Origin: a virus
Taxonomy: Duplodnaviria > Heunggongvirae > Uroviricota > Caudoviricetes
Length of the DNA: 45,042 nt
Virus record (IMG/VR): IMGVR_UViG_2563366951_000002
Location: 1 to 45,042 of that record
Reading direction: 5' to 3' (one strand)
Part shown: positions 1-45,042 of the stretch, piece by piece
How positions within the stretch are numbered: the first letter of the stretch is position 1
How the letters are laid out: each line of letters begins with the position of its first letter
Program-made: the position numbers and the translations under genes
The notes under the pieces: model-generated
Seen by the model: the letters and a program-made list of their open reading frames with translations, nothing else
What the model was told of the DNA's origin: nothing
Database searches by the model: none

Positions 1-1284
1 TTACTTCTTCGCCTCTGCAACCACTTTGCTACCCACGCCGCGGTTATTGTATTCCCACATGCGGTTGTAGTTAGTGTCATTCAGATTGCGCTGTATTTCG
101 TCGTTATCATCTACGCTGCCGGTATTACCCGCAAACGGACGATTAGAGATCACCGCATCAGCCCACGGTTTAGCCGTGTTAAAACCTTCGTTGATGGCGC
201 TATCACGGATCACCACCTGACCGTTGGTATTGGCATCAACATCCAGCGAGCGGCCCAGTTGCGCCACACCATCACCGAAAGCATTGAAACGGCTGTTTAC
301 GGCGAGGAAACCGTAGTAAATGTTGGACAGCGTAGCCGGTGCAAACACATACGCTTCTTGCTGAGTACGTGAGTTCACCACGCGGAATTCGGTGTTATCG
401 AACACCACTGCGCCGCGACCAGAAACGATATCCACATCCCCTTCAATGTAGCTGTTGGTCACCAGCGTACGCGGCTGACGATTCGTTTCCAGACGGTTCT
501 GCACACCGCTGTTGGTGACAAAGAAGGTGTTCTGACGACCGAGAATGTTAACGTTGTTAATCTGTACCTGGTCACCATCAGTACGCAGTGCCACCGCCGG
601 ATGGTTACCTGCATCTACGCTATCGCCCAGCGTGTTTTCGATGGTCAGATTTTGCAGTTGCAGGCCATTGTTTTGTGACCAGAAGACCGCAGAGCAGAGA
701 ACACCGATACTGTCGCTGCGTTTGCTCTGGCAGCTATCGTACATATACCACGCTGGTTTACCTGGCATATATTTGCCGCGCGGGTTGACGTCGTGACGCC
801 AGTCGGTAGGGCTCATGCCACCATCAAGGGAAAGCCCAATCTTCACATCAATCGGTTTTTCACCTGTACCGTACAGAGTAATTCCACCCGGAGCGGCAGG
901 GACATATACCGTTCCCTGATACTCACCAGGCATCACGGCAATATACTGGCGCTTGTTGGTACGCTTGATAATTGCCGCATCTACCGCCGCCTGAATCGTG
1001 GTATGCGTTACACCTTGAGTGCCCGCCGGGCCGACAACAAATTCAGGTTGCGCAGGCAGGGTAATCGGGGAAGGATTCCACGCTGCAGCACCTGGTGTCA
1101 GGGATGCAAAATAGTGTTGAGCATCGAAATTCTGCGCTTCTTTTGCCGACAGAATCGGGCGAGAAGAGGTACCAGGCGCGGTTTGATCAGAAGGACGTTG
1201 ATCGGGCGGGGTTGAGCTACAGGCGGTCAGCGTCACGCCAAAAGCCAATGCCAGCGCCAGACGGGAAACTGAAAATGTGTTCAC
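1..1284 (-). CDS. ybhC: YbhC outer-membrane lipoprotein (pectinesterase-fold thioesterase family); host gene on the gal side of attB-lambda
   Basis: Complete 427-aa ORF from the track, GTG start; N-terminal lipoprotein signal with LTAC lipobox; recognised by recall as E. coli ybhC, consistent with position next to the lambda att core. Confidence 0.85.
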   Translation of the reverse strand: MNTFSVSRLALALAFGVTLTACSSTPPDQRPSDQTAPGTSSRPILSAKEAQNFDAQHYFASLTPGAAAWNPSPITLPAQPEFVVGPAGTQGVTHTTIQAAVDAAIIKRTNKRQYIAVMPGEYQGTVYVPAAPGGITLYGTGEKPIDVKIGLSLDGGMSPTDWRHDVNPRGKYMPGKPAWYMYDSCQSKRSDSIGVLCSAVFWSQNNGLQLQNLTIENTLGDSVDAGNHPAVALRTDGDQVQINNVNILGRQNTFFVTNSGVQNRLETNRQPRTLVTNSYIEGDVDIVSGRGAVVFDNTEFRVVNSRTQQEAYVFAPATLSNIYYGFLAVNSRFNAFGDGVAQLGRSLDVDANTNGQVVIRDSAINEGFNTAKPWADAVISNRPFAGNTGSVDDNDEIQRNLNDTNYNRMWEYNNRGVGSKVVAEAKK

Positions 1285-1330
1285 AGGTTGCTCCGGGCTA
1301 TGAAATAGAAAAATGAATCCGTTGAAGCCT

Positions 1331-1345
1331 GCTTTTTTATACTAA
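1331..1345. other. attL core (common core O of lambda att)
   Basis: GCTTTTTTATACTAA flanked on the left by host attB half (tgaagcct) and on the right by lambda P' arm (gttggcattataaaaaagcattgc...). Confidence 0.9.
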
Positions 1346-1390
1346 GTTGGCATTATAAAAAAGCATTGCTTATCAATTTGTTGCAACGAA

Positions 1391-1422
1391 CAGGTCACTA
1401 TCAGTCAAAATAAAATCATTAT
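1391..1422. promoter_or_regulatory. Int arm-type binding sites P'1-P'3 in the P' arm
   Basis: caggtcactatcagtcaaaataaaatcattat matches the lambda P' arm-type site cluster as recalled. Confidence 0.6.
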
Positions 1423-2489
1423 TTGATTTCAATTTTGTCCCACTCCCTGCCTCTGTCATCACGATACTGTGATGCCATGGTGTCCGACTTATGCCCGAGA
1501 AGATGTTGAGCAAACTTATCGCTTATCTGCTTCTCATAGAGTCTTGCAGACAAACTGCGCAACTCGTGAAAGGTAGGCGGATCCCCTTCGAAGGAAAGAC
1601 CTGATGCTTTTCGTGCGCGCATAAAATACCTTGATACTGTGCCGGATGAAAGCGGTTCACGACGAGTAGATGCAATTATGGTTTCTCCGCCAAGAATCTT
1701 TTTGCATTTATCAAGTGTTTCCTTCATTGATATCCCGAGAGCATCAACATGCAATGTTGTTGGGATGGCAATTTTTACGCCTGTTTTGCTTTGCTCGACA
1801 TAAAGATATCCATCTACGATATCAGACCACTTCATTTCGCATAAATCACCAACTCGCTGCCCGGTAACAACAGCCAGTTCCATTGCAAGTCTAAGCCAAC
1901 ATGGTGATGATTCTGCTGCTTGATAAATTTTCAGGTATTCGTCAGCTGTAAGTCTTGATCTCCTTACCTCTGATTTTGCTGCGCGAGTGGCAGCGACAGG
2001 GTTTGTTGTTATATGGCCTTCAGCTATTGCCTCTCGGAATGCATCGCTCAGTGTTGATCTGATTAACTTGGCTGACGCCGCCTTGCCCTCGTCTATGTAT
2101 CCATTGAGCATTGCCGCAATTTCTTTTGTGGTGATGTCTTCAAGTGGAGCATCAGGCAGCCCCCTCCTTATTGCTTTAATTTTGCTCATGTAATTTATGA
2201 GTGTCTTCTGCTTGATTCCTCTGCTGGCGAGGATTTTTTCGTAGCGATCAAGCCATGAATGTAACGTAACAGAATTATCACTGTTGATTCTCGCTGTCAG
2301 AGGCTTGTGTTTGTGTCCTGAAAATAACTCAATGTTTGCCTGTATTGCTTCAGTAATTGCTATCCTCCTGTCTCTGCCTAATCCGAACTCTTTACCCGTC
2401 CTTGGGTCCCTGTAGCAGTAATATCCATTGTTTCTTATATAAAGGTTAGGGGGTAAATCCCGGCGCTCATGACTTCGCCTTCTTCCCAT
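1419..2489 (-). CDS. int: Tyrosine integrase, lambda Int type (356 aa)
   Basis: ORF translation MGRRRSHERRDLPPNLYIRNNGYYCYRDPRTGKEFGLGRDRR... recognised as lambda Int; ATG at 2487-2489; adjacent to attL; overlaps xis 3' end as in lambda. Confidence 0.95.
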   Translation of the reverse strand: MGRRRSHERRDLPPNLYIRNNGYYCYRDPRTGKEFGLGRDRRIAITEAIQANIELFSGHKHKPLTARINSDNSVTLHSWLDRYEKILASRGIKQKTLINYMSKIKAIRRGLPDAPLEDITTKEIAAMLNGYIDEGKAASAKLIRSTLSDAFREAIAEGHITTNPVAATRAAKSEVRRSRLTADEYLKIYQAAESSPCWLRLAMELAVVTGQRVGDLCEMKWSDIVDGYLYVEQSKTGVKIAIPTTLHVDALGISMKETLDKCKKILGGETIIASTRREPLSSGTVSRYFMRARKASGLSFEGDPPTFHELRSLSARLYEKQISDKFAQHLLGHKSDTMASQYRDDRGREWDKIEIK

Positions 2490-2685
2490 TTCTGATCCTC
2501 TTCAAAAGGATACCTGTTATTGGTCGATTTAAGTCAACCTTTACCGCTGATTCGTGGAACAGATACTCTCTTCCATCCTTAACCGGAGGAGGGAATATCC
2601 TGCACTCGCGTACCCATCGACGAACTGTTTCAAGGCTTCTTGGGCGTCGCTGGCGTGCGTTCCACTCCTGAAGTGTCAAGTACAT
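2467..2685 (-). CDS. xis: Excisionase Xis (72 aa)
   Basis: Internal ATG at 2683-2685 gives MYLTLQEWNARQRRPRSLETVRRWVRECRIFPPPVKDGREY..., recognised as lambda Xis; GGAGA Shine-Dalgarno 7 nt upstream; the track ORF 2467-2892 continues in frame upstream without a stop. Confidence 0.85.
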   Translation of the reverse strand: MYLTLQEWNARQRRPRSLETVRRWVRECRIFPPPVKDGREYLFHESAVKVDLNRPITGILLKRIRNGKKAKS

Positions 2686-2992
2686 CGCAAAGTCTCCGCA
2701 ATTACACGCAAGAAAAAACCGCCTGATGGCGGTTTTGTGTTCTTTCAGTTCTTCAATTCGAATATTGGTTACGTCTGCATGTGCTATCTGCGCCCATATC
2801 ATCAAGTGGTCATAGCAGTCGTTGAAGTCCTCTGCTTCGATAACCCTGTTGAATGGTTCTCCATTCCATTCACCTGTGACTCGAAAGTGCATTTATCATC
2901 TCCATAAAGCAAAACTCGCCGTAGCGAGTTCAGATAAAAGAAATCCCCGCGAGTGCGAGGATTGTTATTCACCTTTAACGGCAAGTTGCAGG

Positions 2993-3793
2993 TTAGCCAC
3001 GGTTTACCTCCTGCGGCGGTTCCGGTAGCGGCATCCAGTGAGTTGCCTGCTCAATATCATTACCAGGCTTAATCGTTGCATCTCCGCGCCGAAAGGTGCT
3101 TCCGGTATAGCGTGCGGAGCATATTAGCGGTTCAACCAGAGAGCTATCGAAATTCACCGAAATAAGCACGTTCTGGCCCTTTTCAGGCATTCGCTCACTA
3201 CAGCTTATCCAACCATCCGGAGTTACCGGATAGTTGCCACCCTGAACAGTAGGCATATCCGGACCTTTGCGAATCGCCCTGGCAAGATCGATTTGGTCGT
3301 CGTACAACCAGTCACCTGTTTGCGGATGATTGGCTTCTGCCAATTGTGCAGCCCATTCAAGGCCGTCTTTGTGACCTTGCAGATAGTCCAGCGGTAACTC
3401 ATCACTATTACTTACAGGTTCGGCCTGAAGCATGGCGGCGCGATAGGCGTTCCAGCCGACAGCTTTTCCGTGTTCAAACGCGCTGTCAAAGTCATCATCA
3501 ATTTCCATCGCAGCGGGCACAGATACCGGCGCTGGCGGGGCGGTGTAGAGCGGCATTACCTCAATATTGAAGATATCCCCCTCGCTTGGACACGCCTCTG
3601 CGCTACCGTAAACCCAAGGGTGAACGACTCCGTTACGCTTGTTGATTAATCTGTGCGCCCACGCCACAGGCTCCGCTTCGAGCGATGCCAGCGCGATACG
3701 CGCCAGCGCCGAAGCCTCACCGCATTGAACGTGGTCAGTTTCGATAATTTGCTGTAACTGCTCTTTGGTGAATTCTCTGGTAATAGTGCTCAT
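2993..3793 (-). CDS. DUF551-like early-region protein (266 aa)
   Basis: ORF from track; C-terminal region (WISCSERMPEKG...THWMPLPEPP) resembles DUF551 proteins common in prophage early-left regions; same strand as int/xis. Confidence 0.6.
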   Translation of the reverse strand: MSTITREFTKEQLQQIIETDHVQCGEASALARIALASLEAEPVAWAHRLINKRNGVVHPWVYGSAEACPSEGDIFNIEVMPLYTAPPAPVSVPAAMEIDDDFDSAFEHGKAVGWNAYRAAMLQAEPVSNSDELPLDYLQGHKDGLEWAAQLAEANHPQTGDWLYDDQIDLARAIRKGPDMPTVQGGNYPVTPDGWISCSERMPEKGQNVLISVNFDSSLVEPLICSARYTGSTFRRGDATIKPGNDIEQATHWMPLPEPPQEVNRG

Positions 3794-3803
3794 AGGTTAG
3801 TCC

Positions 3804-3980
3804 TCAGTATCCAGAGTACGCGCGGAGTGATGCTATTCTCGCGGTGATATCATTGATGATTTCCTCCACTACCTCTGCGTGCTCATGTTCATCACGCAAG
3901 ACATCAAGGGCGCTGTCTATTTCACGGAGCATATCCTGCTGCCATTCAATATCTTCTGATTCCGGGATTTCGTATTTCAT
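3804..3980 (-). CDS. Small hypothetical protein (58 aa), not in the ORF track
   Basis: ATG at 3978-3980 immediately after the upstream gene's stop, TGA at 3804-3806; translation MKYEIPESEDIEWQQDMLREIDSALDVLRDEHEHAEVVEEIINDITARIASLRAYSGY; fills an otherwise uncoded gap in a tightly packed operon. Confidence 0.4.
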   Translation of the reverse strand: MKYEIPESEDIEWQQDMLREIDSALDVLRDEHEHAEVVEEIINDITARIASLRAYSGY

Positions 3981-3982
3981 GC

Positions 3983-4327
3983 TTACTCCCCTTTACCGGC
4001 TGCGGTGACGTTGATGCCAGCGTTATCACAGGCGATGCGGAATGCCTCTTGAAGTTCTCGCGCAACGTGTGGCACATAGCCGTCGAAGGTTGGCATTTCG
4101 ACAGTCTTCTTTTCTGCGGCTTCCAGCTCATCCAGCAGCGCCAGCACGGTAGTGGGGTTTGCTGCGGAGTTCAGCGCGTTCAAGGCAGTGATATCTGCAT
4201 CAAGCTGAGTTCCTTCTGCCAGTGAGATATCGAAAATGTCATCAGGCGGCATAACACTAAGGAGCTCATGTGCGCCAACTGCTGCCGCTGCGATTTCACG
4301 CAGCGCCTGTTTGTCGATGTTGCTCAT
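3983..4327 (-). CDS. Hypothetical early-region protein (114 aa)
   Basis: ORF from track; same strand and tight spacing with neighbours in the leftward early operon. Confidence 0.55.
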   Translation of the reverse strand: MSNIDKQALREIAAAAVGAHELLSVMPPDDIFDISLAEGTQLDADITALNALNSAANPTTVLALLDELEAAEKKTVEMPTFDGYVPHVARELQEAFRIACDNAGINVTAAGKGE

Positions 4328-4596
4328 TGGGCGGTTCCTTCGTAACCGATGGCTTCTGCAATTTCAGCAAGTGTCTCTGCACTTTCACCCACTGGCTCAT
4401 TCATCCAGTCGAAGGAAACAAGCTTACCGCCTTCGATAACGCCGATGTTGAAATCATCACTACCTTGTGTTTTCAGACCATGCTTGATTGCCTTATCGCG
4501 CTTATCGAAGTCAACGCCGTCTGTCGTGTATTCAACTCCATGGCCTTTCTCGTTGCACCACCAGTACTGCTGAATAACGATGTATGATTTTCTCAT
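4324..4596 (-). CDS. Hypothetical early-region protein (90 aa)
   Basis: ORF from track; 4-nt overlap with flanking genes suggests translational coupling. Confidence 0.5.
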   Translation of the reverse strand: MRKSYIVIQQYWWCNEKGHGVEYTTDGVDFDKRDKAIKHGLKTQGSDDFNIGVIEGGKLVSFDWMNEPVGESAETLAEIAEAIGYEGTAQ

Positions 4597-5225
4597 GACT
4601 GCACTCCTTTGCGAATTTGGTAGGCATGGACGCGCATTATGTCGATTGCCTTCGATGTGACAGGATGCTGATGGTTCATCATCGCAATGACTGTGTTAAT
4701 CGCTGAATCCACACCCTGCGCCCGCACTTCAGCCAGAAAAGCATCGGTGGCTGGGGTTTTGTTATCTGACTCCAGCCACTGGTTGTAGTAATAATCGAAC
4801 ATGCCAGTAGGATAACCACATCCGCTGTGCACGTGGTCTTTCATAGCAGAACCACACATGCAGTAGTCATTGTCAGTATTACTAATGATGTCGATAAGTT
4901 GCTGTGTCCGTTGCTTCAACATCGCATTCTCCGCCGCCAGCGCCGAAAACTTCTCGTGTGCCAACTTAACAGCTGCATCAGCCTGCTTAATTGACTCAGT
5001 CGCTTTCTGGTGGTCTTCGGCCAGCCCTGCTAAATCAGCCTCCAGTTCGGCTAGGCGTTCATTTAATGCATCTCGTTCATCCAGTAGAGCCAGCACAACC
5101 TGAGGTGTGACTTTCATACGAAATGCCAGCAATTTTTGAGGTGTTGCTACTGTTTCAATTGCTACTGCTGCCTCACGCAGTACCTGATAGTCAATCTTGC
5201 TCACTGGTTGCCTCCTTTGCGCCAC
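4593..5225 (-). CDS. Hypothetical coiled-coil protein with Cys/His-rich C-terminus (210 aa), possibly Ead/Ea22-like
   Basis: ORF from track; central Ala/Glu/Leu-rich heptad-like segment; C-terminal CMCGSAMKDHVHSGCGYP cluster; family assignment is by recall only. Confidence 0.55.
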   Translation of the reverse strand: MAQRRQPVSKIDYQVLREAAVAIETVATPQKLLAFRMKVTPQVVLALLDERDALNERLAELEADLAGLAEDHQKATESIKQADAAVKLAHEKFSALAAENAMLKQRTQQLIDIISNTDNDYCMCGSAMKDHVHSGCGYPTGMFDYYYNQWLESDNKTPATDAFLAEVRAQGVDSAINTVIAMMNHQHPVTSKAIDIMRVHAYQIRKGVQS

Positions 5226-5384
5226 ATCGCATTCAGATATTTGTTGTCATTAACAGAACCGAAACTATTTCTCTTAAGCAATTACTCTCTCGATGGCATT
5301 GGCTTTACGCGTTGGCGAATAATCATTTCTGCCGGAAGAATGCCGGGATTGTATGCAAGTCCTCTCATGGTAAATTCCTCTTTG

Positions 5385-5699
5385 TTAATTTATTCGTATG
5401 CCTGCTCTTTCTTCATCGAGTTTTTTTAGCTTGTATCGCATAGCTCTTACTGAATAAATTGAGCGGCAGGTTGCAATTGCTATTTCTTCTGCGGAGAACT
5501 TACCGAAAAGTGATACTTCGGCTCTTGTCCATCGTCTTCCACGAAGTCTGCTAACAATGTCAGCGCCAATCCTTGTTGCTTTCGCCATTACTGCTTTTTC
5601 AGTCCTTTCCAGTTTTTCAGCGATAACTTCAACTGGCATTGTCGCCGCTACTTCGCGCAAGAAATCGACTTCCCATTTCTCCCAAGGAGTCTTTTTCAT
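5385..5699 (-). CDS. Hypothetical protein (104 aa)
   Basis: ORF from track with ATG start; basic protein in the early-left operon. Confidence 0.5.
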
Positions 5700-5710
5700 A
5701 GGCGATACCG

Positions 5711-6193
5711 TTATTTGATAAGAAGTGAAGGTTTCCCAACCTTGAGTTGAGCACCGGGGATATTTATTCCTGCTTTTAGTTGGTGTTTGATTGCCAGTTT
5801 GTCGGCTTTAATTGTCGTTTCAAACTCAACGTATTCAGGAGGAAGGGCGCTTGAGTCGATTATTTCTACAATTTCTGACGGTTTGCGGATTGTTACCTGG
5901 TGAATACCTGCTCGAATCTTTTTCTTGCCAACCATTTCAAGCGATGACGCTATATACGCCATAATGCTGTCAATCTTATTTTGAATTACTGCGGCTCGCT
6001 CATTTAGTGACTTTGCCTCTTCCTTGAGGCGTTCAGCATAACCAGATTCATTTTTAATAATGGCAAGAAGTTGTTCTATTTTATCGGTAAATTCTCCTTC
6101 CATGCCTTCTATTGTGTCAGCAATCATCTCTGGCTCTAAATCTGAATCCATCAGCTTTGCGTATTCATTGGCTATTTCATACAGTTTGCTCAC
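5711..6193 (-). CDS. Gp157-family protein (siphovirus Gp157-like), partner of RecT
   Basis: Track ORF 5711-6199 starts at TTG; GTG at 6191-6193 has GGAGG 6 nt upstream; translation (P)VSKLYEIANEYAKLMDSDLEPEMIADTIEG... resembles Gp157 proteins found beside recT. Confidence 0.6.
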   Translation of the reverse strand: MSKLYEIANEYAKLMDSDLEPEMIADTIEGMEGEFTDKIEQLLAIIKNESGYAERLKEEAKSLNERAAVIQNKIDSIMAYIASSLEMVGKKKIRAGIHQVTIRKPSEIVEIIDSSALPPEYVEFETTIKADKLAIKHQLKAGINIPGAQLKVGKPSLLIK

Positions 6194-7088
6194 TGGCAAC
6201 CTCCAGTTTCGCTTTGCATTCTGCGTAAATGGCTTGTACGTTCTGCTGCAATTTCATTCCAGATGTCAGGCGATATGCTTCTGCAAAATATCGCTTCAAA
6301 TCATCCATGTTTTCAGCATGAGCCATTTCATCACAAAGAAGTTGTGCTTTATCCGTTATTTCCTGCTGGCGTTTCCTTTCATCTTCGCGGATATCTTCCT
6401 CTGATTTGTGCGGCATAACTGGTTCAGTCCACACACCTTCTTCTTCGTTTAGTACGTGAATAGCACTATCAAGACGTGATGCCTTAGGCCAATACTTGCT
6501 TGCACGCTTTACGACAGTCTTTCGCGCCATCTCATTCCAGTGATTTACCCATGGTCCTTTATCGCTGAATGCTGCCTTGCTTGTTTTCCTTACAGCCTCA
6601 ATTTCAGCCAGACTCATCTCTTCCGTTAGATAATCACCTGCTGGCGTCTTAACTGTGCAGTAAACGCCAACAATATCACCACGATCACCGAAGGCGTTGT
6701 ATTTATGGGTTGGTGCTTTATCAAGCCCGTTTGACTCATAGTTATCGTTAGCATGAACAATTTTTGCCTGACCCCATGAGATAACACCAGACTCCATTGC
6801 AATATGGAGCAATCCCATATAACTGATATCAAGGCACACCATGCCGTCGCGCGGAACCAGATAAGCCAGTTTGCTGGCCGGGTTTAAGGTGATACCGATC
6901 GCCGCAACATTGATGATGGCGTTCTGTGCGCTGGTTGGATTTGCCAGTGCTGTTTTAGCCAGGTAATCATTTTTCTGGAAATACTGAATTGCAAACTGGC
7001 TTTCCTTAGCCCATGTCACCGTCTGTTCAGTCAATGCTCCGCAGAATAACTGCTCTTGCTGTTTAACGAATTCAACGATATTGCTCAT
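6177..7088 (-). CDS. recT: RecT-family single-strand annealing recombinase (303 aa)
   Basis: ORF from track, ATG start; length and sequence character recognised as RecT family; sits where lambda bet would be. Confidence 0.8.
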   Translation of the reverse strand: MSNIVEFVKQQEQLFCGALTEQTVTWAKESQFAIQYFQKNDYLAKTALANPTSAQNAIINVAAIGITLNPASKLAYLVPRDGMVCLDISYMGLLHIAMESGVISWGQAKIVHANDNYESNGLDKAPTHKYNAFGDRGDIVGVYCTVKTPAGDYLTEEMSLAEIEAVRKTSKAAFSDKGPWVNHWNEMARKTVVKRASKYWPKASRLDSAIHVLNEEEGVWTEPVMPHKSEEDIREDERKRQQEITDKAQLLCDEMAHAENMDDLKRYFAEAYRLTSGMKLQQNVQAIYAECKAKLEVASEQTV

Positions 7089-7396
7089 GCTGCTTCTCCA
7101 TAAACGTGTCTGCGTTTGAATATTGCGAAGGCATATTCAGCCTTAACTCTTTCGGTTATTGCATCCCAGAACCATTCAGCGGCTTTTTCCTGATAGTTAC
7201 AGTCATCATCTTCCAGCCAGTCGATAGCGTCCTTAGTGTGTTCATCTGGTTTATATGAGCGAAGCATTTCGCTTATTGGGTCGCAACGTTTGCAGAGGCG
7301 ATCAACTTCACTGTTGATTCGTTCGTAATCTTCATCAGTAAAACTTGCGATAATTTGCGATATTTCACGCTTATCATTCAGAGTCAGAATCATCAT
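7085..7396 (-). CDS. Hypothetical acidic protein (103 aa)
   Basis: ORF from track; ATG start overlapping recT stop. Confidence 0.5.
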   Translation of the reverse strand: MMILTLNDKREISQIIASFTDEDYERINSEVDRLCKRCDPISEMLRSYKPDEHTKDAIDWLEDDDCNYQEKAAEWFWDAITERVKAEYAFAIFKRRHVYGEAA

Positions 7397-7477
7397 CTTT
7401 CTCCTGTTCTTTGTGCTGATTGAGCATTTTGTTCATCTGACGAATGAATTCTTCGTCTGACCAGTTATCTGTAAAAC

Positions 7478-7648
7478 TCATGGACGGCCTTGTTGTTTCA
7501 AAATATCCCAAAGCTTTTCGAGAAAACTTTTCATTCTTGGTTGTTTAAAGTCTGCTCCGGTTAAAATATTTTTTCGTGAATGCTGTACCGATAAAATCGG
7601 GTTGAAAGGGCGAACCGATGCCGCCCCTGCAATAGCGAACTGTTGCAT
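7478..7648 (-). CDS. cIII: CIII-like protein (FtsH inhibitor homologue, 56 aa)
   Basis: Internal ATG at 7646-7648 with AAGGAG 5-6 nt upstream; MQQFAIAGAASV...KLWDILKQQGRP resembles lambda CIII (MQYAIAGWPVAG...KRLIDILNQPG); the longer track ORF 7478-7753 would run through an upstream terminator hairpin. Confidence 0.65.
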   Translation of the reverse strand: MQQFAIAGAASVRPFNPILSVQHSRKNILTGADFKQPRMKSFLEKLWDILKQQGRP

Positions 7649-7710
7649 AGGATGCTCCTTCTGTTTGATTGCATAACGAAAACGCCTCAAGTGAAGCGTT
7701 ATTGATATGC

Positions 7711-7738
7711 ATATAAAAAGGCCCTCACACTGGAGGGC
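7711..7738 (-). terminator. Intrinsic terminator in the leftward early operon (tL-like)
   Basis: On the minus strand: stem GCCCTC/GAGGGC with 6-nt loop followed by CTTTTTATAT. Confidence 0.5.
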
Positions 7739-7833
7739 AAAGAAGATTTCCAATAATCAGAACAAGTCGGCTCCTGTTTAGTTACGAGCGACATTGCTCC
7801 GTGTATTCACTCGTTGGAATGAATACACAGTGC

Positions 7834-8037
7834 TTATTCGCGAGCTTTGAGCATTGCGTCTGCAAACTTATATGCAGCGCTTGCTGCATAATTAACAGCT
7901 CCATCAGAATCATTATCGATAATCGATGGATTGCTAATCATTGCTTGCATAGCCTTTGCCGCGAAGTAATCACGTAATGTCGCATCACTTGCCATTTCTG
8001 GGCGTTTGATATCTGCTTCATAAAACTCGCACATCAT
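7834..8037 (-). CDS. Hypothetical small protein (67 aa) between N and cIII
   Basis: ORF from track; 4-nt overlap with the upstream gene. Confidence 0.5.
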   Translation of the reverse strand: MMCEFYEADIKRPEMASDATLRDYFAAKAMQAMISNPSIIDNDSDGAVNYAASAAYKFADAMLKARE

Positions 8038-8327
8038 TCACCTCCCAGAGCCTTGCTGATTGCTGCAAGACCTTTATTAACAGCTCCATACCATTCTGGA
8101 TATGTTGTCGTTGTTCTATTTTTGGTTTGCTTAAGTAATAACTGAAGTGCTTCGAGAAGGTCAGGAGCTGCTGCTATCAGTAGCGCATCCTCCATTTCAT
8201 TTCTTGTTGCTACTTCAATGTATGTGTCACCAATCGTCACACCATGGAACGTAGTCATCATCTCGTTGACGTTTCTAACCGTGTACTTCCATTTACCAGG
8301 CGTACCCTTAAACTCTTTCATATTCAC
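8034..8327 (-). CDS. Hypothetical protein (97 aa) between N and cIII
   Basis: ORF from track, ATG start. Confidence 0.5.
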   Translation of the reverse strand: MNMKEFKGTPGKWKYTVRNVNEMMTTFHGVTIGDTYIEVATRNEMEDALLIAAAPDLLEALQLLLKQTKNRTTTTYPEWYGAVNKGLAAISKALGGE

Positions 8328-8375
8328 CTCTGTTGTTTATGCCAAAAGAAGGCCGACTATGCGGCATAATTATTT

Positions 8376-8564
8376 TTAACTATCATCAATACATGGCACT
8401 TTATTCCAGTCGATATCGTTTTTATTGTCGTCCCACATGTCTTTGTTTTTGTATTTCTCGCTACATCCTAGGCAAATGTTGTATGGCCTACCGATAAGGT
8501 TTAACGAAATACGTTGCATTTCATTTGATTCAAACATGTATCCACAGAACTGACATTTATGCAT
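8376..8564 (-). CDS. Small zinc-ribbon-like protein (62 aa)
   Basis: ORF from track; two CxxC pairs (CQFCG ... CLGC) spaced as in a zinc ribbon. Confidence 0.5.
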   Translation of the reverse strand: MHKCQFCGYMFESNEMQRISLNLIGRPYNICLGCSEKYKNKDMWDDNKNDIDWNKVPCIDDS

Positions 8565-8623
8565 ATCTCACCCCTCATACAGTAGCTTACTGCCTAATTT
8601 CATTTTCTGGCGACCAACACAAG

Positions 8624-9007
8624 TCACCTCGCCGTCAGTTGTTTTGATTTCCGGTAGCCTGCCGCGTAAATGGCTACGTTTGGAAGACATACACCAGTTT
8701 CTGGTTGCTTATGTCCAAACTCATTCGCGTACACAATGGCCGCTCGCTCCAGATTGCGTCTGTATTCTTTCTGTTGCCAGATCACGTCCTGTGCCATGAA
8801 CTTAATTGGCTTAGCGTCTTCTATGCGCTCAGGCGTTTCGTGAGTACCTTTAGCCTGAATCTGCGCTCTGCTTAGAGTAGGGCGGTGTAATACTTCTGAA
8901 CTTATTGCTTCTTCGCGGGCCAGTACGCCGTTAGCTAATGCCTTTGCCTTTAAACGCTCACGACGACGAGAACGTGAATTGCCTTTGAACTGAGTTCTGC
9001 GTGTCAT
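8624..9007 (-). CDS. N: Antitermination protein N, P22/phage-21 type (127 aa)
   Basis: ATG at 9005-9007 with AGGAGG upstream; N-terminal arginine-rich motif (NSRSRRRERLKAKA); C-terminus ...YAAGYRKSKQLTAR resembles P22-type N as recalled; first gene downstream of pL and nutL. Confidence 0.7.
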   Translation of the reverse strand: MTRRTQFKGNSRSRRRERLKAKALANGVLAREEAISSEVLHRPTLSRAQIQAKGTHETPERIEDAKPIKFMAQDVIWQQKEYRRNLERAAIVYANEFGHKQPETGVCLPNVAIYAAGYRKSKQLTAR

Positions 9008-9172
9008 ATAGACCTCCTGATGAACTTTGGTGGTGTGGTAGGTGGGAGACCCATTTCGACCTGTTTCGGCCTACTTCAATTCGGCAATAGTCCCGCAGGC
9101 CTCGCCGCTTTACGTGCGACATATTCCCGTCCATGAACCCTTCACCACACCCCAAAGTTCACTTTGGTTATT

Positions 9173-9187
9173 GCGCTTTGTCAGCGC
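9173..9187 (-). promoter_or_regulatory. nutL boxB hairpin
   Basis: Minus-strand sequence GCGCTGACAAAGCGC: 5-bp stem with GACAA pentaloop, the P22-type boxB as recalled; lies in the N leader between pL and the N start. Confidence 0.7.
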
Positions 9188-9255
9188 CGTAGATTCATAT
9201 TCGAATCGTTGTATATTCACCGCCCTGGTGAGTAGTGCGTCCTGCTGATGGCTAA

Positions 9256-9284
9256 ATAGTACGATGTGTACTTTATTGAGTCAA
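9256..9284 (-). promoter_or_regulatory. pL promoter with overlapping operator (OL)
   Basis: Minus strand: TTGACT, 17-nt spacer, TACTAT; 15-bp near-palindrome AGTACACATCGTACT covers the spacer and -10. Confidence 0.6.
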
Positions 9285-9345
9285 TACAAAATGTTCTAAA
9301 TATGGTTGGTTTTTTATAACACTTTGTATTTTATTGATTTATATT

Positions 9346-9378
9346 TTGGAAAAAGAAAACCCGACGCTAAGGTCGGGT
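9346..9378 (-). terminator. Intrinsic terminator downstream of the repressor gene
   Basis: Stem ACCCGAC/GTCGGGT with 6-nt loop; on the minus strand followed by GTTTTCTTTTTCC; the plus strand also has a U-rich tail, so it may act bidirectionally. Confidence 0.6.
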
Positions 9379-9409
9379 TATTGTTGTGTGTTTTAGAGTG
9401 GTGATGCTG

Positions 9410-10069
9410 TTAACTAAATGTCTCTTCAGGCCACTGGCTGGCGATAACTTTCCCTACTACGGAACAGCTATCATTGCATGGGATCATTGGATATTGCGGG
9501 TTTAGTGGTTGTAGGAACACCTGACCGCTATCCCTGATCAGTTTCTTGAAGGTAAACTCCTCACCACCAAGTCTGGCTATGCAGAAATCACCTGGCTCAA
9601 CAGCCTGCTCAGGGTCAACGAGAATTAACATCCCGTCAGGAAAACTTGGCTTGGATCCTGTTGGTGCGGTCATGGAATTACCTTCAACTTCAAGCCAAAA
9701 CGCACAATCACTGGCTTTTTTGGTTGTGCTGACCCATCTCTCCGCATCACCTTTGGTAAAGGTTCTAAGCTCAGGCGAGAACATCCCGGCCTGAACATGA
9801 GAAAAAACAGGGTACTCATATTGTTTTTTTACGGGGGCAGATGAGTATTCGCCAACAGGTGAAAATGTACCGTCGTGGTTGAATGAGACGTTATCAATAC
9901 CAAGGTATTTAAACACCACACCAATCTCGTCAAGAGATGGATGACGAGATCCGCGCAACCAGTGACCAATTCCACCCTGCGTCATACCAAGCTCTTCAGC
10001 TAACTTCTCTTGAGTTATGCCGAGCTCTTTCATTCTGGATCTAGCCAGTTCATACCATTTCATTTTCAT
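9410..10069 (-). CDS. cI: CI-type prophage repressor (HTH domain plus S24/LexA-like peptidase domain, about 219 aa)
   Basis: Internal ATG at 10067-10069 with AAGGA upstream gives [37 protein letters not shown]... (HTH); C-terminal half has S24 self-cleavage domain character; divergent from cro; the track ORF extends to 10144. Confidence 0.8.
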
Positions 10070-10125
10070 ATCCTTATTATTACGCTCTGTACTAAAACCA
10101 TCCATGCACAAGATGTATTTTTTGT

Positions 10126-10154
10126 TTGCATTCCAAGAGTACATATCGTATTAT
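10126..10154 (+). promoter_or_regulatory. pR promoter with overlapping operator (OR)
   Basis: TTGCAT, 17-nt spacer, TATTAT; AGTACATATCGTATT overlaps the spacer and -10 and is near-identical to the pL operator. Confidence 0.6.
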
Positions 10155-10180
10155 TGTTTCATGGTTACTATGGAGGGCAT

Positions 10181-10396
10181 ATGAGCAACCTACGAAAATA
10201 TCGAGAGTCACTGAATATCTCTCAAACAACCCTTGCTAAGGCGGTTGGATGCACACAGGGGGCTATCGGACATTGGGAATCTGGTCGTCGCTTCCCAGAC
10301 CTTAAAACATGCCGTGCTCTTGTTGCGTGCCTAAACAAGTTAGGCGCAAAAGTCAGTCTTGATGACGTGTTCCCGCCGGAACACCAAGCCGCTTAA
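10181..10396 (+). CDS. cro: Cro-like HTH repressor (71 aa)
   Basis: ATG at 10181 with GGAGGG upstream; HTH segment ISQTTLAKAVGCTQGAIGHWESG; divergent from cI across the operator region. Confidence 0.75.
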   Translation: MSNLRKYRESLNISQTTLAKAVGCTQGAIGHWESGRRFPDLKTCRALVACLNKLGAKVSLDDVFPPEHQAA

Positions 10397-10406
10397 TAAG
10401 CGGATC

Positions 10407-10452
10407 CGCTATTTTCACAATGGACATTCGTCCTACGTCGCTGACAAAGCGA
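10407..10452 (+). promoter_or_regulatory. nutR (boxA-like element plus boxB hairpin)
   Basis: boxB TCGCTGACAAAGCGA at 10438-10452 has the same GACAA pentaloop as nutL; upstream CCGCTATTTTCACAA resembles boxA (CGCTCTT(T)A...ACAA). Confidence 0.55.
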
Positions 10453-10536
10453 GTCCCAATATATCTGACCAACTAAGGCCATATGCGTTTCCACGCATAC
10501 CTTTCAGCTAAATATTCACTATTGGAATCATAAGAA

Positions 10537-10833
10537 ATGGAACAAACAAGTTACAGCAAACTATCACAGCGCGACGTTGATCGCGCTGAAACTGATTTAC
10601 TCATCAACCTGTCAACGCTTACCCAGCGCGGTCTGGCAAAGATGATTGGCTGTCATGAATCGAAGATAAGCAGAACGGACTGGAGATTTATTGCTTCGGT
10701 CTTGTGTGCTTTCGGAATGGCATCAGACATCAGTCCGATTAGCAGGGCTTTTAAGTATGCGCTTGATGAAATCACAAAGAAAAAATCCCCGGCCGCCACC
10801 GAGGATTTTAAGCAAATTGATATGCAATTCTGA
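10537..10833 (+). CDS. cII: CII-like transcriptional activator (98 aa)
   Basis: C-terminus ...KKKSPAATEDFKQIDMQF resembles lambda CII (...KKRPAATERSEQIQMEF); HTH-like segment; position between cro and the replication genes. Confidence 0.75.
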   Translation: MEQTSYSKLSQRDVDRAETDLLINLSTLTQRGLAKMIGCHESKISRTDWRFIASVLCAFGMASDISPISRAFKYALDEITKKKSPAATEDFKQIDMQF

Positions 10834-10865
10834 GGTAATTACTGGATCAATCCACAGGAGTAATT

Positions 10866-11027
10866 ATGACAAAACGTCGTAAGAAATACCAGGAAAAAGA
10901 AGAGATTCGACACCCTGATTCACCTGAGGGATTAGTGGTAGCCGCAGCAAATAACAGGGCGTTCGCAGAGCGCCTTGTTGGTGTTTACAGACTAGCCAAA
11001 GCAGGAGTGAAACATGGGCGTCGTTAA
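10866..11027 (+). CDS. Small basic hypothetical protein (53 aa), not in the ORF track
   Basis: ATG at 10866 with AGGAG 6 nt upstream; TAA at 11025-11027; translation MTKRRKKYQEKEEIRHPDSPEGLVVAAANNRAFAERLVGVYRLAKAGVKHGRR. Confidence 0.45.
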   Translation: MTKRRKKYQEKEEIRHPDSPEGLVVAAANNRAFAERLVGVYRLAKAGVKHGRR

Positions 11028-11076
11028 GTTAGCTGATTACAGGCATAACCCTGTACAACATCAGGAGGCATCCAGT

Positions 11077-11904
11077 ATGGGGTATGTCTCTATACACCGC
11101 CAGTTTATGGACAGCAGGCTCTATAAGGACTCTCAGGCAGTACATCTTTGGCTTCACTTAATCCTCAAGGCTAATCACGAATCTACTGTCGTCAATACGG
11201 ATATCGGTCCGATAACTGTTGATCGCGGTCAGATGATAACTGGACGCCCGTCGCTGGTCAGAGAAACATTCATCCCCGACAACAAAGTTCGGAGCTTATT
11301 ACGGACTTTTGAGTCGAAAGGGATGCTTAATATTTGCTCGATGGGGAAGAAATTTAGCCTGTTTACAATCGTTAAATATGACGATTTTCAGGCAAAAAAT
11401 TGTCCAACGGTTGTCCAACGGTTGTCCATCGCAAACACCAGTAATGGCGCGGCTCTCAGCGGAGATTGTCCAACGGTTGTCCAACGGTTGTCCATAAACA
11501 ATAATATAAATAATATCTCTAATACTGACGTATTAGAGAGTACCGCAGCAGACAAAAAGTCTGACAAGAAAAAACCTTCCGTTAGCTGTCAGGATGTTGT
11601 CGATGCTTACCACGAAATCCTTCCTGAAGCGCCAAAAATCCGCGCACTGAATGACAAGCGTAAAAACCAGATCCGAACGTTCTGGCGCAAAGCCGGAGTG
11701 ATAACCCGCCAGCTCGACGGGCATGGGTTCACGATGCAGGACTGGAGAAATTATTTGAGCTACGTAGGCGAAAATTGCCGATGGATGTTCGAAGAGCGCC
11801 CAAACCATCAGCGCGGAACCGTCTGGCACAAAAAGGGATTTGATTTCCTGCTTAACGATAATACCTACCTGAAAGTTCGTGAGGGTGAACACGATGACCG
11901 ATAA
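11077..11904 (+). CDS. Replication initiator, O-like, with origin iterons inside the gene
   Basis: ATG at 11077 with AGGAGG 8 nt upstream (track ORF starts at 11014); iteron repeats and an AT-rich block lie within the coding sequence as in lambda O; stop overlaps the helicase start. Confidence 0.7.
   Translation: MGYVSIHRQFMDSRLYKDSQAVHLWLHLILKANHESTVVNTDIGPITVDRGQMITGRPSLVRETFIPDNKVRSLLRTFESKGMLNICSMGKKFSLFTIVKYDDFQAKNCPTVVQRLSIANTSNGAALSGDCPTVVQRLSINNNINNISNTDVLESTAADKKSDKKKPSVSCQDVVDAYHEILPEAPKIRALNDKRKNQIRTFWRKAGVITRQLDGHGFTMQDWRNYLSYVGENCRWMFEERPNHQRGTVWHKKGFDFLLNDNTYLKVREGEHDDR
11400..11496. repeat. Origin iterons: two clusters of three 11-bp direct repeats
   Basis: TTGTCCAACGG at 11400, 11411, 11422 (third copy degenerate) and again at 11466, 11477, 11488; followed by AT-rich aacaataatataaataatatctctaatact. 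Confidence 0.75.
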
Positions 11905-14359
11905 TTTTTATGCGCCGCCCCATAGCATCGAGGCAGAGCAGGCGGTGATTGGTGGATTGCTTCTGGATGATGACAGCAGTGAGCGCGTCCAGAAAGTTCT
12001 GGCGATGCTGAAGCCTGATTCATTTTACTGCCGACCACACAAAATCCTTTTCGAAGAAATAACCAGAATGCACCGTGAGCAAAAGCCAGTAGATGGCCTG
12101 ACGCTTTTCGATGAACTGGAGCGTAAATCGTTAACGGCGTCTGTTGGCGGTTTTGCTTATATCACTGAGATCGCAAAGAACACGCCAAGCGCCGCAAACA
12201 TCGTTGCCTATGCAATGCAGGTTCGCGAAACCGCAATGGAACGCTACGCCATCAACCGCATGACTGAAGCGACGGAATTGCTCTATTCCCGCAACGGAAT
12301 GACTGCGACGCAGAAGTACGAAGCTATTCAGGCGATTTTCACGCAACTGACAGACCATGCAAAAACCGGATCGCGTCGCGGCCTTCGCTCATTTGGTGAG
12401 GTTATGGAAGACTGGGTTAGCGACCTTGAGAAACGATTTGACCCATCAGGCGAACAACGGGGAATGAGCACAGGGATCCCATCGCTGGACAGGATGCTGT
12501 CACCGAAAGGTCTGGTGAAAGGCTCTCTGTTTGTCATTGGCGCTCGCCCTAAGATGGGGAAAGCGCAACCGCTTAATTCACGCATTTTGCTTGCTGATGG
12601 TTCATGGACAACATTTCGTGACGTATGTGTTGGAGATTCCCTAGCATCAGTGGATGGACAACCATCATTCGTGTCTGGAGTTTTTCCTCAAGGGGAGCGA
12701 GATATTTACCGAGTTACGTTCTCTGACGGAAGAACCGTTGATTGCGCGGATGATCATTTGTGGGAGATTCATAGTAACCGTATTACCGGTGGCGTTGATG
12801 TTGTAGACACCTGCCGCCTACGGGACATGATGGAATGCGTTCGCTATCAAAGCCGCATTCATGTTCCTGGTATTAGCGGTGACTTCGGATTGCCTGTTGA
12901 TTTAGGGATTAGCCCATGGCTGTTAGGTGCGTTACTTGGCGATGGAAATCTTGCAGGTACGCCACGAATCAGCATGACGGAACCATACATCATTGAGCGA
13001 GTAAGATCTGAAGTGGGTGACGATATTGAAGTCAGGCATGTTTCTGGCTGCGATTACTCCCTATCTCACAAGTTTAGCCGCAAATTATCTCTTACGCGGG
13101 TTATGCAACGGCTTGGTATCTACGGCCGGATGTCAGAGATTAAAATTATCCCGGATATTATTTTTTCTGCTGATAAGCAAACTCGTATTGATGTTCTATG
13201 CGGATTACTTGAAACCGATGGTTGGGTTGAAGGAAATAATGCCCTGCGCTTTAGCTCGGCAAGCAAGTTCCTGTCAGATGGTGTAAAGCGGCTGGTGCAT
13301 TCTCTTGGTGGCGTGTGTCGTATGACAACCAAACAGGAGCCGAAATTCAGTTATAAGGGAGAAATGCGCAAAGGTATGGATGCCCATATTTGCGCAATCA
13401 GGTTGCCTGATGAGGTTCTATCACACATAAAATCTCCACGCCTGAAGCAAAAATTCACTGCAAAACGCATCAAAACAAGTGCGCCTGTTATCACGTCGGT
13501 TGAGTATATTGGACGTGAAGAGTGCATTTGCATCATGGTATCCCACGAGAGACATTTGTATGCAACTGACGGATACATTCTAACTCACAACACCACGCTA
13601 TACAGCCAGATGGCAATCAACTGCGCAGTGCATGAGAAAAAGCCCGCTCTGATGTTCAGCCTTGAAATGCCAGGTGACCAGATACTGGAAAAACTGGTGG
13701 GACAGAAGTCAGGTGTTAACCCGAATATTTTTTACCTTCCGGCGACAAATGACGCTGATGACAGCTATCAGGGTGATTACGATGGTGACTTCAACAGGGC
13801 GATCGAAACAGCCAATCGCTTGAGTGAAATCGACCTGCTTTACATCGACGACACGCCGGGATTATCTCTGGCTCAAATCGTCAGCGAAAGCCGTCGAATC
13901 AAGCGAGAAAAAGGATGTGTTGGCATGATTCTGGTCGATTACCTGACACTAATGACTGCTGAGAAGGCCGATCGCAACGACCTTGCTTACGGCATGATCA
14001 CCAAAGGATTGAAGAACCTTGCCAAAGAGCTTGATTGCGTTGTTGTGCTTCTGACACAGCTTAACCGCGCACTGGAAAGCCGAACCAATAAACGCCCATT
14101 ACCAAGTGACTCACGAGATACAGGGCAGATTGAACAGGATTGCGATTATTGGGTTGGGATCCATCGGGAAGGTGCTTTTGATGACAGCGTTCCTCCTGGT
14201 GAAACCGAACTAATCCTTCGTCTCAATCGTCATGGCAATACCGGCACGGTGTATTGCATTCAGGCAAATGGCGCTATTTATGACACAGACCAACAGTCTG
14301 CTGAAATGCGCCGACGTGAACGCGAGGAACCGCAGTCCAAGAAGAAAGGAGGATTCTGA
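11894..14359 (+). CDS. DnaB-family replicative helicase interrupted by an in-frame intein
   Basis: ATG at 11894 (track ORF starts at GTG 11879); N-terminal DnaB-like domain; Walker A GARPKMGK, then 343-aa insert, then TTLYSQMAIN...SLEMP...LVDYL...SDSRDTGQIEQDCD helicase motifs. Confidence 0.8.
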   Translation: MTDNFYAPPHSIEAEQAVIGGLLLDDDSSERVQKVLAMLKPDSFYCRPHKILFEEITRMHREQKPVDGLTLFDELERKSLTASVGGFAYITEIAKNTPSAANIVAYAMQVRETAMERYAINRMTEATELLYSRNGMTATQKYEAIQAIFTQLTDHAKTGSRRGLRSFGEVMEDWVSDLEKRFDPSGEQRGMSTGIPSLDRMLSPKGLVKGSLFVIGARPKMGKAQPLNSRILLADGSWTTFRDVCVGDSLASVDGQPSFVSGVFPQGERDIYRVTFSDGRTVDCADDHLWEIHSNRITGGVDVVDTCRLRDMMECVRYQSRIHVPGISGDFGLPVDLGISPWLLGALLGDGNLAGTPRISMTEPYIIERVRSEVGDDIEVRHVSGCDYSLSHKFSRKLSLTRVMQRLGIYGRMSEIKIIPDIIFSADKQTRIDVLCGLLETDGWVEGNNALRFSSASKFLSDGVKRLVHSLGGVCRMTTKQEPKFSYKGEMRKGMDAHICAIRLPDEVLSHIKSPRLKQKFTAKRIKTSAPVITSVEYIGREECICIMVSHERHLYATDGYILTHNTTLYSQMAINCAVHEKKPALMFSLEMPGDQILEKLVGQKSGVNPNIFYLPATNDADDSYQGDYDGDFNRAIETANRLSEIDLLYIDDTPGLSLAQIVSESRRIKREKGCVGMILVDYLTLMTAEKADRNDLAYGMITKGLKNLAKELDCVVVLLTQLNRALESRTNKRPLPSDSRDTGQIEQDCDYWVGIHREGAFDDSVPPGETELILRLNRHGNTGTVYCIQANGAIYDTDQQSAEMRRREREEPQSKKKGGF
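12563..13591 (+). mobile_element. Intein (343 aa) with LAGLIDADG homing-endonuclease domain, inserted in the helicase P-loop
   Basis: Insert begins AQPLNSRILLADG and ends YILTHN, followed by Thr; two LAGLIDADG motifs (LLGALLGDGNL, LCGLLETDGW); removing it restores GARPKMGK-TTLYSQ. Confidence 0.75.
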
Positions 14360-14387
14360 TGACCGTCTACATCACTGAGATAATAAC

Positions 14388-14419
14388 AGGCCTGCTGGTA
14401 ATCGCAGGCCTTTTTATTT
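14388..14419 (+). terminator. Intrinsic terminator after the helicase gene (tR2-like position)
   Basis: Stem AGGCCTGC/GCAGGCCT with 8-nt loop followed by TTTTTATTT. Confidence 0.65.
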
Positions 14420-14434
14420 GGGGGAGGGTAAATC

Positions 14435-14641
14435 GTGGCTGAGTTAATTTTCTCTGCATTGAGGATTCTCGGTGCTATGTGGATGGTGGCGACGTTCATT
14501 GTTGTTGCCAACAGTTTTGTCCTGTTGGTAGGCGAAGGTAAAGACCTGGTGGGTGTGCTTTTCGGTAGCATTTTCCTGTGGGTGATTATCGGTGTTATGC
14601 CTGTTGTCGTAGCAAAAGTGGCGTGGCGTTTTGTGAGTTGA
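14435..14641 (+). CDS. Small hydrophobic protein (68 aa), predicted membrane protein
   Basis: ORF from track, GTG start with GGGAGGG upstream; two predicted transmembrane segments. Confidence 0.4.
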   Translation: MAELIFSALRILGAMWMVATFIVVANSFVLLVGEGKDLVGVLFGSIFLWVIIGVMPVVVAKVAWRFVS

Positions 14642-14648
14642 GGTAACG

Positions 14649-15095
14649 ATGAAGCAAATATACATGCTTCGCAACGAAGCAATCAGAAACAACGCCATAG
14701 ACGCAATACTCTCACTTCCGATCGACGACAAGTCACCTCACGAAGTCCACGTTAGAGAACCCAAACGCAGCAAAGCGCAGAATGACCGTATGTGGCCGAT
14801 GCTGAACGATGTTTCGCGTCAGGTGCTATGGCATGGTCAACGGCTGGCGCCGGAAGACTGGAAAGACCTGTTCACTGCCCTGTGGCTTAAGACCAAAAAA
14901 ATGGAGCAAAGAAGTGCGCCTGGTATCGACGGTGGCGTTGTTATGCTTGGCGTGCGTACCAGCAAAATGCGAAAGGCCAGCATGACTGAGCTTATCGAAA
15001 TCATGTTCTGGTTCGGCTCAGAGCGCAACGTGCGGTGGAGTGATGACTCCCGGCGAGAGTATGAATGGTCACAACGAAAAGGGAAGGCTGCATGA
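14649..15095 (+). CDS. ninB: NinB recombination protein (148 aa)
   Basis: Translation ...WPMLNDVSRQVLWHGQRLAPEDWKDLFTA...MFWFGSERNVRWSD resembles lambda NinB as recalled. Confidence 0.75.
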   Translation: MKQIYMLRNEAIRNNAIDAILSLPIDDKSPHEVHVREPKRSKAQNDRMWPMLNDVSRQVLWHGQRLAPEDWKDLFTALWLKTKKMEQRSAPGIDGGVVMLGVRTSKMRKASMTELIEIMFWFGSERNVRWSDDSRREYEWSQRKGKAA

Positions 15096-15619
15096 CTATC
15101 AAATCAAATACGCCAGCACACGACAAGGACTGCTGGCAAACGCCGCTTTGGCTTTTTGATGCGCTGGATATTGAGTTTGGATTCTGGCTGGATTCGGCAG
15201 CGAGCGACAAAAATGCTCTGTGCGCTCACTGGCTAACTGAGGCCGACGACGCGCTCAATTCTGAGTGGGTAAGCCACGGTGCAATCTGGAATAACCCACC
15301 GTACAGCAATATCAGGCCGTGGGTGGAAAAAGCCGCTGAGCAGTGCATACAACAGCGACAGACGGTAGTTATGCTTGTACCAGAGGATATGTCAGTCGGA
15401 TGGTTCAGCAAGGCTCTGGAGAGCGTTGACGAAGTTCGCATCATCACTGATGGACGGATTAATTTTATCGAACCATCGACGGGGCTGGAGAAGAAGGGAA
15501 ACAGCAAAGGCTCAATGCTGCTGATTTGGCGACCGTTCATCAGTCCTCGACGGATGTTTACTACCGTATCCAAAGCGGCATTGATGGCGATCGGGCAGGG
15601 CGTCAGGAGGGCGGCATGA
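15092..15619 (+). CDS. Phage-type DNA N6-adenine methyltransferase (Dam family)
   Basis: ATG at 15092 overlapping ninB stop (ATGA); catalytic NPPY motif ([10 protein letters not shown]); track ORF starts at 15065. Confidence 0.7.
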
Positions 15620-15792
15620 GACGACAGCGACGAAGTATCACCGACATAATCTGCGAAAACTGCAAATACCTTCCAACGAAACGCTCCAGAAATAAACGCA
15701 AGCCAATCCCAAAAGAATCTGACGTAAAAACCTTCAACTACACGGCTCACCTGTGGGATATCAGGTGGCTAAGACATCGTGCGAGGAAATGA
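15616..15792 (+). CDS. ninE: NinE-like protein (58 aa)
   Basis: ATG at 15616 with AGGAGG upstream; [32 protein letters not shown]... resembles lambda NinE as recalled. Confidence 0.65.
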
Positions 15793-16196
15793 CAATGCTT
15801 TTAATTCAACCTGGATTTGGCCTTAGCATCAAAAAAGGGCACATGTTTGGCGAGAAAGAGTCTCAACGAAAAATGGTGTCTATCCAGTTGCCATTTATCA
15901 GTATTTTATGGCTAAACAGGGAGGCAACAAATTATTGGTATACATGCGCCAGAGCAGCATTTAACGACCCTGAGTGGTTTGTAGAAAACCACCACGCAGT
16001 TCGTCAGGCAAAGAGAAAGGCCAACATGACATACATGAAGGCGTATCGAAAAGCATGGAAAGAACACCGCGATCGATACCAGCAAGACATGGAAAAGCTT
16101 GAATCAGAAAACATGGAATTAAGACGAAAGCTTGGTGAAGCAAAACGAGACATTGATGCTTACAAGCGACTTTTTAATGGTGAAAGCCATGCTTAG
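15789..16196 (+). CDS. Hypothetical nin-region protein (135 aa)
   Basis: ATG at 15789 overlapping ninE stop; track ORF begins at 15753; C-terminal coiled-coil-like segment. Confidence 0.45.
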
Positions 16197-16365
16197 CCCA
16201 TCCCAATCCCTTCAATACCAGAAAGAAAGCGTCGAGCGAGCTTTAACGTGCGCTAATTGCGGTCAAAAGCTGCATGTGCTGGAAGTTCACGTGTGCTCCG
16301 ATTGCTGCGCAGAACTGATGAGCGATCCGAATAGCTCAATGTACGAGGAAGAAGACGATGAGTGA
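16189..16365 (+). CDS. ninF: NinF-like protein (58 aa)
   Basis: Internal ATG at 16189; [44 protein letters not shown]... resembles lambda NinF as recalled. Confidence 0.65.
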   Translation: MLSPSQSLQYQKESVERALTCANCGQKLHVLEVHVCSDCCAELMSDPNSSMYEEEDDE

Positions 16366-16867
16366 TGTTAAAGAAAAAGATATCCCCGGCTTTGAGGGTA
16401 TATATAAAGTAACTGAAAATGGAGACATCATTTCATGCCGTAAATCAAAAAAATTATCTCATGGCATTAAACCAGGAGGATATGCATTTGTCGGTCTGTA
16501 TCCAGGTGGCGGGAAAAGACCATCATATAAAATGGTTCACAGAATTGTTGCAGAAGTATTTATTGATAACCCAGATGGCAAACCGGAAGTTAATCACAAG
16601 GATGGAAATAAACTTAATAATAAAGTTGAAAATCTTGAGTGGGTAACGCGAACAGAAAATGCGAAACATGGATTTGATTCCGGATTGCTTGTTCATGGGT
16701 TTAATCATCACTTCTGCAAACTAACGCCAGAACAAGTGAAATCAATATATAAATCAAAAGGCAAATACAGAGATATAGCCAAAGAATTTGGTGTTTGTGC
16801 GCAGACAGTGTGCAACATAAAAAACAAATCAGCGTACCGACGTTTTTTGGAGGGGATTGATGTTTAG
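16358..16867 (+). CDS. Free-standing HNH-family endonuclease (169 aa)
   Basis: ORF from track; HNH-like core (EVNHKDGNKLNNKVENLEWVTRTENAKHG) with N-terminal GIYKVTENGDI segment; region is visibly AT-rich relative to flanks. Confidence 0.7.
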   Translation: MSDVKEKDIPGFEGIYKVTENGDIISCRKSKKLSHGIKPGGYAFVGLYPGGGKRPSYKMVHRIVAEVFIDNPDGKPEVNHKDGNKLNNKVENLEWVTRTENAKHGFDSGLLVHGFNHHFCKLTPEQVKSIYKSKGKYRDIAKEFGVCAQTVCNIKNKSAYRRFLEGIDV

Positions 16868-17135
16868 AAGCAAAAAATGGCTTCAGACAGTCAGGGATAT
16901 TGAATTTTGCGTTCTTTGCGGAAGATACGGAGTTCAGGCCGCTCACAGAAATGAAGGGAAGGGGGTTGGGATTAAAGTAGATGATTGCCTTACTGCTGCG
17001 CTATGTGTTGATTGTCATTCAAGAATTGATAATGGGAGAGATATGAGCAGGGAAGAGCGAAGGGCTGAAATGGATCGGGCCATTGTGCTTACCCTTAAAA
17101 AATTGGTTAACAATGGGAGGGTGTTTGTCCAATGA
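16860..17135 (+). CDS. Small Cys/His-rich nin-region protein (DUF1364/YbcO-like?)
   Basis: ATG at 16860 (track ORF starts at TTG 16857); CxxC ... C..C.H pattern (CVLCGRY, CVDCHSR). Confidence 0.5.
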   Translation: MFRSKKWLQTVRDIEFCVLCGRYGVQAAHRNEGKGVGIKVDDCLTAALCVDCHSRIDNGRDMSREERRAEMDRAIVLTLKKLVNNGRVFVQ

Positions 17136-17494
17136 ACGAATATCAGTTTGTGCTTCCGTACCCGCCGTCGGTGAACACCTACTGGCGAAGAAGGGAAAGC
17201 CAATACTACATCAGCGATAAAGGCCAGAAATACCGAAAAGACGTTCAGCAAATCATTCGCCAACTCAAGTTAGACATTTTCACCAAATCACGACTCCGCA
17301 TCAAAGTCATCGCAGACGTTCCAGATTCCCGCCGCCGCGACCTCGACAACATCCTGAAAGGTTTACTCGACTCCCTTATCCACGCCGGATTTGCGGAAGA
17401 CGACGAGCAATTCGATGACATTCGCGTAATTCGTGGTGTGAAAGTACCAGGCGGACGGCTTGGAATAAAAATCACCGAACTGGAGAACGTATGA
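17132..17494 (+). CDS. rusA: RusA Holliday-junction resolvase (120 aa)
   Basis: MNEYQFVLPYPPSVNTYWRRR...DSRRRDLDNILKGLLDSLIHAGF resembles E. coli RusA (...[25 protein letters not shown]). Confidence 0.8.
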   Translation: MNEYQFVLPYPPSVNTYWRRRESQYYISDKGQKYRKDVQQIIRQLKLDIFTKSRLRIKVIADVPDSRRRDLDNILKGLLDSLIHAGFAEDDEQFDDIRVIRGVKVPGGRLGIKITELENV

Positions 17495-17679
17495 ACGCCA
17501 CAATTCAAACGATACCAGAGCTTCTTATCCAGACACGAGGCAATCAGATCGAAGTGGCAAGGATGCTTTCCTGCGCAAGAGGAACAGTGCTCAAGTACAA
17601 CCGAGACAGTAAAGGCGAGCGTCACGTAATAGTTAACGGCGTCCTGATGGTCAAACAGGGAAAAAGGGGAAGGCCATGA
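17491..17679 (+). CDS. ninH: NinH-like protein (62 aa)
   Basis: ...GNQIEVARMLSCARGTVLKYNRD... resembles lambda NinH HTH region as recalled. Confidence 0.6.
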   Translation: MNATIQTIPELLIQTRGNQIEVARMLSCARGTVLKYNRDSKGERHVIVNGVLMVKQGKRGRP

Positions 17680-18299
17680 GACTCGAAAGCGTAGCTAAAT
17701 TTCATTCGCCAAAAAGCCCGATGATGAGCGACTCACCACGGGCCACGGCTTCTGACTCTCTTTCCGGTACTGATGTGATGGCTGCTATGGGGATGGCACA
17801 ATCACAGGCCGGATTCGGGATGGCTGCATTTTGCGGTAAGCACGAACTCAGCCAGAACGACAAACAAAAGGCTATCAACTATCTGATGAAATTTGCACAC
17901 AAGGTATCGGGGAAATACCGTGGCGTGGCAAAGCTTGAAGGAAATACTAAGGCAAAGGTACTGCAAGTGCTCGCAACATTCGCTTATGCGGATTATTGCC
18001 GTAGTGCCGCGACGCCGGGGGCAAGATGCAGAGATTGCCACGGTACAGGCCGTGCGGTTGATATTGCCAAAACAGAGCTGTGGGGGAGAGTTGTCGAGAA
18101 AGAGTGCGGAAGATGCAAAGGCGTCGGCTATTCAAGGATGCCAGCAAGCGCAGCATATCGCGCTGTGACGATGCTAATCCCAAACCTTACCCAACCCACC
18201 TGGTCACGCACTGTTAAGCCGCTGTATGACGCTCTGGTGGTGCAATGCCACAAAGAAGAGTCAATCGCAGACAACATTTTGAATGCGGTCACACGTTAG
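17676..18299 (+). CDS. Q: Late-gene antitermination protein Q, lambda type (207 aa)
   Basis: MRLESVAKFHSPKSPMMSDSPRATASDS...; recognised as lambda Q; followed by a lambda-like pR' promoter. Confidence 0.9.
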   Translation: MRLESVAKFHSPKSPMMSDSPRATASDSLSGTDVMAAMGMAQSQAGFGMAAFCGKHELSQNDKQKAINYLMKFAHKVSGKYRGVAKLEGNTKAKVLQVLATFAYADYCRSAATPGARCRDCHGTGRAVDIAKTELWGRVVEKECGRCKGVGYSRMPASAAYRAVTMLIPNLTQPTWSRTVKPLYDALVVQCHKEESIADNILNAVTR

Positions 18300-18341
18300 C
18301 AGCATGATTGCCACGGATGGCAACATATTAACGGCATGATA

Positions 18342-18370
18342 TTGACTTATTGAATAAAATTGGGTAAATT
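18342..18370 (+). promoter_or_regulatory. Late promoter pR' (with qut region)
   Basis: TTGACTTATTGAATAAAATTGGGTAAATT: -35 TTGACT, 17-nt spacer, -10 TAAATT, matching lambda pR' as recalled. Confidence 0.75.
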
Positions 18371-18405
18371 TGACTCAACGATGGATAAATGCACTCGTTA
18401 AATAA

Positions 18406-18437
18406 AGCCCTGAGTTAATAGCTCGGGGCTTTTTTGT
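18406..18437 (+). terminator. tR'-like intrinsic terminator (end of a short 6S-like late leader RNA)
   Basis: GC-rich stem (18407-18414 pairs with 18422-18429) followed by TTTTTTG; downstream tatctgcacaacag matches the lambda tR' flank. Confidence 0.65.
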
Positions 18438-18690
18438 ATCTGCACAACAGATAATTGCATTGGGGTGACCGGTTAATCCCGTTACGCTAACCGAAACAGG
18501 CGCAGTGCAATTATCGTTGTGGTGAATGCGCAGGCTGATGCGCTAACTTATCAGCTAGATGGTGAGGTAAAGGCTCACCATGGCGACGACGGGTAGTTCA
18601 TTTACATGCCGGAAAACACAGCACCGGTCACCACACACCAAATACCTACCAGGACCATAAGAGCAAAAGCTCAACGCACTACCCTCTATT

Positions 18691-18716
18691 GCCCACCGCG
18701 CCGTGGGCTTTTTTAT
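18691..18716 (+). terminator. Second intrinsic terminator upstream of the holin gene
   Basis: Stem GCCCAC/GTGGGC with 6-nt loop followed by TTTTTTAT. Confidence 0.6.
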
Positions 18717-18822
18717 TGCAGGCCGCAGATATCATTTTCAGATGCCATGTAGCAATCAGAGTCTGACGGCCTTTCCCCTACAAACACACACAGCACCATC
18801 CGGAAAATCGGAGGTGAGGCCT

Positions 18823-19146
18823 ATGAAAATGCCATACAAACAAGATTTCATCGCTGCGCTACTTGCCGCCAAGGAGCAGGGTATTGGTGCAATGCTGGCT
18901 TTTATCATGGCGTATCTGCGTGGTCGCTATAACGGCGGCGCGGTAACAAAAACGCTAATTGATGCGCTGATGTGCGCGATGATTGCCTGGTTCGTTCGTG
19001 ACCTTCTGGACTTTATCGGCCTGAGCAGCAACCTCGCCTACATAGCCAGCGTCTTTATTGGATACATCGGCACCGATTCGATCGGCAATCTTATTAAAAA
19101 ACTTGCAGCAAAAAAGGCGGGAGTTGACGATGCAAACCAGTCCTGA
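18823..19146 (+). CDS. S: Holin, lambda S type (107 aa, dual start Met1/Met3)
   Basis: ATG at 18823 then AAA ATG (MKM...); [39 protein letters not shown]... resembles lambda S; track ORF starts earlier at GTG 18703. Confidence 0.85.
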
Positions 19147-19579
19147 CGGAATTGCTCTGATAAAAAAATTTGAAGGTTGTCGGCTGACTGCTTACCCCGA
19201 CCCCGGAACGGGAGATGCGCCGTGGACCATCGGCTATGGCTGGACCCATCCGGTTGACGGAAAGCCAGTAAAGCGCGGTATGACTATCGACCAGCAAACC
19301 GCTGACAGGCTTCTGAAAACAGGGCTTGTTGGTTATGAGAATGACGTGCTGAAAGTTGTCAGGGTGAAGCTGACACAAGGCCAGTTCGACGCACTGGTGT
19401 CGTTCGCTTACAACGTTGGGTCGCGTGCTCTTTCCACATCTACACTGCTGAAAAAGCTGAATGCTGGCGATATAAAAGGCGCGGCAGATGAATTTCTGCG
19501 CTGGAATAAATCAGGCGGAAAGGTGATGCCGGGGCTCACGAATCGCCGCAAGGCAGAGCGAGCTCTGTTCCTGTCATGA
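19130..19579 (+). CDS. Endolysin, phage lysozyme (T4/P22 type), not the lambda R transglycosylase
   Basis: ATG at 19130 overlapping the holin 3' end; ...[24 protein letters not shown]... lysozyme catalytic region; C-terminus [11 protein letters not shown]. Confidence 0.75.
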
Positions 19580-20043
19580 TTAGCGCACTGGTTAAGCGTT
19601 ACTGGCTGCAGTTGCTGGTGCTGGCGTTAATCGGCGCACTGGCTTTCTTCGTGAACCACTACCGCGACAACGCCATCACTTACAGAGACCAGCGCGATAA
19701 GGCCACTGAGAAACTCCTCCTGGCGACCGCCACCATTAAAGACATGCAGACCCGCCAGCGTGATGTCGCTGCACTGGATGCCAAATACACCGGAGAACTG
19801 GCTGATGCGAAAGAAACCATTGAGCGTCTGCATAGCGATGTCATTGCTGGCCGTAAGCGGCTGCAAGTCGCCGCCACCTGTGCAAAGTCAACGACCGGAG
19901 CCAGCAGCATGGGCGATGGAGAAAGCCCAAGACTTACAGCAGATGCTGAACTCAATTATTACCGTCTACGAAGTGGAATCGACAAGATAACCGCGCAGGT
20001 TAACTACCTGCAGGAATACATCAGGACGCAATGCCTGAAATAA
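19576..20043 (+). CDS. Rz: Rz i-spanin (155 aa)
   Basis: N-terminal transmembrane segment, ...[11 protein letters not shown]...[16 protein letters not shown]... resembles lambda Rz. Confidence 0.85.
19805..19990 (+). CDS. Rz1: Rz1 o-spanin lipoprotein (61 aa), embedded in Rz in the +1 frame
   Basis: ATG at 19805; [20 protein letters not shown] lipoprotein signal with lipobox, then proline-rich [13 protein letters not shown]. Confidence 0.8.
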
Positions 20044-20074
20044 TTTTTTTGCAAATCACAAAGTCAATTTAATG

Positions 20075-20101
20075 AGCCTCGCGAAAAGCGGGGCTTTTTT
20101 A
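20075..20101 (+). terminator. Intrinsic terminator after the lysis cassette
   Basis: Stem AGCCTCGC/GCGGGGCT (one G-U pair) with 5-nt loop followed by TTTTTA. Confidence 0.55.
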
Positions 20102-20248
20102 TGTCCGCAGTAAACCGCGCATTCTCGTGCGCATATCAACCAAGAGCCTTTCGGGGTAGAGCTTGAGATAGGGCAGTGGTAACGCTGACCGCTCTTGGGC
20201 TGCCCGTATCTACGAGAACAGGCTCAACCACCAAAAGGTATCAGCGAA

Positions 20249-20746
20249 ATGAAATCATTAACCCTCTTCAATCAACCAATCCGTGTCGGAGAAGACGGCA
20301 TGATCTGCCTCACCGATATGTGGAAAGCCAGTGGCAAAAGTGATGCTGAATCGCCTTACCATTATCTGCGAAACAAGCAGACCAAAGAGTTCTTAGCCGA
20401 GCTGGAGAAAAACCACGAATCTGTGGTTTTCACTGCCCGCGGCGTACACGGCGGAACCTATGGCGGGAAGTTTGTTGCATACGATTATGCGGCATGGCTA
20501 AACCCCGGGTTCAAGTACGCAGCCTATAAGGTCCTCGATGACTACTTCACCGGAGAGCTTCAGCATCGCAACAGCTTAAGTGCGCAGCTCAACATGAAGT
20601 GTCATGAGTTTGACCAGAAGAAGGACATGGCGAGCTTCTGCGGGCAAGGCCTCGCTGCATGGCGCTATACAAAGCCTGTGCTGGTCGCTGAGATTAACAC
20701 CCTTGCTAACCAGCTGCAGATTACGCTCCCAGGGCTTCAAGGATGA
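20249..20746 (+). CDS. KilA-N domain protein (166 aa)
   Basis: ATG at 20249 (track ORF starts 20195); N-terminal region MKSLTLFNQPIRVGEDGMICLTDMWKASGK... has KilA-N/APSES-like character. Confidence 0.6.
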   Translation: MKSLTLFNQPIRVGEDGMICLTDMWKASGKSDAESPYHYLRNKQTKEFLAELEKNHESVVFTARGVHGGTYGGKFVAYDYAAWLNPGFKYAAYKVLDDYFTGELQHRNSLSAQLNMKCHEFDQKKDMASFCGQGLAAWRYTKPVLVAEINTLANQLQITLPGLQG

Positions 20747-21006
20747 ATAATCGCGTCATCGAATGCGCCTCCAGAGCGGGGCGCGACTTCTCAGAGTTCA
20801 TGAAAGGCGAGAAGGGCATGATGGAAGCATTGGCCTCGGTGGATGAGTTTGGCGAGCAGCTGCGCCTAAACGGCTGTGTCAATCATCACTTTGTTAGCTA
20901 CATGATGCGGAACTCGATCATGCAGGCATTCATGGACATGGCAAAAGCCGAGAGGAAAGAAGAGCGCCGGCGTAAGCGAGCGGAAGCAAAAGCAAAAGTG
21001 AAGTAG
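20743..21006 (+). CDS. Hypothetical protein (87 aa) with basic Lys/Arg/Glu-rich C-terminus
   Basis: ORF from track; start overlaps the KilA-N gene stop. Confidence 0.5.
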   Translation: MNNRVIECASRAGRDFSEFMKGEKGMMEALASVDEFGEQLRLNGCVNHHFVSYMMRNSIMQAFMDMAKAERKEERRRKRAEAKAKVK

Positions 21007-21300
21007 CCATTACAAAGCCCATTTACGGGTGGGCTTGATAATGAAACCGGAATTTATTCTGGGCAACCAGTTACGGCAGTACCACGAAGCAACCCAAGCC
21101 AGTAAGTGGGGAAATAACACTGGCAGCCACTGAAAGATGAACCTCCTGCCTTATGGCAAAAAAGATTCTTTGTGGTGGCAGGCTGATGGAAAGACATCGG
21201 TTATTGCAGAGGCCATTCAATGAGTGGTCTCGACAATGGCTTATACCCTGCACGGGATAACTTAACTGATATCCCTTTTAACGGATAAACGGAGCCAATA

Positions 21301-21855
21301 ATGGCAAAGCTCACAGACAAACAAGAGCTGTTTGCCCGTGAGTACCTGAAAGATTTAAACGCCACTCAGGCAGCTATCAGGGCGGGTTACAGCGAGAAAA
21401 CTGCTCGCGCCACTGGTAGCGAGAACCTGTCAAAACCTGACATAGCAGATCGCATTGCTGAGCTAAAGGCTGAACGCAATGAAGAGGTAGGTATAGACGC
21501 TGCCTATGTATTGCGACGGCTGACTGAAATCGATCAGATGGACGTGCTTGACATTCTGCTTGCCAATGGCGAACTGAAGCCGATTAAAGACTGGCCTAAG
21601 GTGTGGCGTACAACGCTATCAGGAATGGATGTCGTCGAGATGGCATCAGCAGATAGTGCTGCTCTCCTGAAGAAAATCAAATGGCCTGATAAGGTTAAAA
21701 ACCTTGAGTTGCTCGGGCGTCATGTTTCTGTTCAGGCGTTTAAAGACAATGTCAAAAATGAAGTGACTGGTGCTGACGGAGGACCAGTCAGAACAGAAAT
21801 TACCAACTTAACGCCGGAGCAGGCTGCAGAAGCGTATAAAAAAATGATGGGCTAA
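21301..21855 (+). CDS. Terminase small subunit (184 aa)
   Basis: [49 protein letters not shown]... typical terminase small-subunit N-terminal DNA-binding region; immediately upstream of the large subunit. Confidence 0.75.
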
Positions 21856-21857
21856 GT

Positions 21858-23480
21858 ATGCCGTTACCATTTCCCTTCGATTTTAAACATCCTGATTACC
21901 AGATGGTTTTTGAATGGCGGATGGAGCGCTTACAGCGCATTCGCCAGAACCCTGAAATGCTGCCAGCGCTAAAGCAGTTTTACCGCACCAACCCGGCACA
22001 GTTCATCATCGACTGGGGGATGACTACTGACCCGCGTAACATCGATTATGGCCTGCCGGTCACCATCCCTTTTCTGCTGTTCCCGAAACAGGAAGAGTGG
22101 ATTCACTGGATCATGGAGCGGCGCGAACGACTGGAGAACGGCATCACCGAAAAGAGCCGCGAAATGGGGCTCAGTTGGACCGCGATCGGGCTGGCCTGCT
22201 CGCTTTGTCTCTTCAACAAAGAAATGGTTATCGGTTTCGGCTCCCGTAAAGAGGAATACGTCGACAGCACCGGTGACCCGAAGGCGCTGTTCTGGAAGGC
22301 GCGAAAGTTCGTGGAAACACTGCCCATCGAGTTTCGTGGTTCGTGGGACGAGAAGAAGCATGCGCCGTATATGCGCGTTGAGTTTCCCGATACTGGCGCG
22401 GTCATCAAAGGCGAGGCTGGCGACAATATCGGTCGTGGTGACCGTACCACGCTCTACCTGGTGGATGAAGCTGCATTCCTCCAGCGTCCTCTGTTGATTG
22501 ATGCGGCGCTGTCGCAAACCACCCGTTGCCGTATTGACCTGAGCTCGGTTAATGGCATGGCGAACCCGTTCGCGCAGAAGCGTCACGGCGGGAAGATACC
22601 GGTATTCACATTCCACTGGCGGGATGATCCTCGCAAGGATGAAGAGTGGTATCGCAGGGAGTGCGAGAAAATCGACAATCCGGTGGTGGTGGCGCAGGAA
22701 CTTGACCTGAACTACAGCGCATCTGCGGAAGGCGTCCTGATCCCGTCCGACTGGGTACAGGCTGTCGTCGACGCGCATATCAAACTTGGTATTCAGCCAA
22801 CGGGCAAGCGACTGGGCGCGATGGACGTCGCCGACGAAGGCCGGGACAAAAATGCCTTTTCGACCCGTCACGGCTTCCTTCTGGAGAACGTGCGTGAATG
22901 GTCCGGCGTGGGCAGCGACATTTACCAGTCCGTTGAGAAGGTCTTCGGCTTTTGCGAACAGGACAACCTCGAAGAATTTCGCTTCGACGAGGACGGCCTG
23001 GGCGCTGGCGTTCGCGGCGATGCACGCGCCATCAACGAACTGCGTAACGCTGCGCGCCGACCGTCAATACTCGCCACACCGTTTCGTGGTAGCGGCGCGG
23101 TATTTGATCCGGACGATGAAGCGGTGCGCGGGGACAACGGACAGGCCGCCCGCCTGAATAAGGACTTCTTCGCTAACGCCAAGGCCCAGAGCTGGTGGCA
23201 TTTACGCAAGCTTTTCCAGAACACCTATCGCGCCGTGGTTGAGGGCATGGCCTACAACCCGGACGAAATCATCTCAATCAGCAGCGCCATGGCGAGCAAA
23301 GACAAACTCATCATCGAGCTGTCGCAGCCGACCTACTCCATTAATGGCGTGGGGAAAATCGTTGTTGATAAACAGCCTGATGGCACCAAGTCGCCGAACC
23401 TCGCCGACTCGGTGATGATCAGCTACGCGCCAATGAATTCAGCCCTGAACATCTGGGAGCTGCTAGGGAGACAGGCCTGA
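21858..23480 (+). CDS. Terminase large subunit (540 aa)
   Basis: Size and position between small subunit and portal; ATPase-like N-terminal half and nuclease-like C-terminal half inferred; high-GC coding with long spurious antisense ORFs. Confidence 0.75.
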
Positions 23481-24949
23481 TGGCACGAAACAAGCAATCC
23501 TCTCAGCGAACGGCACAGCCCACCGCTGACGGCTACGAGAACTTCGTCGCCCGCGTTGGGATGCAGACGCCTAACCAGCATTCAGCATCGACCTACCGGG
23601 CGAACTCCACCAGCCGCAACCGCATGCTGGTGGAATGGTCATATCGCGGTTCGTGGGTTATCGGTGAAGCGGTCGACGCTATCCCGGACGATATGACCCG
23701 AAAGGGCATTCGCATCACTTCGGAGATTGACGCCAAAGACCGTGGCACCCTCGAAGCGCAACTGGATGAGTTGCAGATCTGGGATGCGCTGAACGACGTG
23801 CTGAAATGGTCGCGCCTCTACGGCGGCGCGGTCGGCTTCATCATGATCGAGGGGCAAGCACCAATGACCCCGCTGCGACTCGAAACCATTGGCGAGGGCA
23901 AGTTTAAGGGCATTCTCCCGCTCGACCGCTGGATGATTAACCCGGTGCTGACACGCCGCATTAAAGAGATGGGGCCGGACCTCGGCAAGCCTGAGTTTTA
24001 CGACGTGGTGACCACCGCAACGGGCATTCCGGCCTGGCGCATCCATCACAGCCGCCTGATCCGCTTTGATGGCGTCACGCTGCCATTCCAGCAGAAGATG
24101 ACCGAAAACGAATGGGGAATGTCGGTTGTAGAGCGTATCTGGGATCGGCTTACTGCGTTCGATAGCGCCACTGTCGGCGCGGCGCAGCTGGTCTATAAAG
24201 CGCATCTGCGTACCTATAGCGTGGAGAAGTTGCGCGAGCTTATCGCGCTTGGAGGCCCGGCGTTCGAGGCGCTGCTGAAGAACATCGACCTGATCCGCCA
24301 GTTCCAGAGCAATGAAGGCATGACGCTCATGGACTCGCGGGATAAGTTCGAAACCCACCAGTACAGCTTCAGCGGTCTGGATGACATTCTTTCGCAGTTT
24401 GCTGAGCAGATCAGCGGTGCCGTTGGTATCCCGCTGGTACGCCTGTTCGGTCAATCCCCGAAAGGCTTCTCTACTGGTGATGCAGACCTCGCCAACTATT
24501 ACGACCGGGTGAGCTCATTGCAGGAGCGCCGCTTACGGCTGCCGATGCGCCGGATACTGGACATTATGCACCGCTCGGAACTCGGAAAGCCGCTGCCGGA
24601 CGATTTCACGTTTGAGTTTAACCCGCTATGGCAAATGTCAGACGTTGACCGATCAACGGTGGCCGTAAACACCACCAACGCGATCAGTACCGCGCTGGGC
24701 GACGGATTGATGACGCGTAAGGCGGCGATGACCGACCTGCGCGAAAACTCTGACGTCACCGGCATCGGGGCATCCATTACCGACGAGGATATCGAGAATG
24801 CCGAAGACGAAGCGCCGCCAGGCATCGGCGAACTTGGCGACAAACCGCCAGAGTCGCCAGGCGGAGATCCGATATCGAACGAGCCTACGGCAGATAGCGC
24901 GGGCGGTCGGGGATATCGTAAATGGGCGCTACGATGGTTCAAACGATAG
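23480..24949 (+). CDS. Portal protein (489 aa)
   Basis: Size, position after terminase with ATGA start/stop overlap, acidic C-terminal tail. Confidence 0.7.
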   Translation: MARNKQSSQRTAQPTADGYENFVARVGMQTPNQHSASTYRANSTSRNRMLVEWSYRGSWVIGEAVDAIPDDMTRKGIRITSEIDAKDRGTLEAQLDELQIWDALNDVLKWSRLYGGAVGFIMIEGQAPMTPLRLETIGEGKFKGILPLDRWMINPVLTRRIKEMGPDLGKPEFYDVVTTATGIPAWRIHHSRLIRFDGVTLPFQQKMTENEWGMSVVERIWDRLTAFDSATVGAAQLVYKAHLRTYSVEKLRELIALGGPAFEALLKNIDLIRQFQSNEGMTLMDSRDKFETHQYSFSGLDDILSQFAEQISGAVGIPLVRLFGQSPKGFSTGDADLANYYDRVSSLQERRLRLPMRRILDIMHRSELGKPLPDDFTFEFNPLWQMSDVDRSTVAVNTTNAISTALGDGLMTRKAAMTDLRENSDVTGIGASITDEDIENAEDEAPPGIGELGDKPPESPGGDPISNEPTADSAGGRGYRKWALRWFKR

Positions 24950-25571
24950 CGTCACCGAAATAATGGATGCGCTGGAGCGCTACAGCGAAATCATCACCCC
25001 CTGGGCGACGAAGGTTGCTGAGAACTTCACCGCAGACATAGCGCGCCAGAATGAAAAGCAGTGGCGTCAGCACAGCCGGAACATCAGCGCAGAACTACGC
25101 AACATGGTCGACCGCGCCCCGGTAGGCCAGGTGATGAAATCCATCGTCGCCGAGCAAATTAAGTACATCAAATCTCTGCCTCTTGAGGCCGCCGATCGGG
25201 TGTATGACATTCAGAACAAGGCCATCGAGGCTGTAGTAACTGGTGGCCGCGCTGAGCCATTCGCGAAAGAGATAGCTGCTTCCGGTGACGTGTCACGCTC
25301 ACGAGCGAACCTTATCGCCCGGACTGAGCTTGGGCGCGCAACCGGCGCGCTCGATCAGGCGCGTGCGCTGTCAATCGGCTCGAATGGTTATATCTGGCGT
25401 ACAGCCGAAGATGGCGACGTCCGGCATTCTCATCGAGAGATGGAAGGGAAGTTTGTCGAATGGGGCCGACCTCCAACGCTTGACGGCATGACCGGTCACG
25501 CTGGCGAGCTCCCGAACTGCCGTTGCTACAAAGAAATCGTCTTCCCCAACCCTCATTCTTATCTCGCCTGA
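24798..25571 (+). CDS. Head morphogenesis protein (Mu F / SPP1 gp7-like)
   Basis: ORF from track; position directly after portal; an alternative ATG at 24963 (MDALERY...) would avoid the 152-nt overlap with the portal gene, so the start is ambiguous. Confidence 0.6.
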   Translation: MPKTKRRQASANLATNRQSRQAEIRYRTSLRQIARAVGDIVNGRYDGSNDSVTEIMDALERYSEIITPWATKVAENFTADIARQNEKQWRQHSRNISAELRNMVDRAPVGQVMKSIVAEQIKYIKSLPLEAADRVYDIQNKAIEAVVTGGRAEPFAKEIAASGDVSRSRANLIARTELGRATGALDQARALSIGSNGYIWRTAEDGDVRHSHREMEGKFVEWGRPPTLDGMTGHAGELPNCRCYKEIVFPNPHSYLA

Positions 25572-25585
25572 ATCGCAGGTAAACC

Positions 25586-26806
25586 ATGAAATATTTTTTC
25601 AATACCCGGCTGGGGGAAACCCGTTATCAGCTGGCTGACGGCTCGCTGCTGTGCAAAGACGTGCCGATAGGACGAACAGGTAAGCAGCTCTATGGTGCTG
25701 ATGACCTGCCAAAACTGAAACCCGATAAGTTCGGTGAAATAGTCGTAACGCGCTCTCCTGAGCAGGTATTCCATCCGGCCACGCTCGCCTCATTCGAAGG
25801 GATGAGCATCACGATCCTGCATCCTGAAGATGAAAACGGGAATGTGCGGCTGGTCAACCCCGAGAACTGGAAAGAGCTTGCGGTCGGGCATCTTCAGAAT
25901 GTCCGGCGCGGGACGGGTGTGCAGTCTGATTTGATGCTGGCTGACCTTATCGTCAAAGACGAAAGCGCCATTCAGCTTATCGAAGATGGTCTGCGCGAAG
26001 TGTCGTGTGGCTATGACGCGGAGTACGAGCAGACCGAGCCAGGTAAAGCCGAGCAGGTCGATATTACCGGAAACCATGTGGCTCTTGTCCCCAAAGGCAG
26101 AGCCGGAAATCGTTGTGCAATTGGAGACAGAGACACAATGGCAAATCAAAAGAAAAGCTGGTGGACCCGCATGCGCACGGCCATCAAAACGGGTGACGCT
26201 GACACCATGAACGAACTGCTGGAGTCGGCTCCCGCATCGGTTACAGGAGATGAGGGGGATCTGCCGAGCGGCGTTAACCTCAACATTAATCTTTCACCGC
26301 AACAACCATTGCCGGACAAAAAGCCGGAAATGGGCGGAGAGCCAACCGGCGACGGCGAGGACGATATCAAAACCTTGCTCAAAGCCCTGCTGGCTAAGCT
26401 CGAAGGAACTGCGACGGGCGATAACGACAATAAGCCTGACGATAATCCGACCGGTGACGGCGAGGACGATGAAGAAGAAACCACGATTACTGGTGACGCT
26501 GCTTATCGTGCCGAAGTTATCGTTCCGGGTATCGATCTGAGCCGTAAGGTGAAACCGACCGCGTTCAAACGTGATGTGCTGGCTGCCGCTGACAAAACAC
26601 TGGTTCGCCAGGTTGTCGGTGATGCAGATATCCGCAAATTGCCCAAGCAATCGGTCGATATGGCGTTTAACGCCGTGTCTGAGATTGCCAAAGGGCGAAA
26701 CACCCGCAGCACCACGGGCGATGCACAACGTCCAAATATGGGCATGACCAGTATCGCTTCCCTGAACAAACAAAACGCTGAATTCTGGGCAAACCGTAAA
26801 GGGTAA
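25586..26806 (+). CDS. Putative prohead protease/scaffold protein (DUF2213-like, 406 aa)
   Basis: ORF from track; position between MuF-like and capsid genes; acidic low-complexity central segment typical of scaffolds; function assigned by synteny. Confidence 0.5.
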
Positions 26807-26809
26807 AAA

Positions 26810-27316
26810 ATGAATAATGTATTTCTGTACCGGATGCCTGTTGGCATTGCCGGGGCTATCTCTCGCCCGCAGGACTTAACCGTCGAACCGGTGATCCTTA
26901 AATCCGCTAACGCCTTCGCTGCCTATGGTCTGGCTGGCAAATATGACGCTGACGGCTTTTTCGTGCCGCTGGCGGACGGTGACACCGCCGACAAGGTGAA
27001 GGGGATCTACGTTCGTCCGTATCCGACCACATCGCAGCCAGACATGGTTCGCCAGGTGGGGACGGATAAGAACTTCCCGGGTGACGCCATGAAGCGTGGC
27101 TACATGACCGTTAATCTCGGTTCTGATTTTGATGCCAGCACCATCAAAAAAGGCGACCCGGTATACGTTGTCGTCTCCACTGATGAATCCATCAAAGTGC
27201 CGCTGGGCGGCTTCATGTCCACGTCCGTCAGTGGCAAAAACGTGGCGCTGACCAACGCCGAATTCACAGGGGCCGGTGACGGTAACGGCAATGCAGAAAT
27301 CTCCTGGAAGATTTAA
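26810..27316 (+). CDS. Putative head structural/decoration protein (168 aa)
   Basis: ORF from track; immediately upstream of the major capsid candidate. Confidence 0.45.
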   Translation: MNNVFLYRMPVGIAGAISRPQDLTVEPVILKSANAFAAYGLAGKYDADGFFVPLADGDTADKVKGIYVRPYPTTSQPDMVRQVGTDKNFPGDAMKRGYMTVNLGSDFDASTIKKGDPVYVVVSTDESIKVPLGGFMSTSVSGKNVALTNAEFTGAGDGNGNAEISWKI

Positions 27317-27327
27317 GGAACAGACGA

Positions 27328-37426: not shown

Positions 37427-37840
37427 ATGAAAATCATTACTTACACGCAAATGCGATCGGATTTATCTGCAACGCTGGACTGTTTACGCTCTGGTGAAAG
37501 CGTCACAGTTACGCAGCGCGGAAAGCCCGACCTTGTCATCAGTGCAAAATCAGTTGATGAAATCGCTTCCGCAGATGAGGTAAAAACATCTGCGAAAACA
37601 ATAGACACGCATCTTGCGCAATTAATTGCATCGAATTTGTCACCACAGATAACGGAGGGTGTCATGAAGCTTACTAAGCAATTGGATGCCCTTCTTCAGT
37701 CTGATGAGGCTCGCCAGACTATGATGAAGGCCACTAATGCAGCAGTTGCTTTGCAGGGCGTGTCTGAGTCATTTATCAAAGCTCTGCAACATACTCAGAC
37801 CAAGCATGCGGACATCATAAAAAAACTGGAAGATAAGTAA
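37427..37840 (+). CDS. Phd/YefM-type antitoxin with extended C-terminal region (137 aa)
   Basis: ATG at 37427 with GAGAGGG upstream; N-terminus MKIITYTQMRSDLSATLDCLRSGESVTVTQRGKPDLVI has Phd/YefM character; stop overlaps the toxin start (TAATG). Confidence 0.65.
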   Translation: MKIITYTQMRSDLSATLDCLRSGESVTVTQRGKPDLVISAKSVDEIASADEVKTSAKTIDTHLAQLIASNLSPQITEGVMKLTKQLDALLQSDEARQTMMKATNAAVALQGVSESFIKALQHTQTKHADIIKKLEDK

Positions 37841-38247
37841 TGACTGAGATTACATTCCTTTCGGTAGATGAGGTCATCGCTATTCAGAAGAGCACATTGC
37901 CAAATAGCGGACAACCAGACCGGGGAAAACTCGAAGGTGCCCTCAATCGCGTCGATAACTTACGCATGTATGAAGGATGTGAGGATTTATTTAAATTTGC
38001 AGCTATGTACATGGTTGCGATAGCGAAGTCTCACGCTTTTAATGACGCCAATAAGCGAACGGCTTTCCAGGCCGCCAGCGTGTTTTTGCTTTTGAATGGC
38101 TATGAACTGAATACCTCAATGGAGTTAGTCAAGCTGACCATCTTTGCTGCTACGGGAGAGGCCGACTGCGATAACACTGCTTTGGCGCTTAAACTTTTGT
38201 CAGATTATAAGAATGAGCTGCTGGCAGATACGATAACTGGCTACTGA
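37840..38247 (+). CDS. doc: Doc-family toxin (Fic/Doc fold, 135 aa)
   Basis: Motif HAFNDANKRTA matches the Doc signature as in P1 Doc (HIFNDANKRTA); translationally coupled to the upstream antitoxin. Confidence 0.8.
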   Translation: MTEITFLSVDEVIAIQKSTLPNSGQPDRGKLEGALNRVDNLRMYEGCEDLFKFAAMYMVAIAKSHAFNDANKRTAFQAASVFLLLNGYELNTSMELVKLTIFAATGEADCDNTALALKLLSDYKNELLADTITGY

Positions 38248-38270
38248 TAGCAAAAAGTAAATTGTACACA

Positions 38271-38295
38271 ACCCGCCGCCGAGCGGGTTTTTTTA
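38271..38295 (+). terminator. Intrinsic terminator after the toxin gene
   Basis: Stem ACCCGC/GCGGGT with 6-nt loop followed by TTTTTTTAT. Confidence 0.65.
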
Positions 38296-38305
38296 TGGGG
38301 TTTTT

Positions 38306-39043
38306 ATGCCAATTCCAACTCAATCACAGATCGGCGGTGAGCAGCAGACCGCGCAGGCCATTGCCGATTCGGTGTCGACCCAGATGCGCGTAGCGATGCC
38401 CGGCATCATTCAGTCGTTCGATCCTGAGACTGTTACCTGCACAGTAGAGGTGGCGCTACGCGGTATTGTTGGCGACGGCTCCACCGAATTAAAACCGCTG
38501 GTGGATGTGCCGGTTATCTTCCCGCGCGGTGGCGGTTGCACACTGACCTTTCCGGTTAAAGAAGGCGACGAGTGCCTGCTGATCTTTGCCGACCGTTGCA
38601 TCGATTTCTGGTGGCAGAGCGGCGGCGTTCAGGAGACCGTCGACCCGCGTCAGCATGATTTATCGGATGCGTTCGCCATCGTTGGCCCGCAGTCGCAAGC
38701 ACAAAAAATCGGTGGAATCAGTACCGGAGCAACGCAGCTGCGCAGCGACGATGGGAGCACGTATTTTGAGCTCAACCCCACCACGCAGAAAATTAAAATT
38801 GTAGCGCCAGGCGGCCTGGATGTTATCGCGCCTGAATCGACATTCTCAGCGAAGGTAACGATTACCGGTCTACTCACCTGGATGGGGGGGATGGTCGGCA
38901 GTCTTGCCAGCGGAACAGCGGCGAAAATTACTGGTGCGATTGAATTCTTTGGGACGCTTAAATCTAACGGTAAATCTATTGATGACACGCACACCCACAA
39001 AGGCGTTCAGACGGGTAGCGGCAATTCTGGTGGGGTAAACTGA
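38306..39043 (+). CDS. Putative baseplate spike/hub protein (gpV/Gp138-like, 245 aa)
   Basis: ORF from track; position in baseplate block; family by recall. Confidence 0.5.
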   Translation: MPIPTQSQIGGEQQTAQAIADSVSTQMRVAMPGIIQSFDPETVTCTVEVALRGIVGDGSTELKPLVDVPVIFPRGGGCTLTFPVKEGDECLLIFADRCIDFWWQSGGVQETVDPRQHDLSDAFAIVGPQSQAQKIGGISTGATQLRSDDGSTYFELNPTTQKIKIVAPGGLDVIAPESTFSAKVTITGLLTWMGGMVGSLASGTAAKITGAIEFFGTLKSNGKSIDDTHTHKGVQTGSGNSGGVN

Positions 39044-39396
39044 TGCGATACCGACGAGAAGATGCTGACGGCGATTACACTTTCGGGCAGGGTGACGACA
39101 CCTTCCTTATCGACAGCCCGGAGTGTGTCGCCCAGGCCGTAAAAACCCGTTTCGAGCTGTGGCGCGGTCAGTGGTTTCTCGATCTGACGGAAGGCACGCC
39201 GTATGTTCAGTCAGTGCTTGGGAAGCAGCGATCAGATGTCTACATCCTGGCTATACGCGAACGCATACAGGATACACCGGGCGTTCTGTCGATTCTTTCC
39301 TTCGATACCAATTATGACGGCACCAGCCGTCGCGTCACCTTCACTTCCTCCATTGACACAATCTACGGCCAGACGACTGTAACAAGCGAGGCATAA
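39043..39396 (+). CDS. Putative baseplate protein (117 aa)
   Basis: ORF from track; ATG overlaps upstream stop. Confidence 0.5.
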   Translation: MRYRREDADGDYTFGQGDDTFLIDSPECVAQAVKTRFELWRGQWFLDLTEGTPYVQSVLGKQRSDVYILAIRERIQDTPGVLSILSFDTNYDGTSRRVTFTSSIDTIYGQTTVTSEA

Positions 39397-40596
39397 ATGG
39401 CTTTGAACCTCGACACGCTGGGGCTATCGGCAACGGTAACCGCCCAGGGGATTAGTGCGCCTGATTACCAGACAATCCTTGATACACTGACCAGCTATTT
39501 CAGGCAGATTTACGGTAGTGATGCCTACCTCGAACCAGACAGCAAAGACGGGCAGATGGTCGCGCTGGTGGCTCTTGCCGTGCATGACGCGAACAATACT
39601 GCTATCGAGATCTACAACTCGTTTTCACCGACGACAGCGCAGGCCGCAGCGCTTAGCAACAATGTGAAAATTAACGGGATCACGCGAAAAGTAGCGACAA
39701 ACTCTACTGCTGACCTTCTGTTAACCGGTACGGCAGGCACGACTATCACGAATGGCTCCGCACGGGATAAAAACGGCATTATCTGGAATTTTCCCGCAAG
39801 TGTAGCGATCGGCGTTGATGGTACTGTGCTGGTGACGGCCACATGTGCGAATAGCGGTTCGGTTGCGGCGCTGGCCGGGACTATTACCACTATCAACACC
39901 CCGACCCGAGGTTGGGTGTCGGTAACCAATCCAGTTGCGGCTACTGTCGGTTCACCAGCCGAAACCGACGCAGAGCTGCGCATTCGGCAGGGGCAAAGCG
40001 TCGCGCTACCATCGATCACACCGTTTGAAGGTGTCGACGGTGCTATCGCTAATGTTGCTGGCGTGACACGTCACAAACTATATGAGAACGACACTGGGGC
40101 AACCGACAGCAACGGGCTGCCGCCACACTCTATTTCCGCCATCGTCGATGGAGGGGATGTTACCGAGATAGCCCAAACAATCCGGGGGAGTAAAGGGCAG
40201 GGAACCGCAACTTACGGTAAAACTTCTGTCACGGTGCCGGATACTTACGGTAATCCACACGTCATCAGTTTTTCGCGCTCTACCGATGTGCCAATTTTCG
40301 TAGCCATTACCCTGAAAGTTTTTACCGGCTATACCTCTCAAATCGGCGAGCAGATTAAACAGGCTGTTGCCGATTATATAAATGGCCTAACAATTGGCGA
40401 CGACGTTCTGCTGAGCCGTATTTATTCCCCGGCAAACCTCGGCGTTGTGAGCGGCGGGAATGCCCGCTATTACGACATTACCGAACTGCTGATCGGTAAG
40501 TCGTCTGGCAGCGTATCGGCATCAAATATTGATATTGCCTATGATGCTTCGGCGTCCTGTAGCACCGCGAATATCACAATCACGGTGACCTCATGA
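39397..40596 (+). CDS. Putative baseplate J-like protein (399 aa)
   Basis: ORF from track; size and position typical of baseplate J/gp47-like proteins. Confidence 0.5.
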   Translation: MALNLDTLGLSATVTAQGISAPDYQTILDTLTSYFRQIYGSDAYLEPDSKDGQMVALVALAVHDANNTAIEIYNSFSPTTAQAAALSNNVKINGITRKVATNSTADLLLTGTAGTTITNGSARDKNGIIWNFPASVAIGVDGTVLVTATCANSGSVAALAGTITTINTPTRGWVSVTNPVAATVGSPAETDAELRIRQGQSVALPSITPFEGVDGAIANVAGVTRHKLYENDTGATDSNGLPPHSISAIVDGGDVTEIAQTIRGSKGQGTATYGKTSVTVPDTYGNPHVISFSRSTDVPIFVAITLKVFTGYTSQIGEQIKQAVADYINGLTIGDDVLLSRIYSPANLGVVSGGNARYYDITELLIGKSSGSVSASNIDIAYDASASCSTANITITVTS

Positions 40597-41273
40597 GCAA
40601 ATACACCGAACTGATCACTAACTACCACGCTACCAAGCCACTCTTTTTTGACCATATAGATCTGAGCACCCGCCCGTTGATTGATGTGTCCAGCACTATG
40701 TCAGGACTTGTAACAGCCTTTGATATAGATACGGCGGTCGGCGTACAGCTCGATACCCTCGGTCTGTGGATTGGGCGTAGTCGTATAGTCAGCCAGCCAA
40801 TTAGCGGCGTTTATTTCAGCTGGGACACTGACGGGCTCGGATATGACCAGGGGGTATGGCAGGGACCATACGATCCTGATTCAGGATACATGTATCTCAG
40901 CGATGAAACTTATCGTGTCATTCTTAAAGCGAAGATTGCGATTAATAACTGGGACGGACGGAATGATTCGCTTCCAGTAATTCTTGACGCGGCAACAGCA
41001 GGATCCGGGCTGCGAATGCAGATAGTCGATAACCAGGACATGACGATATCGGTCTGGGTCTTTCCTGATACTGATATTTCAGATGTATCGCGTGAGTTAA
41101 TTGCCGCAATTAAACAGGGCTATCTCACCGTAAAAGCAGCTGGCGTATGGGCCGGTGATGTGGAAACGCCTTCGGTAGAAACACCGTCTGAAGGCACTAA
41201 ATTTTTTGGGTTTGATATGGACAACGAATATATCGGCGGTTTTGATACCGGCGCTTGGGGGGTATTACTCTAA
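40593..41273 (+). CDS. Putative tail protein (226 aa)
   Basis: ORF from track; precedes the tail fibre gene. Confidence 0.5.
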   Translation: MSKYTELITNYHATKPLFFDHIDLSTRPLIDVSSTMSGLVTAFDIDTAVGVQLDTLGLWIGRSRIVSQPISGVYFSWDTDGLGYDQGVWQGPYDPDSGYMYLSDETYRVILKAKIAINNWDGRNDSLPVILDAATAGSGLRMQIVDNQDMTISVWVFPDTDISDVSRELIAAIKQGYLTVKAAGVWAGDVETPSVETPSEGTKFFGFDMDNEYIGGFDTGAWGVLL

Positions 41274-42211
41274 TGGCAACAAATAACTTCAAAGCGTTCG
41301 CGCTTGATCCTAACGCTAATGTTACGCCACAAGCTGACTGGGAGGCGCTACCGACACTACTATCAGGATTTACTTCAGGTAAGGCATCAAGTGCGCAGGT
41401 GAATAAAGCGCTTAGACAGTCGTTGTTTATTGCTTCTACCTTGGCTGAATTTGTATCAACGACACTGAATACGGATATCCTTGATGATGGTGATGTCACT
41501 GGGTTCGTGAGTAAATTGACATCTGCATTACAATTAAATTCTCCAGGGCGTCTCATTAATATTCAGACTATCACTACTTCAGGAACGTACACAAAAACAC
41601 CTGGTGCGAAGCATGCTTTAATTCGTGCAGTAGGAGGGGGGGCAGGTGGTGGCGGGGCTCCTGCCACTTCATCAACGACTCAGTCAACAGCAAAAGGTGG
41701 GGAATCTGGCGCTTATATTGAAGCGTATGTTGATCTAAGTTCTGTGACTTCTTTATCTGCAATTATTGGTGCTGGTGGAGTTGGAGCCATTGCTGGCAGT
41801 AATAGCGGGACATCTGGCGGAACGACTTCCTTAGGGAGTCTAATTTCATGTCCAGGTGGTGAGCCTGGAATTGGTGGGAATACCAGCGCAGCAAGTTTTG
41901 TATCATCTGACAGGGCATCAAATAAAGCGCCAATGTCAACAGGCATGATTTTGGTTTCAACGCCAACATCGTTACCAAACCTTGGCCGCGTAGCAAATCC
42001 ATCAGCTCCTACTGTTGGTGGTACCGGTGGATCTAATCCTTTAGGGATGGGGGGGGCTGCTGGAGCTGCGGTACCAGGAACACCTACATTACCGACAAAT
42101 GGAAGTGGCTATGGTAGTGGGGGAGGGGGAGGCGTATCAGTTGGAGGGATGTCTGCAATGGGCGGTGGTAATGGTGCGCCTGGAATTATTATCATCATGG
42201 AGTATGCGTAA
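41273..42211 (+). CDS. Tail fibre protein with glycine-rich C-terminal region (312 aa)
   Basis: ATG at 41273 (TAATG overlap with upstream stop; track ORF starts 41255); C-terminal Gly-rich repeats (GGGAGGGGAP, GGTGGSNPLGMGGAAGAA); followed by a fibre assembly gene. Confidence 0.65.
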   Translation: MATNNFKAFALDPNANVTPQADWEALPTLLSGFTSGKASSAQVNKALRQSLFIASTLAEFVSTTLNTDILDDGDVTGFVSKLTSALQLNSPGRLINIQTITTSGTYTKTPGAKHALIRAVGGGAGGGGAPATSSTTQSTAKGGESGAYIEAYVDLSSVTSLSAIIGAGGVGAIAGSNSGTSGGTTSLGSLISCPGGEPGIGGNTSAASFVSSDRASNKAPMSTGMILVSTPTSLPNLGRVANPSAPTVGGTGGSNPLGMGGAAGAAVPGTPTLPTNGSGYGSGGGGGVSVGGMSAMGGGNGAPGIIIIMEYA

Positions 42212-42603
42212 TGAAATATGCAGTCATTGAAAACGGGAATGTTATAAACATTATTGAACTAGATGATTCAGAAATGCTTCCTGGAACCGAGTTAGAAATT
42301 ATACCTGAAGGTGAAGTTGTAGATATAGGCTATAAGTGGGTTGGAACGACATTTGAACCTCCACCAAAGCCAGATCTGACTGACACAGAACGCCTGGAAT
42401 TAATTACGATTCAGAGAGATGAGCGGATTTCAGCTGCTTTAAACTATGTATCATTTAACAACCTAAATGCAAAATTGTTGCTAAATATGCTTTCTGATGA
42501 GGAAAAAAACCTTTACGCTTCAATAATTAAATACGTTGATACACTTAGGGGTATGCAGTTCAATTCTTTATCTGAAATAAAGTGGCCTGCTCTCCCGTAC
42601 TAG
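42211..42603 (+). CDS. Tail fibre assembly protein (Tfa-like, 130 aa)
   Basis: MKYAVIENGNVINIIELDD... and position after the fibre gene with TAATG coupling. Confidence 0.65.
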   Translation: MKYAVIENGNVINIIELDDSEMLPGTELEIIPEGEVVDIGYKWVGTTFEPPPKPDLTDTERLELITIQRDERISAALNYVSFNNLNAKLLLNMLSDEEKNLYASIIKYVDTLRGMQFNSLSEIKWPALPY

Positions 42604-42608
42604 TTTAA

Positions 42609-42634
42609 CCCGCGACCTATCGTGAGGTCGCGGT
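42609..42634. terminator. Hairpin between convergent tfa and acyltransferase genes
   Basis: Stem CCCGCGACC/GGTCGCGG with 8-nt loop; no clean U-tract on either strand. Confidence 0.35.
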
Positions 42635-42642
42635 GTTATAGA

Positions 42643-43686
42643 TTACCCTGTAAATATGCTCATGATTATCTTTGAAGCGCGTTTACTTTCAAGGTGGCTA
42701 GATATCATTTTCACTAATTTTACTTGTGAATACACAACTAATAATGCAAGTGTATAAGTTACAATAAATGTTATCACAAAGTTTAAACTGAGTTTGTGGC
42801 ACATTAATATGAATAAAATGTGCCACAGATAAAGCCATATTGAGTTTTCTGAAGTAAATTTGACAAGTGTCCATGCAACAGTATTTTTTAAGCGAGCCAC
42901 AATGGCATCAGCATATAAATAAACCAGTGTGCTAACGAATACAGCATAGGATAAATAGTAAATCCCCGGGGGGTATTTATCAATTTGTGTTGGGATAAAG
43001 GAATTATCTACAAAGTAAAAATCAATAACTAAGAAAAAGAACAGGGACGCAGAACAAATAATCAACAGTAAAATTTGCTTTTTGTCTAAACTCATTAGTT
43101 TATAGCCGATTAAAAATACAAACATATAAGGTATAGTGTTTGCAATATAGGAGCCGATGAGAACCATTTTGTTCATTTCGTCAAGCTCTTTATAGAAACT
43201 TTTGAATTGACTATTAATAATTACGGTGAGAGCAAAAAAAGATAGTAGATACAACATTCTTGCATTGAGTAATTTCTTTGGTAAGAATATCGCAATTGTC
43301 GAAATTATGAAAAAAAGCCTTATAACCCAAACATATCCCAATCCGCTAGATAACGTAAATGAGGTAATTATATGCCCTTGTGGATAAGTGAAGTTTTTAA
43401 TATTAAATGCTAAGGCAAGACATTCATTTATTACGAAGAAAAAACCAAAGAAAATCCATGTAGGAAGAACTAATCGACGAAAGCGCGAGGCGATATAACC
43501 TAGTTTGTCTTTATGTCTTTCCTCTGTCACATAAAATGACATTCCCATGACCATAAACATTAAAGGTACATCGAAGTTACGCAGTTGAGCTAGCCATAAA
43601 GGAGGCTGGACATGGGCTAGAATGATTAGAGAAAGCCCGAGAAATCTTAAAAAATCTATTTTATCAATACGCATGACTTCGTCCAT
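42643..43686 (-). CDS. Acyltransferase-3 family integral membrane protein (O-antigen acetylase-like, 347 aa)
   Basis: ORF from track; about ten hydrophobic segments; N-terminal FLRFLGLSLIILAHV typical of acyltransferase_3; very AT-rich codon usage unlike neighbours; opposite strand to the tail genes, next to attR. Confidence 0.7.
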   Translation of the reverse strand: MDEVMRIDKIDFLRFLGLSLIILAHVQPPLWLAQLRNFDVPLMFMVMGMSFYVTEERHKDKLGYIASRFRRLVLPTWIFFGFFFVINECLALAFNIKNFTYPQGHIITSFTLSSGLGYVWVIRLFFIISTIAIFLPKKLLNARMLYLLSFFALTVIINSQFKSFYKELDEMNKMVLIGSYIANTIPYMFVFLIGYKLMSLDKKQILLLIICSASLFFFLVIDFYFVDNSFIPTQIDKYPPGIYYLSYAVFVSTLVYLYADAIVARLKNTVAWTLVKFTSENSIWLYLWHILFILMCHKLSLNFVITFIVTYTLALLVVYSQVKLVKMISSHLESKRASKIIMSIFTG

Positions 43687-44267
43687 TAGATTTTATAGAT
43701 CAACGATTATACATTAGTATTGATCGGCTATGACACCATTGCTTATAGGTATGCTCTCTGTTGTATGAGTACAGCTCAGGAGCTTCGCCTTGGTTTGTTA
43801 TAGCTTACGGTGCCGATTTACGATGTCGGAGTGCCGACACCGTATCGCAAATTCCCGGTAGGCAGTGGTTAGACACGATGCAGGCCGCCGGTGATTGTTG
43901 AGACTGGCAGCCTGCATAATTTACAGCCCAACCTGGCGAACTGTCGGGAACTCAGATACCAGCCACATATCGGCTTCTTCAAACATATCCTCGTTTCTGG
44001 TCAAGTGAGGAGTGAAAATTCATGTGCCATTTTTGTGTCACACAAGGTGAAGCATCTAACATTGTCTTGCATCATGTGCCATTAAGTTTCTTATAGTGAA
44101 TGCGGCAATGTGTATGTAAAACAGCTAGTTAAATGTGATTCTACTAATTCGTAATGCGAAGGTCATGTGACGTTACCGTCTATCCAGTACGCCCACCATT
44201 GCATCATTTCTCTGCGCTTATCGAGATACTGAGCATGGTTGTAAATTCAGCAAACGACGTAATGTGT

Positions 44268-44314
44268 TTGACAAAAAATTAGCGCAAGAAGACAAAAAAA
44301 TCACCTTGCGCTAA
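44268..44314 (-). terminator. sib/tI-like hairpin distal to int across the att site
   Basis: 10-bp perfect inverted repeat TTAGCGCAAG...CTTGCGCTAA with 16-nt loop; on the minus strand followed by TTTTTTGT; lies just beyond the P arm, where lambda places sib/tI. Confidence 0.5.
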
Positions 44315-44323
44315 TGCTCTGTT

Positions 44324-44367
44324 ACAGGTCACTAATACCATCTAAGTGGTTGATTCATAGTGACTGG
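44324..44367. promoter_or_regulatory. P-arm Int arm-type sites (P1, P2)
   Basis: acaggtcactaat and inverted catagtgactgg match the lambda P1/P2 arm-type site pattern. Confidence 0.55.
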
Positions 44368-44460
44368 ATATGTTGTGTTTTGTAGCATTATGCAGTCTAT
44401 TTTTTAGACTAAAGATATTGTAACACATTGATATTAATGTTTTTTAATGTTTCGCGTTCA

Positions 44461-44475
44461 GCTTTTTTATACTAA
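44461..44475. other. attR core
   Basis: GCTTTTTTATACTAA followed by host attB right half (cttgagcgaaacggg). Confidence 0.9.
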
Positions 44476-44534
44476 CTTGAGCGAAACGGGAAGGTAAAAA
44501 GACAAAAAGTTGTTTTTAATACCTTTAAGTGATA

Positions 44535-44557
44535 CCAGATGGCATTGCGCCATCTGG
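44535..44557. terminator. Perfect hairpin downstream of ybhB (candidate host terminator)
   Basis: CCAGATGGC attgc GCCATCTGG, 9-bp stem; weak U-tract. Confidence 0.4.
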
Positions 44558-44565
44558 CAGAGTGA

Positions 44566-45042
44566 TTAACTAAACATCGCAGTAATCGAGGCGCTTGCCA
44601 GAGAGTGGAAATGAACGTTAAACCCGACCATCGCGCCGCTGGCACCTTCATCGACATCAATACGTTCTATATCCAGCGCGTGAACGGTAAAAATGTAGCG
44701 ATGAGTTTCGCCTTTCGGCGGTGCTGCGCCATCGTACCCGGTTTTACCAAAGTCGGTACGCGTCTGCAAAACGCCGTCTGGCATTGCTACCAGACCAGAG
44801 CCAAACCCTTGCGGTAATACGCGGGTATCAGCGGGTAAGTTAACAACTACCCAGTGCCACCAGCCGGAGCCGGTTGGCGCATCCGGGTCGTAGCAGGTGA
44901 CAACAAAACTTTTCGTTCCCGCAGGAACATCATCCCACGCCAGATGCGGTGAAATATTATCGCCATCGTAACCCATGCCGTTAAAGACATGACGATGCGG
45001 CAATTTATCGCCATCGCGCAGATCGTTACTGATGAGTTTCAT
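44566..45042 (-). CDS. ybhB: YbhB, PEBP/kinase-inhibitor-family protein (158 aa); host gene on the bio side of attB-lambda
   Basis: Complete ORF from track, ATG at 45040-45042; recognised by recall as E. coli ybhB. Confidence 0.85.
   Translation of the reverse strand: MKLISNDLRDGDKLPHRHVFNGMGYDGDNISPHLAWDDVPAGTKSFVVTCYDPDAPTGSGWWHWVVVNLPADTRVLPQGFGSGLVAMPDGVLQTRTDFGKTGYDGAAPPKGETHRYIFTVHALDIERIDVDEGASGAMVGFNVHFHSLASASITAMFS

Follow-up and report, generated by a model that had tools for sequence, protein, structure and literature searches.

The window analysed here, a stretch of 45,042 nucleotides, holds a prophage whose modules point to several phage lineages, and the locus raises the question of where each module comes from and to which type of virion its structural genes belong. 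An earlier note, made from the sequence alone, had proposed lambda-like integration and late control, a P22-like N and nut, an O-like initiator with a DnaB helicase, and Mu/SfV-like morphogenesis genes. All the gene classes that it named were found (int/xis, N and boxB, O and helicase, nin, Q, lysis and a virion set). The lambda integration, Q, P22 N/nut and O/DnaB assignments stood; the Mu/SfV virion did not, and the lysis and nin assignments were overstated. We conclude with high confidence that the element is a complete-looking, single temperate phage genome, integrated by lambda Int/Xis at the E. coli attB-lambda, with lambdoid control genes and a SEN34-type virion. Gene content, homologies, att sites, nut, qut and terminator sequences and intein boundaries are read directly; the gene organisation follows the standard lambdoid plan, and the prophage may be inducible.

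Integration site and limits of the element

The prophage spans 43,145 bp (1331-44475). The lambda att core GCTTTTTTATACTAA stands without mismatch at both ends (1331-1345 and 44461-44475) and nowhere else in the window, against 0 occurrences expected from shuffled sequence. To the left the prophage adjoins E. coli ybhC (99.9% identical), and it lies between that gene and the ybhB side. In attL (B-O-P', 1331..1425, plus strand) the 15-bp core at 1331-1345 is followed by a P' arm with Int arm-type sites, about 95 bp identical to lambda 27724-27818. In attR (P-O-B', 44269..44475, plus strand) the core at 44461-44475 follows a P arm of ∼210 bp, about 90% identical to that of lambda, in which the arm-type sites ACAGGTCACTAATAC and TAGTGACTG are conserved; the attR sequence aligns to lambda 27534-27742 at 87.7% identity. 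The int gene (1419..2489, minus strand) encodes a tyrosine integrase identical to HK106 Int over all its 356 residues and 99% identical to lambda Int, and xis (2467..2685, minus strand) a 72-residue protein beginning MYLTLQEWNARQRRPRSLETVRRWVRECRIF, in a region 94% identical to lambda xis. With Xis essentially that of lambda, and with core and arms matching as well, the proposed lambda-type integration is borne out.

Early-left operon, immunity and antitermination

The early-left (pL) operon (2725..8564, minus strand), defined by Pfam and PHROG matches and including small ORFs, has blocks of 95-98% nucleotide identity in common with the podovirus Louie and the ECONIH5 prophage. On the minus strand it carries an accessory DUF551 gene (2993-3793), accessory Ea22-like genes (3983-4327 and 4593-5225), a Gp157/Gam-like gene (5711-6199), a RecT gene (6177-7088) and the kil/cIII region (7374-7753), with a terminator-like hairpin at 7738-7721 on the same strand. 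The 127-residue N antiterminator (8624..9007, minus strand; Pfam N_peptide, 2e-15) is the HK106 allele of the P22 class, being 98% identical to HK106 N, 43% to P22 gp24 and 31% to lambda N, and its Arg-rich N-terminus and its C-terminus match P22 gp24. The boxB hairpins read from the sequence, GCGCTGACAAAGCGC in nutL (9173..9187, minus strand) and TCGCTGACAAAGCGA in nutR (10438..10452, plus strand), both contain CGCTGACAAAGCG, which forms the core of nutL as annotated in P22; the 13-nt core of the nutL boxB is that of P22 nutL at L004 30817-30829. N and nut are thus P22-like, as had been claimed, and this P22-class N would act on the P22-type hairpins to give readthrough of the early terminators.

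The cI-type repressor (9410..10105, minus strand; Pfam HTH_3 and Peptidase_S24) shares 70% amino acid identity with lambda cI, its C-terminal 405 nt matching at 94%. Translation probably begins at an internal Met near 10069-10105, a position suggested by the 36-bp gap to cro. A terminator-like hairpin lies near cI at 9379-9358 and a pL-like promoter is predicted at 9284-9256, both on the minus strand. On the plus strand follow a 71-residue cro-type repressor (10181..10396), recognised from its sequence and from a PHROG transcriptional repressor match, and a cII-like activator (10537..10833; PHROG 191, 6e-37) with 99% identity to HK106 cII. This cI/cro/cII switch would control pL and pR.

Replication genes and a helicase intein

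The O-like replication initiator (11014..11904, plus strand) matches PHROG 345, 'replication initiation O-like', at 6e-84 and is 98% identical to HK106 gp51, whereas lambda O gave no tblastn match. Within the gene lies the origin, where an 11-bp iteron TTGTCCAACGG is repeated six times at 11400-11495 ahead of an AT-rich stretch. The next gene (11894..14359, plus strand) encodes a DnaB-type replicative helicase (Pfam DnaB, 2e-30; DnaB_C, 2e-53) whose exteins, 478 residues in total, share 99% identity with the HK106 helicase and 33% with P22 gp12. Pfam and PHROG matches thus confirm an O-like initiator with a DnaB-type helicase in place of lambda P.

The Walker-A P-loop of this helicase is interrupted by a 343-residue intein (12563..13591, plus strand), with junctions GARPKMGK / AQPL...ILTHN / TTLY; relative to the HK106 helicase it is a clean in-frame insertion of 1,029 nt. 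It contains a double-motif LAGLIDADG homing endonuclease (Pfam LAGLIDADG_3 and Hom_end_hint). The residues Ala1, His-Leu-Trp in block B, Cys at position 4 of block F (CICIMV) and Thr-His-Asn/Thr match the definition of Class 3 inteins (PMC2807308), suggesting an intein of the class 3 type. The nearest phage inteins, 46% identical, are found in the primase-helicases of Stx2a phages. The class 3 DnaB intein of mycobacteriophage Bethlehem likewise has no N-terminal nucleophile and shares the Trp/Cys/Thr triplet, Thr+1 and insertion in the helicase P-loop, but the prophage intein sits in an enterobacterial lambdoid helicase and its splicing is predicted from sequence. The initiator would bind the iterons within its own gene and work with the phage-encoded helicase, which would first have to excise the intein from its P-loop and would be non-functional unless the intein splices.

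A helicase interrupted by 1,029 nt might instead belong to a defective, cryptic prophage that has lost excision, replication or particle production despite its complete look. Of 18 E. coli genomes that carry the intein, the 12 listed have no feature annotated under it, and two HNH genes and other insertions show that selfish elements keep invading. However, the insertion keeps the reading frame and has every catalytic residue of a class 3 intein, between intact exteins 99% identical to those of HK106; int, xis and the two att sites are all intact; the virion genes have the lengths seen in E89 and in SEN34, which forms plaques; and no premature stop was seen in any module. We therefore regard a defective prophage as unlikely, and treat the element as an intact-looking temperate phage genome.

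A bidirectional terminator-like hairpin (14388..14411, plus strand) lies at the boundary between the replication and nin genes, close to 14426, where similarity to HK106 and ECONIH5 stops.

Late control and lysis

The nin region (14649..17679, plus strand; PHROG matches) is 97.8% identical to Louie at the nucleotide level over 15086-18442. It encodes NinB (14649-15095; 42% identical to lambda NinB), a Dam methylase (15065-15619; Pfam Dam, 8e-65), NinE (15616-15792; PHROG), an ORF ending at 16196, NinF (16189-16365; PHROG), two HNH endonucleases (16358-16867 and 16857-17135; PHROG), RusA in place of NinG (17132-17494) and a further ORF (17491-17679), all on the plus strand; no homologues of NinC, NinD, NinG, NinH or NinI were detected in the region. 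With NinB at only 42% and Dam, two HNH genes and RusA present, its description as lambda-like went too far.

Q and pR' are essentially those of lambda, as proposed. The 207-residue Q antiterminator (17676..18299, plus strand; Pfam Antiterm, 9e-58) has the amino acid sequence of lambda Q (100% identity) and is 97% identical to P22 gp23. It is followed by pR' with qut and then tR' (18342..18432, plus strand; located by lambda/P22 alignment and by promoter and terminator scans). As far as the first transcribed bases, the pR'/qut sequence differs from lambda by two substitutions, and the tR' hairpin (18404-18432) has the short P22 form.

The lysis cassette (18823..20043, plus strand) opens with a lambda-family holin with a dual start (MKM; 18823-19146), 81% identical to lambda S. 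The endolysin (19130-19579) is 78% identical to that of SEN34 and 46% to P22 gp19, with no match to lambda R. Rz (19576-20043) is 78% identical to P22 gp15, and a P22-type Rz1 is embedded in it in the +1 frame (about 19805-19990). A terminator-like hairpin lies downstream at 20074-20096. The claim of lambda-like S and Rz/Rz1 thus holds for the holin; the spanins, like tR', are of P22 type. Lambda Q would load at the lambda pR'/qut and then read through the short P22-type tR' into one late operon, which would encode first the lysis proteins (holin of the lambda family, lysozyme of SEN34/P22 type, spanins of P22 type) and then a head and contractile tail of the SEN34 lineage.

Packaging, head and contractile-tail genes

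Ahead of the packaging genes lies a conserved non-coding island (21058..21309, plus strand) that runs through the Shine-Dalgarno sequence and ATG into the first codons of the terminase small-subunit gene. It occurs in 200 phage records at 80-99% identity, in several of them without an annotated CDS. Its predicted fold (z = -3.7) contains one long hairpin with three compensatory pairs, and the island has no Rfam match.

The packaging, head and neck block (21301..30538, plus strand; Pfam and PHROG) comprises TerS (21301-21855), TerL (21858-23480), portal (23480-24949; Phage_portal_3), a MuF-domain protein (about 24963-25571; Phage_Mu_F), a DUF2213 protease/scaffold (25586-26806), cement protein (26810-27316), major capsid protein (27328-28269; Major_capside, DUF2184) and further head and neck genes up to 30538 (28311-28700, DUF4054, neck proteins and tail terminator). 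Most of these proteins are 83-98% identical to those of SEN34, and the TerS, TerL, portal, DUF2213 and capsid genes have the lengths of their relatives. Structure matches for the capsid protein are Pam3 (8hdt, 7e-18) and one further entry, 7kmx.

The contractile tail genes (30542..37344, plus strand; Pfam and solved-structure matches) encode the sheath (30542-31702; DUF3383, 3e-104), tube (31713-32153; KPP10_Orf10, 2e-59), tail assembly chaperone (32157-32582; TAC_15), tape measure with an SLT domain (32760-34967), a Dit-like protein (34967-35593; Dit_like), a plug (35590-35895) and the hub (35898-36992; E217_GP41), followed by an ORF ending at 37344; Pam3_gp18 is also among the Pfam matches in this block. 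A candidate -1 frameshift, T_TTT_TTG at about 32531, would extend the chaperone product to about 32770. The tape-measure gene is ∼200 nt longer than in E89 and SEN34. Pam3 supplies matches for both sheath (8hdr, 8e-27) and tube, and the sheath also matches 7kh1 (3e-35).

The baseplate and fibre genes (38306..42603, plus strand; Pfam) encode a spike with the N-terminal spike domain PF18352 (38306-39043), a wedge protein (39043-39396), baseplate J (39397-40596; Baseplate_J), a DUF2612 protein (40593-41273), a Gly-rich tail fibre (41273-42211) and a fibre assembly chaperone (42211-42603). Baseplate J matches solved phage baseplate wedge proteins (7kh1 gp16, 5e-16), with Mu gp47 at 4e-6. In 50,697 phage records and 5,426 E. 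coli genomes nothing matches the fibre C-terminus or the chaperone at the nucleotide level.

The solved relatives of this module are the myoviruses XM1 and Pam3, and the module is of the SEN34 (Brunovirus) type. SEN34, with a lambda-like regulatory genome, has particles with a long contractile tail in electron micrographs (PMC5261728). By homology to SEN34, the virion is predicted to be that of a contractile-tailed myovirus and not of a lambda-like siphovirus.

On the earlier reading the virion genes would be a Mu/SfV-type module on a lambdoid backbone, an arrangement for which Shigella phage SfV, annotated as a lambdoid genome with a contractile tail, is a genuine precedent. Phage_Mu_F-domain and Baseplate_J proteins are indeed present, and tblastn finds weak similarity to Mu in TerL (29% over 198 residues) and gp47 (27% over 171 residues). 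Phage_Mu_F and Baseplate_J are, however, broad Pfam families found well beyond Mu, and they are the only ones that the window shares with it. No base aligns to Mu or SfV by blastn, and no virion protein matches SfV (tblastn, E<=1e-3). Mu has Portal_Mu, Mu-like_gpT, Phage_sheath_1, Tail_tube, GpP/Gp44, Mu_Gp45 and Mu_Gp48, and SfV an HK97-type Phage_capsid, where the window has Phage_portal_3, Major_capside (DUF2184), DUF3383, KPP10_Orf10, E217_GP41, PF18352 and DUF2612. A Mu/SfV-type virion, rejected at family level since portal, capsid, sheath, tube, hub, spike and the wedge at the gp48 position all differ, is thus very improbable.

At about 21.3 kb GC content steps from about 0.47-0.52 to 0.557, and the two halves have different nearest relatives, as they might if a lambdoid prophage devoid of structural genes lay beside a myovirus remnant or tailocin cluster. 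Against this, a single pair of att cores brackets both halves, with only one integrase present, the virion genes extend the Q-pR'-lysis operon on the same strand, and the same juxtaposition occurs in SEN34, Omnitron, ECONIH5 and E89; nor is the cluster a tailocin, because it begins with terminase, portal and capsid genes. Two adjacent elements are scarcely credible, and a single genome with a SEN34-type virion is the reading we retain.

Accessory genes

Between lysis and packaging (20195..21006) lie genes for a KilA-N/ORF11CD3 protein (20195-20746; Pfam) and an 87-residue product (20743-21006; PHROG 875), both on the plus strand. The KilA-N protein and the two HNH genes of the nin region count as accessory cargo as well. 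A Phd-Doc toxin-antitoxin moron (37409..38289, plus strand) sits inside the baseplate operon as accessory cargo, with its own terminator-like hairpin (38270-38289). Doc (37840-38247) matches Pfam Fic (1.5e-11), carries the motif HAFNDANKR and matches P1 Doc (3k33) at 7e-20; the Phd-like protein (37427-37840) matches PhdYeFM at 1.5e-6, just under the family cut-off. The cassette is missing from E89, SEN34 and Omnitron, whose similarity restarts at 38270-38282. Adjoining attR is a gene for an Acyltransferase_3 membrane protein (42643..43686, minus strand; Pfam, 8e-20), probably a moron for an O-antigen or surface-polysaccharide acetylase; SEN34 has an O-acetyltransferase in the same position. 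Among species-representative genomes its sole close match is in Enterobacter pasteurii (84% over residues 1-180). The functions given for these morons are predictions, and any host range or cargo function is a guess, because no close relatives of the fibre tip, its chaperone or the acyltransferase turned up in the collections searched. The earlier note had mentioned neither the Phd-Doc cassette nor the GC-poor acyltransferase, the helicase intein or the structured island before the terminase.

Mosaicism and comparison with known phages

Of the 43,145 prophage bases, blastn aligns 4,056 (9.4%) to lambda, 2,491 to P22, 10,474 to the P22-like podovirus Louie, 17,306 to SEN34 and 20,100 to Omnitron. 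The claim of mosaicism stands because no record among the phages or E. coli genomes searched reaches 80% coverage of either half, early or late. The small fractions aligned to lambda and P22 and the change of partner from module to module agree with it, and windowed GC changes in step (0.45-0.49 in the early region, 0.557 in the head, 0.527 in the tail, 0.454 in Phd-Doc, 0.448 in the fibre and 0.33 in the acyltransferase). Module boundaries had been said to coincide with terminators or morons, and predicted ones do lie at several similarity breakpoints (14388-14411, 18404-18432, 20074-20096 and 38270-38289).

The control genes are drawn from lambda, P22 and the HK97 group. Gene order and regulatory logic are those of lambda, whose attP/attB, Int, Xis, Q and pR'/qut are essentially shared (97-98% nucleotide identity), but N/nut, the DNA-binding half of cI, O/P, most nin genes, endolysin, spanins and the whole virion module differ. 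P22, a podovirus, has in common boxB, the N class, tR', Rz/Rz1 and replication with a DnaB-type helicase. HK106, a siphovirus listed with HK022 among the HK97-group relatives, has alleles of N, cII, O and helicase with 98-99% amino acid identity; neither its helicase nor that of P22 carries an intein.

The nearest virion modules are those of E. coli prophages and predicted phages (vB_EcoM-611R5/683R1, E89 and ECONIH5) and, among the nearest, Citrobacter phage Omnitron, 96.6% identical over 21802-34199 (12.4 kb); for E89 the figure is 92-97% across most of 21232-41408. The early-left operon, too, is common to this prophage and ECONIH5, at 98% identity. ECONIH5 is integrated beside torS and E89 beside dacD, whereas this prophage uses the lambda att site. 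Such relatives differ in Q, immunity, replication allele and fibre tip, and none has this intein in the regions examined. Other E. coli prophages, integrated at different att sites, thus also join a lambdoid early region to this virion module.

SEN34 (Brunovirus SEN34; 'temperate 26' in the lambda cluster of Casjens & Grose) differs in integrase and att site, immunity region, lambda-P-type replication and Q, and lacks both intein and Phd-Doc. Of the prophage, 17.3 kb aligns to it at 67-84% nucleotide identity, and because only about 40% of the prophage aligns the two are not of the same genus by the 70% rule. SEN34 nevertheless has a lambdoid regulatory layout, the same head and contractile-tail module, syntenic from TerL through DUF2612 across 21.8-41.4 kb (mostly 51-98% amino acid identity), a fibre conserved only at its N-terminus and an acyltransferase at the fibre-distal end, and the prophage is an ordinary member of an already described phage group.

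Prophage limits and integration

The 15-bp lambda att core GCTTTTTTATACTAA occurs exactly twice in the window, at 1331-1345 and 44461-44475, with no copies expected by chance. The left flank begins within the E. coli gene ybhC and matches many E. coli chromosomes at 99.9% identity. The left junction has the structure B-O-P', with a P' arm identical to that of lambda, and the right junction the structure P-O-B', with a P arm ~90% identical to lambda's in which the Int arm-type sites are kept. The integrase gene lies at 1419-2489 on the minus strand; its product shares 99% identity with lambda Int, and Xis too is in essence the lambda protein. Integration is of the att-lambda type, as the earlier note had proposed: each junction carries the core, the P and P' arms resemble lambda's, Int is of lambda type and the site adjoins ybhC. 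On the evidence of the two core copies and the junction structure, 1331-44475, the extent that had been read from the sequence, gives the real limits of a 43,145-bp prophage at attB-lambda.

The genes run in the order of a lambdoid temperate phage (int-xis, recombination, N, cI-cro-cII, replication, nin, Q, lysis, virion), with homologues for all. A scan of the window gave no tRNA or tmRNA genes, and no Rfam family reached its gathering score anywhere across it. At 2467-2892 (minus strand) the homologue of lambda orf p35 and xis form a single ORF of 141 amino acids with no intervening stop codon; the xis ATG at 2685 is probably still the start of xis.

Early region and antitermination

The leftward operon encodes DUF551 and Ea22-like genes, a Gp157/Gam-like protein, RecT and cIII. 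The N gene (8624-9007, minus strand) encodes a protein 98% identical to N of HK106, a coliphage of the HK97 group, 43% identical to P22 gp24 and 31% identical to lambda N, and both its arginine-rich N-terminus and its C-terminus are P22-like. Its candidate P22-class arginine-rich motif is GNSRSRRRERLK, compared with GNAKTRRHERRR in P22. The boxB hairpins of nutL (9173-9187, minus strand) and nutR (10438-10452, plus strand) contain CGCTGACAAAGCG, at 9174-9186 and 10439-10451 respectively, and the same sequence lies within the annotated P22 nutL. Both sites thus have the P22 stem with a GACAA-type loop, and the assignment of P22-type nut sites stands.

The repressor has HTH_3 and S24 peptidase domains, is lambda-like in its C-terminal half only, and is followed by cro and then cII. 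In the region 10069-10181 the longest cI ORF leaves a gap of 36 bp to cro, which is too short for OR operators, so that the start of cI is probably an internal Met at about 10069-10105. No operators were recognised there.

Replication and the helicase intein

The replication initiator (296 amino acids) falls in the PHROG family 'replication initiation O-like' and is 98% identical to HK106 gp51, with no tblastn match to lambda O. Within its gene, at 11400-11495 (plus strand), the 11-bp iteron TTGTCCAACGG is arranged in two clusters of three, with an AT-rich stretch beyond them. The arrangement is that of a lambda-style origin, but with six iterons of 11 bp where lambda has four of 18 bp.

The adjoining helicase gene (11894-14359) encodes a DnaB-type protein whose exteins are 99% identical to the 478-residue, intein-free helicase of HK106. 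The difference is a clean insertion of 343 amino acids, encoded at 12563-13591 (plus strand), that parts Gly-Lys from Thr-Thr in the Walker A loop. The insertion has the signatures of Hint and of LAGLIDADG, the LAGLIDADG motif occurring twice. Class 3 inteins, whose features were set out for the DnaB intein of mycobacteriophage Bethlehem, are defined by a position 1 other than Cys, Ser or Thr, a Trp at block B-12, a Cys at block F-4, a Thr at block G-5 and a Ser or Thr at +1 (PMC2807308). The insertion has Ala1, the sequence DDHLW (His-Leu-Trp) in block B, CICIMV with its Cys at block F position 4, and THN/T with Thr at +1. By its residues it conforms to class 3 and is predicted to splice, which in that class would run through a block F branched intermediate.

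DNA of the intein is present at ≥99% identity in 18 of 5,426 complete E. coli genomes, and an intein-free helicase junction in ~357. In the 12 of these 18 genomes that were listed, no annotated feature lies under the intein DNA, which makes the observation useful for annotation. At least 12 IMG/VR prophage contigs carry the intein as well; in two of them the helicase is divergent and the match is confined to the intein and short flanks, a pattern that would be expected for homing. Among isolated phages, the nearest inteins are in Stx2a-phage primase-helicases, at 46% identity. Conditional post-translational gating has been reported for mycobacterial DnaB inteins, and by analogy the helicase intein could act as such a gate on lytic replication.

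The nin region, late control and lysis

The replication and nin regions are set apart by a terminator-like hairpin (14388-14411) that is strong and bidirectional. The nin region encodes, in order, NinB (42% identical to lambda NinB), Dam methylase, NinE, NinF, two HNH endonucleases and RusA; homologues of NinC, NinD, NinG, NinH and NinI were not detected in it. It is not the nin region of lambda. The two HNH homing-endonuclease genes, at 16358-17135 (plus strand), form an adjacent pair between NinF and RusA that is found also in the P22-like podovirus Louie.

Late control, the nin genes, S and Rz/Rz1 had all been described as lambda-like, and this holds for part of the region. Q is 100% identical to lambda Q, pR'/qut is the lambda sequence with two substitutions as far as the first transcribed bases, and the holin is of the lambda family (81% identity, with an MKM dual start). 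Beside the nin genes, the description fails for Rz/Rz1, and tR' and the endolysin are not lambda's either. The terminator tR' (18404-18432) is of the short P22 type, and the window is without the longer 6S region of lambda. The endolysin is 78% identical to that of the Salmonella phage SEN34 and 46% identical to P22 gp19, with no match to lambda R. Rz shares 78% identity with P22 gp15, and Rz1, embedded in the +1 frame, is nearly identical to P22 Rz1. The lysis cassette is of mixed origin.

A SEN34-type virion module

Virion genes were assigned by searches against protein families and solved structures. The head and packaging genes encode a small terminase (Terminase_2, a type that predicts packaging by the headful (pac) mechanism), a large terminase (PHROG terminase large subunit), a portal (Phage_portal_3), a minor head protein with a Phage_Mu_F domain, a protease/scaffold (DUF2213), a cement protein of the E217 gp24/Pam3 gp6 type and a major capsid protein (27328-28269; Major_capside/DUF2184; Pam3 8hdt at 7e-18). 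The tail comprises a sheath (30542-31702; DUF3383; 7kh1 at 3e-35 and Pam3 8hdr at 8e-27), a tube (31713-32153; KPP10_Orf10; Pam3 tube at 6e-10), a chaperone (TAC_15) and a tape measure with an SLT domain. A baseplate core made up of a Dit-like protein, a Pam3-type plug and an E217-type hub is accompanied by a spike with the PF18352 N-terminal domain, a Baseplate_J protein and a DUF2612 wedge. A small wedge protein (39043-39396) gave no Pfam match. The set is completed by a Gly-rich fibre and a Caudo_TAP chaperone.

Close to where the gene for the tail chaperone ends, at about 32525-32770 (plus strand), the heptamer T_TTT_TTG is a candidate site of -1 programmed frameshifting. The -1 frame beyond it runs into a DUF6889-like ORF that is annotated separately in the E. 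coli prophage E89. The tape measure has 735 residues compared with 671 in E89, the gene containing ~200 nt more than those of E89 and SEN34, at 34199-34400 (plus strand). Tandem repeats or a duplication were considered as the source of the added length, and none was found. The longer tape measure could give a slightly longer tail.

The earlier note had taken these morphogenesis genes for a Mu/SfV-like module. In local blastn searches Mu and SfV aligned to 0 bases (0%) of the prophage. By tblastn, SfV matched none of the virion proteins, and Mu matched only the large terminase (29%) and gp47 (27%); neither the sheath nor the tube matched Mu L/M or SfV orf11/12. Scanned against the same family library, the Mu and SfV proteins fall in Portal_Mu, Mu-like_gpT or Phage_capsid, Phage_sheath_1, Tail_tube, GpP/Gp44, Mu_Gp45 and Mu_Gp48, and the only families they have in common with the window are Phage_Mu_F and Baseplate_J. 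The portal and capsid here belong to Phage_portal_3 and DUF2184, as against Portal_Mu and Mu-like_gpT in Mu and Phage_capsid in SfV, and the sheath and tube to DUF3383 and KPP10_Orf10, as against the Mu-type Phage_sheath_1 and Tail_tube. From the Mu baseplate set gp44/45/46/47/48, only the gp47 family (Baseplate_J) recurs, at the 27% identity noted, in a scan that covered gp44, gp45, gp47 and gp48; the hub, the spike and the wedge at the gp48 position belong to other families.

Homologues in SEN34 are collinear at every virion gene position from the large terminase to the DUF2612 wedge, mostly at 51-98% amino acid identity (tblastn). The Citrobacter phage Omnitron is 96.6% identical in nucleotide sequence over 21802-34199, and E89 is 91-97% identical over most of 21232-41408. 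The virion module is of the SEN34 type and not of the Mu/SfV type, and the former label was wrong. Its correction is the main yield of the analysis: contractile-tailed lambdoid prophages of E. coli are not all of the SfV/Mu type. The sheath and tube genes are present in 49 of 5,426 complete E. coli genomes (about 1%).

A conserved segment upstream of the terminase genes

The accessory genes are separated from the terminase gene by a conserved non-coding segment (21058-21309, plus strand), found at 80-99% identity in 200 phage records with unrelated flanks. The carriers belong to P22-like and HK97/HK022-like groups, with podovirus and siphovirus virions, in addition to the contractile-tail prophage described here. 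No CDS is annotated over it in several records, and in the window it contains short broken ORFs only. Its last bases are the Shine-Dalgarno sequence, ATG and first codons of whichever gene heads the packaging module. The predicted RNA fold is more stable than those of shuffled sequences (z = -3.7), and a long hairpin keeps its pairing in phage Emek through three GC-to-AU double changes; these apparently compensatory changes are suggestive only, because the copies barely diverge. A permissive Rfam scan near the segment gave matches at chance level only.

One reading is that these roughly 250 nt are a functional element as opposed to a neutral relic. The late transcript may have in them a structured leader RNA, or they may be a dedicated recombination linker, or both, by which entire virion modules, whatever their tail type among the three, could be exchanged onto lambdoid control regions. 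We regard this as rather unlikely.

Cargo genes and the fibre tip

A Phd-like/Doc cassette (37409-38289, plus strand) with its own terminator-like hairpin lies between the hub and spike genes. Doc carries the motif HAFNDANKR, in agreement with the Fic motif HxFx(D/N)(A/G)NKR, and matches P1 Doc (3k33) at 7e-20. The protein encoded upstream scores 28.3 bits with PhdYeFM, just under the cut-off of 29.8 bits. E89, SEN34 and Omnitron lack the cassette, and the position looks like a moron hot spot since relatives have other small genes there. For annotation, it is of value to know that a Phd-Doc cassette can occupy a baseplate operon.

The stretch 41400-43686 takes in the fibre C-terminus, the fibre chaperone and an acyltransferase gene (Acyl_transf_3, GC 0.33), which is on the opposite strand and adjoins attR; SEN34 likewise has an O-acetyltransferase at the equivalent position. 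In E. coli the acyltransferase gene is matched partially, at 88-91%, in two genomes, over ~600-700 nt covering its 5' end and the sequence to the right. Among species-representative genomes the only match was to the acyltransferase, at a contig end of Enterobacter pasteurii (84% amino acid identity over 180 residues). The fibre C-terminus and its chaperone had no nucleotide matches in 50,697 phage records and 5,426 E. coli genomes, and searches of phages, distant mode included, for where the fibre tip, its chaperone and the acyltransferase came from returned nothing. Annotations under the E. coli matches hinted at a DinI gene at 43.7-44.1 kb, where no intact ORF was found in any frame. Ten accessory proteins compared with the PADLOC defence models gave only weak or generic matches, the HNH protein as a homing endonuclease and Doc weakly.

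Mosaicism and relationship to known phages

In local blastn searches the aligned share of the prophage rises from P22 (2,491 bases, 5.8%) and lambda (4,056 bases, 9.4%; att-int-xis, the cI C-terminus, ninE, Q-pR' and the P arm) through Louie (10,474 bases, 24%) and SEN34 (40%) to Omnitron (20,100 bases, 47%). No single phage was found to be collinear with the whole element; collinearity with one characterised phage would have spoken against a mosaic, and is absent because no record covers 80% of either half. Similarity blocks stop at 14426, 18434-18442 and 20099-20168, in each case at or just past a terminator-like hairpin predicted by a consensus scan, and similarity picks up at 38270-38282, directly after the hairpin of the Phd-Doc cassette. 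The remark that module boundaries coincide with terminators or morons is thereby supported, and GC content follows the modules.

The prophage is real, correctly delimited and a mosaic lambdoid, and the sequence reading was about right for early and late control. It offers a compact case of module exchange, its early region being found also in Louie, where the virion is that of a P22-like podovirus, and in HK106, where it is that of an HK97-like siphovirus. Only two items, the intein of the helicase and the conserved segment upstream of the terminase, would perhaps repay more work, and our current understanding of lambdoid phages is unchanged by any of these findings.

SEN34 combines a lambda-like genome with a tail that electron microscopy showed to be long and contractile, and it was assigned to a distinct lambda cluster, 'temperate 26' (PMC5261728). 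The prophage falls outside Brunovirus, the ICTV genus of SEN34: 17,306 of its 43,145 bases align to SEN34, at 67-84%, or roughly 30% overall, where the genus threshold is 70% nucleotide similarity across the whole genome (PMC12945033). A urinary coliphage obtained by induction, with vB_EcoM-683R1 as its nearest relative in GenBank, has been imaged as a myovirus, its closest ICTV exemplar again being SEN34, at 31% (PMC12945033). As such phages have been described and imaged already, the architecture seen here is of a known kind in which only the combination is new, and the structural paradigms for its virion module are the myoviruses XM1 and Pam3.

Follow-up and report, generated by a model that had tools for sequence, protein, structure and literature searches.

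The window (the whole stretch of 45,042 nt of viral DNA that was analysed) carries an N gene, two nut sites, and an immunity region in the canonical order N, nutL, pL, cI, pR, cro, nutR, and cII, together with a more distant gene for the late antiterminator Q. The coordinates of these elements are given in Table 1; cII occupies positions 10537 to 10833, and the nutR boxB is placed between it and cro. The boxB elements with a GACAA loop, which the initial annotation had described for both nut sites, are present at the two edges of the interval from 9173 to 10452, on the minus and plus strands, respectively, and the N gene is outside this interval. The arginine-rich motif (ARM) that had been assigned to residues 9 to 24 of N was likewise confirmed: of the 16 residues from Gly9 to Leu24 (GNSRSRRRERLKAKAL), 6 are Arg and 2 are Lys, and the protein matches the N_peptide family of Pfam. 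A Shine-Dalgarno sequence, AGGAGG, is located 6 nt upstream of the N ATG.

Table 1. Features of the early control region and of the Q locus in the window
Feature	Position	Strand	Description
N gene, early transcription antiterminator	8624-9007	-	127 aa; Pfam PF25694 N_peptide, E = 2e-15; ARM at approximately residues 7-25
N leader RNA	9008-9172	-	Predicted long-range stem between the sequences immediately 3' of boxB and immediately 5' of the N ribosome-binding site
nutL boxB	9173-9187	-	GCGCUGACAAAGCGC; 5-bp stem and GACAA pentaloop
nutL upstream part	9188-9232	-	Spacer hairpin GAUUC-GAAUAU-GAAUC (9192-9207); before it, degenerate sequence at the boxA position and small hairpin CACC-AGGGC-GGUG
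pL-like promoter	9256-9284	-	TTGACT, 17-nt spacer, TACTAT (promoter scan); overlaps operator-like GTACACATCGTAC
cI repressor	9410-10063	-	HTH_3 and Peptidase_S24; start codon M26 or M28 of a 244-aa ORF
cro	10181-10396	+	HTH_3; 71 aa
nutR boxA	10415-10423	+	CGCUAUUUU; identical to H-19B boxA
nutR spacer	10424-10437	+	Hairpin GGAC-AUUC-GUCC (predicted fold); identical to H-19B spacer
nutR boxB	10438-10452	+	UCGCUGACAAAGCGA; 5-bp stem and GACAA pentaloop
tR1 region	10453-10536	+	Hairpin AUGCGU-UUCC-ACGCAU; by identity with H-19B, putative Rho-dependent terminator zone that overlaps nutR and that N must override
Q, late antiterminator, lambda/P22 type 1	17676-18299	+	Pfam PF03589, E = 9e-58
pR'/qut, then tR'-type terminator	18300-18440	+	First ~85 nt match lambda exactly and P22 almost exactly

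Structure of the nut sites and early leaders

Both boxB hairpins are correctly oriented and follow their respective early promoters; the nutL boxB is about 75 nt downstream of the pL-like promoter. The predicted fold of the nutL boxB has a free energy of -8.5 kcal/mol (z -3.5), and that of the nutR boxB has a free energy of -6.4 kcal/mol (z -2.6). In a 68-nt segment of the nutL region, the spacer hairpin and boxB fold together with a z value of -3.6, and the predicted fold of nutR also consists of a boxB hairpin and a spacer hairpin. The sequence at the boxA position of nutL, CGGTGAATA, agrees poorly with the boxA consensus, which makes the loading of NusB/S10 at nutL doubtful. This is in line with the boxA of H-19B, which Neely and Friedman reportedly found to be dispensable in 2000; the same work is said to assign a "reducer" role to the spacer dyad. 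The window shares the conserved 5' end of the pL transcript, CAUCAGCAGGACGCAC, with lambda, P22, and H-19B. The N leader segment that follows the nutL boxB has a minimum free energy of -87.8 kcal/mol (z -3.5), and its long stem, which is retained in the centroid structure, is presumably the analogue of the RNase III hairpin in the N leader of lambda.

Relationship to H-19B, 933W, and HK97

The N protein is identical to that of 933W (127/127 residues) and nearly identical to those of HK97 (125/127) and H-19B (124/127). The nutR boxA (CGCTATTTT), spacer hairpin, boxB (TCGCTGACAAAGCGA), and tR1 hairpin match those of H-19B at every base across approximately 100 nt, and the tR1 stretch follows the H-19B nutR/tR1 up to approximately position 10506. 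The nutL site is that of H-19B and 933W; together with the N leader (9008 to 9252), it matches 933W at 242 of 245 positions. The nutL boxB, GCGCTGACAAAGCGC, is identical to the nutL boxB of P22, H-19B, HK97, and 933W, and the nutR boxB is identical to those of H-19B and HK97, whereas the boxA of HK97 nutR (CGCTCTTTT) differs from the boxA found here and in H-19B. The layout also corresponds to that of the H-19B type, in that nutR overlaps tR1 in the cro-cII interval and nutL lies between pL and N. On the other hand, the pL-cI interval of the window is free of genes, whereas that of HK97 contains gp48/49 and that of 933W contains stk and others, and the late and virion genes of the window bear no relation to those of H-19B, 933W, and HK97.

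Because of the identity of N and the match of the nut sites to H-19B, spacer hairpins included, the correct family is the H-19B/933W/HK97 type, which is treated as a prototype apart from P22 in the epsilon34 genome paper (PMC2629481, Table 1). No sequence evidence in the window contradicts this assignment, and the locus very probably serves a lambdoid prophage as an N/nut module of this type for early antitermination. Judged by its sequence, the module is the early antitermination switch that has already been studied, and is already known, in lambdoid phages of the Shiga-toxin type (H-19B/933W/HK97); the window itself offers nothing novel. The value of the comparison is in the annotation: N, nutL, nutR, pL, tR1, and Q/qut are assigned for a lambdoid prophage, and the early control is shown by its sequence to be of the well-studied H-19B/933W type that numerous E. 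coli prophages share, Shiga-toxin phages among them.

Between the nut sites, the immunity region (cI, cro, and operators) is of a type other than that of H-19B, 933W, and HK97, and it is approximately 94% identical to those of phages 2851, 1717, and Nil2, as is cI taken by itself (~94%). The 2851-type cro gives way to the H-19B-type nutR at a mosaic junction inside the nutR boxA. Among the sampled viral contigs that have this immunity region, an N gene was found in 30 of 36 and was always of the VT2-Sakai type with a GAAA boxB; the remaining 6 contigs also carry GAAA but lack an N gene at the locus.

The N/nut system of H-19B is said to have been studied by Neely and Friedman in 1998 and 2000. 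Read-through by H-19B N reportedly requires NusA and neither NusB/S10 nor boxA (the 2000 study), and this reported independence of NusB/S10 and boxA is a reduced host-factor need compared with that of lambda N. The H-19B N/NUT system has also been used in published antitermination experiments of the R. Sen laboratory (e.g., PMC3526286 and PMC4499122). The nutR RNA of H-19B contains two hairpins (PMC3526286), and its spacer and boxB, but not boxA, are protected by N together with NusA/NusG; the nutR/tR1 segment is a Rho-dependent terminator, and H-19B N overcomes it in vivo and in vitro (PMC3526286; PMC4499122).

From publications on H-19B, P22, and lambda, one would expect the module in the window to act likewise through RNA binding and antitermination in a NusA-dependent way. 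After induction, RNA polymerase would start at pL and pR and transcribe nutL and nutR, and the boxB hairpin would form in the nascent NUT RNA, with a GNRA-like GACAA loop from which the C is looped out as in the boxB of P22. The N-terminal arginine-rich helix of N (approximately residues 7 to 25) would then bind this hairpin. N and NusA, which would contact the spacer, and the C-terminal region of N would convert the polymerase into a termination-resistant elongation complex that could read through the Rho-dependent tR1 zone and the downstream terminators. Such read-through would permit the delayed-early expression of cII, the replication genes, the nin genes, and finally Q, and Q of the lambda/P22 type would turn on the late genes at qut/pR'.

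Specificity of N and the pairing with Q

The window and lambda have the same architecture, gene order, and boxA-spacer-boxB layout, with tR1 after nutR and a long N-leader hairpin, and the leader of the pL transcript, AUCAGCAGGACGCAC, is conserved between them. However, the boxB loops of lambda are GAAGA (nutL) and GAAAA (nutR) instead of GACAA, and N of the window, which is approximately 30% identical to lambda N, has an ARM without Trp, whereas the ARM of lambda is the Trp18-containing MDAQTRRRERRAEKQAQW. Lambda-type specificity was rejected on the basis of the loop sequence and the ARM. A phi21-type specificity was set aside on the same grounds and presumably does not apply.

There is a negligible probability that the GACAA hairpins form a repeat by chance or represent generic structured RNA (e.g., terminators or RNase sites) unconnected to N. 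Short GC-rich hairpins are common, and a scan of the whole window at the Rfam gathering thresholds matched no family; Rfam appears to have no model of nut or boxB. However, the 13-mer common to both boxB elements, CGCTGACAAAGCG, occurs exactly twice in the 45-kb window, where 0.01 copies are expected, and two or more copies appeared in 0 of 100 dinucleotide-preserving shuffles. The nutL and nutR boxB are the only perfect hairpins in the window that combine a stem of at least 4 bp with a GACAA loop, neither is followed by a T-run, and accordingly neither was scored as a terminator. A chance repeat or terminator was rejected on the 13-mer count against the shuffles and the lack of T-runs. Moreover, both copies have canonical nut positions and orientations and are base for base the experimentally defined nut sites of H-19B, and the loop type co-varies perfectly with the type of N in 88 viral loci among the matches listed. 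It is also very improbable, though less so than a chance repeat, that the window is a novel chimera in which early control of P22 lineage and late control of lambda lineage form an unusual regulatory wiring. N/nut is P22-like, and Q/qut is lambda-identical: Q has 206 of 207 residues in common with lambda Q and 200 of 207 with P22 gp23, the qut segment is of the lambda type over ~85 identical nt, and the near-identical Q with its matching pR'/qut belongs to the lambda/P22 type-1 class. The lambda-type Q of the initial annotation is therefore correct, whereas the contrast that it drew between P22-specific early and lambda-specific late antitermination is empty, since P22 gp23 is itself 201/207 identical to lambda Q, has a nearly identical pR'/qut, and substitutes for lambda Q in experiments (PMC8022706; PMC2629481, Table 1, note 6). 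The novel P22/lambda chimera was rejected on this identity of approximately 97%. The pairing of N and Q is ordinary because P22 itself pairs a GACAA-type N with a lambda-type Q, and in epsilon34 an HK97-like N (72% identity to HK97 N) occurs alongside a Q that is 98% identical to lambda Q and an identical qut (PMC2629481). Of 5426 complete E. coli genomes, 1891 contain parts of the N-to-cII region (8600 to 10560). The lambda-type Q is thus a case of routine mosaicism that brings no new regulatory logic. The terminator after qut (AAAGCCCTGAG..CTCGGGGCTTTTT) belongs to the P22 type rather than the lambda type, and the window follows P22 downstream of qut.

Overall, N is 39% identical to P22 gp24, which it exceeds in length by 27 residues in its central part. 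In the ARM, FKGNSRSRRRERLKAKALA aligns with FAGNAKTRRHERRRKLAIE of gp24 (approximately residues 11 to 30) with 8 of 19 identical residues and conservative changes, and 16 of the C-terminal 20 residues, which form the RNAP-interaction tail, are identical. The GACAA loop is common to the window and P22, stands on a 5-bp stem at both sites of the window, and is part of a nutL boxB that is identical to that of P22 at 15 of 15 positions, whereas the nutR boxB of P22 (CCGC-C-GACAA-C-GCGG) has a different stem. The nut sites of P22 have a consensus boxA (GCTCTTTA) without a spacer hairpin, whereas those of the window have spacer hairpins and a different boxA. The P22-type assignment of the initial annotation consequently stands for the boxB elements with their GACAA loop and for the homology of the ARM and the C-terminus, but not for N as a whole, which at 39% identity to gp24 and 100% to 933W N falls in the H-19B/933W/HK97 family. 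The NMR structure of the P22 N peptide in complex with boxB (1A4T) is said to have been reported by Cai et al. in 1998. In 1A4T, the C of the GACAA loop is looped out and is in contact with His7 and Arg11 of the peptide (PMC12550061). The equivalents of these residues in N of the window are Arg and Lys by hand alignment, and for this reason the same specificity as that of P22 is suggested rather than demonstrated. Searches of PDB sequences by phmmer with full-length N and with the ARM alone, at E values up to 10, retrieved neither the P22 nor the lambda N peptides, including the 21-residue P22 peptide; because short low-complexity peptides are beyond the reach of phmmer and no P22 N peptide was retrieved, the structural analogy is taken from the hand alignment and the published contacts (PMC12550061).

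A strictly P22-specific N that is fully interchangeable with P22 gp24, so that early antitermination would be P22-specific, is possible, with a probability that we place somewhat below even. It is favoured by the identical nutL boxB, the GACAA loop at both sites, the homologous ARM (FxGN[SA][RK][ST]RR[RH]ER), and the similar C-terminus, and also by the gp24 proteins of phage L and P22, which are interchangeable despite their differing C-termini, so that the N-terminal part appears to set the specificity (PMC8022706). The low identity of N overall and within the ARM, the replacement of both residues that contact the looped-out C, and the spacer hairpins and boxA unlike those of P22 argue against it. 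In addition, HK97/H-19B is counted as a separate prototype, and Casjens and colleagues predict the same specificity at an identity of at least 92% to the prototype (PMC2629481, Table 1), compared with 39% to gp24 here. The openly accessible literature that was searched contained no statement of H-19B or HK97 N as P22-like or cross-functional and no cross-complementation data.

N type and boxB loop among related loci

N proteins of the VT2-Sakai, epsilon34 (g341c), and POCJ13 type are homologous to N of the window, with 35 to 70% identity. Their nutR scaffold is nearly the same, consisting of GGACATTCGTCCTACG and a TCGCT...AGCGA stem, and tR1 is the same. In place of the pentaloop, however, their boxB has a genuine GNRA tetraloop (GAAA or GCAA), equivalent to GACAA without the C, and the ARM is F[KN]G[TS][AS][AS][SG]RRR[AE][RH]RA, compared with FKGNSRSRRRERLKA in the window. 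We tentatively propose, as a reading that we consider rather unlikely, that N of the H-19B/933W type (GACAA) and N of the VT2-Sakai/epsilon34 type (GAAA or GCAA) may be mutually exclusive natural ARM-boxB classes on near-identical nut scaffolds, with RNAs that differ only by the looped-out C; N and both nut sites would be co-selected across recombination, and P22 gp24 and H-19B N would be cross-reactive despite their 39% identity. If true and undescribed, this would be a natural experiment on how an arginine-rich helix tells a GNRA tetraloop from a GNRA-like pentaloop. The co-variation of the ARM and the boxB loop could guide experiments on RNA-peptide specificity, and it may be familiar to specialists already.

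The loci sampled from IMG/VR comprised 88 viral loci that share the nutR scaffold, among at least 120 loci listed, and they are not independent of one another. Among the matches listed, a GACAA nutR always occurs with N of the H-19B/933W type (44/44 loci), and a GAAA nutR always occurs with N of the VT2-Sakai/epsilon34 type (44/44 loci). The pairing between N type and loop holds within each of at least four cro classes in which both loops are represented.

Immunity region and boxB hairpins

The gene order N-nutL-pL-cI-pR-cro-nutR-cII is that of a canonical lambdoid immunity region. Together with the remaining content, which includes a lambda-type integrase, RecT, and a myovirus-like virion module, it identifies the window as a lambdoid prophage or phage.

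Features of the immunity region and the antitermination genes
Feature	Position	Strand	Sequence or basis
N	8624-9007	minus	127 aa; Pfam N_peptide, E = 2e-15
nutL boxB	9173-9187	minus	GCGCTGACAAAGCGC
pL-like promoter (TTGACT-17-TACTAT)	9284-9256	minus	promoter scan
Terminator closing cI transcript	9379-9358	minus	terminator scan
cI	9410 to about 10063	minus	HTH_3 + Peptidase_S24
pR-like promoter	10125-10154	plus	promoter scan
cro	10181-10396	plus	domain match
nutR boxA	10415-10423	plus	CGCTATTTT
nutR boxB	10438-10452	plus	TCGCTGACAAAGCGA
cII	10537-10833	plus	Phage_CII
Replication genes, nin region, RusA	3' of cII		ORF and domain calls
Q	17676-18299	plus	Pfam Antiterm, E = 9e-58

Both boxBs are predicted to form a 5-bp stem with a GACAA pentaloop, with folding energies of -8.5 kcal/mol (z -3.5) for nutL and -6.4 kcal/mol (z -2.6) for nutR. 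The 13-mer CGCTGACAAAGCG, common to both, has exactly two copies in the 45-kb window, where dinucleotide shuffles predict 0.01. A looser 11-mer search of the window allowing one mismatch returned 4 matches versus 1.1 expected, which is not significant alone; the argument is therefore based on the exact 13-mer match and its positions. There is no T-run after either boxB, and the terminator scan did not report either of them as an intrinsic terminator. The exact repeat, the predicted hairpins, and the canonical positions bear out the GACAA-loop boxBs that the initial annotation placed at both nut sites.

Relation of N and the nut sites to H-19B, 933W, HK97, and P22

The N protein is identical to that of 933W (127/127) and nearly so to those of H-19B (124/127) and HK97 (125/127). 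nutR consists of boxA, a spacer hairpin (GGAC-ATTC-GTCC), boxB, and the tR1 hairpin (ATGCGT-TTCC-ACGCAT), and each base from boxA through the tR1 hairpin (~100 nt) is the same as in H-19B nutR/tR1. nutL is likewise identical to that of H-19B; it comprises a conserved pL leader, a small hairpin, a spacer hairpin (GATTC-GAATAT-GAATC), and boxB. Together with the entire N leader, nutL matches 933W at 242 of 245 nt. Judged by these alignments, the element is the already characterised and already known H-19B/933W/HK97 N-nut module. H-19B nutR/tR1, which has served as a template in experiments, has two hairpins, and Rho-dependent termination there is overcome by H-19B N in vivo and in vitro; the spacer and boxB, not boxA, are protected by N plus NusA/NusG (PMC3526286; PMC4499122).

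The boxA at nutL of the window is poor (CGGTGAATA). Neely and Friedman (in Mol Microbiol, 2000) reportedly found that H-19B N requires NusA but not NusB or S10, that H-19B boxA is dispensable, and that the spacer dyad acts as a "reducer", bringing the flanking elements together; the poor nutL boxA fits such behaviour. In the N leader RNA (9008-9172, minus strand), a long-range stem is predicted (z -3.5), in which the stretch directly after boxB (GUGAACUUUGGGGUGUGGUG) pairs just 5' of the N Shine-Dalgarno. This stem is similar to a hairpin in the lambda N leader that RNase III processes, and it may link occupancy of nutL to translation of N.

The nutL boxB is also identical to that of P22 (15/15). 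Since P22 nutR boxB (CCGC-C-GACAA-C-GCGG) and P22 nutL boxB are alike only in the GACAA loop, it is this loop that characterises the class. In P22 nutR boxB (locus L004, 3455-3471) the pentaloop is closed by a C·C juxtaposition rather than a Watson-Crick pair, as it is in SPN9CC nutL boxB (GCTC-C-GTCAA-C-GAGC; locus L008); these boxBs are a second stem variant inside the GACAA-type class. The P22 N-peptide/boxB structure (1A4T) shows a GNRA-like fold with the C of GACAA looped out and in contact with peptide residues His7 and Arg11 (PMC12550061), whose counterparts in the window N are Arg16 and Lys20 by hand alignment. Alignment with P22 N (gp24) gave 39% identity overall, with 16 of 20 C-terminal residues identical and a gapless arginine-rich motif (ARM; FKGNSRSRRRERLKAKALA versus FAGNAKTRRHERRRKLAIE) in which 8 of 19 residues are identical and the changes are mostly conservative; the lambda-type features sought in the window system (a GAAAA or GAAGA loop; Trp18) are absent. 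By analogy, the identical nutL boxB, the GACAA loop, and the homologous ARM argue that the system should work like P22 N/boxB, and its specificity probably overlaps that of P22. The P22-type early system that had been proposed is partly right, in that the loop is of the P22 type and the ARM is homologous. The system is nonetheless of the H-19B/933W/HK97 family, a prototype that papers on phage genomics keep apart from P22 (PMC2629481 Table 1), and "P22-specific" early antitermination is unproven.

Loop type and N type among related phages

N homologues of VT2-Sakai, g341c/epsilon34, and POCJ13 (35-70% identity) adjoin a nutR scaffold almost identical to that of the window (10397-10452), in which boxB is TCGCT-GAAA-AGCGA, the same hairpin without the looped-out C. 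Their nutL boxBs have GAAA or GCAA tetraloops, and their ARMs follow the pattern F[KN]G[TS][AS][AS][SG]RRR[AE][RH]RA. Scanning IMG/VR with the pattern GGACATTCGTCCTACGTCGCTGA(N0-1)AARGCGA returned at least 120 loci; the 88 among the matches listed that also hold an N gene were compared, although these loci are far from independent. N was of the 933W/H-19B type at all 44 listed loci with a GACAA nutR (nutL: 40 GACAA, 3 C-GTCAA-C, 1 unresolved) and of the VT2-Sakai/epsilon34 type at all 44 with a GAAA nutR (nutL: 41 GAAA, 3 GCAA). At least four cro 3'-end classes occur with both loops, N matching the loop every time among the matches listed, so the association is not merely clonal linkage. It is natural co-variation of ARM and boxB, with the nutL loop following. 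Selection for matched pairs would be expected to leave such a pattern, which supports specific reading of the GACAA loop by the ARM of the window N.

Among the matches listed, window-like cI-cro regions carry a GAAA nutR loop in 36/36 sampled viral loci, and all 30 of these that hold an N gene have the VT2-Sakai type; the window differs in its GACAA loop and 933W N. The switch from 2851-type sequence (an immunity region like that of phage 2851) to H-19B-type sequence lies inside nutR boxA, between CCGCT and ATTTT (10410-10425). Upstream of it, the 3' end of cro agrees with the 2851/VT2-type immunity module found elsewhere with a GAAA boxB. Of 5426 complete E. coli genomes, 1891 contain parts of the N-to-cII region (8600-10560), and 4 have the exact arrangement (at least 80% query coverage), including strain MB46 at 99.2% identity.

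Late antitermination and other window content

The lambda-type Q of the initial annotation is present (206/207 identical to lambda Q), and the ~85 nt of pR'/qut are the same as in lambda and nearly so in P22. The proposed contrast between P22-specific early and lambda-specific late antitermination is nevertheless not unusual. The window Q is 200/207 identical to P22 Q (gp23), lambda Q and gp23 agree at 201/207, and the two substitute for each other (PMC8022706; PMC2629481 Table 1 note 6). Epsilon34 already combines an HK97-like N (72% to HK97 N) with a lambda-like Q (98% identical, with identical qut) (PMC2629481). Such a combination is thus carried by P22 itself and is routine lambdoid mosaicism. 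3' of the ~85 nt, the window keeps to the terminator sequence of P22, not that of lambda; the short late leader and terminator (18385-18440, plus strand; AAAGCCCTGAG...CTCGGGGCTTTTT) agree with P22 rather than with lambda 6S/tR'.

An 826-aa DnaB-type replicative helicase ORF (11879-14359, plus strand) has its DnaB_C domain split by a ~350-aa insert with a weak LAGLIDADG_3 match, and so looks like an intein-containing phage helicase. In the nin region, directly upstream of RusA (17132-17494), a free-standing 169-aa ORF with HNH_3 and NUMOD4 (16358-16867, plus strand) is probably a homing endonuclease. The myovirus-like virion module (21300-42600, plus strand), with a DUF3383 sheath-like protein, an SLT-domain tape measure, and baseplate J, shares 94.9% identity with Citrobacter phage Omnitron and is also related to Salmonella phage SEN34; the window thus combines a lambdoid early region with a late region for a contractile tail. 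At the right end, an Acyl_transf_3 ORF on the reverse strand (42643-43686) may be an O-antigen acetylase moron.

Follow-up and report, generated by a model that had tools for sequence, protein, structure and literature searches.

The window, i.e. the whole stretch of 45,042 nucleotides that was analysed, is a lambdoid/P22-like prophage. The locus studied here comprises an initiator gene, the repeats that it contains and a replicative helicase gene. The features were as follows.

9410–10144, minus strand: CI-type repressor.
10537–10833, plus strand: CII-type activator.
10866–11027, plus strand: conserved ORF of 53 aa.
11014–11904, plus strand: initiator gene, 296 aa, the equivalent of Sf6 gene 43, of 'O' of HK620 and HK106, and of gene 18 of phages L and ST64T.
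11080–11388, plus strand: coding region of the N-terminal winged-helix domain (aa 23–125), the presumed iteron-binding module.
Aa 126–188 of the initiator: predicted disordered linker (AlphaFold2 pLDDT < 50).
11400–11432, plus strand: iteron cluster I, three head-to-tail 11-bp units, 11400–11410 TTGTCCAACGG, 11411–11421 TTGTCCAACGG and 11422–11432 TTGTCCATCGC.
11433–11465, plus strand: spacer between the clusters, 33 bp (3 x 11) of unique sequence.
11466–11498, plus strand: iteron cluster II, three 11-bp units, 11466–11476 TTGTCCAACGG, 11477–11487 TTGTCCAACGG and 11488–11498 TTGTCCATAAA.
11495–11515, no strand assigned: AT-rich block TAAACAATAATATAAATAATA, 21 bp with 5% GC, the presumed DNA-unwinding element.
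11516–11539, no strand assigned: perfect palindrome TCTCTAATAC-TGAC-GTATTAGAGA with 10-bp arms and a 4-nt centre.
11581–11892, plus strand: coding region of the C-terminal domain (aa 190–293, pLDDT 76–89), the presumed helicase-recruiting module.
11894–14359, plus strand: DnaB-type replicative helicase gene of the P22 gp12/Sf6 gp44 type (Pfam DnaB and DnaB_C).

The helicase gene starts 11 nt ahead of the initiator stop codon, i.e. the two genes overlap, and no loader ORF of the G39P type was present between them at the window locus. The helicase is interrupted by an intein of 343 aa (nt 12563–13591) inserted exactly between K223 and T224, while its exteins were 98–99% identical to Sf6 gp44. 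The initiator gene itself was 98–99% identical at the DNA level to its counterparts in HK106, mEp234, IME10, Sf6, HK75 and others (98.9% in the case of Sf6 gene 43). For gene 18 of the Salmonella phages of the ST64T/L group the identity was 84%.

The array was evident from direct reading and from Tandem Repeats Finder, which reported two arrays of period 11, and nucleotides 11399–11429 recur exactly as 11465–11495, a duplication of 31 nt. An earlier note on this DNA had described two clusters of three tandem 11-bp copies, which is borne out by these data. The separation of the clusters had been given there as 35 bp; we measured 33 bp, so that the start-to-start distance is 66 bp or six units. 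The units are asymmetric and in strict tandem; they do not have the length of about 18 to 20 bp and the internal dyad symmetry of lambda-type iterons. The array starts three codons past the end of the N-domain and the whole putative origin maps to aa 129–176, entirely within linker-coding DNA. As had also been noted before, the peptide CPTVVQRLSI is translated twice, at aa 130–139 and 152–161 of ORF 11014–11904.

Four exact copies of TTGTCCAACGG were found in the 45-kb window compared to 0.06 expected, a number that was reached in none of 100 shuffles. The core TTGTCCA occurs 13 times in the window, with six of these copies inside the 99 bp of the array. Degenerate copies with up to three mismatches were not enriched in the window (93 matches vs. 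112 expected); thus the significance is confined to the local array. Unit 3, TTGTCCATCGC, is a single-base change specific to the window, as all listed close relatives carry TTGTCCAACGC at this position. Separately, the sequence GTTTATGGACA at 11103–11113, which falls in the conserved HRQFMDS motif of the N-domain coding region, equals unit 6 and one further base read on the opposite strand. At a rough estimate of about 0.1 such chance matches per kb this inverted copy is probably coincidental.

Downstream of the repeats the last unit of cluster II merges into the AT-rich block, and the sequence between cluster II and the palindrome reads CAATAATATAAATAATA. The GC-content of 11495–11515 is in the lowest 0.01% of all 21-nt stretches of the window, which has 49.8% GC overall, and the AT-rich segment that had been claimed 3' of the repeats is therefore real. 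The palindrome that follows at 11516–11539 had gone unmentioned in the earlier note. As single-stranded DNA it has a predicted folding energy of -7.5 kcal/mol with a z of -4.4.

We then compared the locus with homologous loci drawn from phage records, viral contigs and a collection with one genome per species, covering many genera of Enterobacterales. The scan of viral contigs yielded mostly near-identical copies, and the diversity came from the one-genome-per-species collection. A layout of 3 x 11, 33 and 3 x 11 bp was present in 52 of 54 divergent loci; the other two, L110 and L111, have a 12-bp unit in otherwise the same 3+3 arrangement. The sequence of the spacer varied among the relatives except for its first bases, AAAC. 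An AT-rich block and a perfect palindrome followed in all 54 loci. The 22 nt 3' of the last iteron core had a mean GC-content of 14% (52 loci). The palindromes, at the equivalent position and with arms of 9 to 11 bp, came in 22 versions of stem and centre, while shuffled controls reached arms of 9 bp in 9 out of 5400 trials. All of the 22 versions being perfect, both arms must change together, i.e. they covary. As far as can be judged from this comparison the palindrome appears to be a conserved part of the origin.

The iteron cores of the divergent loci fell into at least 10 classes with N-domain identities down to about 40%. The class TGTCCAAC comprises the window, Sf6, L, Cronobacter ENT47670 and others; TGTCCAGC was found in CobraSix and in Enterobacter prophages, GTGCCAAC in prophages of Klebsiella, Yersinia, Pantoea and Erwinia, and TTACCAGC in HK022. 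The minor classes AATCCAA, GGCCAA, TGTCCG and GTGCCAT were represented by a few loci each. CCA at unit positions 4 to 6 is common to nearly all classes with L112 as the exception. Among more distant relatives, CGACACCCTACC occurs in the 3+3 arrangement on a Glaciecola contig. Tandem 12-mers, about nine of them, were seen at a Prevotella locus, and four to five 11-mers on an Elusimicrobiales contig. Natural alleles contain one, two or three clusters, differ in steps of 66 bp and encode proteins of 274, 296 and 318 aa, respectively (e.g. loci L064 and L062).

The elements may also be read as transcription signals, namely the palindrome and the AT-run as an intrinsic terminator of the minus strand and the iterons as weak minus-strand promoters. 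A consensus scan indeed picked up a weak minus-strand terminator-like site at 11539–11516 and promoter-like matches (9 of 12) at 11494–11465 and 11428–11399, and the record of phage L has software-predicted terminators at the equivalent place. Yet, the stem contains only three G-C pairs and is followed by the tail TATTATTTAT without a T-run. The minimal promoter matches require the TGTCCA core, which is absent from the classes TTACCAGC and GTGCCAAC with the same layout, and the number of promoter-like sites, 4 compared to 1.6 ± 1.4 expected, is unremarkable. Accordingly, we give this explanation hardly any credence.

The conservation of the repeats was considered at the levels of DNA and protein. 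The three units of a cluster fall in three reading frames (CPT-, -VQR and LSI). As 11 is not a multiple of three, protein-level selection cannot account for the 11-bp period. Among 51 distinct arrays belonging to the TGTCCA-class, unit positions 2 to 7 were invariant including third codon positions, while positions 1, 8, 10 and 11 were variable whatever the codon phase, second codon positions included. The selection of these 51 arrays required TGTCCA in units 1, 4 and 6, so that units 2, 3 and 5 constitute the unbiased test; core positions 2 to 7 were invariant in these three units alone as well. In these alignments the constraint acts on the DNA, not on the protein.

The opposite view, that the repeated CPTVVQRLSI peptide is under selection because it serves the initiator, e.g. 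in metal binding or oligomerisation, is very unlikely in the light of these data. The peptide is duplicated exactly and Pro131 and Pro153 were invariant in an alignment of eight sequences. Yet, apart from the three reading frames, the variation tracks the position in the 11-mer and not that in the codon, and the encoded peptide is wholly different between classes, e.g. VPADYQQITT in HK022. Furthermore, pLDDT is below 50 over the peptide and variants with one and three copies are common.

We likewise consider it highly improbable that the repeats are a functionless by-product of slippage or duplication in tolerant linker DNA that is kept uniform by gene conversion. Such an origin would be in line with the disorder predicted for the encoded linker and with the natural gain and loss of whole 66-bp units, and tandem repeats are prone to concerted evolution, where slippage and gene conversion homogenise copies without any function. 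On the other hand, count, spacing and position of the 3+33+3 arrangement persist over at least 10 different cores and down to N-domain identities of about 40%, the core is invariant at synonymous sites, and the AT-rich block and the covarying perfect palindrome are always next to the repeats. In addition, a neutral repeat would not hold a spacer of unique sequence at a fixed length of 33 bp.

The AlphaFold2 model of the initiator, which is based on a shallow alignment of 22 sequences and has a mean pLDDT of 66, predicts an N-domain with a helix-turn-helix followed by a beta-hairpin wing, a fold similar to those of solved winged-helix proteins. Foldseek matches of the model were all weaker than E 0.001. 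Pfam and NCBIfam contained no usable family for the initiator, the sole match being the sub-threshold DUF7376, and a sequence search of the PDB gave no match. The N-domain was, however, recovered by BLASTP against SPP1 G38P (aa 2–112) with an E of 8e-13 and 28% identity over about 110 aa, and relatives found by tblastn were proteins of SPP1 and of staphylococcal and Lactobacillus phages. Matches to PHROGs were 345 (E 6e-84), 2514 (E 1.5e-23) and 186 (E 1.8e-15), labelled 'DnaD-like helicase loader' or 'replication initiation O-like'.

A direct homology to lambda O was considered and rejected: BLASTP against lambda O came back empty, and PF04492 (Phage_rep_O) matched neither the initiator nor the N-domain alone when E values of up to 1 were allowed. 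For comparison, PF04492 recognised lambda O with an E of 6e-36 and P22 gp18 with 7e-38. Thus the term O-like, which the earlier note had used for this gene, holds for its position and role but not for similarity to lambda O or membership in PF04492, neither of which was detected.

Iteron-core identity correlated with N-domain identity (Spearman 0.56) and not with C-domain identity (0.08); the pairs compared are not phylogenetically independent and, because the iterons adjoin the N-domain coding region, plain linkage could explain part of this co-variation. N-domain and C-domain identities were mutually uncorrelated. An instructive case is O of HK022, where the C-domain is 99% identical to that of the window initiator, while the N-domain is 47% identical and the iterons are different. 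The reverse is seen in Dryocola L118 with an N-domain of 75% identity, the same iterons and an unrelated C-domain.

A C-domain of the lambda O-type replaces that of the window-type in Eho59, L118, L131–133 and L140. That of the Erwinia phage Eho59 shares 70% identity with lambda O 178–299, and the next gene there is of the lambda P-type in place of a helicase. In the sequences compared the C-domain thus is a separate module, which is exchanged independently of the N-domain and the iterons. The data fit a division of labour in which N-domain and iterons would set the specificity of the origin and the C-domain would match the helicase or loader partner. Mutual information analysis pointed to class-associated residues in the helix-turn-helix (83, 88, 89, 97 and 101) and in the wing (106–108 and 111), with many other residues scoring too. 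We did not accept these as specificity-determining residues since the signal is confounded by phylogeny; they are merely a lead.

The array could truly be bound, by the initiator or by some other protein, and yet have a role other than initiation, such as autoregulation, titration of the initiator, replication control by pairing of arrays or service as a preferred junction for the exchange of modules among phages. The similarity between the HK022 and Sf6-type genes breaks at the AT-rich block and the palindrome, and the lack of correlation between N- and C-domain identities makes the site a recombination junction in practice. Moreover, the copy number of clusters varies, and G38P of SPP1 also binds oriR, where a non-initiating role has been proposed (PMC6316719). 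Still, none of these roles conflicts with origin function, and known iteron systems have them on top of it. The extreme AT-rich block and the layout similar to those of lambda, P22 and SPP1 point to unwinding, and in the rest of the 45-kb window Tandem Repeats Finder reported nothing comparable to this iteron-like array. A role restricted to such functions is therefore unlikely in our view.

The preferred reading is that of an origin, and as such the element is an ordinary known feature, already annotated or published as a putative origin in Sf6, HK620 and L. The GenBank record of Sf6 (AF547987) has a rep_origin at 28385..28480 with the note 'putative; repeat region reminiscent of the phage lambda origin; similar to phage HK620', which covers precisely the repeats equivalent to the array of the window. 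A 'putative origin of replication' is likewise marked in phage L (MW013502), and the six 11-bp repeats of this phage were named as the likely origin by Zaworski et al. 2021 (PMC8022706). The Sf6 annotation and the phage L paper predate our analysis, so that the interpretation as an origin is the standard one, and the window with its near-identical copy of an annotated putative origin counts as already known. In the literature searched, which mostly did not extend to the older genome papers on HK620, Sf6, HK022 and P22, we found no footprint, gel-shift or origin-cloning experiments for the Sf6/HK620/L-type origin.

The window shares with Sf6 and L the six imprecise 11-bp units (TGTCCAACGG core), the AT-rich block and the palindrome. 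Its repeats are located inside the gene of a homologue of Sf6 gp43 and L gp18 with a DnaB-type helicase gene next to it, as is typical of the Sf6/HK620/L-type. It differs from these phages in unit 3 as described above and in the helicase intein, which they lack.

The lambda origin has the same overall plan. It is located inside the initiator gene straight after the N-domain, in linker-coding DNA, with iterons, AT-rich block and palindrome in the same order. The lambda palindrome has 12-bp arms and a 4-nt centre and occupies the same relative place, and lambda O likewise consists of two domains, a specificity-setting N-domain and an exchangeable C-domain. In contrast, the four annotated iterons of lambda are 18 bp long, show internal dyad symmetry and are irregularly spaced, while the window has 3+3 asymmetric 11-bp units; the claim that iteron sequence and number depart from those of lambda was thus correct. 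The partners also differ: lambda employs P, a loader that takes over the DnaB of the host, and the window a phage-encoded DnaB-type helicase.

P22 resembles the window in the succession of a cII-type gene, a small ORF, the initiator, a DnaB-type helicase and nin genes. Its gene 18 carries an annotated rep_origin, placed past the N-domain as is the array of the window. The similarity of P22 gp18 to the window initiator is confined to the C-domain and weak (25% identity, E 2e-4), while its N-domain, unlike that of the window, is of the lambda O-type PF04492. P22 has repeats of about 20 bp whose sequences bear no relation to those of the window (PMC8022706). The initiators of lambda, P22 and L are each stated to bind different iterons inside their own coding regions (PMC8022706). 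According to older genetics cited in the same paper the replication regions of L and P22 are exchangeable only as whole units.

Among relatives with biochemical proof the SPP1 oriL/G38P system is the closest. G38P binds the direct repeats of oriL within gene 38 beside an AT-rich unwinding element, and this system has been reconstituted in vitro (PMC6316719). The SPP1 repeats (L008 1259–1346) fall inside the cloned oriL fragment 35801–36151 (PMC5615212). As in the window, direct repeats and AT-rich element of oriL reside in the organiser's own gene past the N-domain, the N-domains are homologous and the replicative helicase belongs to the DnaB family. Unlike the window, SPP1 has the separate loader G39P, a second origin, oriR, and a Phg_2220_C C-domain, and its repeats differ in sequence and spacing. 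Iteron origins of theta-plasmids, e.g. that of the staphylococcal multiresistance plasmid RepA, bear a resemblance at the level of the fold alone. Plasmid iterons typically measure about 17 to 22 bp, and the origin of a plasmid is as a rule found outside of the rep gene.

Taken together, the array very probably is the theta-type replication origin of this lambdoid/P22-like prophage and lies within the gene whose product, the initiator, recognises it. The comparative layout, the joint variation of N-domain and iteron class and the constraint at the DNA-level all support what the earlier note had proposed, an origin inside its initiator gene with an iteron specificity of its own.

We infer the following sequence of events. 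The winged-helix N-domain would bind the asymmetric 11-bp units as head-to-tail monomers. As each helical turn would carry one unit, the three protomers of a cluster would all sit on the same face of the DNA, and the two clusters, 66 bp apart, would build a larger nucleoprotein complex. This complex would then strain and open the adjoining 21-bp block with its 5% GC. The C-domain of the initiator would recruit the phage's own DnaB-type helicase, the product of the next gene. The palindrome beside the AT-rich block would be a part of the origin as in lambda and may extrude as a hairpin upon opening.

The comparison may extend beyond the individual origin. We are evenly divided on whether these loci represent a coherent and widespread class of origins that has not yet been described, characterised by a G38P-like winged-helix N-domain, phased 11-bp and sometimes 12-bp units in a 3+33+3 arrangement with an invariant CCA, an AT-rich block, a covarying palindrome, at least 10 iteron specificities each paired with its own variant of the N-domain, and versions with one to three clusters. 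If this were true, the pairs of domain and iteron would provide a ready-made recognition code for the N-domain. In that case the palindrome would be a conserved origin element, possibly the site at which a loader-independent helicase enters.

For the window the analysis confirms a prophage with a replication module of the standard Sf6/HK620/L-type and locates the most likely site of its origin. The result adds strong support, from comparison of sequences only, to a prediction that has been standing since the annotation of Sf6 with its reference to HK620. The addition to it is modest and consists of the phased units, about 10 classes tied to the N-domain, the covarying palindrome and the alleles with one to three clusters. 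Finally, the specificity of the origin bears on cross-activation and interference in the replication of co-resident prophages.

At positions 11431-11445 of the window and at the equivalent place in homologous loci, the bases that follow the third 11-bp unit of the putative origin were kept across several iteron classes, i.e. types of repeat sequence. They read GCAAAC, usually followed by a C/G-rich run and AGTAA, while the remainder of the 33-bp spacer varied among the homologous loci. An A/T tract lay ahead of the first unit in all iteron classes.

The number of clusters was variable in nature. Beside the common two-cluster initiator of 296 aa there were a three-cluster allele, longer by 66 bp and encoding 318 aa (proteins P0001-P0022), and a one-cluster allele, shorter by 66 bp and encoding 274 aa (P0032-P0043, except P0041 with 292 aa). 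Example loci of the cluster-number alleles are:

L062, 1501-2454
L064, 1501-2322

The length of the unit also differed, being 12 bp instead of 11 bp in some of the homologous loci:

L110 and L111 (Silvania, Leclercia), about 1850-2000 in each, arrays of 12-bp units
L134 (Glaciecola), about 1850-2000, array of 12-bp units
L138 (Prevotella), about 1850-2000, array of 12-bp units

Units of the TTACCAACCAAA type and CGACACCCTACC occurred in a 3+3 arrangement, and the Prevotella locus carried about nine AAATGAGCAAAC units in tandem. With a unit length of 12 bp the repeat doubles as an in-frame peptide repeat.

A further match to the iterons was present in inverted orientation. The last iteron together with one extra base (TGTCCATAAAC, 11489-11499) has a perfect reverse-complementary copy, GTTTATGGACA, at 11103-11113. 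This copy is located in the coding region of the N-domain, at the HRQFMDS motif and 375 bp upstream of TGTCCATAAAC, and probably arose by chance. Ahead of the initiator gene, the conserved oop/pO region was recognized at 10782-10874 with two features:

10809-10782, minus strand, predicted strong terminator
10842-10874, 33-bp box ACTGGATCAATCCACAGGAGTAATTATGACAAA

The latter matches a box reported to be conserved across lambdoid phages (PMC3349717). It overlaps the 5' start of a 53-aa ORF (10866-11027), which belongs to PHROG 1331 with the function label "unknown".

The DnaB-type helicase gene on the other side of the origin is interrupted:

11894-14359, DnaB-type helicase gene
12563-13591, intein of 343 aa inside this gene

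The exact insertion point is the Walker-A loop (GARPKMGK / AQPLNS...GYILTHN / TTLYSQ), and the exteins are 98-99% identical to gp44, the helicase of phage Sf6. Hint and LAGLIDADG signatures were found in the intein, the splicing domain of which is similar to gp41-1 and to mycobacterial DnaB inteins. With Ala as its first residue and W, C and T at positions characteristic of class 3 inteins, it may belong to this class. The insert was present in none of 50,697 phage records. Among 5,426 complete genomes of E. coli, 18 carried it, and there the match falls on two DnaB-domain features that bear different names.

Finally, there were chimeric initiators, in which a G38P-like N-domain and 11-bp iterons are fused to a different C-domain:

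L007, 838-1788, chimeric initiator of Erwinia phage Eho59

The C-domain of the Eho59 initiator is 70% identical to residues 178-299 of lambda O, and the gene downstream is of the lambda-P type in place of a DnaB-type helicase. By reading of the sequences, the initiators of the prophage loci L118, L131-133 and L140, which are chimeric as well, have the same kind of C-domain. The chimeric initiators illustrate an exchange of modules at the putative origin.

What the first reader, a model, noticed from the sequence alone, without database searches (positions are those of the whole stretch)
12563..13591. Intein with homing endonuclease inserted in the Walker A P-loop of the prophage DnaB-type helicase; Ala1 and Thr+1 suggest a class 3 intein
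The helicase ORF is 826 aa, about 350 aa longer than DnaB-type helicases. The extra segment splits the P-loop exactly: GARPKMGK | AQPLNSR...YILTHN | TTLYSQMAIN. It ends with His-Asn followed by Thr, carries two LAGLIDADG motifs, and begins with Ala rather than Cys/Ser. A Trp two residues after a conserved His (DDHLWEIH, about residue 65 of the insert) and Cys residues near the C-terminal block (EECICIMVSH) fit the WCT pattern of class 3 inteins, which use an internal Cys. Such inteins are rare and phage-associated, and this one would make helicase function depend on splicing.
Basis: partly seen in the sequence, partly recalled or inferred. Interest (0 to 1): 0.8.

Follow-up and report, generated by a model that had tools for sequence, protein, structure and literature searches.

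The report
Mobile class 3 intein in prophage helicase
The replication helicase gene of this E. coli prophage is interrupted, exactly inside its ATP-binding loop, by a self-splicing protein element (a class 3 intein carrying a homing endonuclease) that has recently spread among phage helicase genes; it is a real new member of a known kind, and genome annotation wrongly calls it a broken gene.

Summary
Nt 12563-13591 (343 codons) is an in-frame insert in a phage DnaB-type helicase gene, between the Walker A Lys and Thr (GARPKMGK|A...HN|TT). Hundreds of 98%-identical phage and E. coli alleles lack exactly these 1029 nt.

The insert meets every sequence criterion of a class 3 intein: Ala1, His65/Trp67 (block B), Cys323 (F:4), Thr341-His342-Asn343 (block G) and Thr+1. 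These residues align with those of the class 3 DnaB inteins of Mycobacterium smegmatis and M. chimaera, whose structures are solved and which sit at the same P-loop site (DnaB-b). A confident model (pLDDT 90) matches PI-SceI overall.

The same intein (99.5% nt) sits at the same codon in a second helicase allele whose exteins are only 64% identical. All 21 complete copies keep an open frame. Intein diversity is 6-8 times lower than flank diversity, and one synonymous base at +3 (ACC vs ACG) is perfectly linked to the intein. This points to recent homing with a tiny co-conversion tract.

The nearest described relative is the untested intein of Stx phages Min27/phi24B (46-48% identity). Verdict: a new member of a known kind, of moderate interest. 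Splicing itself is untested.

The parts
11894..14359 (+). Precursor gene: phage DnaB-family replicative helicase interrupted by the intein (821 aa, 91.8 kDa; the ORF is also open from GTG 11879)
   Evidence: The start is placed by homology to Sf6 gene 44. The whole protein passes NCBIfam TIGR03600 phage_DnaB (556.7 bits against a cut-off of 498.65) in two stretches.
11894..12562 (+). N-extein (223 aa): DnaB N-terminal domain, linker and first half of Walker A, ending ...GARPKMGK
   Evidence: Pfam DnaB PF00772, E 1.7e-30. 98.1% nt identity to Sf6 gene 44 up to the junction.
12563..13591 (+). Intein, 343 aa (38.3 kDa), Ala1...Asn343; GC 46.2% against 51.8% and 49.2% in the exteins
   Evidence: Exactly absent from the empty alleles. 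AF2 model pLDDT 90.2, pTM 0.90. Foldseek top hit PI-SceI, E 3e-16, TM 0.74.
12563..12862 (+). N-terminal splicing (HINT) half, blocks A and B, residues 1 to about 100
   Evidence: phmmer hits to gp41-1 (6riz, 6qaz), Msm DnaBi1 (6bs8) and Mch DnaB1 (6rix, 6riy), E 1.5e-8 to 1e-5. Beta-strands in the model.
12755..12763 (+). Block B His65-Leu66-Trp67 (B:10 to B:12); Trp67 is the W of the WCT triplet
   Evidence: Aligned to H-Q-W of 6bs8/6rix and H-L-W of 6riz. HLW is invariant in the 12-sequence family alignment.
12863..13477 (+). LAGLIDADG homing endonuclease domain, residues about 101-305
   Evidence: Pfam LAGLIDADG_3, 22.6 bits against a cut-off of 22.5. phmmer hits to PI-PkoII and PI-SceI. 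Foldseek matches to PI-SceI, TliVMA, PI-PfuI and I-DmoI.
12920..12952 (+). LAGLIDADG motif 1, LLGALLGDGNL (Asp127)
   Evidence: Aligns to PI-SceI LLGLWIGDGLS. Position.
13196..13228 (+). LAGLIDADG motif 2, LCGLLETDGWV (Asp219)
   Evidence: Aligns to PI-SceI LAGLIDSDGYV and PI-PkoII LEGYFIGDGDV. G214, L215, D219 and G220 are invariant in the 21-sequence alignment.
13478..13591 (+). C-terminal splicing half, blocks F and G, residues 306-343
   Evidence: Aligned to the C-terminal parts of 6riz, 6bs8 and 6rix. Long beta-hairpin 309-326 in the model.
13529..13531 (+). Cys323, block F position 4: predicted initiating nucleophile of the class 3 pathway
   Evidence: Aligns to Cys118 of Msm DnaBi1 and to the engineered D107C of gp41-1_WCT. 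Cys is conserved in family relatives. Its role is defined in PMC2807308 and PMC6195587.
13583..13591 (+). Block G Thr341-His342-Asn343 (G:5 to G:7); Thr341 is the T of WCT, Asn343 the cyclising residue
   Evidence: THN aligns to THN of 6bs8, 6rix and 6riz. Conserved in the family.
13592..13594 (+). Thr+1 codon ACC: the Walker A Thr, predicted second nucleophile. Its third base is the only extein site that distinguishes intein-bearing alleles from empty type-1 alleles
   Evidence: ACC in 16 of 16 unique intein-bearing haplotypes; ACG in 77 of 77 unique empty type-1 haplotypes.
13592..14359 (+). C-extein (255 aa plus stop): rest of the RecA-like ATPase domain
   Evidence: Pfam DnaB_C 572-792 matches profile positions 33-243. 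98.3% nt identity to Sf6 gene 44.
12548..13609 (+). Inferred homing site, split by the intein: AAGATGGGGAAA | ACSACGCTRTAYAGCCAG. This is the only stretch shared by the two 64%-identical host alleles around the junction
   Evidence: Junction comparison of type-1 and type-2 alleles, occupied and empty. Its role as the recognition site is inference.

Best explanation
The insert is a full-length, mobile class 3 intein at the DnaB-b (P-loop) site of the replicative helicase of a complete lambdoid prophage integrated at att-lambda.

Predicted splicing. The gene is translated as a 91.8-kDa precursor whose Walker A loop is split, so the precursor is presumably ATPase-dead. Splicing should follow the class 3 route. 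Cys323 (block F:4), helped by His65, Trp67 and Thr341, attacks the Lys(-1)-Ala1 peptide bond and forms a thioester branch. [quoted passage not shown] Asn343 cyclises and releases the 38.3-kDa intein. An O-to-N shift then restores GARPKMGK-TTLY in a 53.5-kDa helicase identical in architecture to Sf6 gp44 / HK022-type P.

Predicted homing. The freed intein's LAGLIDADG domain (Asp127, Asp219) is predicted to cut intein-free helicase alleles at the P-loop coding sequence when two phages or prophages meet in one cell. Repair then copies the intein in.

What is shown: the exact insertion, the diagnostic residues, the fold, the intact frames, and a population pattern of recent horizontal spread.

What is inferred: splicing itself, the use of Cys323, endonuclease activity, and its target.
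For: Exact presence/absence. Empty alleles span 1452 nt against 2481 nt in 87 phages and about 375 E. coli genomes, and the junction is unambiguous.

Class 3 signature. Ala1, Trp67, Cys323, Thr341, His342, Asn343 and Thr+1 align to Msm DnaBi1 and Mch DnaB1, whose structures are solved and which the literature treats as class 3. The same residues are conserved in relatives inside DnaB, PhoH and UvrD-like ATPases.

Fold. pLDDT 90.2; PI-SceI TM 0.74. The best mini-intein matches are the class 3 DnaB inteins, at rmsd 2.3 A and 26-29% identity.

Same insertion site as DnaB-b.

Function retained. 21 of 21 complete copies have an open frame. In the intein there are 7 synonymous and 5 non-synonymous variable sites, dN/dS about 0.22, binomial P about 0.01. 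The prophage looks complete and has exact att cores.

Mobility. A 99.5%-identical intein sits in a helicase allele with 64% nt-identical exteins, and that allele also has exact empty forms. Intein diversity is 0.0026 against 0.017 and 0.022 in the flanks. Diversity among intein-bearing flanks is about the same as among empty flanks and between the two groups. The single fixed difference lies at +3, ACC against ACG.
Against: No experiment exists: splicing, the branched intermediate and endonuclease cleavage are all inferred.

Grafting WCT plus C1A onto gp41-1 did not give productive splicing (PMC7664689), so the signature alone does not prove activity.

Block B:7 is Ala, not Asp as in Msm DnaBi1 or Ser as in MP-Be. 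This position is variable in the family and dispensable in MP-Be.

Pfam LAGLIDADG_3 only just reaches its cut-off and Hom_end_hint falls below it. No NCBIfam intein model hits.

The intein is rare (18 of 5426 complete E. coli genomes). That fits a recent invasion but also weak drive.

Flank shuffling by ordinary phage recombination could contribute to the population pattern.
Confidence: 0.8

Rival explanations
1. The intein still splices, so the helicase works, but its homing endonuclease is now inactive. On this view the present distribution reflects past homing plus ordinary recombination among mosaic lambdoid prophages.
For: Pfam support for the endonuclease domain is marginal. Occupancy is low: 16 of 391 genomes with the type-1 allele and 18 of 5426 overall. 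Five of the 12 variable sites are non-synonymous. Loss of the endonuclease is a standard stage of the intein life cycle; Msm DnaBi1 is a mini-intein.
Against: Both LAGLIDADG motifs keep their acidic residues. The endonuclease domain is modelled with high confidence and superposes on PI-SceI. Intein diversity is 6-8 times lower than flank diversity, and the intein sits on the full spectrum of haplotypes with a co-conversion mark of only one base. This is hard to obtain without very recent double-strand-break-driven transfer. Transfer between alleles sharing only 12 nt and 8 nt of flanking identity argues against plain homologous recombination.
Confidence: 0.12
2. The intein splices, but not by the class 3 route. 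For example, Thr+1 attacks the N-terminal junction directly (class 2, KlbA-like), and Cys323 is only structural.
For: Ala1 is shared with class 2 inteins. The WCT motif alone did not confer class 3 splicing on gp41-1. Block B:7 differs from that of the characterised class 3 inteins.
Against: Class 2 is defined by lacking the WCT triplet, and this intein has all three residues. Its closest structural and sequence relatives among mini-inteins are the class 3 DnaB inteins at the same site. In MP-Be DnaB and Msm DnaBi1 the F:4 Cys is essential.
Confidence: 0.05
3. The insertion has killed the gene. The helicase is a pseudogene in a decaying prophage, as RefSeq/PGAP annotates it (two 'incomplete' fragments), or the segment is a permanent, non-excised domain.
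For: PGAP marks both halves as pseudogene pieces in every E. coli genome examined. No curated NCBIfam intein model recognises the insert. One truncated chimeric derivative exists (P0002).
Against: 21 of 21 complete copies keep a 2.4-kb frame open across both junctions. dN/dS is about 0.22. All catalytic splice residues are intact. The insert splits the Walker A GK|T, which a permanent domain could not do without destroying ATPase activity. The prophage has a full gene set and intact att sites. The element spread into a second allele.
Confidence: 0.03

Closest known systems
Mycobacterium smegmatis DnaBi1 and M. leprae / M. chimaera DnaB-1 inteins (class 3, DnaB insertion site b; PDB 6bs8, 6rix, 6riy)
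   Same: Same host protein family and the same insertion point, between the Walker A Lys and the Ser/Thr that becomes +1. Ala1, His(B:10), Trp(B:12), Cys(F:4) and Thr-His-Asn are all shared. They are the best structural match among mini-inteins (rmsd 2.3 A, 26-29% identity).
   Different: Those are mini-inteins without an endonuclease, in chromosomal dnaB of actinobacteria, with Ser+1 and Asp at B:7. This one is full-length with an intact LAGLIDADG domain, sits in a phage helicase of E. coli, and has Thr+1 and Ala at B:7. The Cys48 partner of the Msm redox switch has no equivalent here (Ile47).
Intein of the primase-helicase 'P' of Stx phages Min27, phi24B and the Stx2a phages. I recall it listed in InBase as EP-Min27 Primase; this could not be verified here.
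   Same: The closest relative in the phage collection: 46-48% identity over the full length and the same size (342 against 343 aa). It has Ala1, DHLW, C-x-C-I-M-V, THN|T and both LAGLIDADG motifs. It is also inserted at GK|T of a Walker A loop in an E. coli lambdoid phage replication protein. It was noted but not tested in PMC3430580.
   Different: The host protein is different and non-orthologous: a toprim primase fused to a gp4-type helicase. Only about half the residues are identical. At DNA level the two are unrelated: no phage record matched the insert by megablast.
Mycobacteriophage Bethlehem DnaB intein (MP-Be DnaB), the prototype class 3 intein
   Same: A phage DnaB-family host, a full-length intein of 341 aa with an endonuclease, the WCT triplet, Thr+1, and no N-terminal nucleophile. 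Mycobacteriophage records account for 284 of the 595 tblastn hits.
   Different: It starts with Pro1 after Gln-1. It shares under 60% identity. Its host is an actinobacteriophage.
PI-SceI (Sce VMA1 intein) and archaeal VMA/PI-PfuI inteins
   Same: The same two-part architecture, with a HINT splicing domain enclosing a LAGLIDADG endonuclease. It is the best whole-model structural match (TM 0.74, E 3e-16), and both LAGLIDADG motifs align.
   Different: It is a class 1 intein (Cys1, Cys+1) with 14-16% identity, has an extra DNA-recognition region, and lies in a different host protein.
gp41-1 split intein (cyanophage-like gp41 helicase)
   Same: The best PDB sequence hit (E 1.5e-8). Blocks B, F and G are very similar (EHL[F/W], LI[D/C]IEV, ILTHN), and the host is a phage DnaB-like helicase.
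   Different: It is naturally split, class 1 (Cys1, Asp at F:4, Phe at B:12) and lacks an endonuclease. The WCT graft onto it (6riz) does not splice productively.

Membership tests
Intein (protein-splicing element) | In-frame insertion that is precisely absent from otherwise near-identical host-gene alleles, interrupting a conserved host motif | tested here: met
   1029 nt are absent from 87 phage and about 375 E. coli alleles at 98% identity. The junction cannot slide. Walker A is split at GK|T. A second allele type also has exact empty forms.
Intein (protein-splicing element) | HINT fold with blocks A, B, F and G, a C-terminal His-Asn, and a nucleophilic +1 residue | tested here: met
   phmmer hits to five solved inteins. 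AF2 model pLDDT 90.2. Foldseek hits to inteins and Hedgehog HINT domains. His342-Asn343 followed by Thr+1. Pfam Hom_end_hint alone is below its cut-off (19.2 against 32.1 bits).
Intein (protein-splicing element) | Excision with ligation of the exteins (protein splicing) is demonstrated | not testable with these tools
   Only indirect evidence is available: 21 of 21 open frames, dN/dS about 0.22, and a complete prophage.
Class 3 intein (Tori et al. 2010, PMC2807308) | No Ser, Thr or Cys at intein position 1 | tested here: met
   Ala1 (GCG). The boundary is fixed by the empty alleles, with zero slide.
Class 3 intein (Tori et al. 2010, PMC2807308) | Trp at block B position 12, two residues after the B:10 His | tested here: met
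   His65-Leu66-Trp67 aligns with H-Q-W of 6bs8 and 6rix. Invariant in the family alignment.
Class 3 intein (Tori et al. 2010, PMC2807308) | Cys at block F position 4 | tested here: met
   Cys323 aligns with Cys118 of Msm DnaBi1 and with D107C of gp41-1_WCT. Numbering.
Class 3 intein (Tori et al. 2010, PMC2807308) | Thr at block G position 5, preceding His-Asn | tested here: met
   Thr341 in LTHN aligns to PTHN and LTHN of 6bs8 and 6riz.
Class 3 intein (Tori et al. 2010, PMC2807308) | Ser or Thr at +1 (usual in the class, not defining) | tested here: met
   Thr+1, which is the Walker A Thr.
Class 3 intein (Tori et al. 2010, PMC2807308) | Mechanism: a block F thioester branched intermediate, with an absolute requirement for the F:4 Cys | not testable with these tools
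   Needs C323A/S mutants and detection of the intermediate. The WCT motif alone was insufficient in engineered gp41-1.
DnaB-b (P-loop) insertion-site inteins (Novikova 2016; Kelley 2018) | Host is a DnaB-family helicase, and the intein lies in the Walker A loop so that the P-loop Ser/Thr is +1 | tested here: met
   Pfam DnaB and DnaB_C, and TIGR03600 above its cut-off. GARPKMGK|intein|TT. The site is described in PMC6195587 and PMC4760082.
LAGLIDADG homing endonuclease, intein-associated two-motif type | Two LAGLIDADG helices, each ending in a catalytic Asp/Glu, in an alpha-beta-beta-alpha-beta-beta-alpha fold | tested here: met
   LLGALLGD127G and LLETD219G align to the two PI-SceI motifs. 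Pfam LAGLIDADG_3 scores 22.6 against 22.5 bits. Foldseek hits to PI-SceI, PI-PfuI, I-DmoI and I-Tsp061I.
LAGLIDADG homing endonuclease, intein-associated two-motif type | Cleaves the intein-free allele and drives gene conversion (homing) | tested here: inconclusive
The population signature is strong but indirect: a 99.5%-identical intein in 64%-identical alleles, intein diversity 0.0026 against about 0.02 in the flanks, and a single linked flank base at +3.
Class 2 (KlbA-type) intein | Lacks an N-terminal nucleophile and also lacks the WCT triplet | tested here: not met
   All three WCT residues are present.
Pseudogene / disrupted helicase (the RefSeq PGAP reading) | Loss of constraint, shown by frameshifts, stops or decay of the insert and flanks across copies | tested here: not met
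   12 of 12 E. coli copies and 9 of 9 complete IMG/VR copies have an uninterrupted frame. There is an excess of synonymous change.

The most novel reading that the evidence does not exclude
The intein may be more than a selfish passenger. It could act as a conditional, redox- or zinc-sensitive switch on prophage replication. Cys323 lies next to Cys321 (F:2, shared with the Min27 intein). The near-invariant Cys61 (B:6) sits in the adjacent block B next to His65. A reversible disulfide or metal site could hold the helicase precursor unspliced under oxidative stress and release it on return to reducing conditions. Kelley et al. 2018 showed this for M. smegmatis DnaBi1. It would couple lytic replication of a lambdoid phage to host physiology after induction.
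Probability: 0.1. Interest if true: 0.7.

Novelty: new member of a known kind. Interest (0 to 1): 0.4.

Why it matters
Class 3 inteins at the DnaB P-loop are well described, and a related intein is already recorded in Stx phages, so no new principle is at stake. The value is practical.

1. [quoted passage not shown]
2. This is a full-length class 3 intein with an apparently live endonuclease, in the best genetic system available (lambdoid phages of E. coli). Polymorphic empty and occupied alleles occur in near-identical backgrounds, with a one-base co-conversion mark. This makes a ready natural system for measuring intein homing, co-conversion and splicing in vivo.
3. It presumably splices in E. 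coli at 37 C, which is useful for class 3-based protein engineering.
4. RefSeq/PGAP systematically annotates these helicases as two pseudogene fragments. Tools that count intact genes may therefore score such prophages as replication-defective.

Tried and rejected
Boundary shift. I tested whether the intein could start or end elsewhere, for example at a Cys or Ser. The DNA junction against Sf6 gene 44 allows zero slide in either direction, so this was rejected.

Long co-conversion tracts or a single intein-bearing clade. I compared 16 unique occupied and 77 unique empty type-1 haplotypes in bins around the junction and found no flank differentiation except at base +3. The idea of one vertically inherited insertion was therefore dropped.

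The same DNA in sequenced phages. Megablast of the gene against 50,697 phage records gave no record covering the insert. Only tblastn found relatives, all below 60% identity.

The word-indexed protein search returned only 28 hits and not the full-length protein. This is probably because gene callers and annotators split the gene. It was useful only for building the family alignment.

NCBIfam and Pfam intein-specific models gave nothing above cut-off. This is a limit of those profiles, not evidence against an intein.

Literature gaps. Tori & Perler 2011 (PMC3133030) is not held, and the supplementary tables of Tori 2010 are not held. I could not verify from a source whether the Min27 intein is formally listed as class 3 or whether this helicase intein is in InBase. 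A text search for intein + E. coli + prophage + helicase + class 3 (2017 onwards) found nothing.

Distances between Cys61, Cys321 and Cys323 in the model could not be measured, because model coordinates are not exposed to scripts.

Two script runs failed only because a locus file had not yet synchronised.
Full report
**1. The observation**

The window holds one long ORF on the + strand, 11879-14359, 826 codons from its first GTG. The likely real start is ATG 11894, which matches the annotated start of Sf6 gene 44 and gives 821 aa.

Residues 229-571 of the 826-aa ORF correspond to nt 12563-13591, exactly the reported span. They read AQPLNSR...YILTHN and lie between GARPKMGK and TTLYSQMAIN.

Pfam finds the DnaB N-terminal domain and a DnaB_C domain broken into two stretches. 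It also gives a borderline LAGLIDADG_3 hit and a sub-threshold Hom_end_hint hit inside the insert. NCBIfam TIGR03600 (phage replicative helicase, DnaB family) is passed by the whole protein, again in two stretches that stop and resume at the insert.

**2. It is an insertion, with exact empty alleles**

Megablast of the gene against sequenced phages finds 87 records at about 98% identity. These include Sf6 gene 44, Stx2 phage 86, VT2-Sakai P, HK542 and mEp506. Each spans 1452 nt, which is 2481 minus 1029.

Among 5426 complete E. coli genomes, 391 carry the gene and only 16 carry it with the insert.

Base-by-base, the window reads ...ATGGGGAAA|GCGCAA...CACAAC|ACCACGCTA... and Sf6 reads ...ATGGGGAAA|ACGACGCTA.... 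The junction cannot be slid in either direction. The excised element is therefore Ala1...Asn343, and the first C-extein residue is the Walker A Thr.

From my own knowledge of E. coli DnaB (AARPSMGKTTF), this is the Lys236|Thr237 position.

**3. What the insert is**

*Sequence matches to solved structures.* phmmer against PDB sequences gives, in order, the gp41-1 intein (6riz, 6qaz), the class 3 DnaB intein of M. smegmatis (6bs8) and M. chimaera DnaB-1 (6rix, 6riy). PI-SceI and PI-PkoII then match the central part.

*Diagnostic residues.* In those alignments:
- His65-Leu66-Trp67 pairs with H-Q-W of the mycobacterial inteins.
- Cys323 (the second Cys of ECICIM) pairs with Cys118 of Msm DnaBi1 and with the engineered D107C of gp41-1_WCT.
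- Thr341-His342-Asn343 pairs with T-H-N.

*Endonuclease motifs.* LLGALLGD127G and LLETD219G align to the two LAGLIDADG motifs of PI-SceI.

*Fold.* An AlphaFold2 model built on a 21-sequence alignment is confident (pLDDT 90.2, pTM 0.90). Foldseek places it on PI-SceI as a whole (E 3e-16, TM 0.74). Among mini-inteins the best match is to the class 3 DnaB inteins (rmsd 2.3 A, 26-29% identity).

*Class 3 definition.* Tori et al. 2010 define the class by two features: no Ser/Thr/Cys at position 1, and the Trp(B:12)/Cys(F:4)/Thr(G:5) triplet. Ser or Thr at +1 is usual, and most members lie in ATPase P-loops of helicase-like proteins (PMC2807308). All of these criteria are met here.

*Insertion site.* It is the one called DnaB-b, where the P-loop Ser/Thr doubles as the +1 nucleophile (PMC6195587; PMC4760082).

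**4. Relatives**

Relatives found in the large protein collection sit in three kinds of host protein:
- DnaB helicases (GK|AQPL...THN|T)
- PhoH-like ATPases
- UvrD-like helicases

All of them conserve DHLW, the block F Cys and THN|T.

The closest relative in sequenced phages is the intein in the primase-helicase 'P' of Min27, phi24B and many Stx2a phages. It is 46-48% identical over the full length and is also inserted at a Walker A GK|T (GHGK|ACPLN...ATHN|TEVV). That intein was noticed in phi24B but never tested (PMC3430580).

One metagenomic protein (P0001) has an orthologous helicase (N-extein 80% identical) carrying a different intein (51% identical) at the same site.

No paper in the searchable library describes the present intein.

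**5. Is it alive?**

*Distribution.* The intein DNA occurs in 18 complete E. coli genomes at 99.5% identity or better and in 10 IMG/VR viral contigs.

*A second host allele.* In two of those genomes (ET791, ET846) and two viral contigs the intein sits at the identical codon junction of a different helicase allele. That allele's exteins are only 64% (nt) and 60-65% (aa) identical to the window's. Seven genomes carry exact empty forms of that second allele, spanning 1398 nt (2427 minus 1029).

*Open frames.* All 12 E. coli copies fetched and all 9 complete viral-contig copies have an uninterrupted frame.

*Selection within the intein.* 12 sites vary, 7 synonymous and 5 non-synonymous. This gives dN/dS of about 0.22 and a binomial P of about 0.01 against neutrality.

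*Diversity.* Among ten type-1 occupied genes, nucleotide diversity is 0.0026 in the intein, 0.0167 in the N-extein and 0.0218 in the C-extein.

*Occupied against empty haplotypes.* I compared 16 unique occupied with 77 unique empty type-1 extein haplotypes. Diversity within each group and divergence between them are the same in every flank bin. Exactly one site separates the groups: the third base of the Thr+1 codon, C in all occupied alleles and G in all empty ones. Type-2-like alleles carry ACC natively.

*Reading.* The simplest explanation is repeated, recent, break-induced transfer (homing) from an ACC-type donor, with a 3' co-conversion tract of 3-8 nt. The two allele types share only AAGATGGG(G/T)AAA|AC(C/G)ACGCT around the junction. 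That is too little for ordinary homologous exchange, and it is a plausible core of the endonuclease target. The target assignment is an inference.

**6. Context**

The window contains a whole prophage of 43.1 kb. It is bounded by exact copies of the lambda att core at 1331-1345 and 44461-44475, between ybhC and a ybhB-like gene.

Its gene set is as follows:
- integrase, RecT and a CI-type repressor
- an O-like initiator with iterons, then the helicase
- NinB, a DNA methyltransferase and Q
- lysis genes, terminase, portal, protease and major capsid protein
- tail sheath, tape measure, baseplate and tail fibres

Nothing suggests a decayed element. This supports the view that the helicase must be made functional by splicing.

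**7. Mechanism proposed**

Shown: the anatomy, the diagnostic residues, the fold, conservation of the frame, and horizontal spread.

Inferred from the characterised class 3 inteins MP-Be DnaB and Msm DnaBi1:
- Cys323 attacks the Lys-1/Ala1 bond.
- The N-extein moves to Thr+1.
- Asn343 cyclises.
- The Walker A loop is rebuilt, giving a 53.5-kDa helicase and a 38.3-kDa free intein-endonuclease (masses).

Caveat: the WCT signature is necessary but not sufficient. Grafting it onto gp41-1 gave mostly cleavage rather than splicing (PMC7664689).

**8. Annotation**

In every RefSeq genome examined, PGAP labels the two extein halves as 'incomplete' pseudogenes and leaves the 1029 nt unannotated. No NCBIfam intein model reaches its threshold on this sequence.

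**9. Verdict**

The finding is real and its interpretation is essentially right. It is a new member (at most 51% identical to any other intein found here) of a known kind: class 3, DnaB-b site, LAGLIDADG-bearing, phage-borne.

Interest is moderate. There is no new principle. It is, however, a clean and genetically tractable example of an apparently active class 3 intein homing among E. coli lambdoid phages, and it exposes a systematic annotation error.

Noticed in passing
window 1331-1345 and 44461-44475: Exact copies of the lambda attachment core GCTTTTTTATACTAA flank the element, between ybhC (1-1284, -) and a PBP-family ybhB-like ORF (44566-45042, -). The whole 43.1-kb prophage at att-lambda therefore lies in the window. 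It combines lambdoid early genes with a contractile-tail (sheath and baseplate) late region.
   Followed up: partly
window 16358-16867 (+): A free-standing HNH_3 + NUMOD4 endonuclease ORF (PHROG 59, E 8e-51) lies in the nin region, in the lowest-GC kilobase of the early region (0.41). It is a second homing-endonuclease-type gene in the same prophage.
   Followed up: partly
window 42643-43686 (-): An Acyl_transf_3 family ORF (E 8e-20) with no PHROG match lies in a 38-40% GC stretch next to attR. It looks like an O-antigen-acetylase-type lysogenic-conversion moron.
   Followed up: partly
window 11388-11506 (inside the O-like gene 11014-11904): Two clusters of three 11-bp iterons (TTGTCCAACGG), 66 bp apart, form the probable replication origin inside the initiator gene. 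Sf6 has its origin annotated at the equivalent place.
   Followed up: partly
L001 3016-5481; L004/L005 1838-4264; L011-L018 132-2597: RefSeq/PGAP annotates every intein-bearing helicase as two 'incomplete' pseudogene fragments and leaves the intein unannotated, although the frame is open throughout.
   Followed up: yes
protein P0001 (metagenome-derived, 521 aa, cut by contig end): An orthologous helicase (N-extein 80% identical) carries a different intein (51% identical) at the same GK| site. This suggests more than one intein lineage occupies this site in enterobacterial phage helicases.
   Followed up: partly
protein P0002 (565 aa, NCBI/Logan, contig 235,726 bp): A chimeric ORF joins part of the helicase N-extein and the first ~117 residues of this intein (99% identical) to a PF11134 phage stabilisation-type protein. 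It is apparently a deletion derivative of an intein-bearing prophage.
   Followed up: no
E. coli ET846, NZ_CP100895.1 (hit H98): The intein DNA matches two places in this genome. Only the first was examined.
   Followed up: no
alignment A1, proteins P0009 and P0012 (PhoH-like): Relatives in PhoH-like ATPases have the full WCT signature but start with Ser (YMRGR|SQPLDA...THN|TFND). They are members of the small group of WCT inteins that keep an N-terminal nucleophile, mentioned by Tori et al. 2010.
   Followed up: no

Follow-up and report, generated by a model that had tools for sequence, protein, structure and literature searches.

Introduction

Much is known about the free-standing HNH homing endonucleases of lytic phages, T4, SPO1 and the Skunaviruses among them. 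To our knowledge, those of temperate lambdoid phages, whose mosaic genomes are usually put down to passive recombination, have received very little attention.

[quoted passage not shown] In the 'intronless homing' of the T4 seg and mob genes, MobE, which has no promoter, makes a nick in the adjacent nrdB gene of T2, with co-conversion of the sequence on its flanks (PMC2790892). In the Salmonella phage epsilon34, gene 31 joins the N-terminus of eaE to the sequence of an HNH homing endonuclease (PMC2629481).

Here we describe an HNH gene in the nin region of a temperate lambdoid prophage of Enterobacteria, carried on a stretch of 45,042 nucleotides (IMG/VR record IMGVR_UViG_2563366951_000002, positions 1 to 45,042) that was analysed as a whole and is called the window below. 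Its product shares with I-HmuI the three-part architecture (169 versus 174 aa), 29% of the residues in an alignment of 165 positions, and the His and Asn residues of the HNH/N type. In contrast to I-HmuI, which is intron-encoded in a lytic Bacillus phage and carries Asp74, the window gene stands free between ORFs and its product has Asn79. It resembles MobE and the other seg/mob genes in adjoining its probable target gene and in the transfer of flanking DNA, which here amounts to a whole gene, D, that travels along (PMC2790892). Mob proteins, for their part, combine an N-terminal HNH domain with a different C-terminal domain. Furthermore, MobE keeps nrdB and relies on polymorphisms, whereas the window cassette appears to swap ybcO for a paralogue with unrelated first ~25 residues. 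Epsilon34, a P22-like temperate phage, has its HNH in frame with the first codons of the entered gene, which matches the ybcO(1-15)::HNH relatives described below, but its locus lies in the ea region, its HNH belongs to another lineage, and the window copy has no leader. HK97 gp66 and E. coli YbcO (DUF1364, PF07102), encoded at the same position before rusA, are remote homologues of the neighbour D, which is a separate gene from HNH. The terminase-associated HNH proteins of the HK97 gp74 type, which are small, zinc-binding and encoded beside cos and the terminase, differ from the window HNH in both place and domains.

Results

An intact HNH gene with I-HmuI-like architecture

The original prediction of a 169-aa HNH-family endonuclease was confirmed: the ORF is intact, starts with ATG (Table 1) and has coordinates identical to those given by PGAP and by the GenBank records of phages Louie and Dewey. 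In agreement with this assignment, Pfam detected HNH_3 (42.2 bits, cut-off 24.8) and NUMOD4 (aa 7-48; 29.2 bits, cut-off 23.4), and the PHROG match was phrog_59 'HNH endonuclease' (E 8e-51). PADLOC matches at the gene were 'HEase' models only, and an NCBIfam search with the HNH, D and gp66 proteins returned 0 matches. Within the window, the sole match to the HNH clade was found at 16322-16864.

As the best solved relative, a phmmer search against PDB sequences identified I-HmuI (PDB 1U3E, E 9e-19). Foldseek aligned the AF2 model of the protein (pLDDT 92.6) with 1U3E over 165 columns (E 5e-10, probability 1.00), the HTH of I-HmuI included. In this model, five beta strands run across aa 6-59, within an N-terminal region that aligns with I-HmuI residues 3-55, and the C-terminal helices are located at aa 124-166, with aa 124-155 assigned to the HTH domain, giving an extended layout with the C-terminal HTH on a helical linker. 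The beta-beta-alpha-metal HNH/N motif is present with its catalytic His and metal-binding Asn. Alignment of the catalytic residues had been proposed beforehand as a check, and His80, Asn88 and Asn101 were found to correspond to I-HmuI His75, Asn83 and Asn96 and to be conserved: across 37 clade members, N79, H80 and N101 never vary and N88 hardly does. The exchange of the I-HmuI metal ligand Asp74 for Asn79 is probably tolerated, because Asn79 is invariant throughout the clade. The catalytic core was the best-conserved domain (70% mean pairwise identity in the clade), and the FGVCAQTVCNIK helix of the C-terminal domain is nearly invariant as well. Judged by its sequence, the ORF is a genuine and undamaged HNH endonuclease gene of the I-HmuI-like kind, and as such an ordinary type of selfish phage gene. 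By analogy, its product is expected to act as a monomer and to nick DNA at a specific site and on a specific strand.

Table 1. Coordinates of the HNH locus and its nin-region neighbours in the window
Feature	Position	Strand	Evidence
ninB	14649-15095		Pfam
dam	15065-15619		Pfam
ninE	15616-15792		Pfam
phrog_1511 ORF, between ninE and ninF	about 15795-16196		PHROG
ninF, A-type allele, left homology arm	16189-16365	+	Pfam NinF
Upstream junction	16345-16365	+	Sequence; blastn breakpoints vs ECP1, mEp043, mEp235
Free-standing HNH endonuclease gene, I-HmuI-like architecture	16358-16867	+	ORF, Pfam, PDB, AF2/Foldseek
N-terminal beta-sheet DNA-binding region (NUMOD4, aa 7-57)	16376-16528	+	Pfam, AF2, I-HmuI alignment
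HNH/N catalytic core, aa 58-105	16529-16672	+	1U3E alignment, clade conservation
C-terminal helix-turn-helix DNA-binding domain, aa 121-160	16718-16837	+	AF2, Foldseek, conservation
Downstream junction	16849-16868	+	Sequence; blastn vs L006-L008; junction alignment of 25 loci
D-type gene, 91 aa, YbcO/DUF968-like	16860-17135	+	phrog_131 E 3e-30; weak Pfam YbcO/DUF968
rusA, right homology arm	17132-17494	+	Pfam RusA
ninH	17491-17679		Pfam
Q	17676-18299		Pfam

Composition, junctions and expression

The HNH gene has a GC content of 36.7% (GC3 27.6%) compared to 49.8% for the window, and only 2.7% of the 510-nt intervals (GC sd 5.7%) are equally low, the others being located in an acyltransferase block at 42-44 kb. 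In every context examined, GC was lower in HNH than in its partner gene. While the AT-richness claimed for the gene was thus borne out, its recent acquisition is doubtful because HNH and D have diverged together, in prophages of E. coli, Salmonella, Klebsiella and Citrobacter, to about 60% identity.

At the upstream junction, an SD sequence, GAGGA (16345-16349), precedes the HNH ATG at 16358, and the ninF stop codon (16363-16365) overlaps the HNH start by 8 nt. At the other end, the SD sequence GGAGGGG (16849-16855) and the ATG (16860) of D sit inside the 3' end of HNH, the stop codon of which is at 16865-16867. From these overlaps, translational coupling of HNH is predicted both with ninF upstream and with D downstream. 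A scan for promoters and terminators at the HNH locus gave none above shuffled expectation, hence no autonomous expression signal, and the gene, lacking a promoter of its own, would be expressed as part of the nin transcript once the phage infects or the prophage is induced.

Rfam detected no intron or other RNA in 15000-18500 at E<=1, and neither ninF nor D, the ORFs on either side, is interrupted; an intron- or intein-encoded HNH was accordingly discarded. A repeat search of 15900-17400 retrieved short repeats at chance level only, none of them bracketing 16367-16868 or 16367-17131. Since neither terminal inverted repeats nor target-site duplications were found around the insert, a transposable element or IS was likewise rejected.

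HNH and D form the inserted unit

The order of the nin block given in the original prediction was backed by Pfam for the neighbours named, except that the phrog_1511 ORF had been omitted. In the HNH-less phages ECP1, mEp043 and mEp235, ninF and rusA are 96-98% identical to those of the window, as is rusA of HK97. In blastn comparisons with the former three phages, homology breaks off at 16366 and returns only at 17132, the start of rusA. Therefore, although HNH is free-standing in the nin block as proposed, the inserted unit is not HNH alone but HNH plus D. In the replaced cassette (16367-17131), these two genes appear to stand in place of a small ORF and a gp66-type ybcO. Elsewhere, the ninF-to-rusA slot is occupied by roi (HK97), a 70-aa ORF (mEp043), an 89-aa ORF (ECP1/mEp235) or nothing (SEN22/RM8082).

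Comparison of D with gp66-type YbcO by hhalign gave a probability of 95% (E 3e-8), limited to aa 25-88, and a search of PDB sequences with the D-type profile produced nothing meaningful. D thus looks like a divergent small nuclease of the YbcO superfamily (His-Me finger/treble-clef); by sequence, it is a divergent paralogue that co-travels with HNH and not the resident HK97-type ybcO (DUF1364) allele. We also considered that the insertion had cut a ybcO gene in two and that D was its truncated leftover. This was rejected, since D is full length and occurs alone in many phages, and its first ~25 residues are not alignable to YbcO. HNH is joined to this D allele in 34 of the 37 E. coli genomes that have the allele, and is present at 19/19 IMG/VR loci with D 98-99% identical. 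A junction alignment of 25 loci revealed no consistent 'immunity' substitutions between the D 5' ends of HNH-plus and HNH-less alleles.

Distribution of HNH-plus and HNH-less alleles

Universal presence of the gene at this position, named beforehand as evidence against an insertion, was refuted: HNH occurs in 34 of 5426 complete E. coli genomes and in 2 of the 425 phage records having this nin region in common, and HNH-less alleles are plentiful. This rusA is found in 965 and this ninF in 1693 of the same E. coli genomes; HNH is present in about 3.5% of the nin regions with this rusA. In single E. coli genomes, this rusA is often present in several lambdoid prophages, with up to 4 places per genome.

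A presence/absence polymorphism was seen at a fixed site, and in a tree of D the HNH-plus alleles are interspersed among HNH-less ones. In RM8082, DETEC-S565 and NCTC9104, a D gene of the same allele (97-98.5% identical) is found without HNH, directly 3' of a different ninF allele, and blastn homology to the RM8082 allele starts at 16869. Where D is 75-79% identical, an adjacent HNH is missing at 60/60 IMG/VR loci. The suggested comparison of the ninF-rusA interval therefore did uncover HNH-less alleles of the same D, but none is strictly isogenic, an A-type ninF abutting this D allele being found in 0 of 37 E. coli genomes and at 0 loci in IMG/VR.

Relatives, recombination joints and decay

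Every examined relative of HNH at 50-75% identity, from E. coli, Salmonella, Klebsiella aerogenes, Citrobacter, Aggregatibacter and metagenomes, abuts a D-type or YbcO gene. The other upstream neighbours vary (ninF, other small ORFs, a Dcm-type methylase, DUF1367), and farther downstream there is rusA or one of three different Q types. A contig scan with the HNH protein covered a collection limited to a single genome per species and therefore gave only matches of less than 50% identity, which we used as controls. Among 195 loci with more distant homologues, 0 had a clear D/YbcO neighbour directly adjacent; one of them showed a weak adjacent match and another a YbcO gene 2 kb away. The roughly parallel divergence of HNH and D may reflect long vertical linkage as a two-gene module equally well as repeated homing. 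In Aggregatibacter, the order is flipped, an intact YbcO gene being followed by HNH, which shows that YbcO genes are sometimes spared.

Two independent recombination joints were located within ybcO, at nt 29 and nt 45. In L161 and E. coli QML220601, an HK97-like ninF, roi and ybcO nt 1-29 are followed by the window-type cassette, which begins 14 nt before the HNH ATG at a joint with microhomology. In a lineage with 72% identity, HNH is preceded in frame by the initial 45 nt of ybcO (91% DNA identity), a leader that could derive from one old event. Two joints 16 nt apart in a gene of roughly 300 nt would be only about a 1-in-10 coincidence. Lastly, an in-frame deletion that removed aa 55-164 of HNH and kept the SD and ATG for D was present in L151, L232 and E. 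coli AH19B041. The derivative is presumably catalytically dead, and because it exists HNH appears to be dispensable.

Discussion

On balance, we consider it fairly probable that this I-HmuI-type HNH is a free-standing, homing-type selfish gene which acts at the ybcO/D locus and whose cassette displaces ybcO. The small YbcO-family nuclease gene is probably where it homes. Cleavage activity, target site and biased inheritance are inferred by analogy, and the mechanism is modelled in the same way on I-HmuI and T4 MobE. When HNH-plus and HNH-less lambdoid genomes meet in one cell, the enzyme would nick or cut the HNH-less genome at the ybcO/D locus, most likely within the first 30-60 nt of a gp66-type ybcO. 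Repair of the break would be templated by the HNH-plus genome, with ninF or the ybcO 5' end as left flank and rusA as right flank, so that HNH and the linked D would be copied in and ybcO replaced. D is unlike ybcO in exactly that 5' region and would therefore be immune to cutting. More tentatively, and with rather less chance of being right than wrong, the cassette may replace its target altogether: HNH would cut the 5' end of the resident ybcO, and repair would import HNH with an uncuttable, 5'-unrelated paralogue, so that the target is destroyed and functionally replaced. If true, such a cassette would need neither an intron nor an intein, nor would it depend on point polymorphisms.

An unlikely competitor is an ordinary mosaic cassette, with an active or decaying nuclease that spreads by the usual homologous recombination between nin flanks and no endonuclease drive. 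Its borders coincide with gene boundaries, which ordinary lambdoid mosaicism would yield as well, the slot hosts several alternatives such as roi and the 70- and 89-aa ORFs, and a drive element might be commoner than HNH is among nin regions with this rusA. However, passive exchange leaves unexplained the constant adjacency to a YbcO-family gene in unrelated backgrounds, for which the 195 distant loci offer no clear parallel, the two illegitimate joints inside the first 45 nt of ybcO, and the invariance of catalytic and DNA-recognition residues. Instead of, or besides, being selfish, the nickase might damage rival lambdoid genomes at the ybcO locus in favour of its own phage. We regard this role in competition as quite improbable, even though I-HmuI-like nickases are so used, as in PLE NixI (PMC9410903), the PhiPA3 intron endonuclease is reported as a precedent (PMC11620839), I-HmuII has been given as a further one, and the several lambdoid prophages of an E. 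coli genome, with up to four rusA places, would put targets at hand upon induction. It is compatible with homing and depends on the same putative cleavage, but the deletion derivative survives in prophages.

That HNH and D cooperate as a functional two-gene nuclease module, for instance as an accessory of recombination or repair beside NinB and RusA, seems very improbable to us. Strict adjacency, translational coupling, roughly parallel divergence and the neighbouring recombination proteins NinB and RusA would fit; nevertheless the dependence is one-sided, HNH being absent at 60 of 80 IMG/VR D-type/YbcO loci and in all gp66-type phages. HNH has also been lost in frame with D retained, D is frameshifted beside an intact HNH in one genome, and the gene order is flipped in Aggregatibacter. 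Least credible of all, to the point of being nearly negligible, is the help in packaging that had been put forward alongside biased inheritance, by which HNH would aid the terminase in cutting concatemers as HK97 gp74 does. Terminase-associated HNH proteins are reported to be common among phages (PMC3592412). Yet 4.4 kb, including Q and the lysis genes, separate the window HNH from the small terminase gene downstream (21301-21855); the terminase is of the Terminase_2 type and has no adjoining HNH, and the fold with NUMOD4 and HTH belongs to a different HNH family from the zinc-ribbon proteins beside cos sites. The identical gene is carried by Louie and Dewey, which are P22-like. Phages of this kind package by a headful mechanism. 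Furthermore, >96% of related nin regions do without HNH, and the gene survives as a deletion predicted to be catalytically dead.

Under the homing reading, the locus offers a concrete, testable case of whether an endonuclease actively drives nin-module exchange. Louie and Dewey, both HNH-plus, are available as isolates that infect E. coli K-12, and the candidate target gene can be had from HK97-type phages; the practical value is otherwise small. No earlier description of this locus turned up in literature searches on lambdoid phages and NUMOD4 or free-standing HNH. The HNH gene itself is already correctly named in databases (PGAP, Louie, Dewey), with no sign of a new enzyme class. NCBI also names gp66 homologues 'HNH endonuclease', and these are easily confused with the I-HmuI-like gene.

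Identity and catalytic residues of HNH

The 169-aa ORF which the original prediction had assigned to an HNH endonuclease (hereafter HNH) was recovered with the same limits and with an ATG start. Besides the two Pfam domains listed in the table, its product matched phrog_59 'HNH endonuclease' of PHROGs (E 8e-51), and the closest solved structure by sequence was I-HmuI (PDB 1U3E, E 9e-19, residues 6-121 of HNH). An AlphaFold2 model was built from 37 relatives (mean pLDDT 92.6), and a Foldseek search of this model against the PDB returned 1U3E as the sole significant match (165 columns, E 5e-10, probability 1.00), in an alignment that took in the C-terminal helix-turn-helix (HTH), beyond the reach of the sequence search. 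The catalytic residues were found on the alignment, His80, Asn88 and Asn101 corresponding to I-HmuI His75, Asn83 and Asn96 (counted along the alignment), and across the 37 members of the clade formed by HNH and its closer relatives His80 and Asn101 were invariant and Asn88 nearly so. One departure from I-HmuI was noted, since Asp74, reportedly a metal ligand, has Asn79 at the same place in HNH; because Asn79 is invariant throughout the clade, it is a lineage feature and not a lesion, and is probably tolerated. Mean pairwise identity was highest in the HNH core (70%) and in the HTH (60%), which contains a nearly invariant FGVCAQTVCNIK helix, and this conservation points to selection acting on catalysis as well as on a single DNA specificity.

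Coordinates of HNH, its neighbour D and other features in the window and in comparison loci
Feature	Locus	Position	Remark
HNH	window	16358-16867 (+)	between ninF and D
HNH_3	HNH protein	residues 58-102	Pfam, 42.2 bits vs cut-off 24.8
NUMOD4	HNH protein	residues 7-48	Pfam, 29.2 bits vs cut-off 23.4
D	window	16860-17135 (+)	91 aa, YbcO superfamily
phrog_1511 gene	window	about 15795-16196	133 aa, unknown function, between ninE and ninF (PHROGs)
D-type gene immediately downstream of HNH	E. coli L052-54, L064; Salmonella L055-57; K. aerogenes L058; Citrobacter L059-60; L063		
True PF07102 YbcO downstream of HNH	metagenomic phage L062		
True PF07102 YbcO upstream of HNH	Aggregatibacter L061		
D annotated as frameshifted	E. 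coli ET729, L309	1793-2067	upstream HNH intact
ninF-splitting endonuclease gene	L151; L158; L232	939-1486; 1398-1945; 339-886	equivalent to window 16295/16305
Other, unrelated HNH genes, lambdoid nin/Q regions	L053; L308	1996-2544; 3322-3834	
Other, unrelated HNH genes, lambdoid nin/Q regions	L170, L193, L216, L217		~1.7-2.3 kb downstream of D
DnaB helicase gene	window	11879-14359	826 aa
Intein-like insert in DnaB	window	about 12563-13591	343 aa, Walker A loop, between GARPKMGK and TTLYSQ
Low-GC block	window	42100-44250	30-39% GC, near prophage right end
Acyl_transf_3 gene	window	42643-43686 (-)	in the low-GC block

Setting, boundaries and distribution

HNH is AT-rich, as had been claimed (GC 36.7%, GC3 27.6%, vs 49.8% for the whole window); a GC content this low is reached in only 2.7% of 510-nt windows, the rest of which lie in the acyltransferase block at 42-44 kb. 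Pfam placed ninB, dam, ninE and ninF upstream and the YbcO/DUF968-like gene D, rusA, ninH and Q downstream, which agrees with the order first read except that the phrog_1511 gene had been omitted. The latter is present in Louie and ECP1 and absent from Dewey, mEp043 and mEp235, a patchiness that makes it another presence/absence cassette.

Around HNH, Rfam gave no intron or other RNA match, the repeat search no flanking repeats, and the promoter and terminator scan nothing exceeding shuffled expectation. The ATG of HNH shares an 8-nt overlap with the ninF stop and has a GAGGA 5' of it, and the final 20 nt of HNH hold GGAGGGG plus the start ATG of D. HNH is therefore free-standing, lacks its own promoter and is translationally coupled to its neighbours, an arrangement matching that of T4 mobE (PMC2790892).

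Homology to the HNH-less phages ECP1, mEp043 and mEp235 stops at 16366, one base past the ninF stop, and restarts only at 17132, the rusA start, so the differing unit is 16367-17131, HNH plus D. The unit inserted into the nin block is not, as first proposed, HNH alone. In the same interval the three phages carry a 70- or 89-aa ORF and a 96-aa gp66-type ybcO (DUF1364, PF07102), and HK97 carries roi and gp66. By hhalign, D is remotely homologous to YbcO (probability 95%, E 3e-8), but the alignment starts only at residue 25, the N-terminal quarter being unrelated.

HNH is not universal in related nin regions. Its DNA was found at 99-100% identity in 34 of 5426 complete E. coli genomes, each time in a prophage nin region, and in only 2 of 425 phage records with a shared nin region, those of the P22-like phages Louie and Dewey (PMC12243541). 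The flanks are far commoner in the E. coli set (rusA in 965 genomes, the ninF allele in 1693). The D allele of the window occurs in 37 E. coli genomes, 34 HNH-plus and three HNH-less (RM8082, DETEC-S565 and NCTC9104); in these three another ninF allele stands directly against D, and homology to the window runs from 16869, two bases beyond the HNH stop. HNH-less alleles therefore exist, although none has both flanks identical to those of the window.

HNH, correctly annotated in public records (PGAP already names it 'NUMOD4 motif-containing HNH endonuclease'), is an ordinary homing-type gene whose family is well known and very large, with matches in 1721 phage records at E<=1e-10. Among deposited phages its closest non-identical relatives are only ~40% identical; a large protein collection adds relatives of graded identity (50-75%), which come from E. 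coli, Salmonella, Klebsiella aerogenes, Citrobacter koseri, Pasteurellaceae and metagenomes. RefSeq also gives the label 'HNH endonuclease' to 96-aa gp66/YbcO (DUF1364) proteins (L003, L004, L005, L225), and the Louie and Dewey records use it for the true I-HmuI-like gene and for D alike, so that tallies of lambdoid homing endonucleases can be misled.

Linkage of the HNH clade to YbcO-family genes

In the contigs of eight HNH relatives (52-73% identity), a YbcO-superfamily gene directly adjoined the HNH gene in every case. The other neighbours varied: one flank was occupied by ninF, by other small ORFs, by a 658-aa cytosine methylase or by DUF1367, and the opposite flank by rusA or by one of three different types of antiterminator. 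As a control, 195 loci with NUMOD4/HNH_3 homologues below 50% identity (genomes, IMG/VR, metagenomes) were scanned with D and YbcO HMMs, which gave one weak adjacent match, one YbcO at 2 kb and none at the others. Among the best 80 D-type loci in IMG/VR, HNH was present at 19 with D 98-99% identical (at one merely as a deletion remnant) and at one with D 80% identical; the 60 with D 75-79% identical had no adjacent HNH. In a neighbour-joining tree of D proteins, HNH-plus alleles fell in at least four or five lineages, interspersed with HNH-less ones. The dependence is one-sided, HNH on the YbcO family and not the reverse, which is the pattern expected of a site-specific parasite of the D/YbcO locus.

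Joints inside ybcO

Many clade members begin with MANLRKEARGRECQV, the N-terminus of gp66-type YbcO. In L052, nt 1-45 of the HNH gene show 91% DNA identity to ybcO nt 1-45 of ECP1, mEp043 and mEp235, and the similarity ends there, so that in this lineage HNH is joined in frame behind ybcO codon 15. This ybcO leader may be the trace of a single old event. Phage epsilon34 offers a comparable case, in which the N-terminus of a resident gene is fused in frame to an HNH (PMC2629481).

L161 (IMG/VR) and the complete genome of E. coli QML220601 carry HK97-like ninF, roi and ybcO nt 1-29, followed by a few-base microhomology and then by window sequence from 16343 onward (97.6% identity), comprising 14 nt of ninF tail, HNH, D, rusA and ninH. 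Both are recombinants of window-type and HK97-type nin regions, with one homologous crossover and one illegitimate crossover at the ybcO 5' end; this joint is independent of that in L052 and concerns the window's own HNH lineage. The two illegitimate joints lie 16 nt apart, which fits an endonuclease-made break there but is by itself only a ~1-in-10 coincidence.

Decay of HNH

In L151, L232 and E. coli AH19B041 an in-frame deletion keeps only the first 54 and the final five codons of HNH, and the resulting 59-aa remnant bears the annotation 'NUMOD4 domain-containing protein'. The entire catalytic core and the HTH are taken out, and the SD and ATG used by D remain. From this derivative HNH is dispensable for the prophage, in keeping with the invasion-decay-loss cycle that homing genes undergo and contrary to an essential role.

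Proposed mechanism and alternatives

HNH is probably a homing-type selfish endonuclease. The comparisons show its architecture and residues, the boundaries of the insert, the linkage, the patchy occurrence, the joints and the decay, whereas the mechanism is inferred from I-HmuI and MobE. By this analogy, HNH would be produced from the nin transcript on infection or induction, its NUMOD4 sheet and HTH would bind a long asymmetric site, and it would nick or cut the ybcO/D locus of lambdoid DNA that lacks HNH; recombinational repair with an HNH-plus genome as source would then copy in HNH and D, with ninF or the ybcO 5' end serving as the left arm and rusA as the right. The specific target may possibly be the ybcO 5' end, in which case D would be immune because that part has no counterpart in it. 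That the cassette swaps its target gene for an uncuttable paralogue is an idea we regard as rather doubtful. What is added to the existing annotation, namely the YbcO-family partnership, the ybcO joints and this target-replacing cassette, is modest yet testable, and no description of any of them was found in the searchable literature.

A passive mosaic cassette would suit the ninF-rusA slot, clearly a cassette hot spot, but leaves the clade-specific YbcO linkage and the ybcO joints unexplained, and we consider it unlikely. Use of HNH as a competition weapon, which is compatible with homing, agrees with the data and with the NixI and PhiPA3 precedents; we nevertheless hold it improbable. Both the one-sided dependence and the HNH deletion derivative contradict a cooperative HNH-D nuclease pair, which we hold very improbable. 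The packaging assistance first suggested is scarcely credible, given that gene location, HNH family and terminase type are all contrary and that HNH also occurs in P22-like phages, which package by the headful mechanism.

Other elements in the window and in related nin regions

In three related loci ninF is split by another kind of endonuclease gene (~548 bp), in which an HNH_3-like motif is combined with an AP2-like C-terminus; two of the three also carry the deleted HNH remnant. Other, unrelated HNH-family genes stand elsewhere in lambdoid nin and Q regions (table), and this region seems a general hot spot for them. The intein-like insert of DnaB contains LLGALLGDG, a LAGLIDADG motif, and is matched weakly by Pfam LAGLIDADG_3; its first residue is Ala instead of Cys/Ser, and it ends in His-Asn, followed by Thr. 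This insert is a second homing-type element of the prophage. The Acyl_transf_3 gene is probably an O-antigen-modifying moron.

Follow-up and report, generated by a model that had tools for sequence, protein, structure and literature searches.

Organization of the region between Q and the holin gene

The window analyzed here is the whole 45,042-nt stretch of a Caudoviricetes genome (IMG/VR record IMGVR_UViG_2563366951_000002), and the locus of interest lies between a lambda-type Q antiterminator gene and a lambda-family holin gene (Table 1). The Q gene, recognized through its profile match, stands immediately 5' of the late promoter pR', which is the single sigma-70-like + strand site of the promoter scan and whose -35 element starts 43 nt past the Q stop codon. 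Positions 18300–18385 are 100% identical to lambda, including the element TATTGAATAAAATTGGGTAAA and AACGAT. The transcription start was placed at A18377 by analogy with lambda, and AACGAT is presumably the -10-like sequence that induces the sigma-dependent pause in that phage. A putative Q-binding element within pR', a probable -10-like element at +1 to +6, and a predicted intrinsic terminator (tR') soon after the promoter are all features of the lambda-type late leader. In the records of phages mEp213 and mEp043, the TATTGAATAAAATTGGGTAAA element is labeled "Qut site".

Table 1. Features of the window from the Q gene to the holin gene.
Feature	Position	Strand	Description
Q antiterminator, lambda type, 207 aa	17676..18299	+	From the ORF list; Pfam Antiterm PF03589, E=8.8e-58
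Late promoter pR'	18342..18370	+	TTGACT 18342-47, 17-nt spacer, TAAATT 18365-70; promoter scan
Q-binding element (qut), putative	18348-68	+	TATTGAATAAAATTGGGTAAA; between -35 and -10; identical in lambda
Short pR' leader RNA, about 54-60 nt	18377..18436	+	From sequence; begins AACGAT 18377-82
Terminator tR'	18404..18435	+	13-pair stem 18404-32, T-run 18430-35; -19.1 kcal/mol
P1 long hairpin, 79 nt	18443..18521	+	6 bp, bulged A, 13 bp; apex 18463-18502; MFE -32.8
tRNA-shaped scaffold	18518..18635	+	Closing (acceptor-like) helix 18518-24 / 18629-35; linker AAT 18525-27
D-like hairpin	18528..18543	+	GCGCA-GGCUGA-UGCGC; loop GCUG pairs with the T-like loop
Variable "cargo" insert	18544..18607	+	18547-18596 mimics 16S rRNA helix 11
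T-like hairpin	18608..18628	+	GCCGG-AAAACACAGCA-CCGGU; directly joined to the closing-helix 3' strand; loop CAGC complementary to GCUG
Trailer	18636..18690	+	Begins CACCAAAU
Second intrinsic terminator, predicted	18691..18714	+	GCCCAC-CGCGCC-GTGGGC + T6; 6-bp GC stem, 6-nt loop; -11.2 kcal/mol
Holin 5' UTR and lambda-family holin	18715..19146	+	Holin 18823-19146; Pfam PF05106, E=8.5e-30
Holin Shine-Dalgarno and dual start	18810-19 (SD); 18823 (ATG)	+	Met-Lys-Met

The leader is predicted to fold into a 5' hairpin and the terminator (-23.3 kcal/mol). In agreement with a first, sequence-only reading of this DNA, pR' and tR' are both recognizable and bound a leader shorter than lambda 6S RNA (54–60 nt with the start assigned by analogy, vs ~194 nt). 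The promoter, the Q-binding element and the first ~24 transcribed nt are shared with lambda, after which the match is lost and resumes at TTTTTTnTATCTGCACAACAG; the roughly 135-nt body and the long terminator hairpin of 6S are missing, as is the target of the 6S probe, and a different, simpler hairpin is found instead. The alignment with lambda that had been proposed for defining a deletion bears out the loss of the 6S body; an unrelated shorter hairpin takes its place. The leader is neither a simple deletion nor a peculiarity of this genome: leader and terminator are 97–99% identical in HK97, mEp213, mEp043, HK544, HK542, HK140, mEpX1 and others; judged by these matches, it is an ordinary HK97/mEp-type variant. 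In other prophages tR' is a mosaic breakpoint at which a different Q is joined (position 18407). The lambda 6S leader is produced in lysogens too and is Hfq-bound, and StxS of the Stx phages is a short pR' leader that acts as an sRNA. The window leader has no sequence relation to StxS, but by analogy with these constitutive short terminated RNAs, which are Hfq-bound or regulatory, a constitutive short terminated RNA may be expected here.

Downstream of tR' lie about 250 bp without a credible ORF, as had been noted; the ORF list for 18437–18690 holds only frames of 25–48 aa, none of them conserved, and the middle of the interval is unrelated sequence in related copies. The interval is closed by a predicted second terminator, a GC-rich hairpin followed by a U-run, as the earlier reading had it, although this does not lie "just before" the holin Shine-Dalgarno, which is about 95 nt further downstream. 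The number of terminator-like sites in 17000–20000 (5, vs 3.3 ± 1.9 expected from shuffles) is not in excess, and what distinguishes tR' and the second terminator is their strength, position and conservation, not their number. The same terminator scan on lambda detected neither tR' nor the second hairpin, and the promoter scan gave no promoter-like site between the two terminators of the window. The trailer and the second terminator form a block that moves together; other E. coli prophages have it 3' of a bona fide tRNA-Asn, with a trailer that is 100% identical. A candidate hairpin in the holin UTR (18720–29 / 18762–72) was noted by eye only.

A long hairpin at the position of lambda LPR2

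The first structure after tR' is the long hairpin P1, in whose stem 12 of 17 pairs are maintained through double changes among 19 homologues, lambda included. LPR2 is a ~63-nt, Hfq-bound sRNA of the lytic cycle of lambda (Silverman et al., bioRxiv 10.1101/2024.10.31.621285). Its northern probe, P844, maps to lambda 44816–44850, which is within the lambda P1 (44787–44862), and removal of the basal 6 bp from the lambda P1 leaves exactly 63 nt, in line with the ~63 nt of the LPR2 band. Lambda and the window thus have in common a first structure directly 3' of tR' that starts with CACAACAG and forms a long hairpin with a conserved, covarying stem, for which a product of 66 nt is predicted here, vs the ~63 nt observed in lambda. 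The apex of the window hairpin, on the other hand, is unrelated in sequence to that of lambda, and both the P844 target and the complementarity to PreS are missing from it. The duplex between P1 and PreS is significant in lambda (z=-3.75), whereas the window P1 against its own PreS gives z=-0.41. The window does encode PreS. P1 corresponds to the LPR2 region of lambda in structure only.

A tRNA-shaped scaffold with a variable insert

Abutting P1 is a scaffold in which a 7-bp acceptor-like helix is predicted to be contiguous with a 5-bp T-like hairpin, accompanied by a D-like hairpin, with D- and T-like loops that are complementary by Watson-Crick pairing. From the loci collected here, a working family definition was drawn up: a closing helix of at least 7 bp, AAU, GCGCA-GGCUGA-UGCGC, an insert, and GCCGG-loop with CAGC-CCGGY joined to the closing 3' strand. 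All of these elements are present at 18518–18635, and the isolated sequence folds unaided into the predicted four-way shape (-41.1 kcal/mol). The 20-mer that holds the D-like hairpin (18524–43) occurs once in the window, with 0 occurrences expected by chance, and its conserved core is identical among phage and bacterial contigs. The window copy deviates from others in its T-like loop (11 nt vs the usual 9), in a U·G closing pair of the T-like stem, and in mismatches at the two outermost closing pairs. The closing helix shares 4 nt (18518–21) with P1, so that the two cannot both form fully together.

Covariation supports these helices. Of the 9 closing-helix pairs 7 covary, with none of 500 shuffles reaching the score, as do 3 of 5 pairs of the T-like stem; in an alignment of 58 sequences, 95% of cells are paired, covariation is 0.277, vs 0.096 in shuffles (none of 500 as high), and slid controls collapse. 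There are 17 distinct closing-helix 5' strands in the viral data and 44 in genomes, and a 19-nt core is the same in many genera of Proteobacteria, among which the closing helix has been altered by compensatory substitutions dozens of times. The pairing between the two loops is likewise compensated in 19 of the 34 scaffolds with a variant D loop (ACUG/CAGU in 15, GCCG/CGGC in 4). Within the scaffold helices, G·U pairs outnumber A·C mismatches by 74 to 23 (p=2e-7), and this excess therefore points to selection on the + strand RNA. The further stem-loops that had been remarked on downstream of tR' are thus present, but covariation suggests that they are not incidental: they are helices conserved in a family of RNAs that is widespread. 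The earlier idea of a small RNA encoded in the interval also gains from this, P1 being the structural counterpart of the LPR2 region and the remainder a covarying structured RNA. As judged from these patterns, the interval holds two structured RNA modules and is not spacer.

The insert of the scaffold is highly variable: among 231 complete copies (177 distinct), inserts of 7–244 nt fall into 94 similarity clusters, and no conserved ORF was found in the insert. That of the window resembles positions 243–282 of E. coli 16S rRNA, with 33 of 40 nt identical and the changes paired. The Rfam SSU rRNA model matches 18547–93 with 32.7 bits (E=8e-8), which is below the whole-gene gathering score of 50 and marks a fragment-sized mimic of helix 11; the match was recovered with a 285-nt query but missed with a 1.6-kb query. 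In a sister copy, the bacterial SSU model matches 16S positions 237–283. The helix-11 type of insert was found in 8 distinct scaffolds, and no other insert matched the E. coli rrn operon. Between the leader, P1 apex, cargo, T-like loop or trailer and the rest of the window, the longest complementarity was 9–12 nt, which is chance level.

Relationship to tRNA genes and to known RNA families

The scaffold shares with tRNA a terminal helix of 7 bp that runs on into a 5-bp T-like stem, the D-like hairpin, and the pairing of D and T loops, here joined by 4–5 Watson-Crick pairs, but it has a 7–244-nt insert in place of the anticodon arm and is without a canonical T-loop or D-loop. A CCA at the canonical offset is missing from the window, where an ACCA begins two nt past the closing helix; in other classes, the offset of CCA or CCC varies. 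There is no cloverleaf with an anticodon arm, and neither the tRNA finder nor the tRNA model recognized the scaffold: ARAGORN predicted 0 tRNA or tmRNA genes in the window and only genuine tRNA-Asn at six loci, and the Rfam tRNA model (RF00005) gave no match in the window at E<=10. Genuine tRNA genes nevertheless hold the corresponding slot in relatives and in P22-like phages. E. coli EC2001 has a tRNA-Asn in the slot of the scaffold, followed by an identical trailer. In E2348/69, a copy whose acceptor helix is the same but whose D and T arms are canonical bears the annotation of a pseudogenic tRNA-Gly. Of 126 viral contexts, 15 had tRNA genes between -700 and +900 nt relative to the scaffold; in bacterial genomes, tRNA genes lay no more than 1 kb away at six loci, always in the orientation of the scaffold.

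No family in Rfam 15 matches the scaffold; searches of the window, the three first relatives and 18 further loci returned only terminator look-alikes, real tRNAs and the helix-11 fragment. A full-text literature search for the core sequences as strings retrieved no paper, and no such motif is in Weinberg 2017.

Several known RNAs do offer partial parallels. A 7-bp acceptor stem has been cited as a major determinant for RNase P. In YrlA of M. smegmatis, a tRNA-like ncRNA that is cut by M1 RNA, the tRNA-like module is an RNase P substrate and has been proposed to stabilize the RNA. The window scaffold has no Rfam match to YrlA or Y RNA, and the survey of neighbors gave repressor and lysis genes, with no TROVE protein and no Ro/Rsr context. 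The "species 1/2" RNAs of the T4 tRNA cluster are further tRNA-like ncRNAs. A tmRNA is not indicated either, given the negative ARAGORN result and the absence of a conserved ORF in the insert. The c4 RNAs of P1 and P7 and the CI RNA of P4 are cut from longer transcripts by RNase P and combine a conserved frame with variable specificity loops. Many scaffold copies likewise lie in immunity regions beside the repressor, but there is no Rfam C4 match, and complementarity within the window reaches a maximum of 10–12 nt, again chance level. GOLLD and ROOL are likewise structured RNAs that are often found in prophages and beside tRNA genes, and both multimerize. The scaffold differs from them in having no sequence or model similarity (no Rfam match), in its Proteobacteria hosts, and in its modular build with hypervariable inserts. 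Its complementary loops could nonetheless pair between molecules, as an alternative to pairing within one. Of other candidates, svsR is a different RNA located at the cI 3' end, and integron attC sites, hammerhead or other ribozyme cores and MITE-like ends were dropped by eye, as their defining motifs are missing.

Distribution and genomic context

The scaffold was found in >240 viral contigs and in the genomes of >85 bacterial species, and full multi-module versions are 450–650 nt in length. The largest context class is a position downstream of a CI-type repressor (101 of 365 loci), which suggests that the role of the scaffold is not specific to late-gene control. A lysis-gene context is common to about 30–36 loci, and other copies are in tRNA clusters or, in virulent phages, next to baseplate genes; virulent Jedunavirus phages are among the carriers. 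Several Jedunavirus assemblies begin or end within the element, and in the annotation of CUS-3 "boundary sequences" flank the region between Q and the holin gene. Mosaic breakpoints coincide with the module edges at 18407, about 18500 and 18638. A terminator-like site lies within 200 nt of 64 of 172 scaffolds elsewhere (37%), vs 33 (19%) in the antisense control. The second terminator was ruled out as an integral part of the module, with just 37% of copies having one.

Proposed function and alternative explanations

The locus is probably the late-operon 5' leader of an HK97/mEp-like lambdoid prophage, in which an ordinary Q-controlled layer is combined with a structured RNA cassette carried in the late transcript. 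Constitutive transcription from pR' would yield an RNA of ~55–60 nt ending at tR', and only Q-modified polymerase would continue into the cassette, which would consist of P1, the abutting tRNA-shaped scaffold with its cargo in the place of the anticodon arm, and the trailer with the second terminator. After antitermination by Q, host tRNA-processing enzymes may recognize the tRNA-like fold, with RNase P cutting where the 5' strand of that acceptor-like helix starts, around 18515–18518. Such a cut would free the P1 hairpin (~66 nt here; for lambda 63 nt, in line with the LPR2 band) together with a nuclease-resistant tRNA-like RNA presenting the cargo, and would separate these small RNAs from the lysis mRNA. 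The second terminator might stop unmodified polymerase that leaks through tR'. The cargo could act as a host-factor decoy, a sponge or an antisense RNA.

A rather unlikely alternative is that the interval is essentially spacer, and that two terminators in tandem, as the earlier reading proposed, tighten late-gene control, with the lysis and late genes more firmly repressed before Q appears. Each hairpin is a good candidate for a terminator, no promoter-like site stands between them, and tandem terminators downstream of lambda pR' were reportedly described by Luk and Szybalski in 1983. Terminators are read through by Q-modified polymerase. This explanation, however, accounts neither for the covarying helices, the loop-loop covariation and the strand-specific G·U bias, nor for scaffolds that lie 3' of repressor genes and in the virulent Jedunavirus; terminator-like sites follow only the minority of scaffolds elsewhere given above, and in relatives trailer and terminator come after a plain tRNA-Asn. 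Tandem terminators are not a sufficient account of the interval.

It is less probable still that the element acts at the DNA level, with incidental folds and with flanks that serve either as linkers for recombination ("boundary sequences") or as the termini of a small mobile cassette. The breakpoints at module edges, the identical flanks that enclose unrelated inserts, the CUS-3 annotation and the Jedunavirus assemblies that end inside the element would all fit this explanation, but compensatory changes in three helices and in the loop pairing, together with the G·U bias, indicate that a single-stranded molecule of the + strand is selected, and neither target-site duplications nor a transposase or integrase were seen at the surveyed loci. 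Recombination at conserved linkers, rather than RNA function, could partly explain why near-identical flanks surround unrelated inserts, and as an evolutionary mechanism, not as a function, the DNA-level explanation is compatible with the RNA reading.

A cis-acting leader, whose folds govern the translation, stability or timing of the holin/lysis mRNA with no trans-acting RNAs, would suit the position directly upstream of a dual-start holin and the loci with lysis genes, yet is very improbable given that CI-type repressors precede the scaffold in the largest context class, that other copies are in tRNA clusters or beside baseplate genes of virulent phages, and that between scaffold and Shine-Dalgarno there are a terminator and about 95 nt. 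Decayed tRNA genes, that is, a non-functional remnant of a phage tRNA cluster, are equally hard to credit: the use of the slot by tRNA genes in relatives and P22-like phages, the pseudogenic annotation of a relative and the rejection of the scaffold by tRNA finders are all in keeping with decay, but pseudogenes do not keep an identical 19-nt core across genera alongside dozens of compensatory helix changes.

Beyond the reading of the locus as a late leader with a structured RNA cassette, a wider and much more tentative proposal, which we regard as unlikely, is that the scaffold defines an unclassified, pan-proteobacterial family of phage "carrier" RNAs. A near-invariant tRNA-shaped frame would serve as a processing substrate and be nuclease-resistant, and would present a hypervariable, trans-acting cargo, its expression being coupled either to the repressor, in lysogens, or to the late genes. 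Ribosomal protein uS17 binds 16S helix 11, and the cargo of the window may be a helix-11 decoy that titrates a helix-11-binding factor, whether uS17 or an rRNA-directed defense or toxin nuclease; in conflicts of phages with hosts or with other phages, the remaining cargos may be sponges, antisense RNAs or decoys.

Implications

The short leader and the two terminators are by themselves routine lambdoid biology. The surrounding comparisons suggest that the heavily studied late leader of lambda bears a degenerate version of a modular RNA system. Temperate phages of Proteobacteria, and some virulent ones, commonly carry this system, which was not found in Rfam 15 or the searchable literature. LPR2 would gain structural and evolutionary context from this, along with the prediction that its 3' end is made by RNase P cleavage at the adjoining tRNA-like domain. 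The scaffold would also be a counterpart in nature to the "tRNA scaffold" engineered for stable RNA expression and, if the cargos are functional, the family may represent a large unexplored reservoir of phage trans-acting RNAs, including a mimic of an rRNA helix.

Late promoter, short leader and two terminators

The window is a lambdoid prophage in which positions 14000-22000 consist of long blocks 95-98% identical to phages Louie, Dewey, ECP1, mEp506 and mEpX2. The late promoter pR' is the sole sigma-70-like site found by the promoter scan within 17000-20000, and 18300-18385 matches lambda without difference, including the stretches that correspond to lambda's Q-binding element (18348-68) and to its promoter-proximal pause signal (AACGAT, 18377-82). 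Because the hairpin and T-run of tR' come so soon after pR', the terminated leader is 54-60 nt long, compared with ∼194 nt for lambda 6S RNA, which bears out the short spacing described in the sequence-only reading. The deletion proposed there is only part of what alignment with lambda revealed: the first ∼24 transcribed nucleotides are kept, the 6S body of roughly 135 nt and its long terminator hairpin are absent with a shorter, different hairpin substituted, and the match resumes at TTTTTTnTATCTGCACAACAG. Promoter, leader and terminator stem (18300-18434) are 97-99% identical in HK97, mEp213, mEp043, HK544, HK542, HK140, mEp235, mEpX1 and others, and several phages sharing this stretch carry a 'Qut site' annotation. 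As judged from these alignments, the short leader is one standard variant paired with lambda-type Q and not a private deletion.

pR' is constitutive, whilst passage of tR' requires the antiterminator Q. Since the lambda leader RNA is Hfq-associated and present both in lysogens and in lytic growth (Silverman et al., bioRxiv 10.1101/2024.10.31.621285), and since Stx phages make StxS, a 74-nt pR' leader that is a regulatory sRNA, a constitutive RNA of ∼55-60 nt would be expected here by analogy.

Downstream, 18437-18690 holds only ORFs of 25-48 aa, in agreement with the earlier description of an ORF-free interval. The second terminator-like hairpin is also present but, given the position of the holin Shine-Dalgarno sequence (SD), lies ∼95 nt upstream of it and not just before it as had been stated; apart from this distance the earlier observation is confirmed. 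The dual start of the holin resembles lambda S107/S105, and its 5' UTR (18720-18772) contains a possible hairpin, AGGCCGCAGA ... UCUGACGGCCU, found in related loci too. Further upstream, a 169-aa ORF with HNH-endonuclease-like motifs lies within the nin region (16358-16867, + strand), where Louie and Dewey have annotated HNH endonucleases; this ORF is probably an inserted homing endonuclease.

Coordinates of features between the Q and holin genes (window positions)
Feature	Position	Strand	Basis
Lambda-type Q gene	end 18299	+	
pR', TTGACT-17-TAAATT	18342-18370	+	promoter scan
tR' hairpin, 13 pairs and T-run	18404-18435	+	folding, -19.1 kcal/mol
P1 hairpin	18443-18521		folding, -32.8 kcal/mol
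Scaffold	18518-18635		
Scaffold insert, contains CUUAUCAGCUAGAUGGUGAGGUAAAGGCUCACCAUGGCGACGACGGGUAG	18544-18607	+	Rfam SSU rRNA match
Trailer	18636-18690		
Second terminator-like hairpin and T6	18691-18714	+	folding, -11.2 kcal/mol
Holin SD	18810-19	+	
Holin start, Met-Lys-Met	18823 (codons 18823-18831)	+	

A selected RNA scaffold

The lead to the interval's content was that short, very similar pieces of it occur in non-coding regions of unrelated phages: between Q and S in CUS-3, beside the repressor in mEp460, and beside baseplate genes in the virulent Jedunavirus ZCEC13. The family was collected by three exact-pattern scans of IMG/VR and species genomes, and was found in >240 IMG/VR contigs (among the matches listed) and 120 species genomes, with complete copies in 89. 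The consensus order is a closing helix, AAU, a D-like GCGCA-GGCUGA-UGCGC hairpin, an insert and a T-like GCCGG-AGAUCAGCA-CCGGC hairpin, whose 3' strand passes directly into that of the closing helix. The window copy alone folds to exactly this four-way shape (-41.1 kcal/mol).

Across 58 distinct flank pairs (among the matches listed), 95.1% of cells were paired, falling to 27-48% when partners were shifted by 1-3 columns as a control, with double changes at 7 of the 9 pairs in the closing helix and 3 of the 5 in the T-like stem. The covariation score was 0.277, compared with 0.096 in shuffles, none of 500 being as high. At least 17 distinct closing 5' strands were counted among the viral copies and 44 among the genome copies, nearly every one of them paired, and the inner 7 pairs, the length of an acceptor stem, were best kept. 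Amongst non-Watson-Crick cells, G·U exceeded A·C (74 vs 23, p=2e-7), which identifies the strand given here, in the window that of the late transcript, as the one under selection. The loops of the two hairpins can pair with each other (GCUG/CAGC). Because the first scans held the D-like loop fixed, variants were sought in separate scans, and a matching T-like change was found in 19 of 34 distinct scaffolds with a variant D-like loop (ACUG with CAGU in 15, GCCG with CGGC in 4); the consensus D-loop was accompanied by CAGC 171 times and by CAGU or UAGC (G·U) 20 times, among the matches listed. Together these results are good evidence that the scaffold is a selected RNA structure. The sequence of its two hairpins is invariant beside freely covarying helices.

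It is unlikely that the interval is a spacer between two terminators, as this leaves the covariation and the other genomic contexts unexplained. Less probable still is that the conserved flanks are recombination linkers, which would account for mosaicism and provide a possible route of cargo exchange, but for neither the G·U excess on one strand nor the compensatory changes in the paired loops. The mosaicism itself is evident: the complete 18300-18830 was found in one of 5,426 E. coli genomes (ES3), four others match from 18407, where a different antiterminator gene is joined, one from about 18500, and several, including EC2001, only from 18638 onward. In EC2001-type prophages a genuine tRNA-Asn replaces 18437-18637, the junction being the exact tRNA 3' end (...CCA|AATACCTACC...), followed by identical trailer, terminator and holin. 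By sequence, these breakpoints coincide with module edges; tRNA genes in the corresponding slot of P22-like and Stx phages are well known.

Resemblance to tRNA and the cargo

The scaffold has the architecture of a tRNA: its 7-bp terminal helix runs on into a 5-bp stem as in the acceptor/T minihelix, the second hairpin, 3 nt past the 5' strand, corresponds to the D arm, and the loop-loop pairing to the elbow, with the insert standing in place of the anticodon arm. No tRNA detector recognises the scaffold, a fixed CCA is also absent, and Rfam 15 gave no family match to it in the window or 21 other loci. The E. coli E2348/69 homologue is a 113-nt annotated pseudogenic tRNA-Gly with the same terminal helix (GUUGUGG/CCACAAC) but, unlike the window scaffold, canonical D and T arms; ARAGORN makes no call on it. 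It is part of a multi-module element of the scaffold family (L008 1320-1790). That the interval represents dead tRNA genes is very improbable, as this leaves a 19-nt core identical across bacterial orders unexplained. The short leader and two terminators are known biology, and the scaffold belongs to the tRNA-like phage RNAs, a kind already known. Its closest analogues are the tRNA-like domains of YrlA and tmRNA and the phage-borne GOLLD/ROOL RNAs, together with the RNase P-processed c4/CI immunity RNAs and T4 'species 1/2' RNAs. The core sequences were not found in the searchable literature, outside which a description is possible.

Inserts measure 7-244 nt (median 72; 177 distinct complete scaffolds), and the 173 of at least 20 nt form 94 similarity clusters, both among the matches listed. 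In a 285-nt search, CUUAUCAGCUAGAUGGUGAGGUAAAGGCUCACCAUGGCGACGACGGGUAG matched SSU rRNA models at helix-11 positions (32.7 bits, E=8e-8), and a sister copy matches bacterial SSU positions 237-283. The window insert is identical to E. coli 16S 243-282 at 33 of 40 positions, with stem differences paired (UA/UA to AU/AU), and by sequence appears to copy helix 11, either as a functional mimic or as a captured fragment. Its outer stem is presumably nearer the CCCAUC...GACGGG type of other phyla than the enterobacterial GGGAU...AUCCC. Helix-11-like cargo occurs in 8 distinct scaffolds (among the matches listed), and the other cargos showed no resemblance to an E. coli rrn operon.

The P1 hairpin and lambda LPR2

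P1, the first structure downstream of tR', comprises 6 bp, a bulged A and 13 bp (CACAAC-A-GAUAAUUGCAUUG ... CAGUGCAAUUAUC-GUUGUG). This hairpin is also found at the equivalent site in lambda, with compensatory differences (GGUAAGAGCA/UGCUCUUUCC, vs GAUAAUUGCA/UGCAAUUAUC in the window), and of the 17 pairs predicted, 12 are retained through two-sided changes among 19 aligned homologues. Lambda also keeps a 9-bp closing helix with compensatory change (GUUGUGCUG/CAGCACAAC), whereas the canonical D-like and T-like hairpins are lost. LPR2 is a ∼63-nt, Hfq-bound, lytic-cycle RNA ligated to PreS/LPR1 in RIL-seq (Silverman et al., bioRxiv 10.1101/2024.10.31.621285). Because its northern probe, the reverse complement of lambda 44816-44850, falls inside lambda P1 (44787-44862; L007 988-1063), window P1 is the structural counterpart of the LPR2 region. 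Minus its basal 6 bp, lambda P1 is exactly 63 nt, equal to the LPR2 band; the window equivalent is 66 nt (18450-18515).

The LPR2 probe target was not found in the window, and the P1 apex is no sequence homologue of lambda's. The PreS/LPR1 probe target has an exact 34/34 copy on the minus strand (about 7739-7772), followed by a terminator-like hairpin, and the prophage therefore encodes this sRNA of the early-left operon. Lambda P1 forms a strong duplex with PreS (-50.8 kcal/mol, z=-3.75 vs shuffles), which fits the sponge idea of the RIL-seq authors (Silverman et al.); window P1 is not complementary to PreS (z=-0.41 vs shuffles), this complementarity being present in lambda and lost in the window.

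P1-type hairpins lie upstream of the scaffold in many classes, and irrespective of sequence their 3' strand always overlaps the start of the closing helix. They may derive from tRNAs with acceptor stems extended by leader-trailer pairing. Many of their apices carry the canonical T-arm motif GGUUCGAnUCC (e.g., L009, L011, L153, L202, L226).

Genomic contexts and hosts

Among the matches listed, a CI-type repressor (HTH and Peptidase_S24) lies ∼0.5 kb upstream of the scaffold and co-oriented in 101 of 365 loci; holin, endolysin or Rz genes follow the scaffold in about 30-36, and lambda-type Q precedes it in 20. The commonest context is thus the immunity region and not the late leader (mEp460, L005 486-1720, and 100 further loci; among the matches listed), where the scaffold occupies the position of lambda rexAB. 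That the interval is a cis-regulator of the holin has scarcely any likelihood, being at odds with this repressor-linked majority. Because the immunity-region site is downstream of and co-oriented with the repressor, such scaffolds may be expressed in lysogens, as their arrangement suggests. Of 126 viral contexts, 15 have tRNA genes between -700 and +900 nt from the scaffold; 6 genome loci have a tRNA within 1 kb, in all 6 co-oriented with the scaffold.

ZCEC13, mEp460 and E2348/69 have multi-module elements of 450-650 nt in which the scaffold comes last. These long elements have an upstream module, GGCACAUG...GCAGCGGUCCGG ... GGGUAGCCGGAAUGUGC (L004 1180-1300, L005 1290-1400, L008 1340-1430), which was not found in the window and resembles a further, putative type of scaffold closed by a helix of its own. 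A sequence end falls inside the element in several independent assemblies of Klebsiella phages (Jedunavirus JD001, KB2, 1611E-K2-1 and 15-38_KLPPOU148), a hint that either the physical end of the genome or a break in assembly lies there.

Hosts include Enterobacterales, Pseudomonas, Xanthomonas, Burkholderiales, Rhizobiales and others. Among the species genomes (L250-L369), many proteobacterial orders have exact copies of the 19-mer GAATGCGCAGGCTGATGCG, as do a few MAGs assigned to Flavobacterium, Coriobacteriia, Dehalococcoidia and CPR; matches in MAGs of other phyla may be binning errors. Three of the species-genome matches (L278, L287, L342) resemble unrelated coding sequence.

Proposed processing

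Q-modified polymerase would read through the whole RNA cassette, and RNase P would cut the tRNA-like fold where the 5' strand of the closing helix begins (about 18515-18518), giving the 3' end of the predicted 66-nt P1 RNA. A 7-bp acceptor helix is one major determinant for RNase P, and one tRNA-like ncRNA is cleaved by M1 RNA and gains CCA. Scaffold and cargo would form a compact RNA resistant to nucleases, with trailer and terminator a possible third product. Since only polymerase without Q is stopped, the second terminator would act as a back-stop, and any transcript made independently of Q would end there. RNase P-type processing of the cassette is put forward tentatively, and the overall account, late-leader RNA modules with predicted processing of this type, we consider reasonably probable. 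We are confident that the RNA modules are genuine and under selection, and that they share homology with the LPR2 region of lambda and with a wide family.

Follow-up and report, generated by a model that had tools for sequence, protein, structure and literature searches.

An acyltransferase-3 gene linked to the tail-fibre genes of a lambda-att prophage is a candidate for O-antigen acylation and lysogenic conversion

Does the membrane acyltransferase gene near the right end of this prophage modify the surface of the lysogen, and if so, which glycan does it acylate? Surface acetylation by prophage-encoded enzymes alters the serotype, vaccine epitopes and the susceptibility of the cell to phages, and it has been studied well in Shigella and Salmonella and barely in E. 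coli. We analysed a 45,042-nt stretch of DNA from a Caudoviricetes virus (IMG/VR record IMGVR_UViG_2563366951_000002; hereafter referred to as the window), for which a preliminary description, made from the letters alone, had singled out an AT-rich acyltransferase-3 gene (hereafter AT3) between the fibre genes and the attachment site as a candidate serotype-conversion moron. The features of the window that bear on this question are listed in Table 1.

Table 1. Coordinates of the features discussed, in window numbering
Feature	Position	Strand	Remarks
attL core	1331..1345	+	exact lambda att core
Lambda-type integrase	1419..2489	-	Arm-DNA-bind_1 and Phage_integrase; follows attL core
Tail fibre	41273..42211	+	312 aa, Gly_rich_2; AT-rich third-position block begins here
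Tail-fibre assembly protein (TAP)	42211..42603	+	130 aa, Caudo_TAP; co-inherited with AT3
Recently spread block	42212..44160		TAP, AT3 and upstream debris; compared with five other prophages
Minimal portable cassette	42605..43785	-	hairpin and AT3 gene with a promoter region of about 110 nt
9-bp GC hairpin	42611..42634		CCGCGACCT / AGGTCGCGG; between convergent TAP and AT3
AT3-only membrane acyltransferase CDS	42643..43674	-	343 aa, WP_016239894.1
Putative extended -10 element	43703..43710	-	TGTATAAT; 28 nt upstream of ATG 43674; read from sequence
dinI remnant	43924..43992	-	last 23 codons, aa 66-88 of 88-aa DinI-family protein
argW/Sf6-type integrase (intS) remnant	44166..44246	-	last 27 codons
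Lambda/434-type attP arm	44247..44475	+	94-95% identity to phage 434 attP; ends in attR core 44461-44475

The open reading frame first described, 42643..43686 on the minus strand (347 aa), is real and intact, and only its start has to be moved. The ATG at 43686 adds four non-conserved codons and shows no conservation in other genomic contexts, whereas a comparison of starts gave all close homologues a common MR(I/D) N-terminus, which corresponds to the conserved ATG at 43674, also the start used in the public annotation (WP_016239894.1). We therefore place the gene at 42643..43674. That its product is a membrane protein of the acyltransferase-3 type was borne out by a profile search: Pfam Acyl_transf_3 (PF01757) matched at 71.6 bits (E=7.9e-20) against a cut-off of 31 bits, with residues 8–317 aligned to profile positions 2–320 of 326. 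The motifs that define AT3 enzymes and are experimentally essential, R-X10-H in TMH1 and RXXR in TMH3 (PMC9833829), appear as R10-X10-H21 and R64-F-R-R67. In an alignment of 39 homologues, the R10-X10-H21 motif, R64 and R67 are invariant, as is N33-F34-D35, and a W-x-Y-L-W-H block lies near the C-terminus.

The AF2 model of the protein (pLDDT 94.4, pTM 0.92) has about 10 long helices and predicts a 10-TMH membrane protein with a central pore. Human HGSNAT (TM 0.53, probability 1.0) and GWT1 were the only solved folds that matched the model; both belong to the transmembrane acyltransferase superfamily, in which AT3 proteins have been placed as well (PMC12423673). No AT3 structure was among the PDB structure matches, a PDB sequence search gave no match, a BFVD search found nothing, and none of the NCBIfam, PHROG and PADLOC models matched the protein. 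The gene is under purifying selection, with a dN/dS of 0.11–0.15 against four diverged homologues. As judged from profile, motifs and predicted fold, AT3 is a member of the Acyl_transf_3/TmAT superfamily with intact catalytic motifs. The 343-aa protein comprises the AT3 domain only, with no fused periplasmic SGNH domain; no SGNH-encoding sequence was found anywhere in the window, and tblastn with gtrA, gtrB and type-specific gtr gave no match in it. Thus, AT3 would be a stand-alone, AT3-only enzyme.

The exact lambda att core GCTTTTTTATACTAA (15 nt) occurs in the window only at 1331–1345 and 44461–44475, against a chance expectation of 0.04 occurrences. Since the two cores bracket the intervening stretch, the AT3 gene lies inside a 43,145-bp prophage, which is situated between a pectinesterase-family gene (ybhC-like) on the left and ybhB on the right, at the lambda att site of the E. 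coli chromosome. The structural genes are 95% identical to those of Citrobacter phage Omnitron, and further relatives of the backbone are Escherichia phage vB_EcoM-611R5, Hafnia phage yong1 and Salmonella phage SEN34 (genus Brunovirus). The virus is best explained as a Brunovirus-like (SEN34/Omnitron-type) temperate myovirus with an acquired lambda-type integration module. Homology to the isolated backbone phages stops at about 41,410, just inside the fibre gene, where that to Omnitron also ends; AT3 is absent in vB_EcoM-611R5, and SEN34 carries another AT3.

The gene had been described as lying next to attR, after the fibre genes. It does occupy this slot of the prophage, but it is separated from the attR core by 786 nt of mosaic debris, which contains remnants of dinI and of an argW/Sf6-type integrase gene (intS). 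An intact dinI occupies the same position in three loci (L027, L028 and L039). A sister prophage at tRNA-Arg(CCU) (L001), which has fibre and TAP genes and exactly the same AT3, carries an Sf6-type integrase that is 98.2% identical to Sf6 Int and whose C-terminus matches the intS remnant of the window with 96% identity. The two remnants indicate an ancestor with the order fibre, TAP, AT3, dinI, intS, the integration module of which was later exchanged for a lambda-type one. Two other interpretations of the 786 nt were rejected: a regulatory RNA upstream of AT3, for which Rfam gave sub-threshold chance matches only, and a leader sequence, the region being dinI and intS debris plus a lambda/434 attP arm.

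With a GC content of 0.328, the AT3 gene falls within the lowest 0.4% of prophage windows of its size (mean 0.499, s.d. 0.053), and the terminase, portal, capsid, sheath and baseplate genes have values of 0.53–0.59. The contrast with GC-rich tail genes that had been drawn for AT3 thus holds for these genes, but not for the fibre and TAP genes, which are equally AT-rich. The AT-rich block spans fibre, TAP and AT3 and is not confined to AT3: the fibre, TAP and AT3 genes have third-position GC values of 0.307, 0.313 and 0.326, respectively, as against 0.48–0.71 for the remaining structural genes, and the drop starts at about 41.3 kb, at the fibre gene. Neither the AT-richness of the fibre and TAP genes nor the joint travel of TAP and AT3, taken up below, had been noticed in the preliminary description.

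AT3 is convergent with the tail genes, as had been stated: the stop codons of TAP (42603) and AT3 (42643) leave a spacer of 39 nt between them. The GC hairpin in this spacer has energies of −21.5 and −20.3 kcal/mol (z about −4 on both strands) and is without a U-tract; it is probably a shared terminator or 3′ stabiliser of the two genes. A canonical intrinsic terminator for AT3 was considered and dismissed, as a terminator scan found none and the U-tract-less hairpin is all that this position offers. The hairpin moves with the cassette, in that the homology to the Enterobacter copies of the gene begins at 42605.

At the other end of the gene, a putative extended −10 element (TGTATAAT) was read upstream of the conserved start. 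In eight of nine contexts, among them the Enterobacter, the chromosomal and the P2-like copies, TATAAT precedes the start codon at a constant spacing; the remaining one, a copy at argW with gtr genes (L017), has a 3-nt insertion and only the −10-like ATAAAT. A generic two-hexamer promoter scan did not list the TGTATAAT element. Phase variation of the Dam/OxyR type, as in gtr operons, was found to be unsupported: only two GATC sites (43698 and 43722) flank the −10 element, the one at 43698 is lost in the Enterobacter copies, and neither is found in the more distant contexts.

The alignments with the Enterobacter copies (L009–L014; 71% protein identity) delimit the minimal unit. These copies sit among IS fragments in IS-flanked islands, one of them adjoining ssrA and an integrase, and they share with the window locus exactly 42605..43785 and nothing else, at 76% nucleotide identity. 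The chromosomal yebW–yebY copies are 74% identical in nucleotide sequence over 42606–43679. The predicted −10 element at its fixed distance, together with the base composition, suggests a moron-like organisation of the AT3 cassette.

A larger segment has spread recently. Over 42212–44160, the window has zero nucleotide differences to five other prophages, except that L001 differs at 4 positions of the 39-nt hairpin spacer, whereas the wedge, baseplate and fibre genes of the same five prophages differ by up to 17–27% of nucleotides. TAP and AT3 are 100% identical in prophages with differing wedge and fibre genes, and the identical AT3 allele is present in prophages at three different chromosomal sites. 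The converse pattern is seen in the prophage of L015, in which baseplate J and the fibre are 99% and 94.6% identical to those of the window, but TAP and AT3 have amino acid identities of only 49% and 57%, respectively. The breakpoint of L015 lies inside the AT3 gene: residues 1–45 are identical, residues 46–120 are 57–83% identical, and the rest averages about 40%. This pattern indicates that TAP and the C-terminal two-thirds of AT3 swap together. By these comparisons, there are two mobile units, the 1.2-kb promoter–gene–hairpin cassette and the TAP+AT3 block.

The gene is rare. A tblastn search of 50,697 phage genomes with AT3 gave no match at E<=1e-5, SfII alone appearing at E=0.6, and one of 72,556 plasmids gave no match; a detectable homologue is present in 4 of 5,426 complete E. 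coli genomes, and the allele of the window in none of them. Such rarity in E. coli, the location amid decayed dinI and intS remnants and the very low GC content, with which silencing by H-NS is plausible, would be compatible with inert, hitch-hiking cargo that is silent or non-functional in its host. We regard this as the least probable of the readings considered here, given that the reading frame is intact and its catalytic motifs invariant, that the dN/dS values are low (0.11–0.15), that the −10 element is kept in eight of nine contexts and that the block recently spread unchanged into several prophage backbones.

The neighbours of the homologues are informative about the company that the gene keeps. 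We sampled 15 IMG/VR loci with relatives of AT3, of which all but L043 and L044 were analysed individually. In 10 of the 15, the immediate neighbour of the homologue is a recognisable receptor-binding or fibre-assembly gene; TAP genes lie about 1.7 kb away from it in L040, and its neighbours are less certain in L046 and L053. At least three of the loci, and probably six, have as the neighbour a tailspike with the architecture of the G7C gp63.1 esterase, an enzyme that deacetylates O-polysaccharide (PMC10743462); 85% of the length of the esterase-type tailspike aligns with the G7C protein, at 35% identity. A 57% homologue is flanked by the fibre-assembly and sheath genes in a P2-like prophage, and a 48% homologue directly follows gtrA-gtrB-gtr(type) at argW (L017–L020). 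The enterobacterial chromosomal homologues occupy small islands, often beside a second AT3 or an AT3-SGNH gene, and none of the nearest non-phage homologues was in an O-antigen cluster in the contexts inspected. The AT3 subfamily is a rare, uncharacterised branch that is found almost only beside phage receptor-binding genes, of at least four tail architectures. An attempt to deduce the substrate from distant chromosomal homologues was given up, the Methylophilus context being uninformative and the enterobacterial copies lying outside O-antigen clusters.

AT3 and the adjoining receptor-binding module (TAP and the fibre tip, or the esterase tailspike in relatives) might be a co-inherited writer/reader or writer/eraser pair acting on one O-acetyl mark, a proposal that we consider speculative and fairly unlikely. 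If it were true, the prophage would determine a state of acetylation that virions, whether its own or those of rivals, have to read or strip, an acetylation–deacetylation arms race would take place within one swappable cassette, and the variable C-terminal two-thirds of AT3 would set the acceptor specificity. Another reading holds that AT3 writes a mark read by the phage's own receptor-binding protein, which would provide a receptor for kin phages or a fitness gain for the host such as immune evasion, exclusion of other phages being incidental. The 44–45% identical relatives paired with G7C gp63.1-type esterase tailspikes speak for this reading, G7C infection needing an O-acetylated O-antigen, and so does the co-variation of TAP with AT3, TAP remaining on the fibre tip in some phages. 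The window phage, however, has a fibre and TAP and no esterase spike, and the experimentally studied cases (Sf6 and others) are all exclusion systems, so that we hold the mark-writing role to be very unlikely.

Among the characterised systems, that of phage Sf6 resembles the locus in its arrangement. Acetylation by Sf6 Oac blocks Sf6 superinfection (PMC9558356). Oac, a serotype-converting 2-O-acetylase of O-antigen rhamnose, is like our protein AT3-only, about 340 aa long and equipped with the R-X10-H and RXXR motifs, and the gene order in Sf6 is tailspike, terminator, oac (convergent and with its own promoter), intS. In both slots, the acyltransferase gene is convergent with a receptor-binding gene and adjoins an argW-type intS, of which a remnant is left in the window; the separate promoter and the shared terminator region of oac have putative counterparts in the −10 element and the hairpin of the window. 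The dinI and Sf6-type intS remnants of the window and the sister prophage with its 98%-identical integrase lead us to regard the AT3 slot and the oac slot of Sf6 as homologous by sequence and gene order. The occupants themselves have no similarity beyond the Pfam level: Sf6 Oac gave no significant score against the AT3 family profile, and tblastn with AT3 misses Sf6. A tblastn match of Sf6 Oac at 16635–16961 of the window (E=0.006) was discarded as a chance match in a tiny database. The phages also differ, Sf6 being a podovirus with an endorhamnosidase tailspike that keeps its intS, whereas the window phage is a myovirus with fibre and TAP and has a lambda-type att/int module instead.

The closest characterised relative by profile is SfII_25 of SfII, likewise a temperate myovirus, which is an AT3-only protein of 349 aa encoded between gtrII and a convergent TAP gene. 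The similarity (about 26–30% identity) is confined to the N-terminal half, both in the score against the AT3 family profile (23.8 bits) and in hhalign (85% probability over the N-terminal 180 residues). SfII_25 is very probably OacD, as the 14.5-kb stretch of SfII inspected has no other AT3 gene and oacD of SfII 6-O-acetylates the O-antigen GlcNAc (PMC8973906). SfII differs from the window in having gtrA/B/II as well. In two phages with the backbone of the window (baseplate J, DUF2612 wedge, fibre and TAP), this slot has other, functionally uncharacterised occupants, behind which come a DinI-sized ORF and an integrase gene, namely the 'O-acetyltransferase' SEN34_29 and the AT3-SGNH protein of E. 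coli S163-2. SEN34_29, a gene not mentioned in the SEN34 paper, belongs to a different AT3 subfamily (hhalign probability 3%), and the S163-2 protein gave no score against the AT3 family profile. The OafA/OafB-type AT3-SGNH enzymes carry the fused SGNH domain that the AT3 protein of the window is without. Like the enzymes of the Oac/Oac1b/OacD type, AT3 is encoded by a temperate phage, in an accessory slot with the receptor-binding gene on one side and int/att on the other, but by sequence it is no orthologue of any characterised O-antigen acetylase.

As AT3 is not orthologous to these acetylases, another surface glycan may be its target. Known targets of AT3 enzymes also include ECA, osmoregulated glucans, peptidoglycan and capsules, and the group transferred is succinyl instead of acetyl in some of these enzymes (PMC9558356). 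The same chemistry and exclusion role could accordingly be exerted on ECA, the LPS core, colanic acid/capsule or periplasmic glucans. WecH, the E. coli ECA O-acetyltransferase, is AT3-only and similar in length, and besides it a single other characterised AT3 enzyme shows any similarity to the AT3 family profile; the WecH score of 11.4 bits is marginal and too weak for a transfer of the substrate, and wecH is a chromosomal housekeeping gene, unlike the prophage-borne AT3. Source annotations call the relatives 'fucose 4-O-acetylase-like', a likeness to NolL-type enzymes by label only. The presence of the identical allele at three chromosomal sites would be easier to understand if the target were a conserved glycan, and the location of the chromosomal homologues outside O-antigen clusters points the same way. 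On the other hand, all other cargo seen in the homologous slot consists of O-antigen modifiers or AT3 proteins of that type, and relatives of the gene are paired with tailspikes of the O-antigen deacetylase type. An acceptor other than the O-antigen is therefore plausible and, in our estimate, rather unlikely.

We favour O-antigen acylation with phage exclusion as the function of AT3, and give it slightly better than an even chance. The serotype-conversion reading draws its support from context: the position of the gene and its neighbours suggest that the O-antigen is the substrate, that the serotype changes and that superinfection is blocked. AT3 would be lysogenic-conversion cargo, probably transcribed in the lysogen from its own extended −10 promoter, independently of late transcription and in the opposite direction. 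In the inner membrane, R10, R64 and R67 of the enzyme would bind the acyl donor, most likely acetyl-CoA, and the acyl group would pass via H21 through the central pore to the periplasmic side, where it would be O-linked to a sugar of an envelope polysaccharide, the O-antigen repeat unit being the most likely acceptor. The modified surface may alter or mask the receptor that the phage recognises with its own fibre/TAP pair and that other glycan-dependent phages read as well; the presumed benefit would be superinfection exclusion, possibly accompanied by a new O-factor.

AT3 is a well-supported, conventional lysogenic-conversion candidate, in which a familiar phage strategy is combined with an uncharacterised branch of the enzyme family. 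Three features go beyond the routine: TAP and AT3 are co-inherited, the intragenic breakpoint leaves the putative acetyl-CoA-binding N-terminus unchanged, and relatives are paired with esterase tailspikes. The acceptor sugar of AT3, once identified, would define a new O-factor or exclusion determinant, and the pairings of AT3 relatives with esterase tailspikes may provide a tractable system for the writing and erasing of receptor acetyl marks by phages.

The slot between the tail-fibre genes and the att/int region, which in the window holds the gene for AT3 (an Acyl_transf_3 membrane acyltransferase), carries other cargo in phages of the same backbone. SEN34_29 of Salmonella phage SEN34 shares this slot with the window gene, belongs to a different AT3 subfamily and is followed by an 88-aa DinI-sized ORF and then an integrase. 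The publication on phage SEN34 does not comment on SEN34_29. In a related prophage of E. coli S163-2, the slot is filled by a 631-aa AT3-SGNH fusion, dinI and intS (the argW/Sf6-type integrase gene) are intact, and a gene annotated 'O-antigen polymerase' lies about 3 kb past intS. In place of AT3, Escherichia phage vB_EcoM-611R5 has alternative fibre and tail-fibre assembly segments adjoining a DNA invertase, a predicted invertible host-range switch, after which come an unannotated 281-aa ORF and a DinI-sized ORF.

Upstream of the window AT3 gene, only the ends of dinI and of an integrase gene are left, and this stretch joins the lambda/434 attP arm at window 44246/44247. With the two remnants set directly against the arm, the junction is a sharply preserved trace of the replacement of one integration module by another.

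Coordinates of the features discussed
Feature	Location	Strand	Remark
SEN34_29, AT3 protein of Salmonella phage SEN34	L032:9144-10235		type phage of Brunovirus
AT3-SGNH fusion prophage, E. coli S163-2	L028:2986-4881 and 9918-10734		
Alternative fibre/assembly segments, vB_EcoM-611R5	L031:2717-5258	opposite strands	
AT3 homologue, 57%	L024:3710-4753		P2-like prophage
Chromosomal homologue and second acyltransferase	L021:7001-9638; L033:6001-9502; L038:3756-6514		non-prophage
dinI remnant	window 43924-43992	-	last 23 codons
Sf6/argW-type integrase gene remnant	window 44166-44246	-	last 27 codons
DnaB-type helicase, 826 aa	window 11879-14359	+	
Phd/YefM-like antitoxin and Fic/Doc-family gene	window 37409-38247	+	within tail gene cluster
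AT3 relative and tailspike pairs	L041:1332-4811; L042:3357-6834; L045:656-4133; L052:1-3337		IMG/VR contigs

Two further window features were recorded. The antitoxin and Fic/Doc pair has a GC content of about 0.45, against 0.53 in its neighbours, and small cargo of other kinds occupies its site in related prophages. Among PADLOC candidates, PDC-M59B gives a weak match to the Fic protein. The helicase probably contains an intein, since it exceeds a normal DnaB by about 350 aa; a LAGLIDADG_3 match (residues 439-485) falls between its DnaB N- and C-terminal domains.

The homologue in the P2-like prophage is flanked by a tail-fibre assembly gene and a sheath gene, a site that in P2 is occupied by the Z/fun conversion locus. 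After the chromosomal homologues comes, repeatedly, a second AT3 or AT3-SGNH gene, giving what looks like a two-acyltransferase island. In L021-L023 and L033-L035, the pair lies upstream of yebY and is preceded by either yebW (DUF535) or a gene for a Metallophos phosphatase; the neighbourhood in L038 is a different one.

In four IMG/VR contigs (L041, L042, L045 and L052), 355-aa relatives sharing 44-45% identity with the window AT3 are convergent, at a distance of 33-65 nt, with a gene for a 755-792-aa tailspike. The spikes of L041, L042 and L052 have the Pfam architecture of the G7C gp63.1 esterase (Tail_spike_N, Gp63_3rd_G7C, GDSL/SGNH and G7C_GBD), and the ORF layout of L045 matches theirs; L043 and L044 appear to be similarly arranged. 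In these contigs, then, an acetyltransferase is partnered with a receptor-binding protein that is a probable O-antigen deacetylase.
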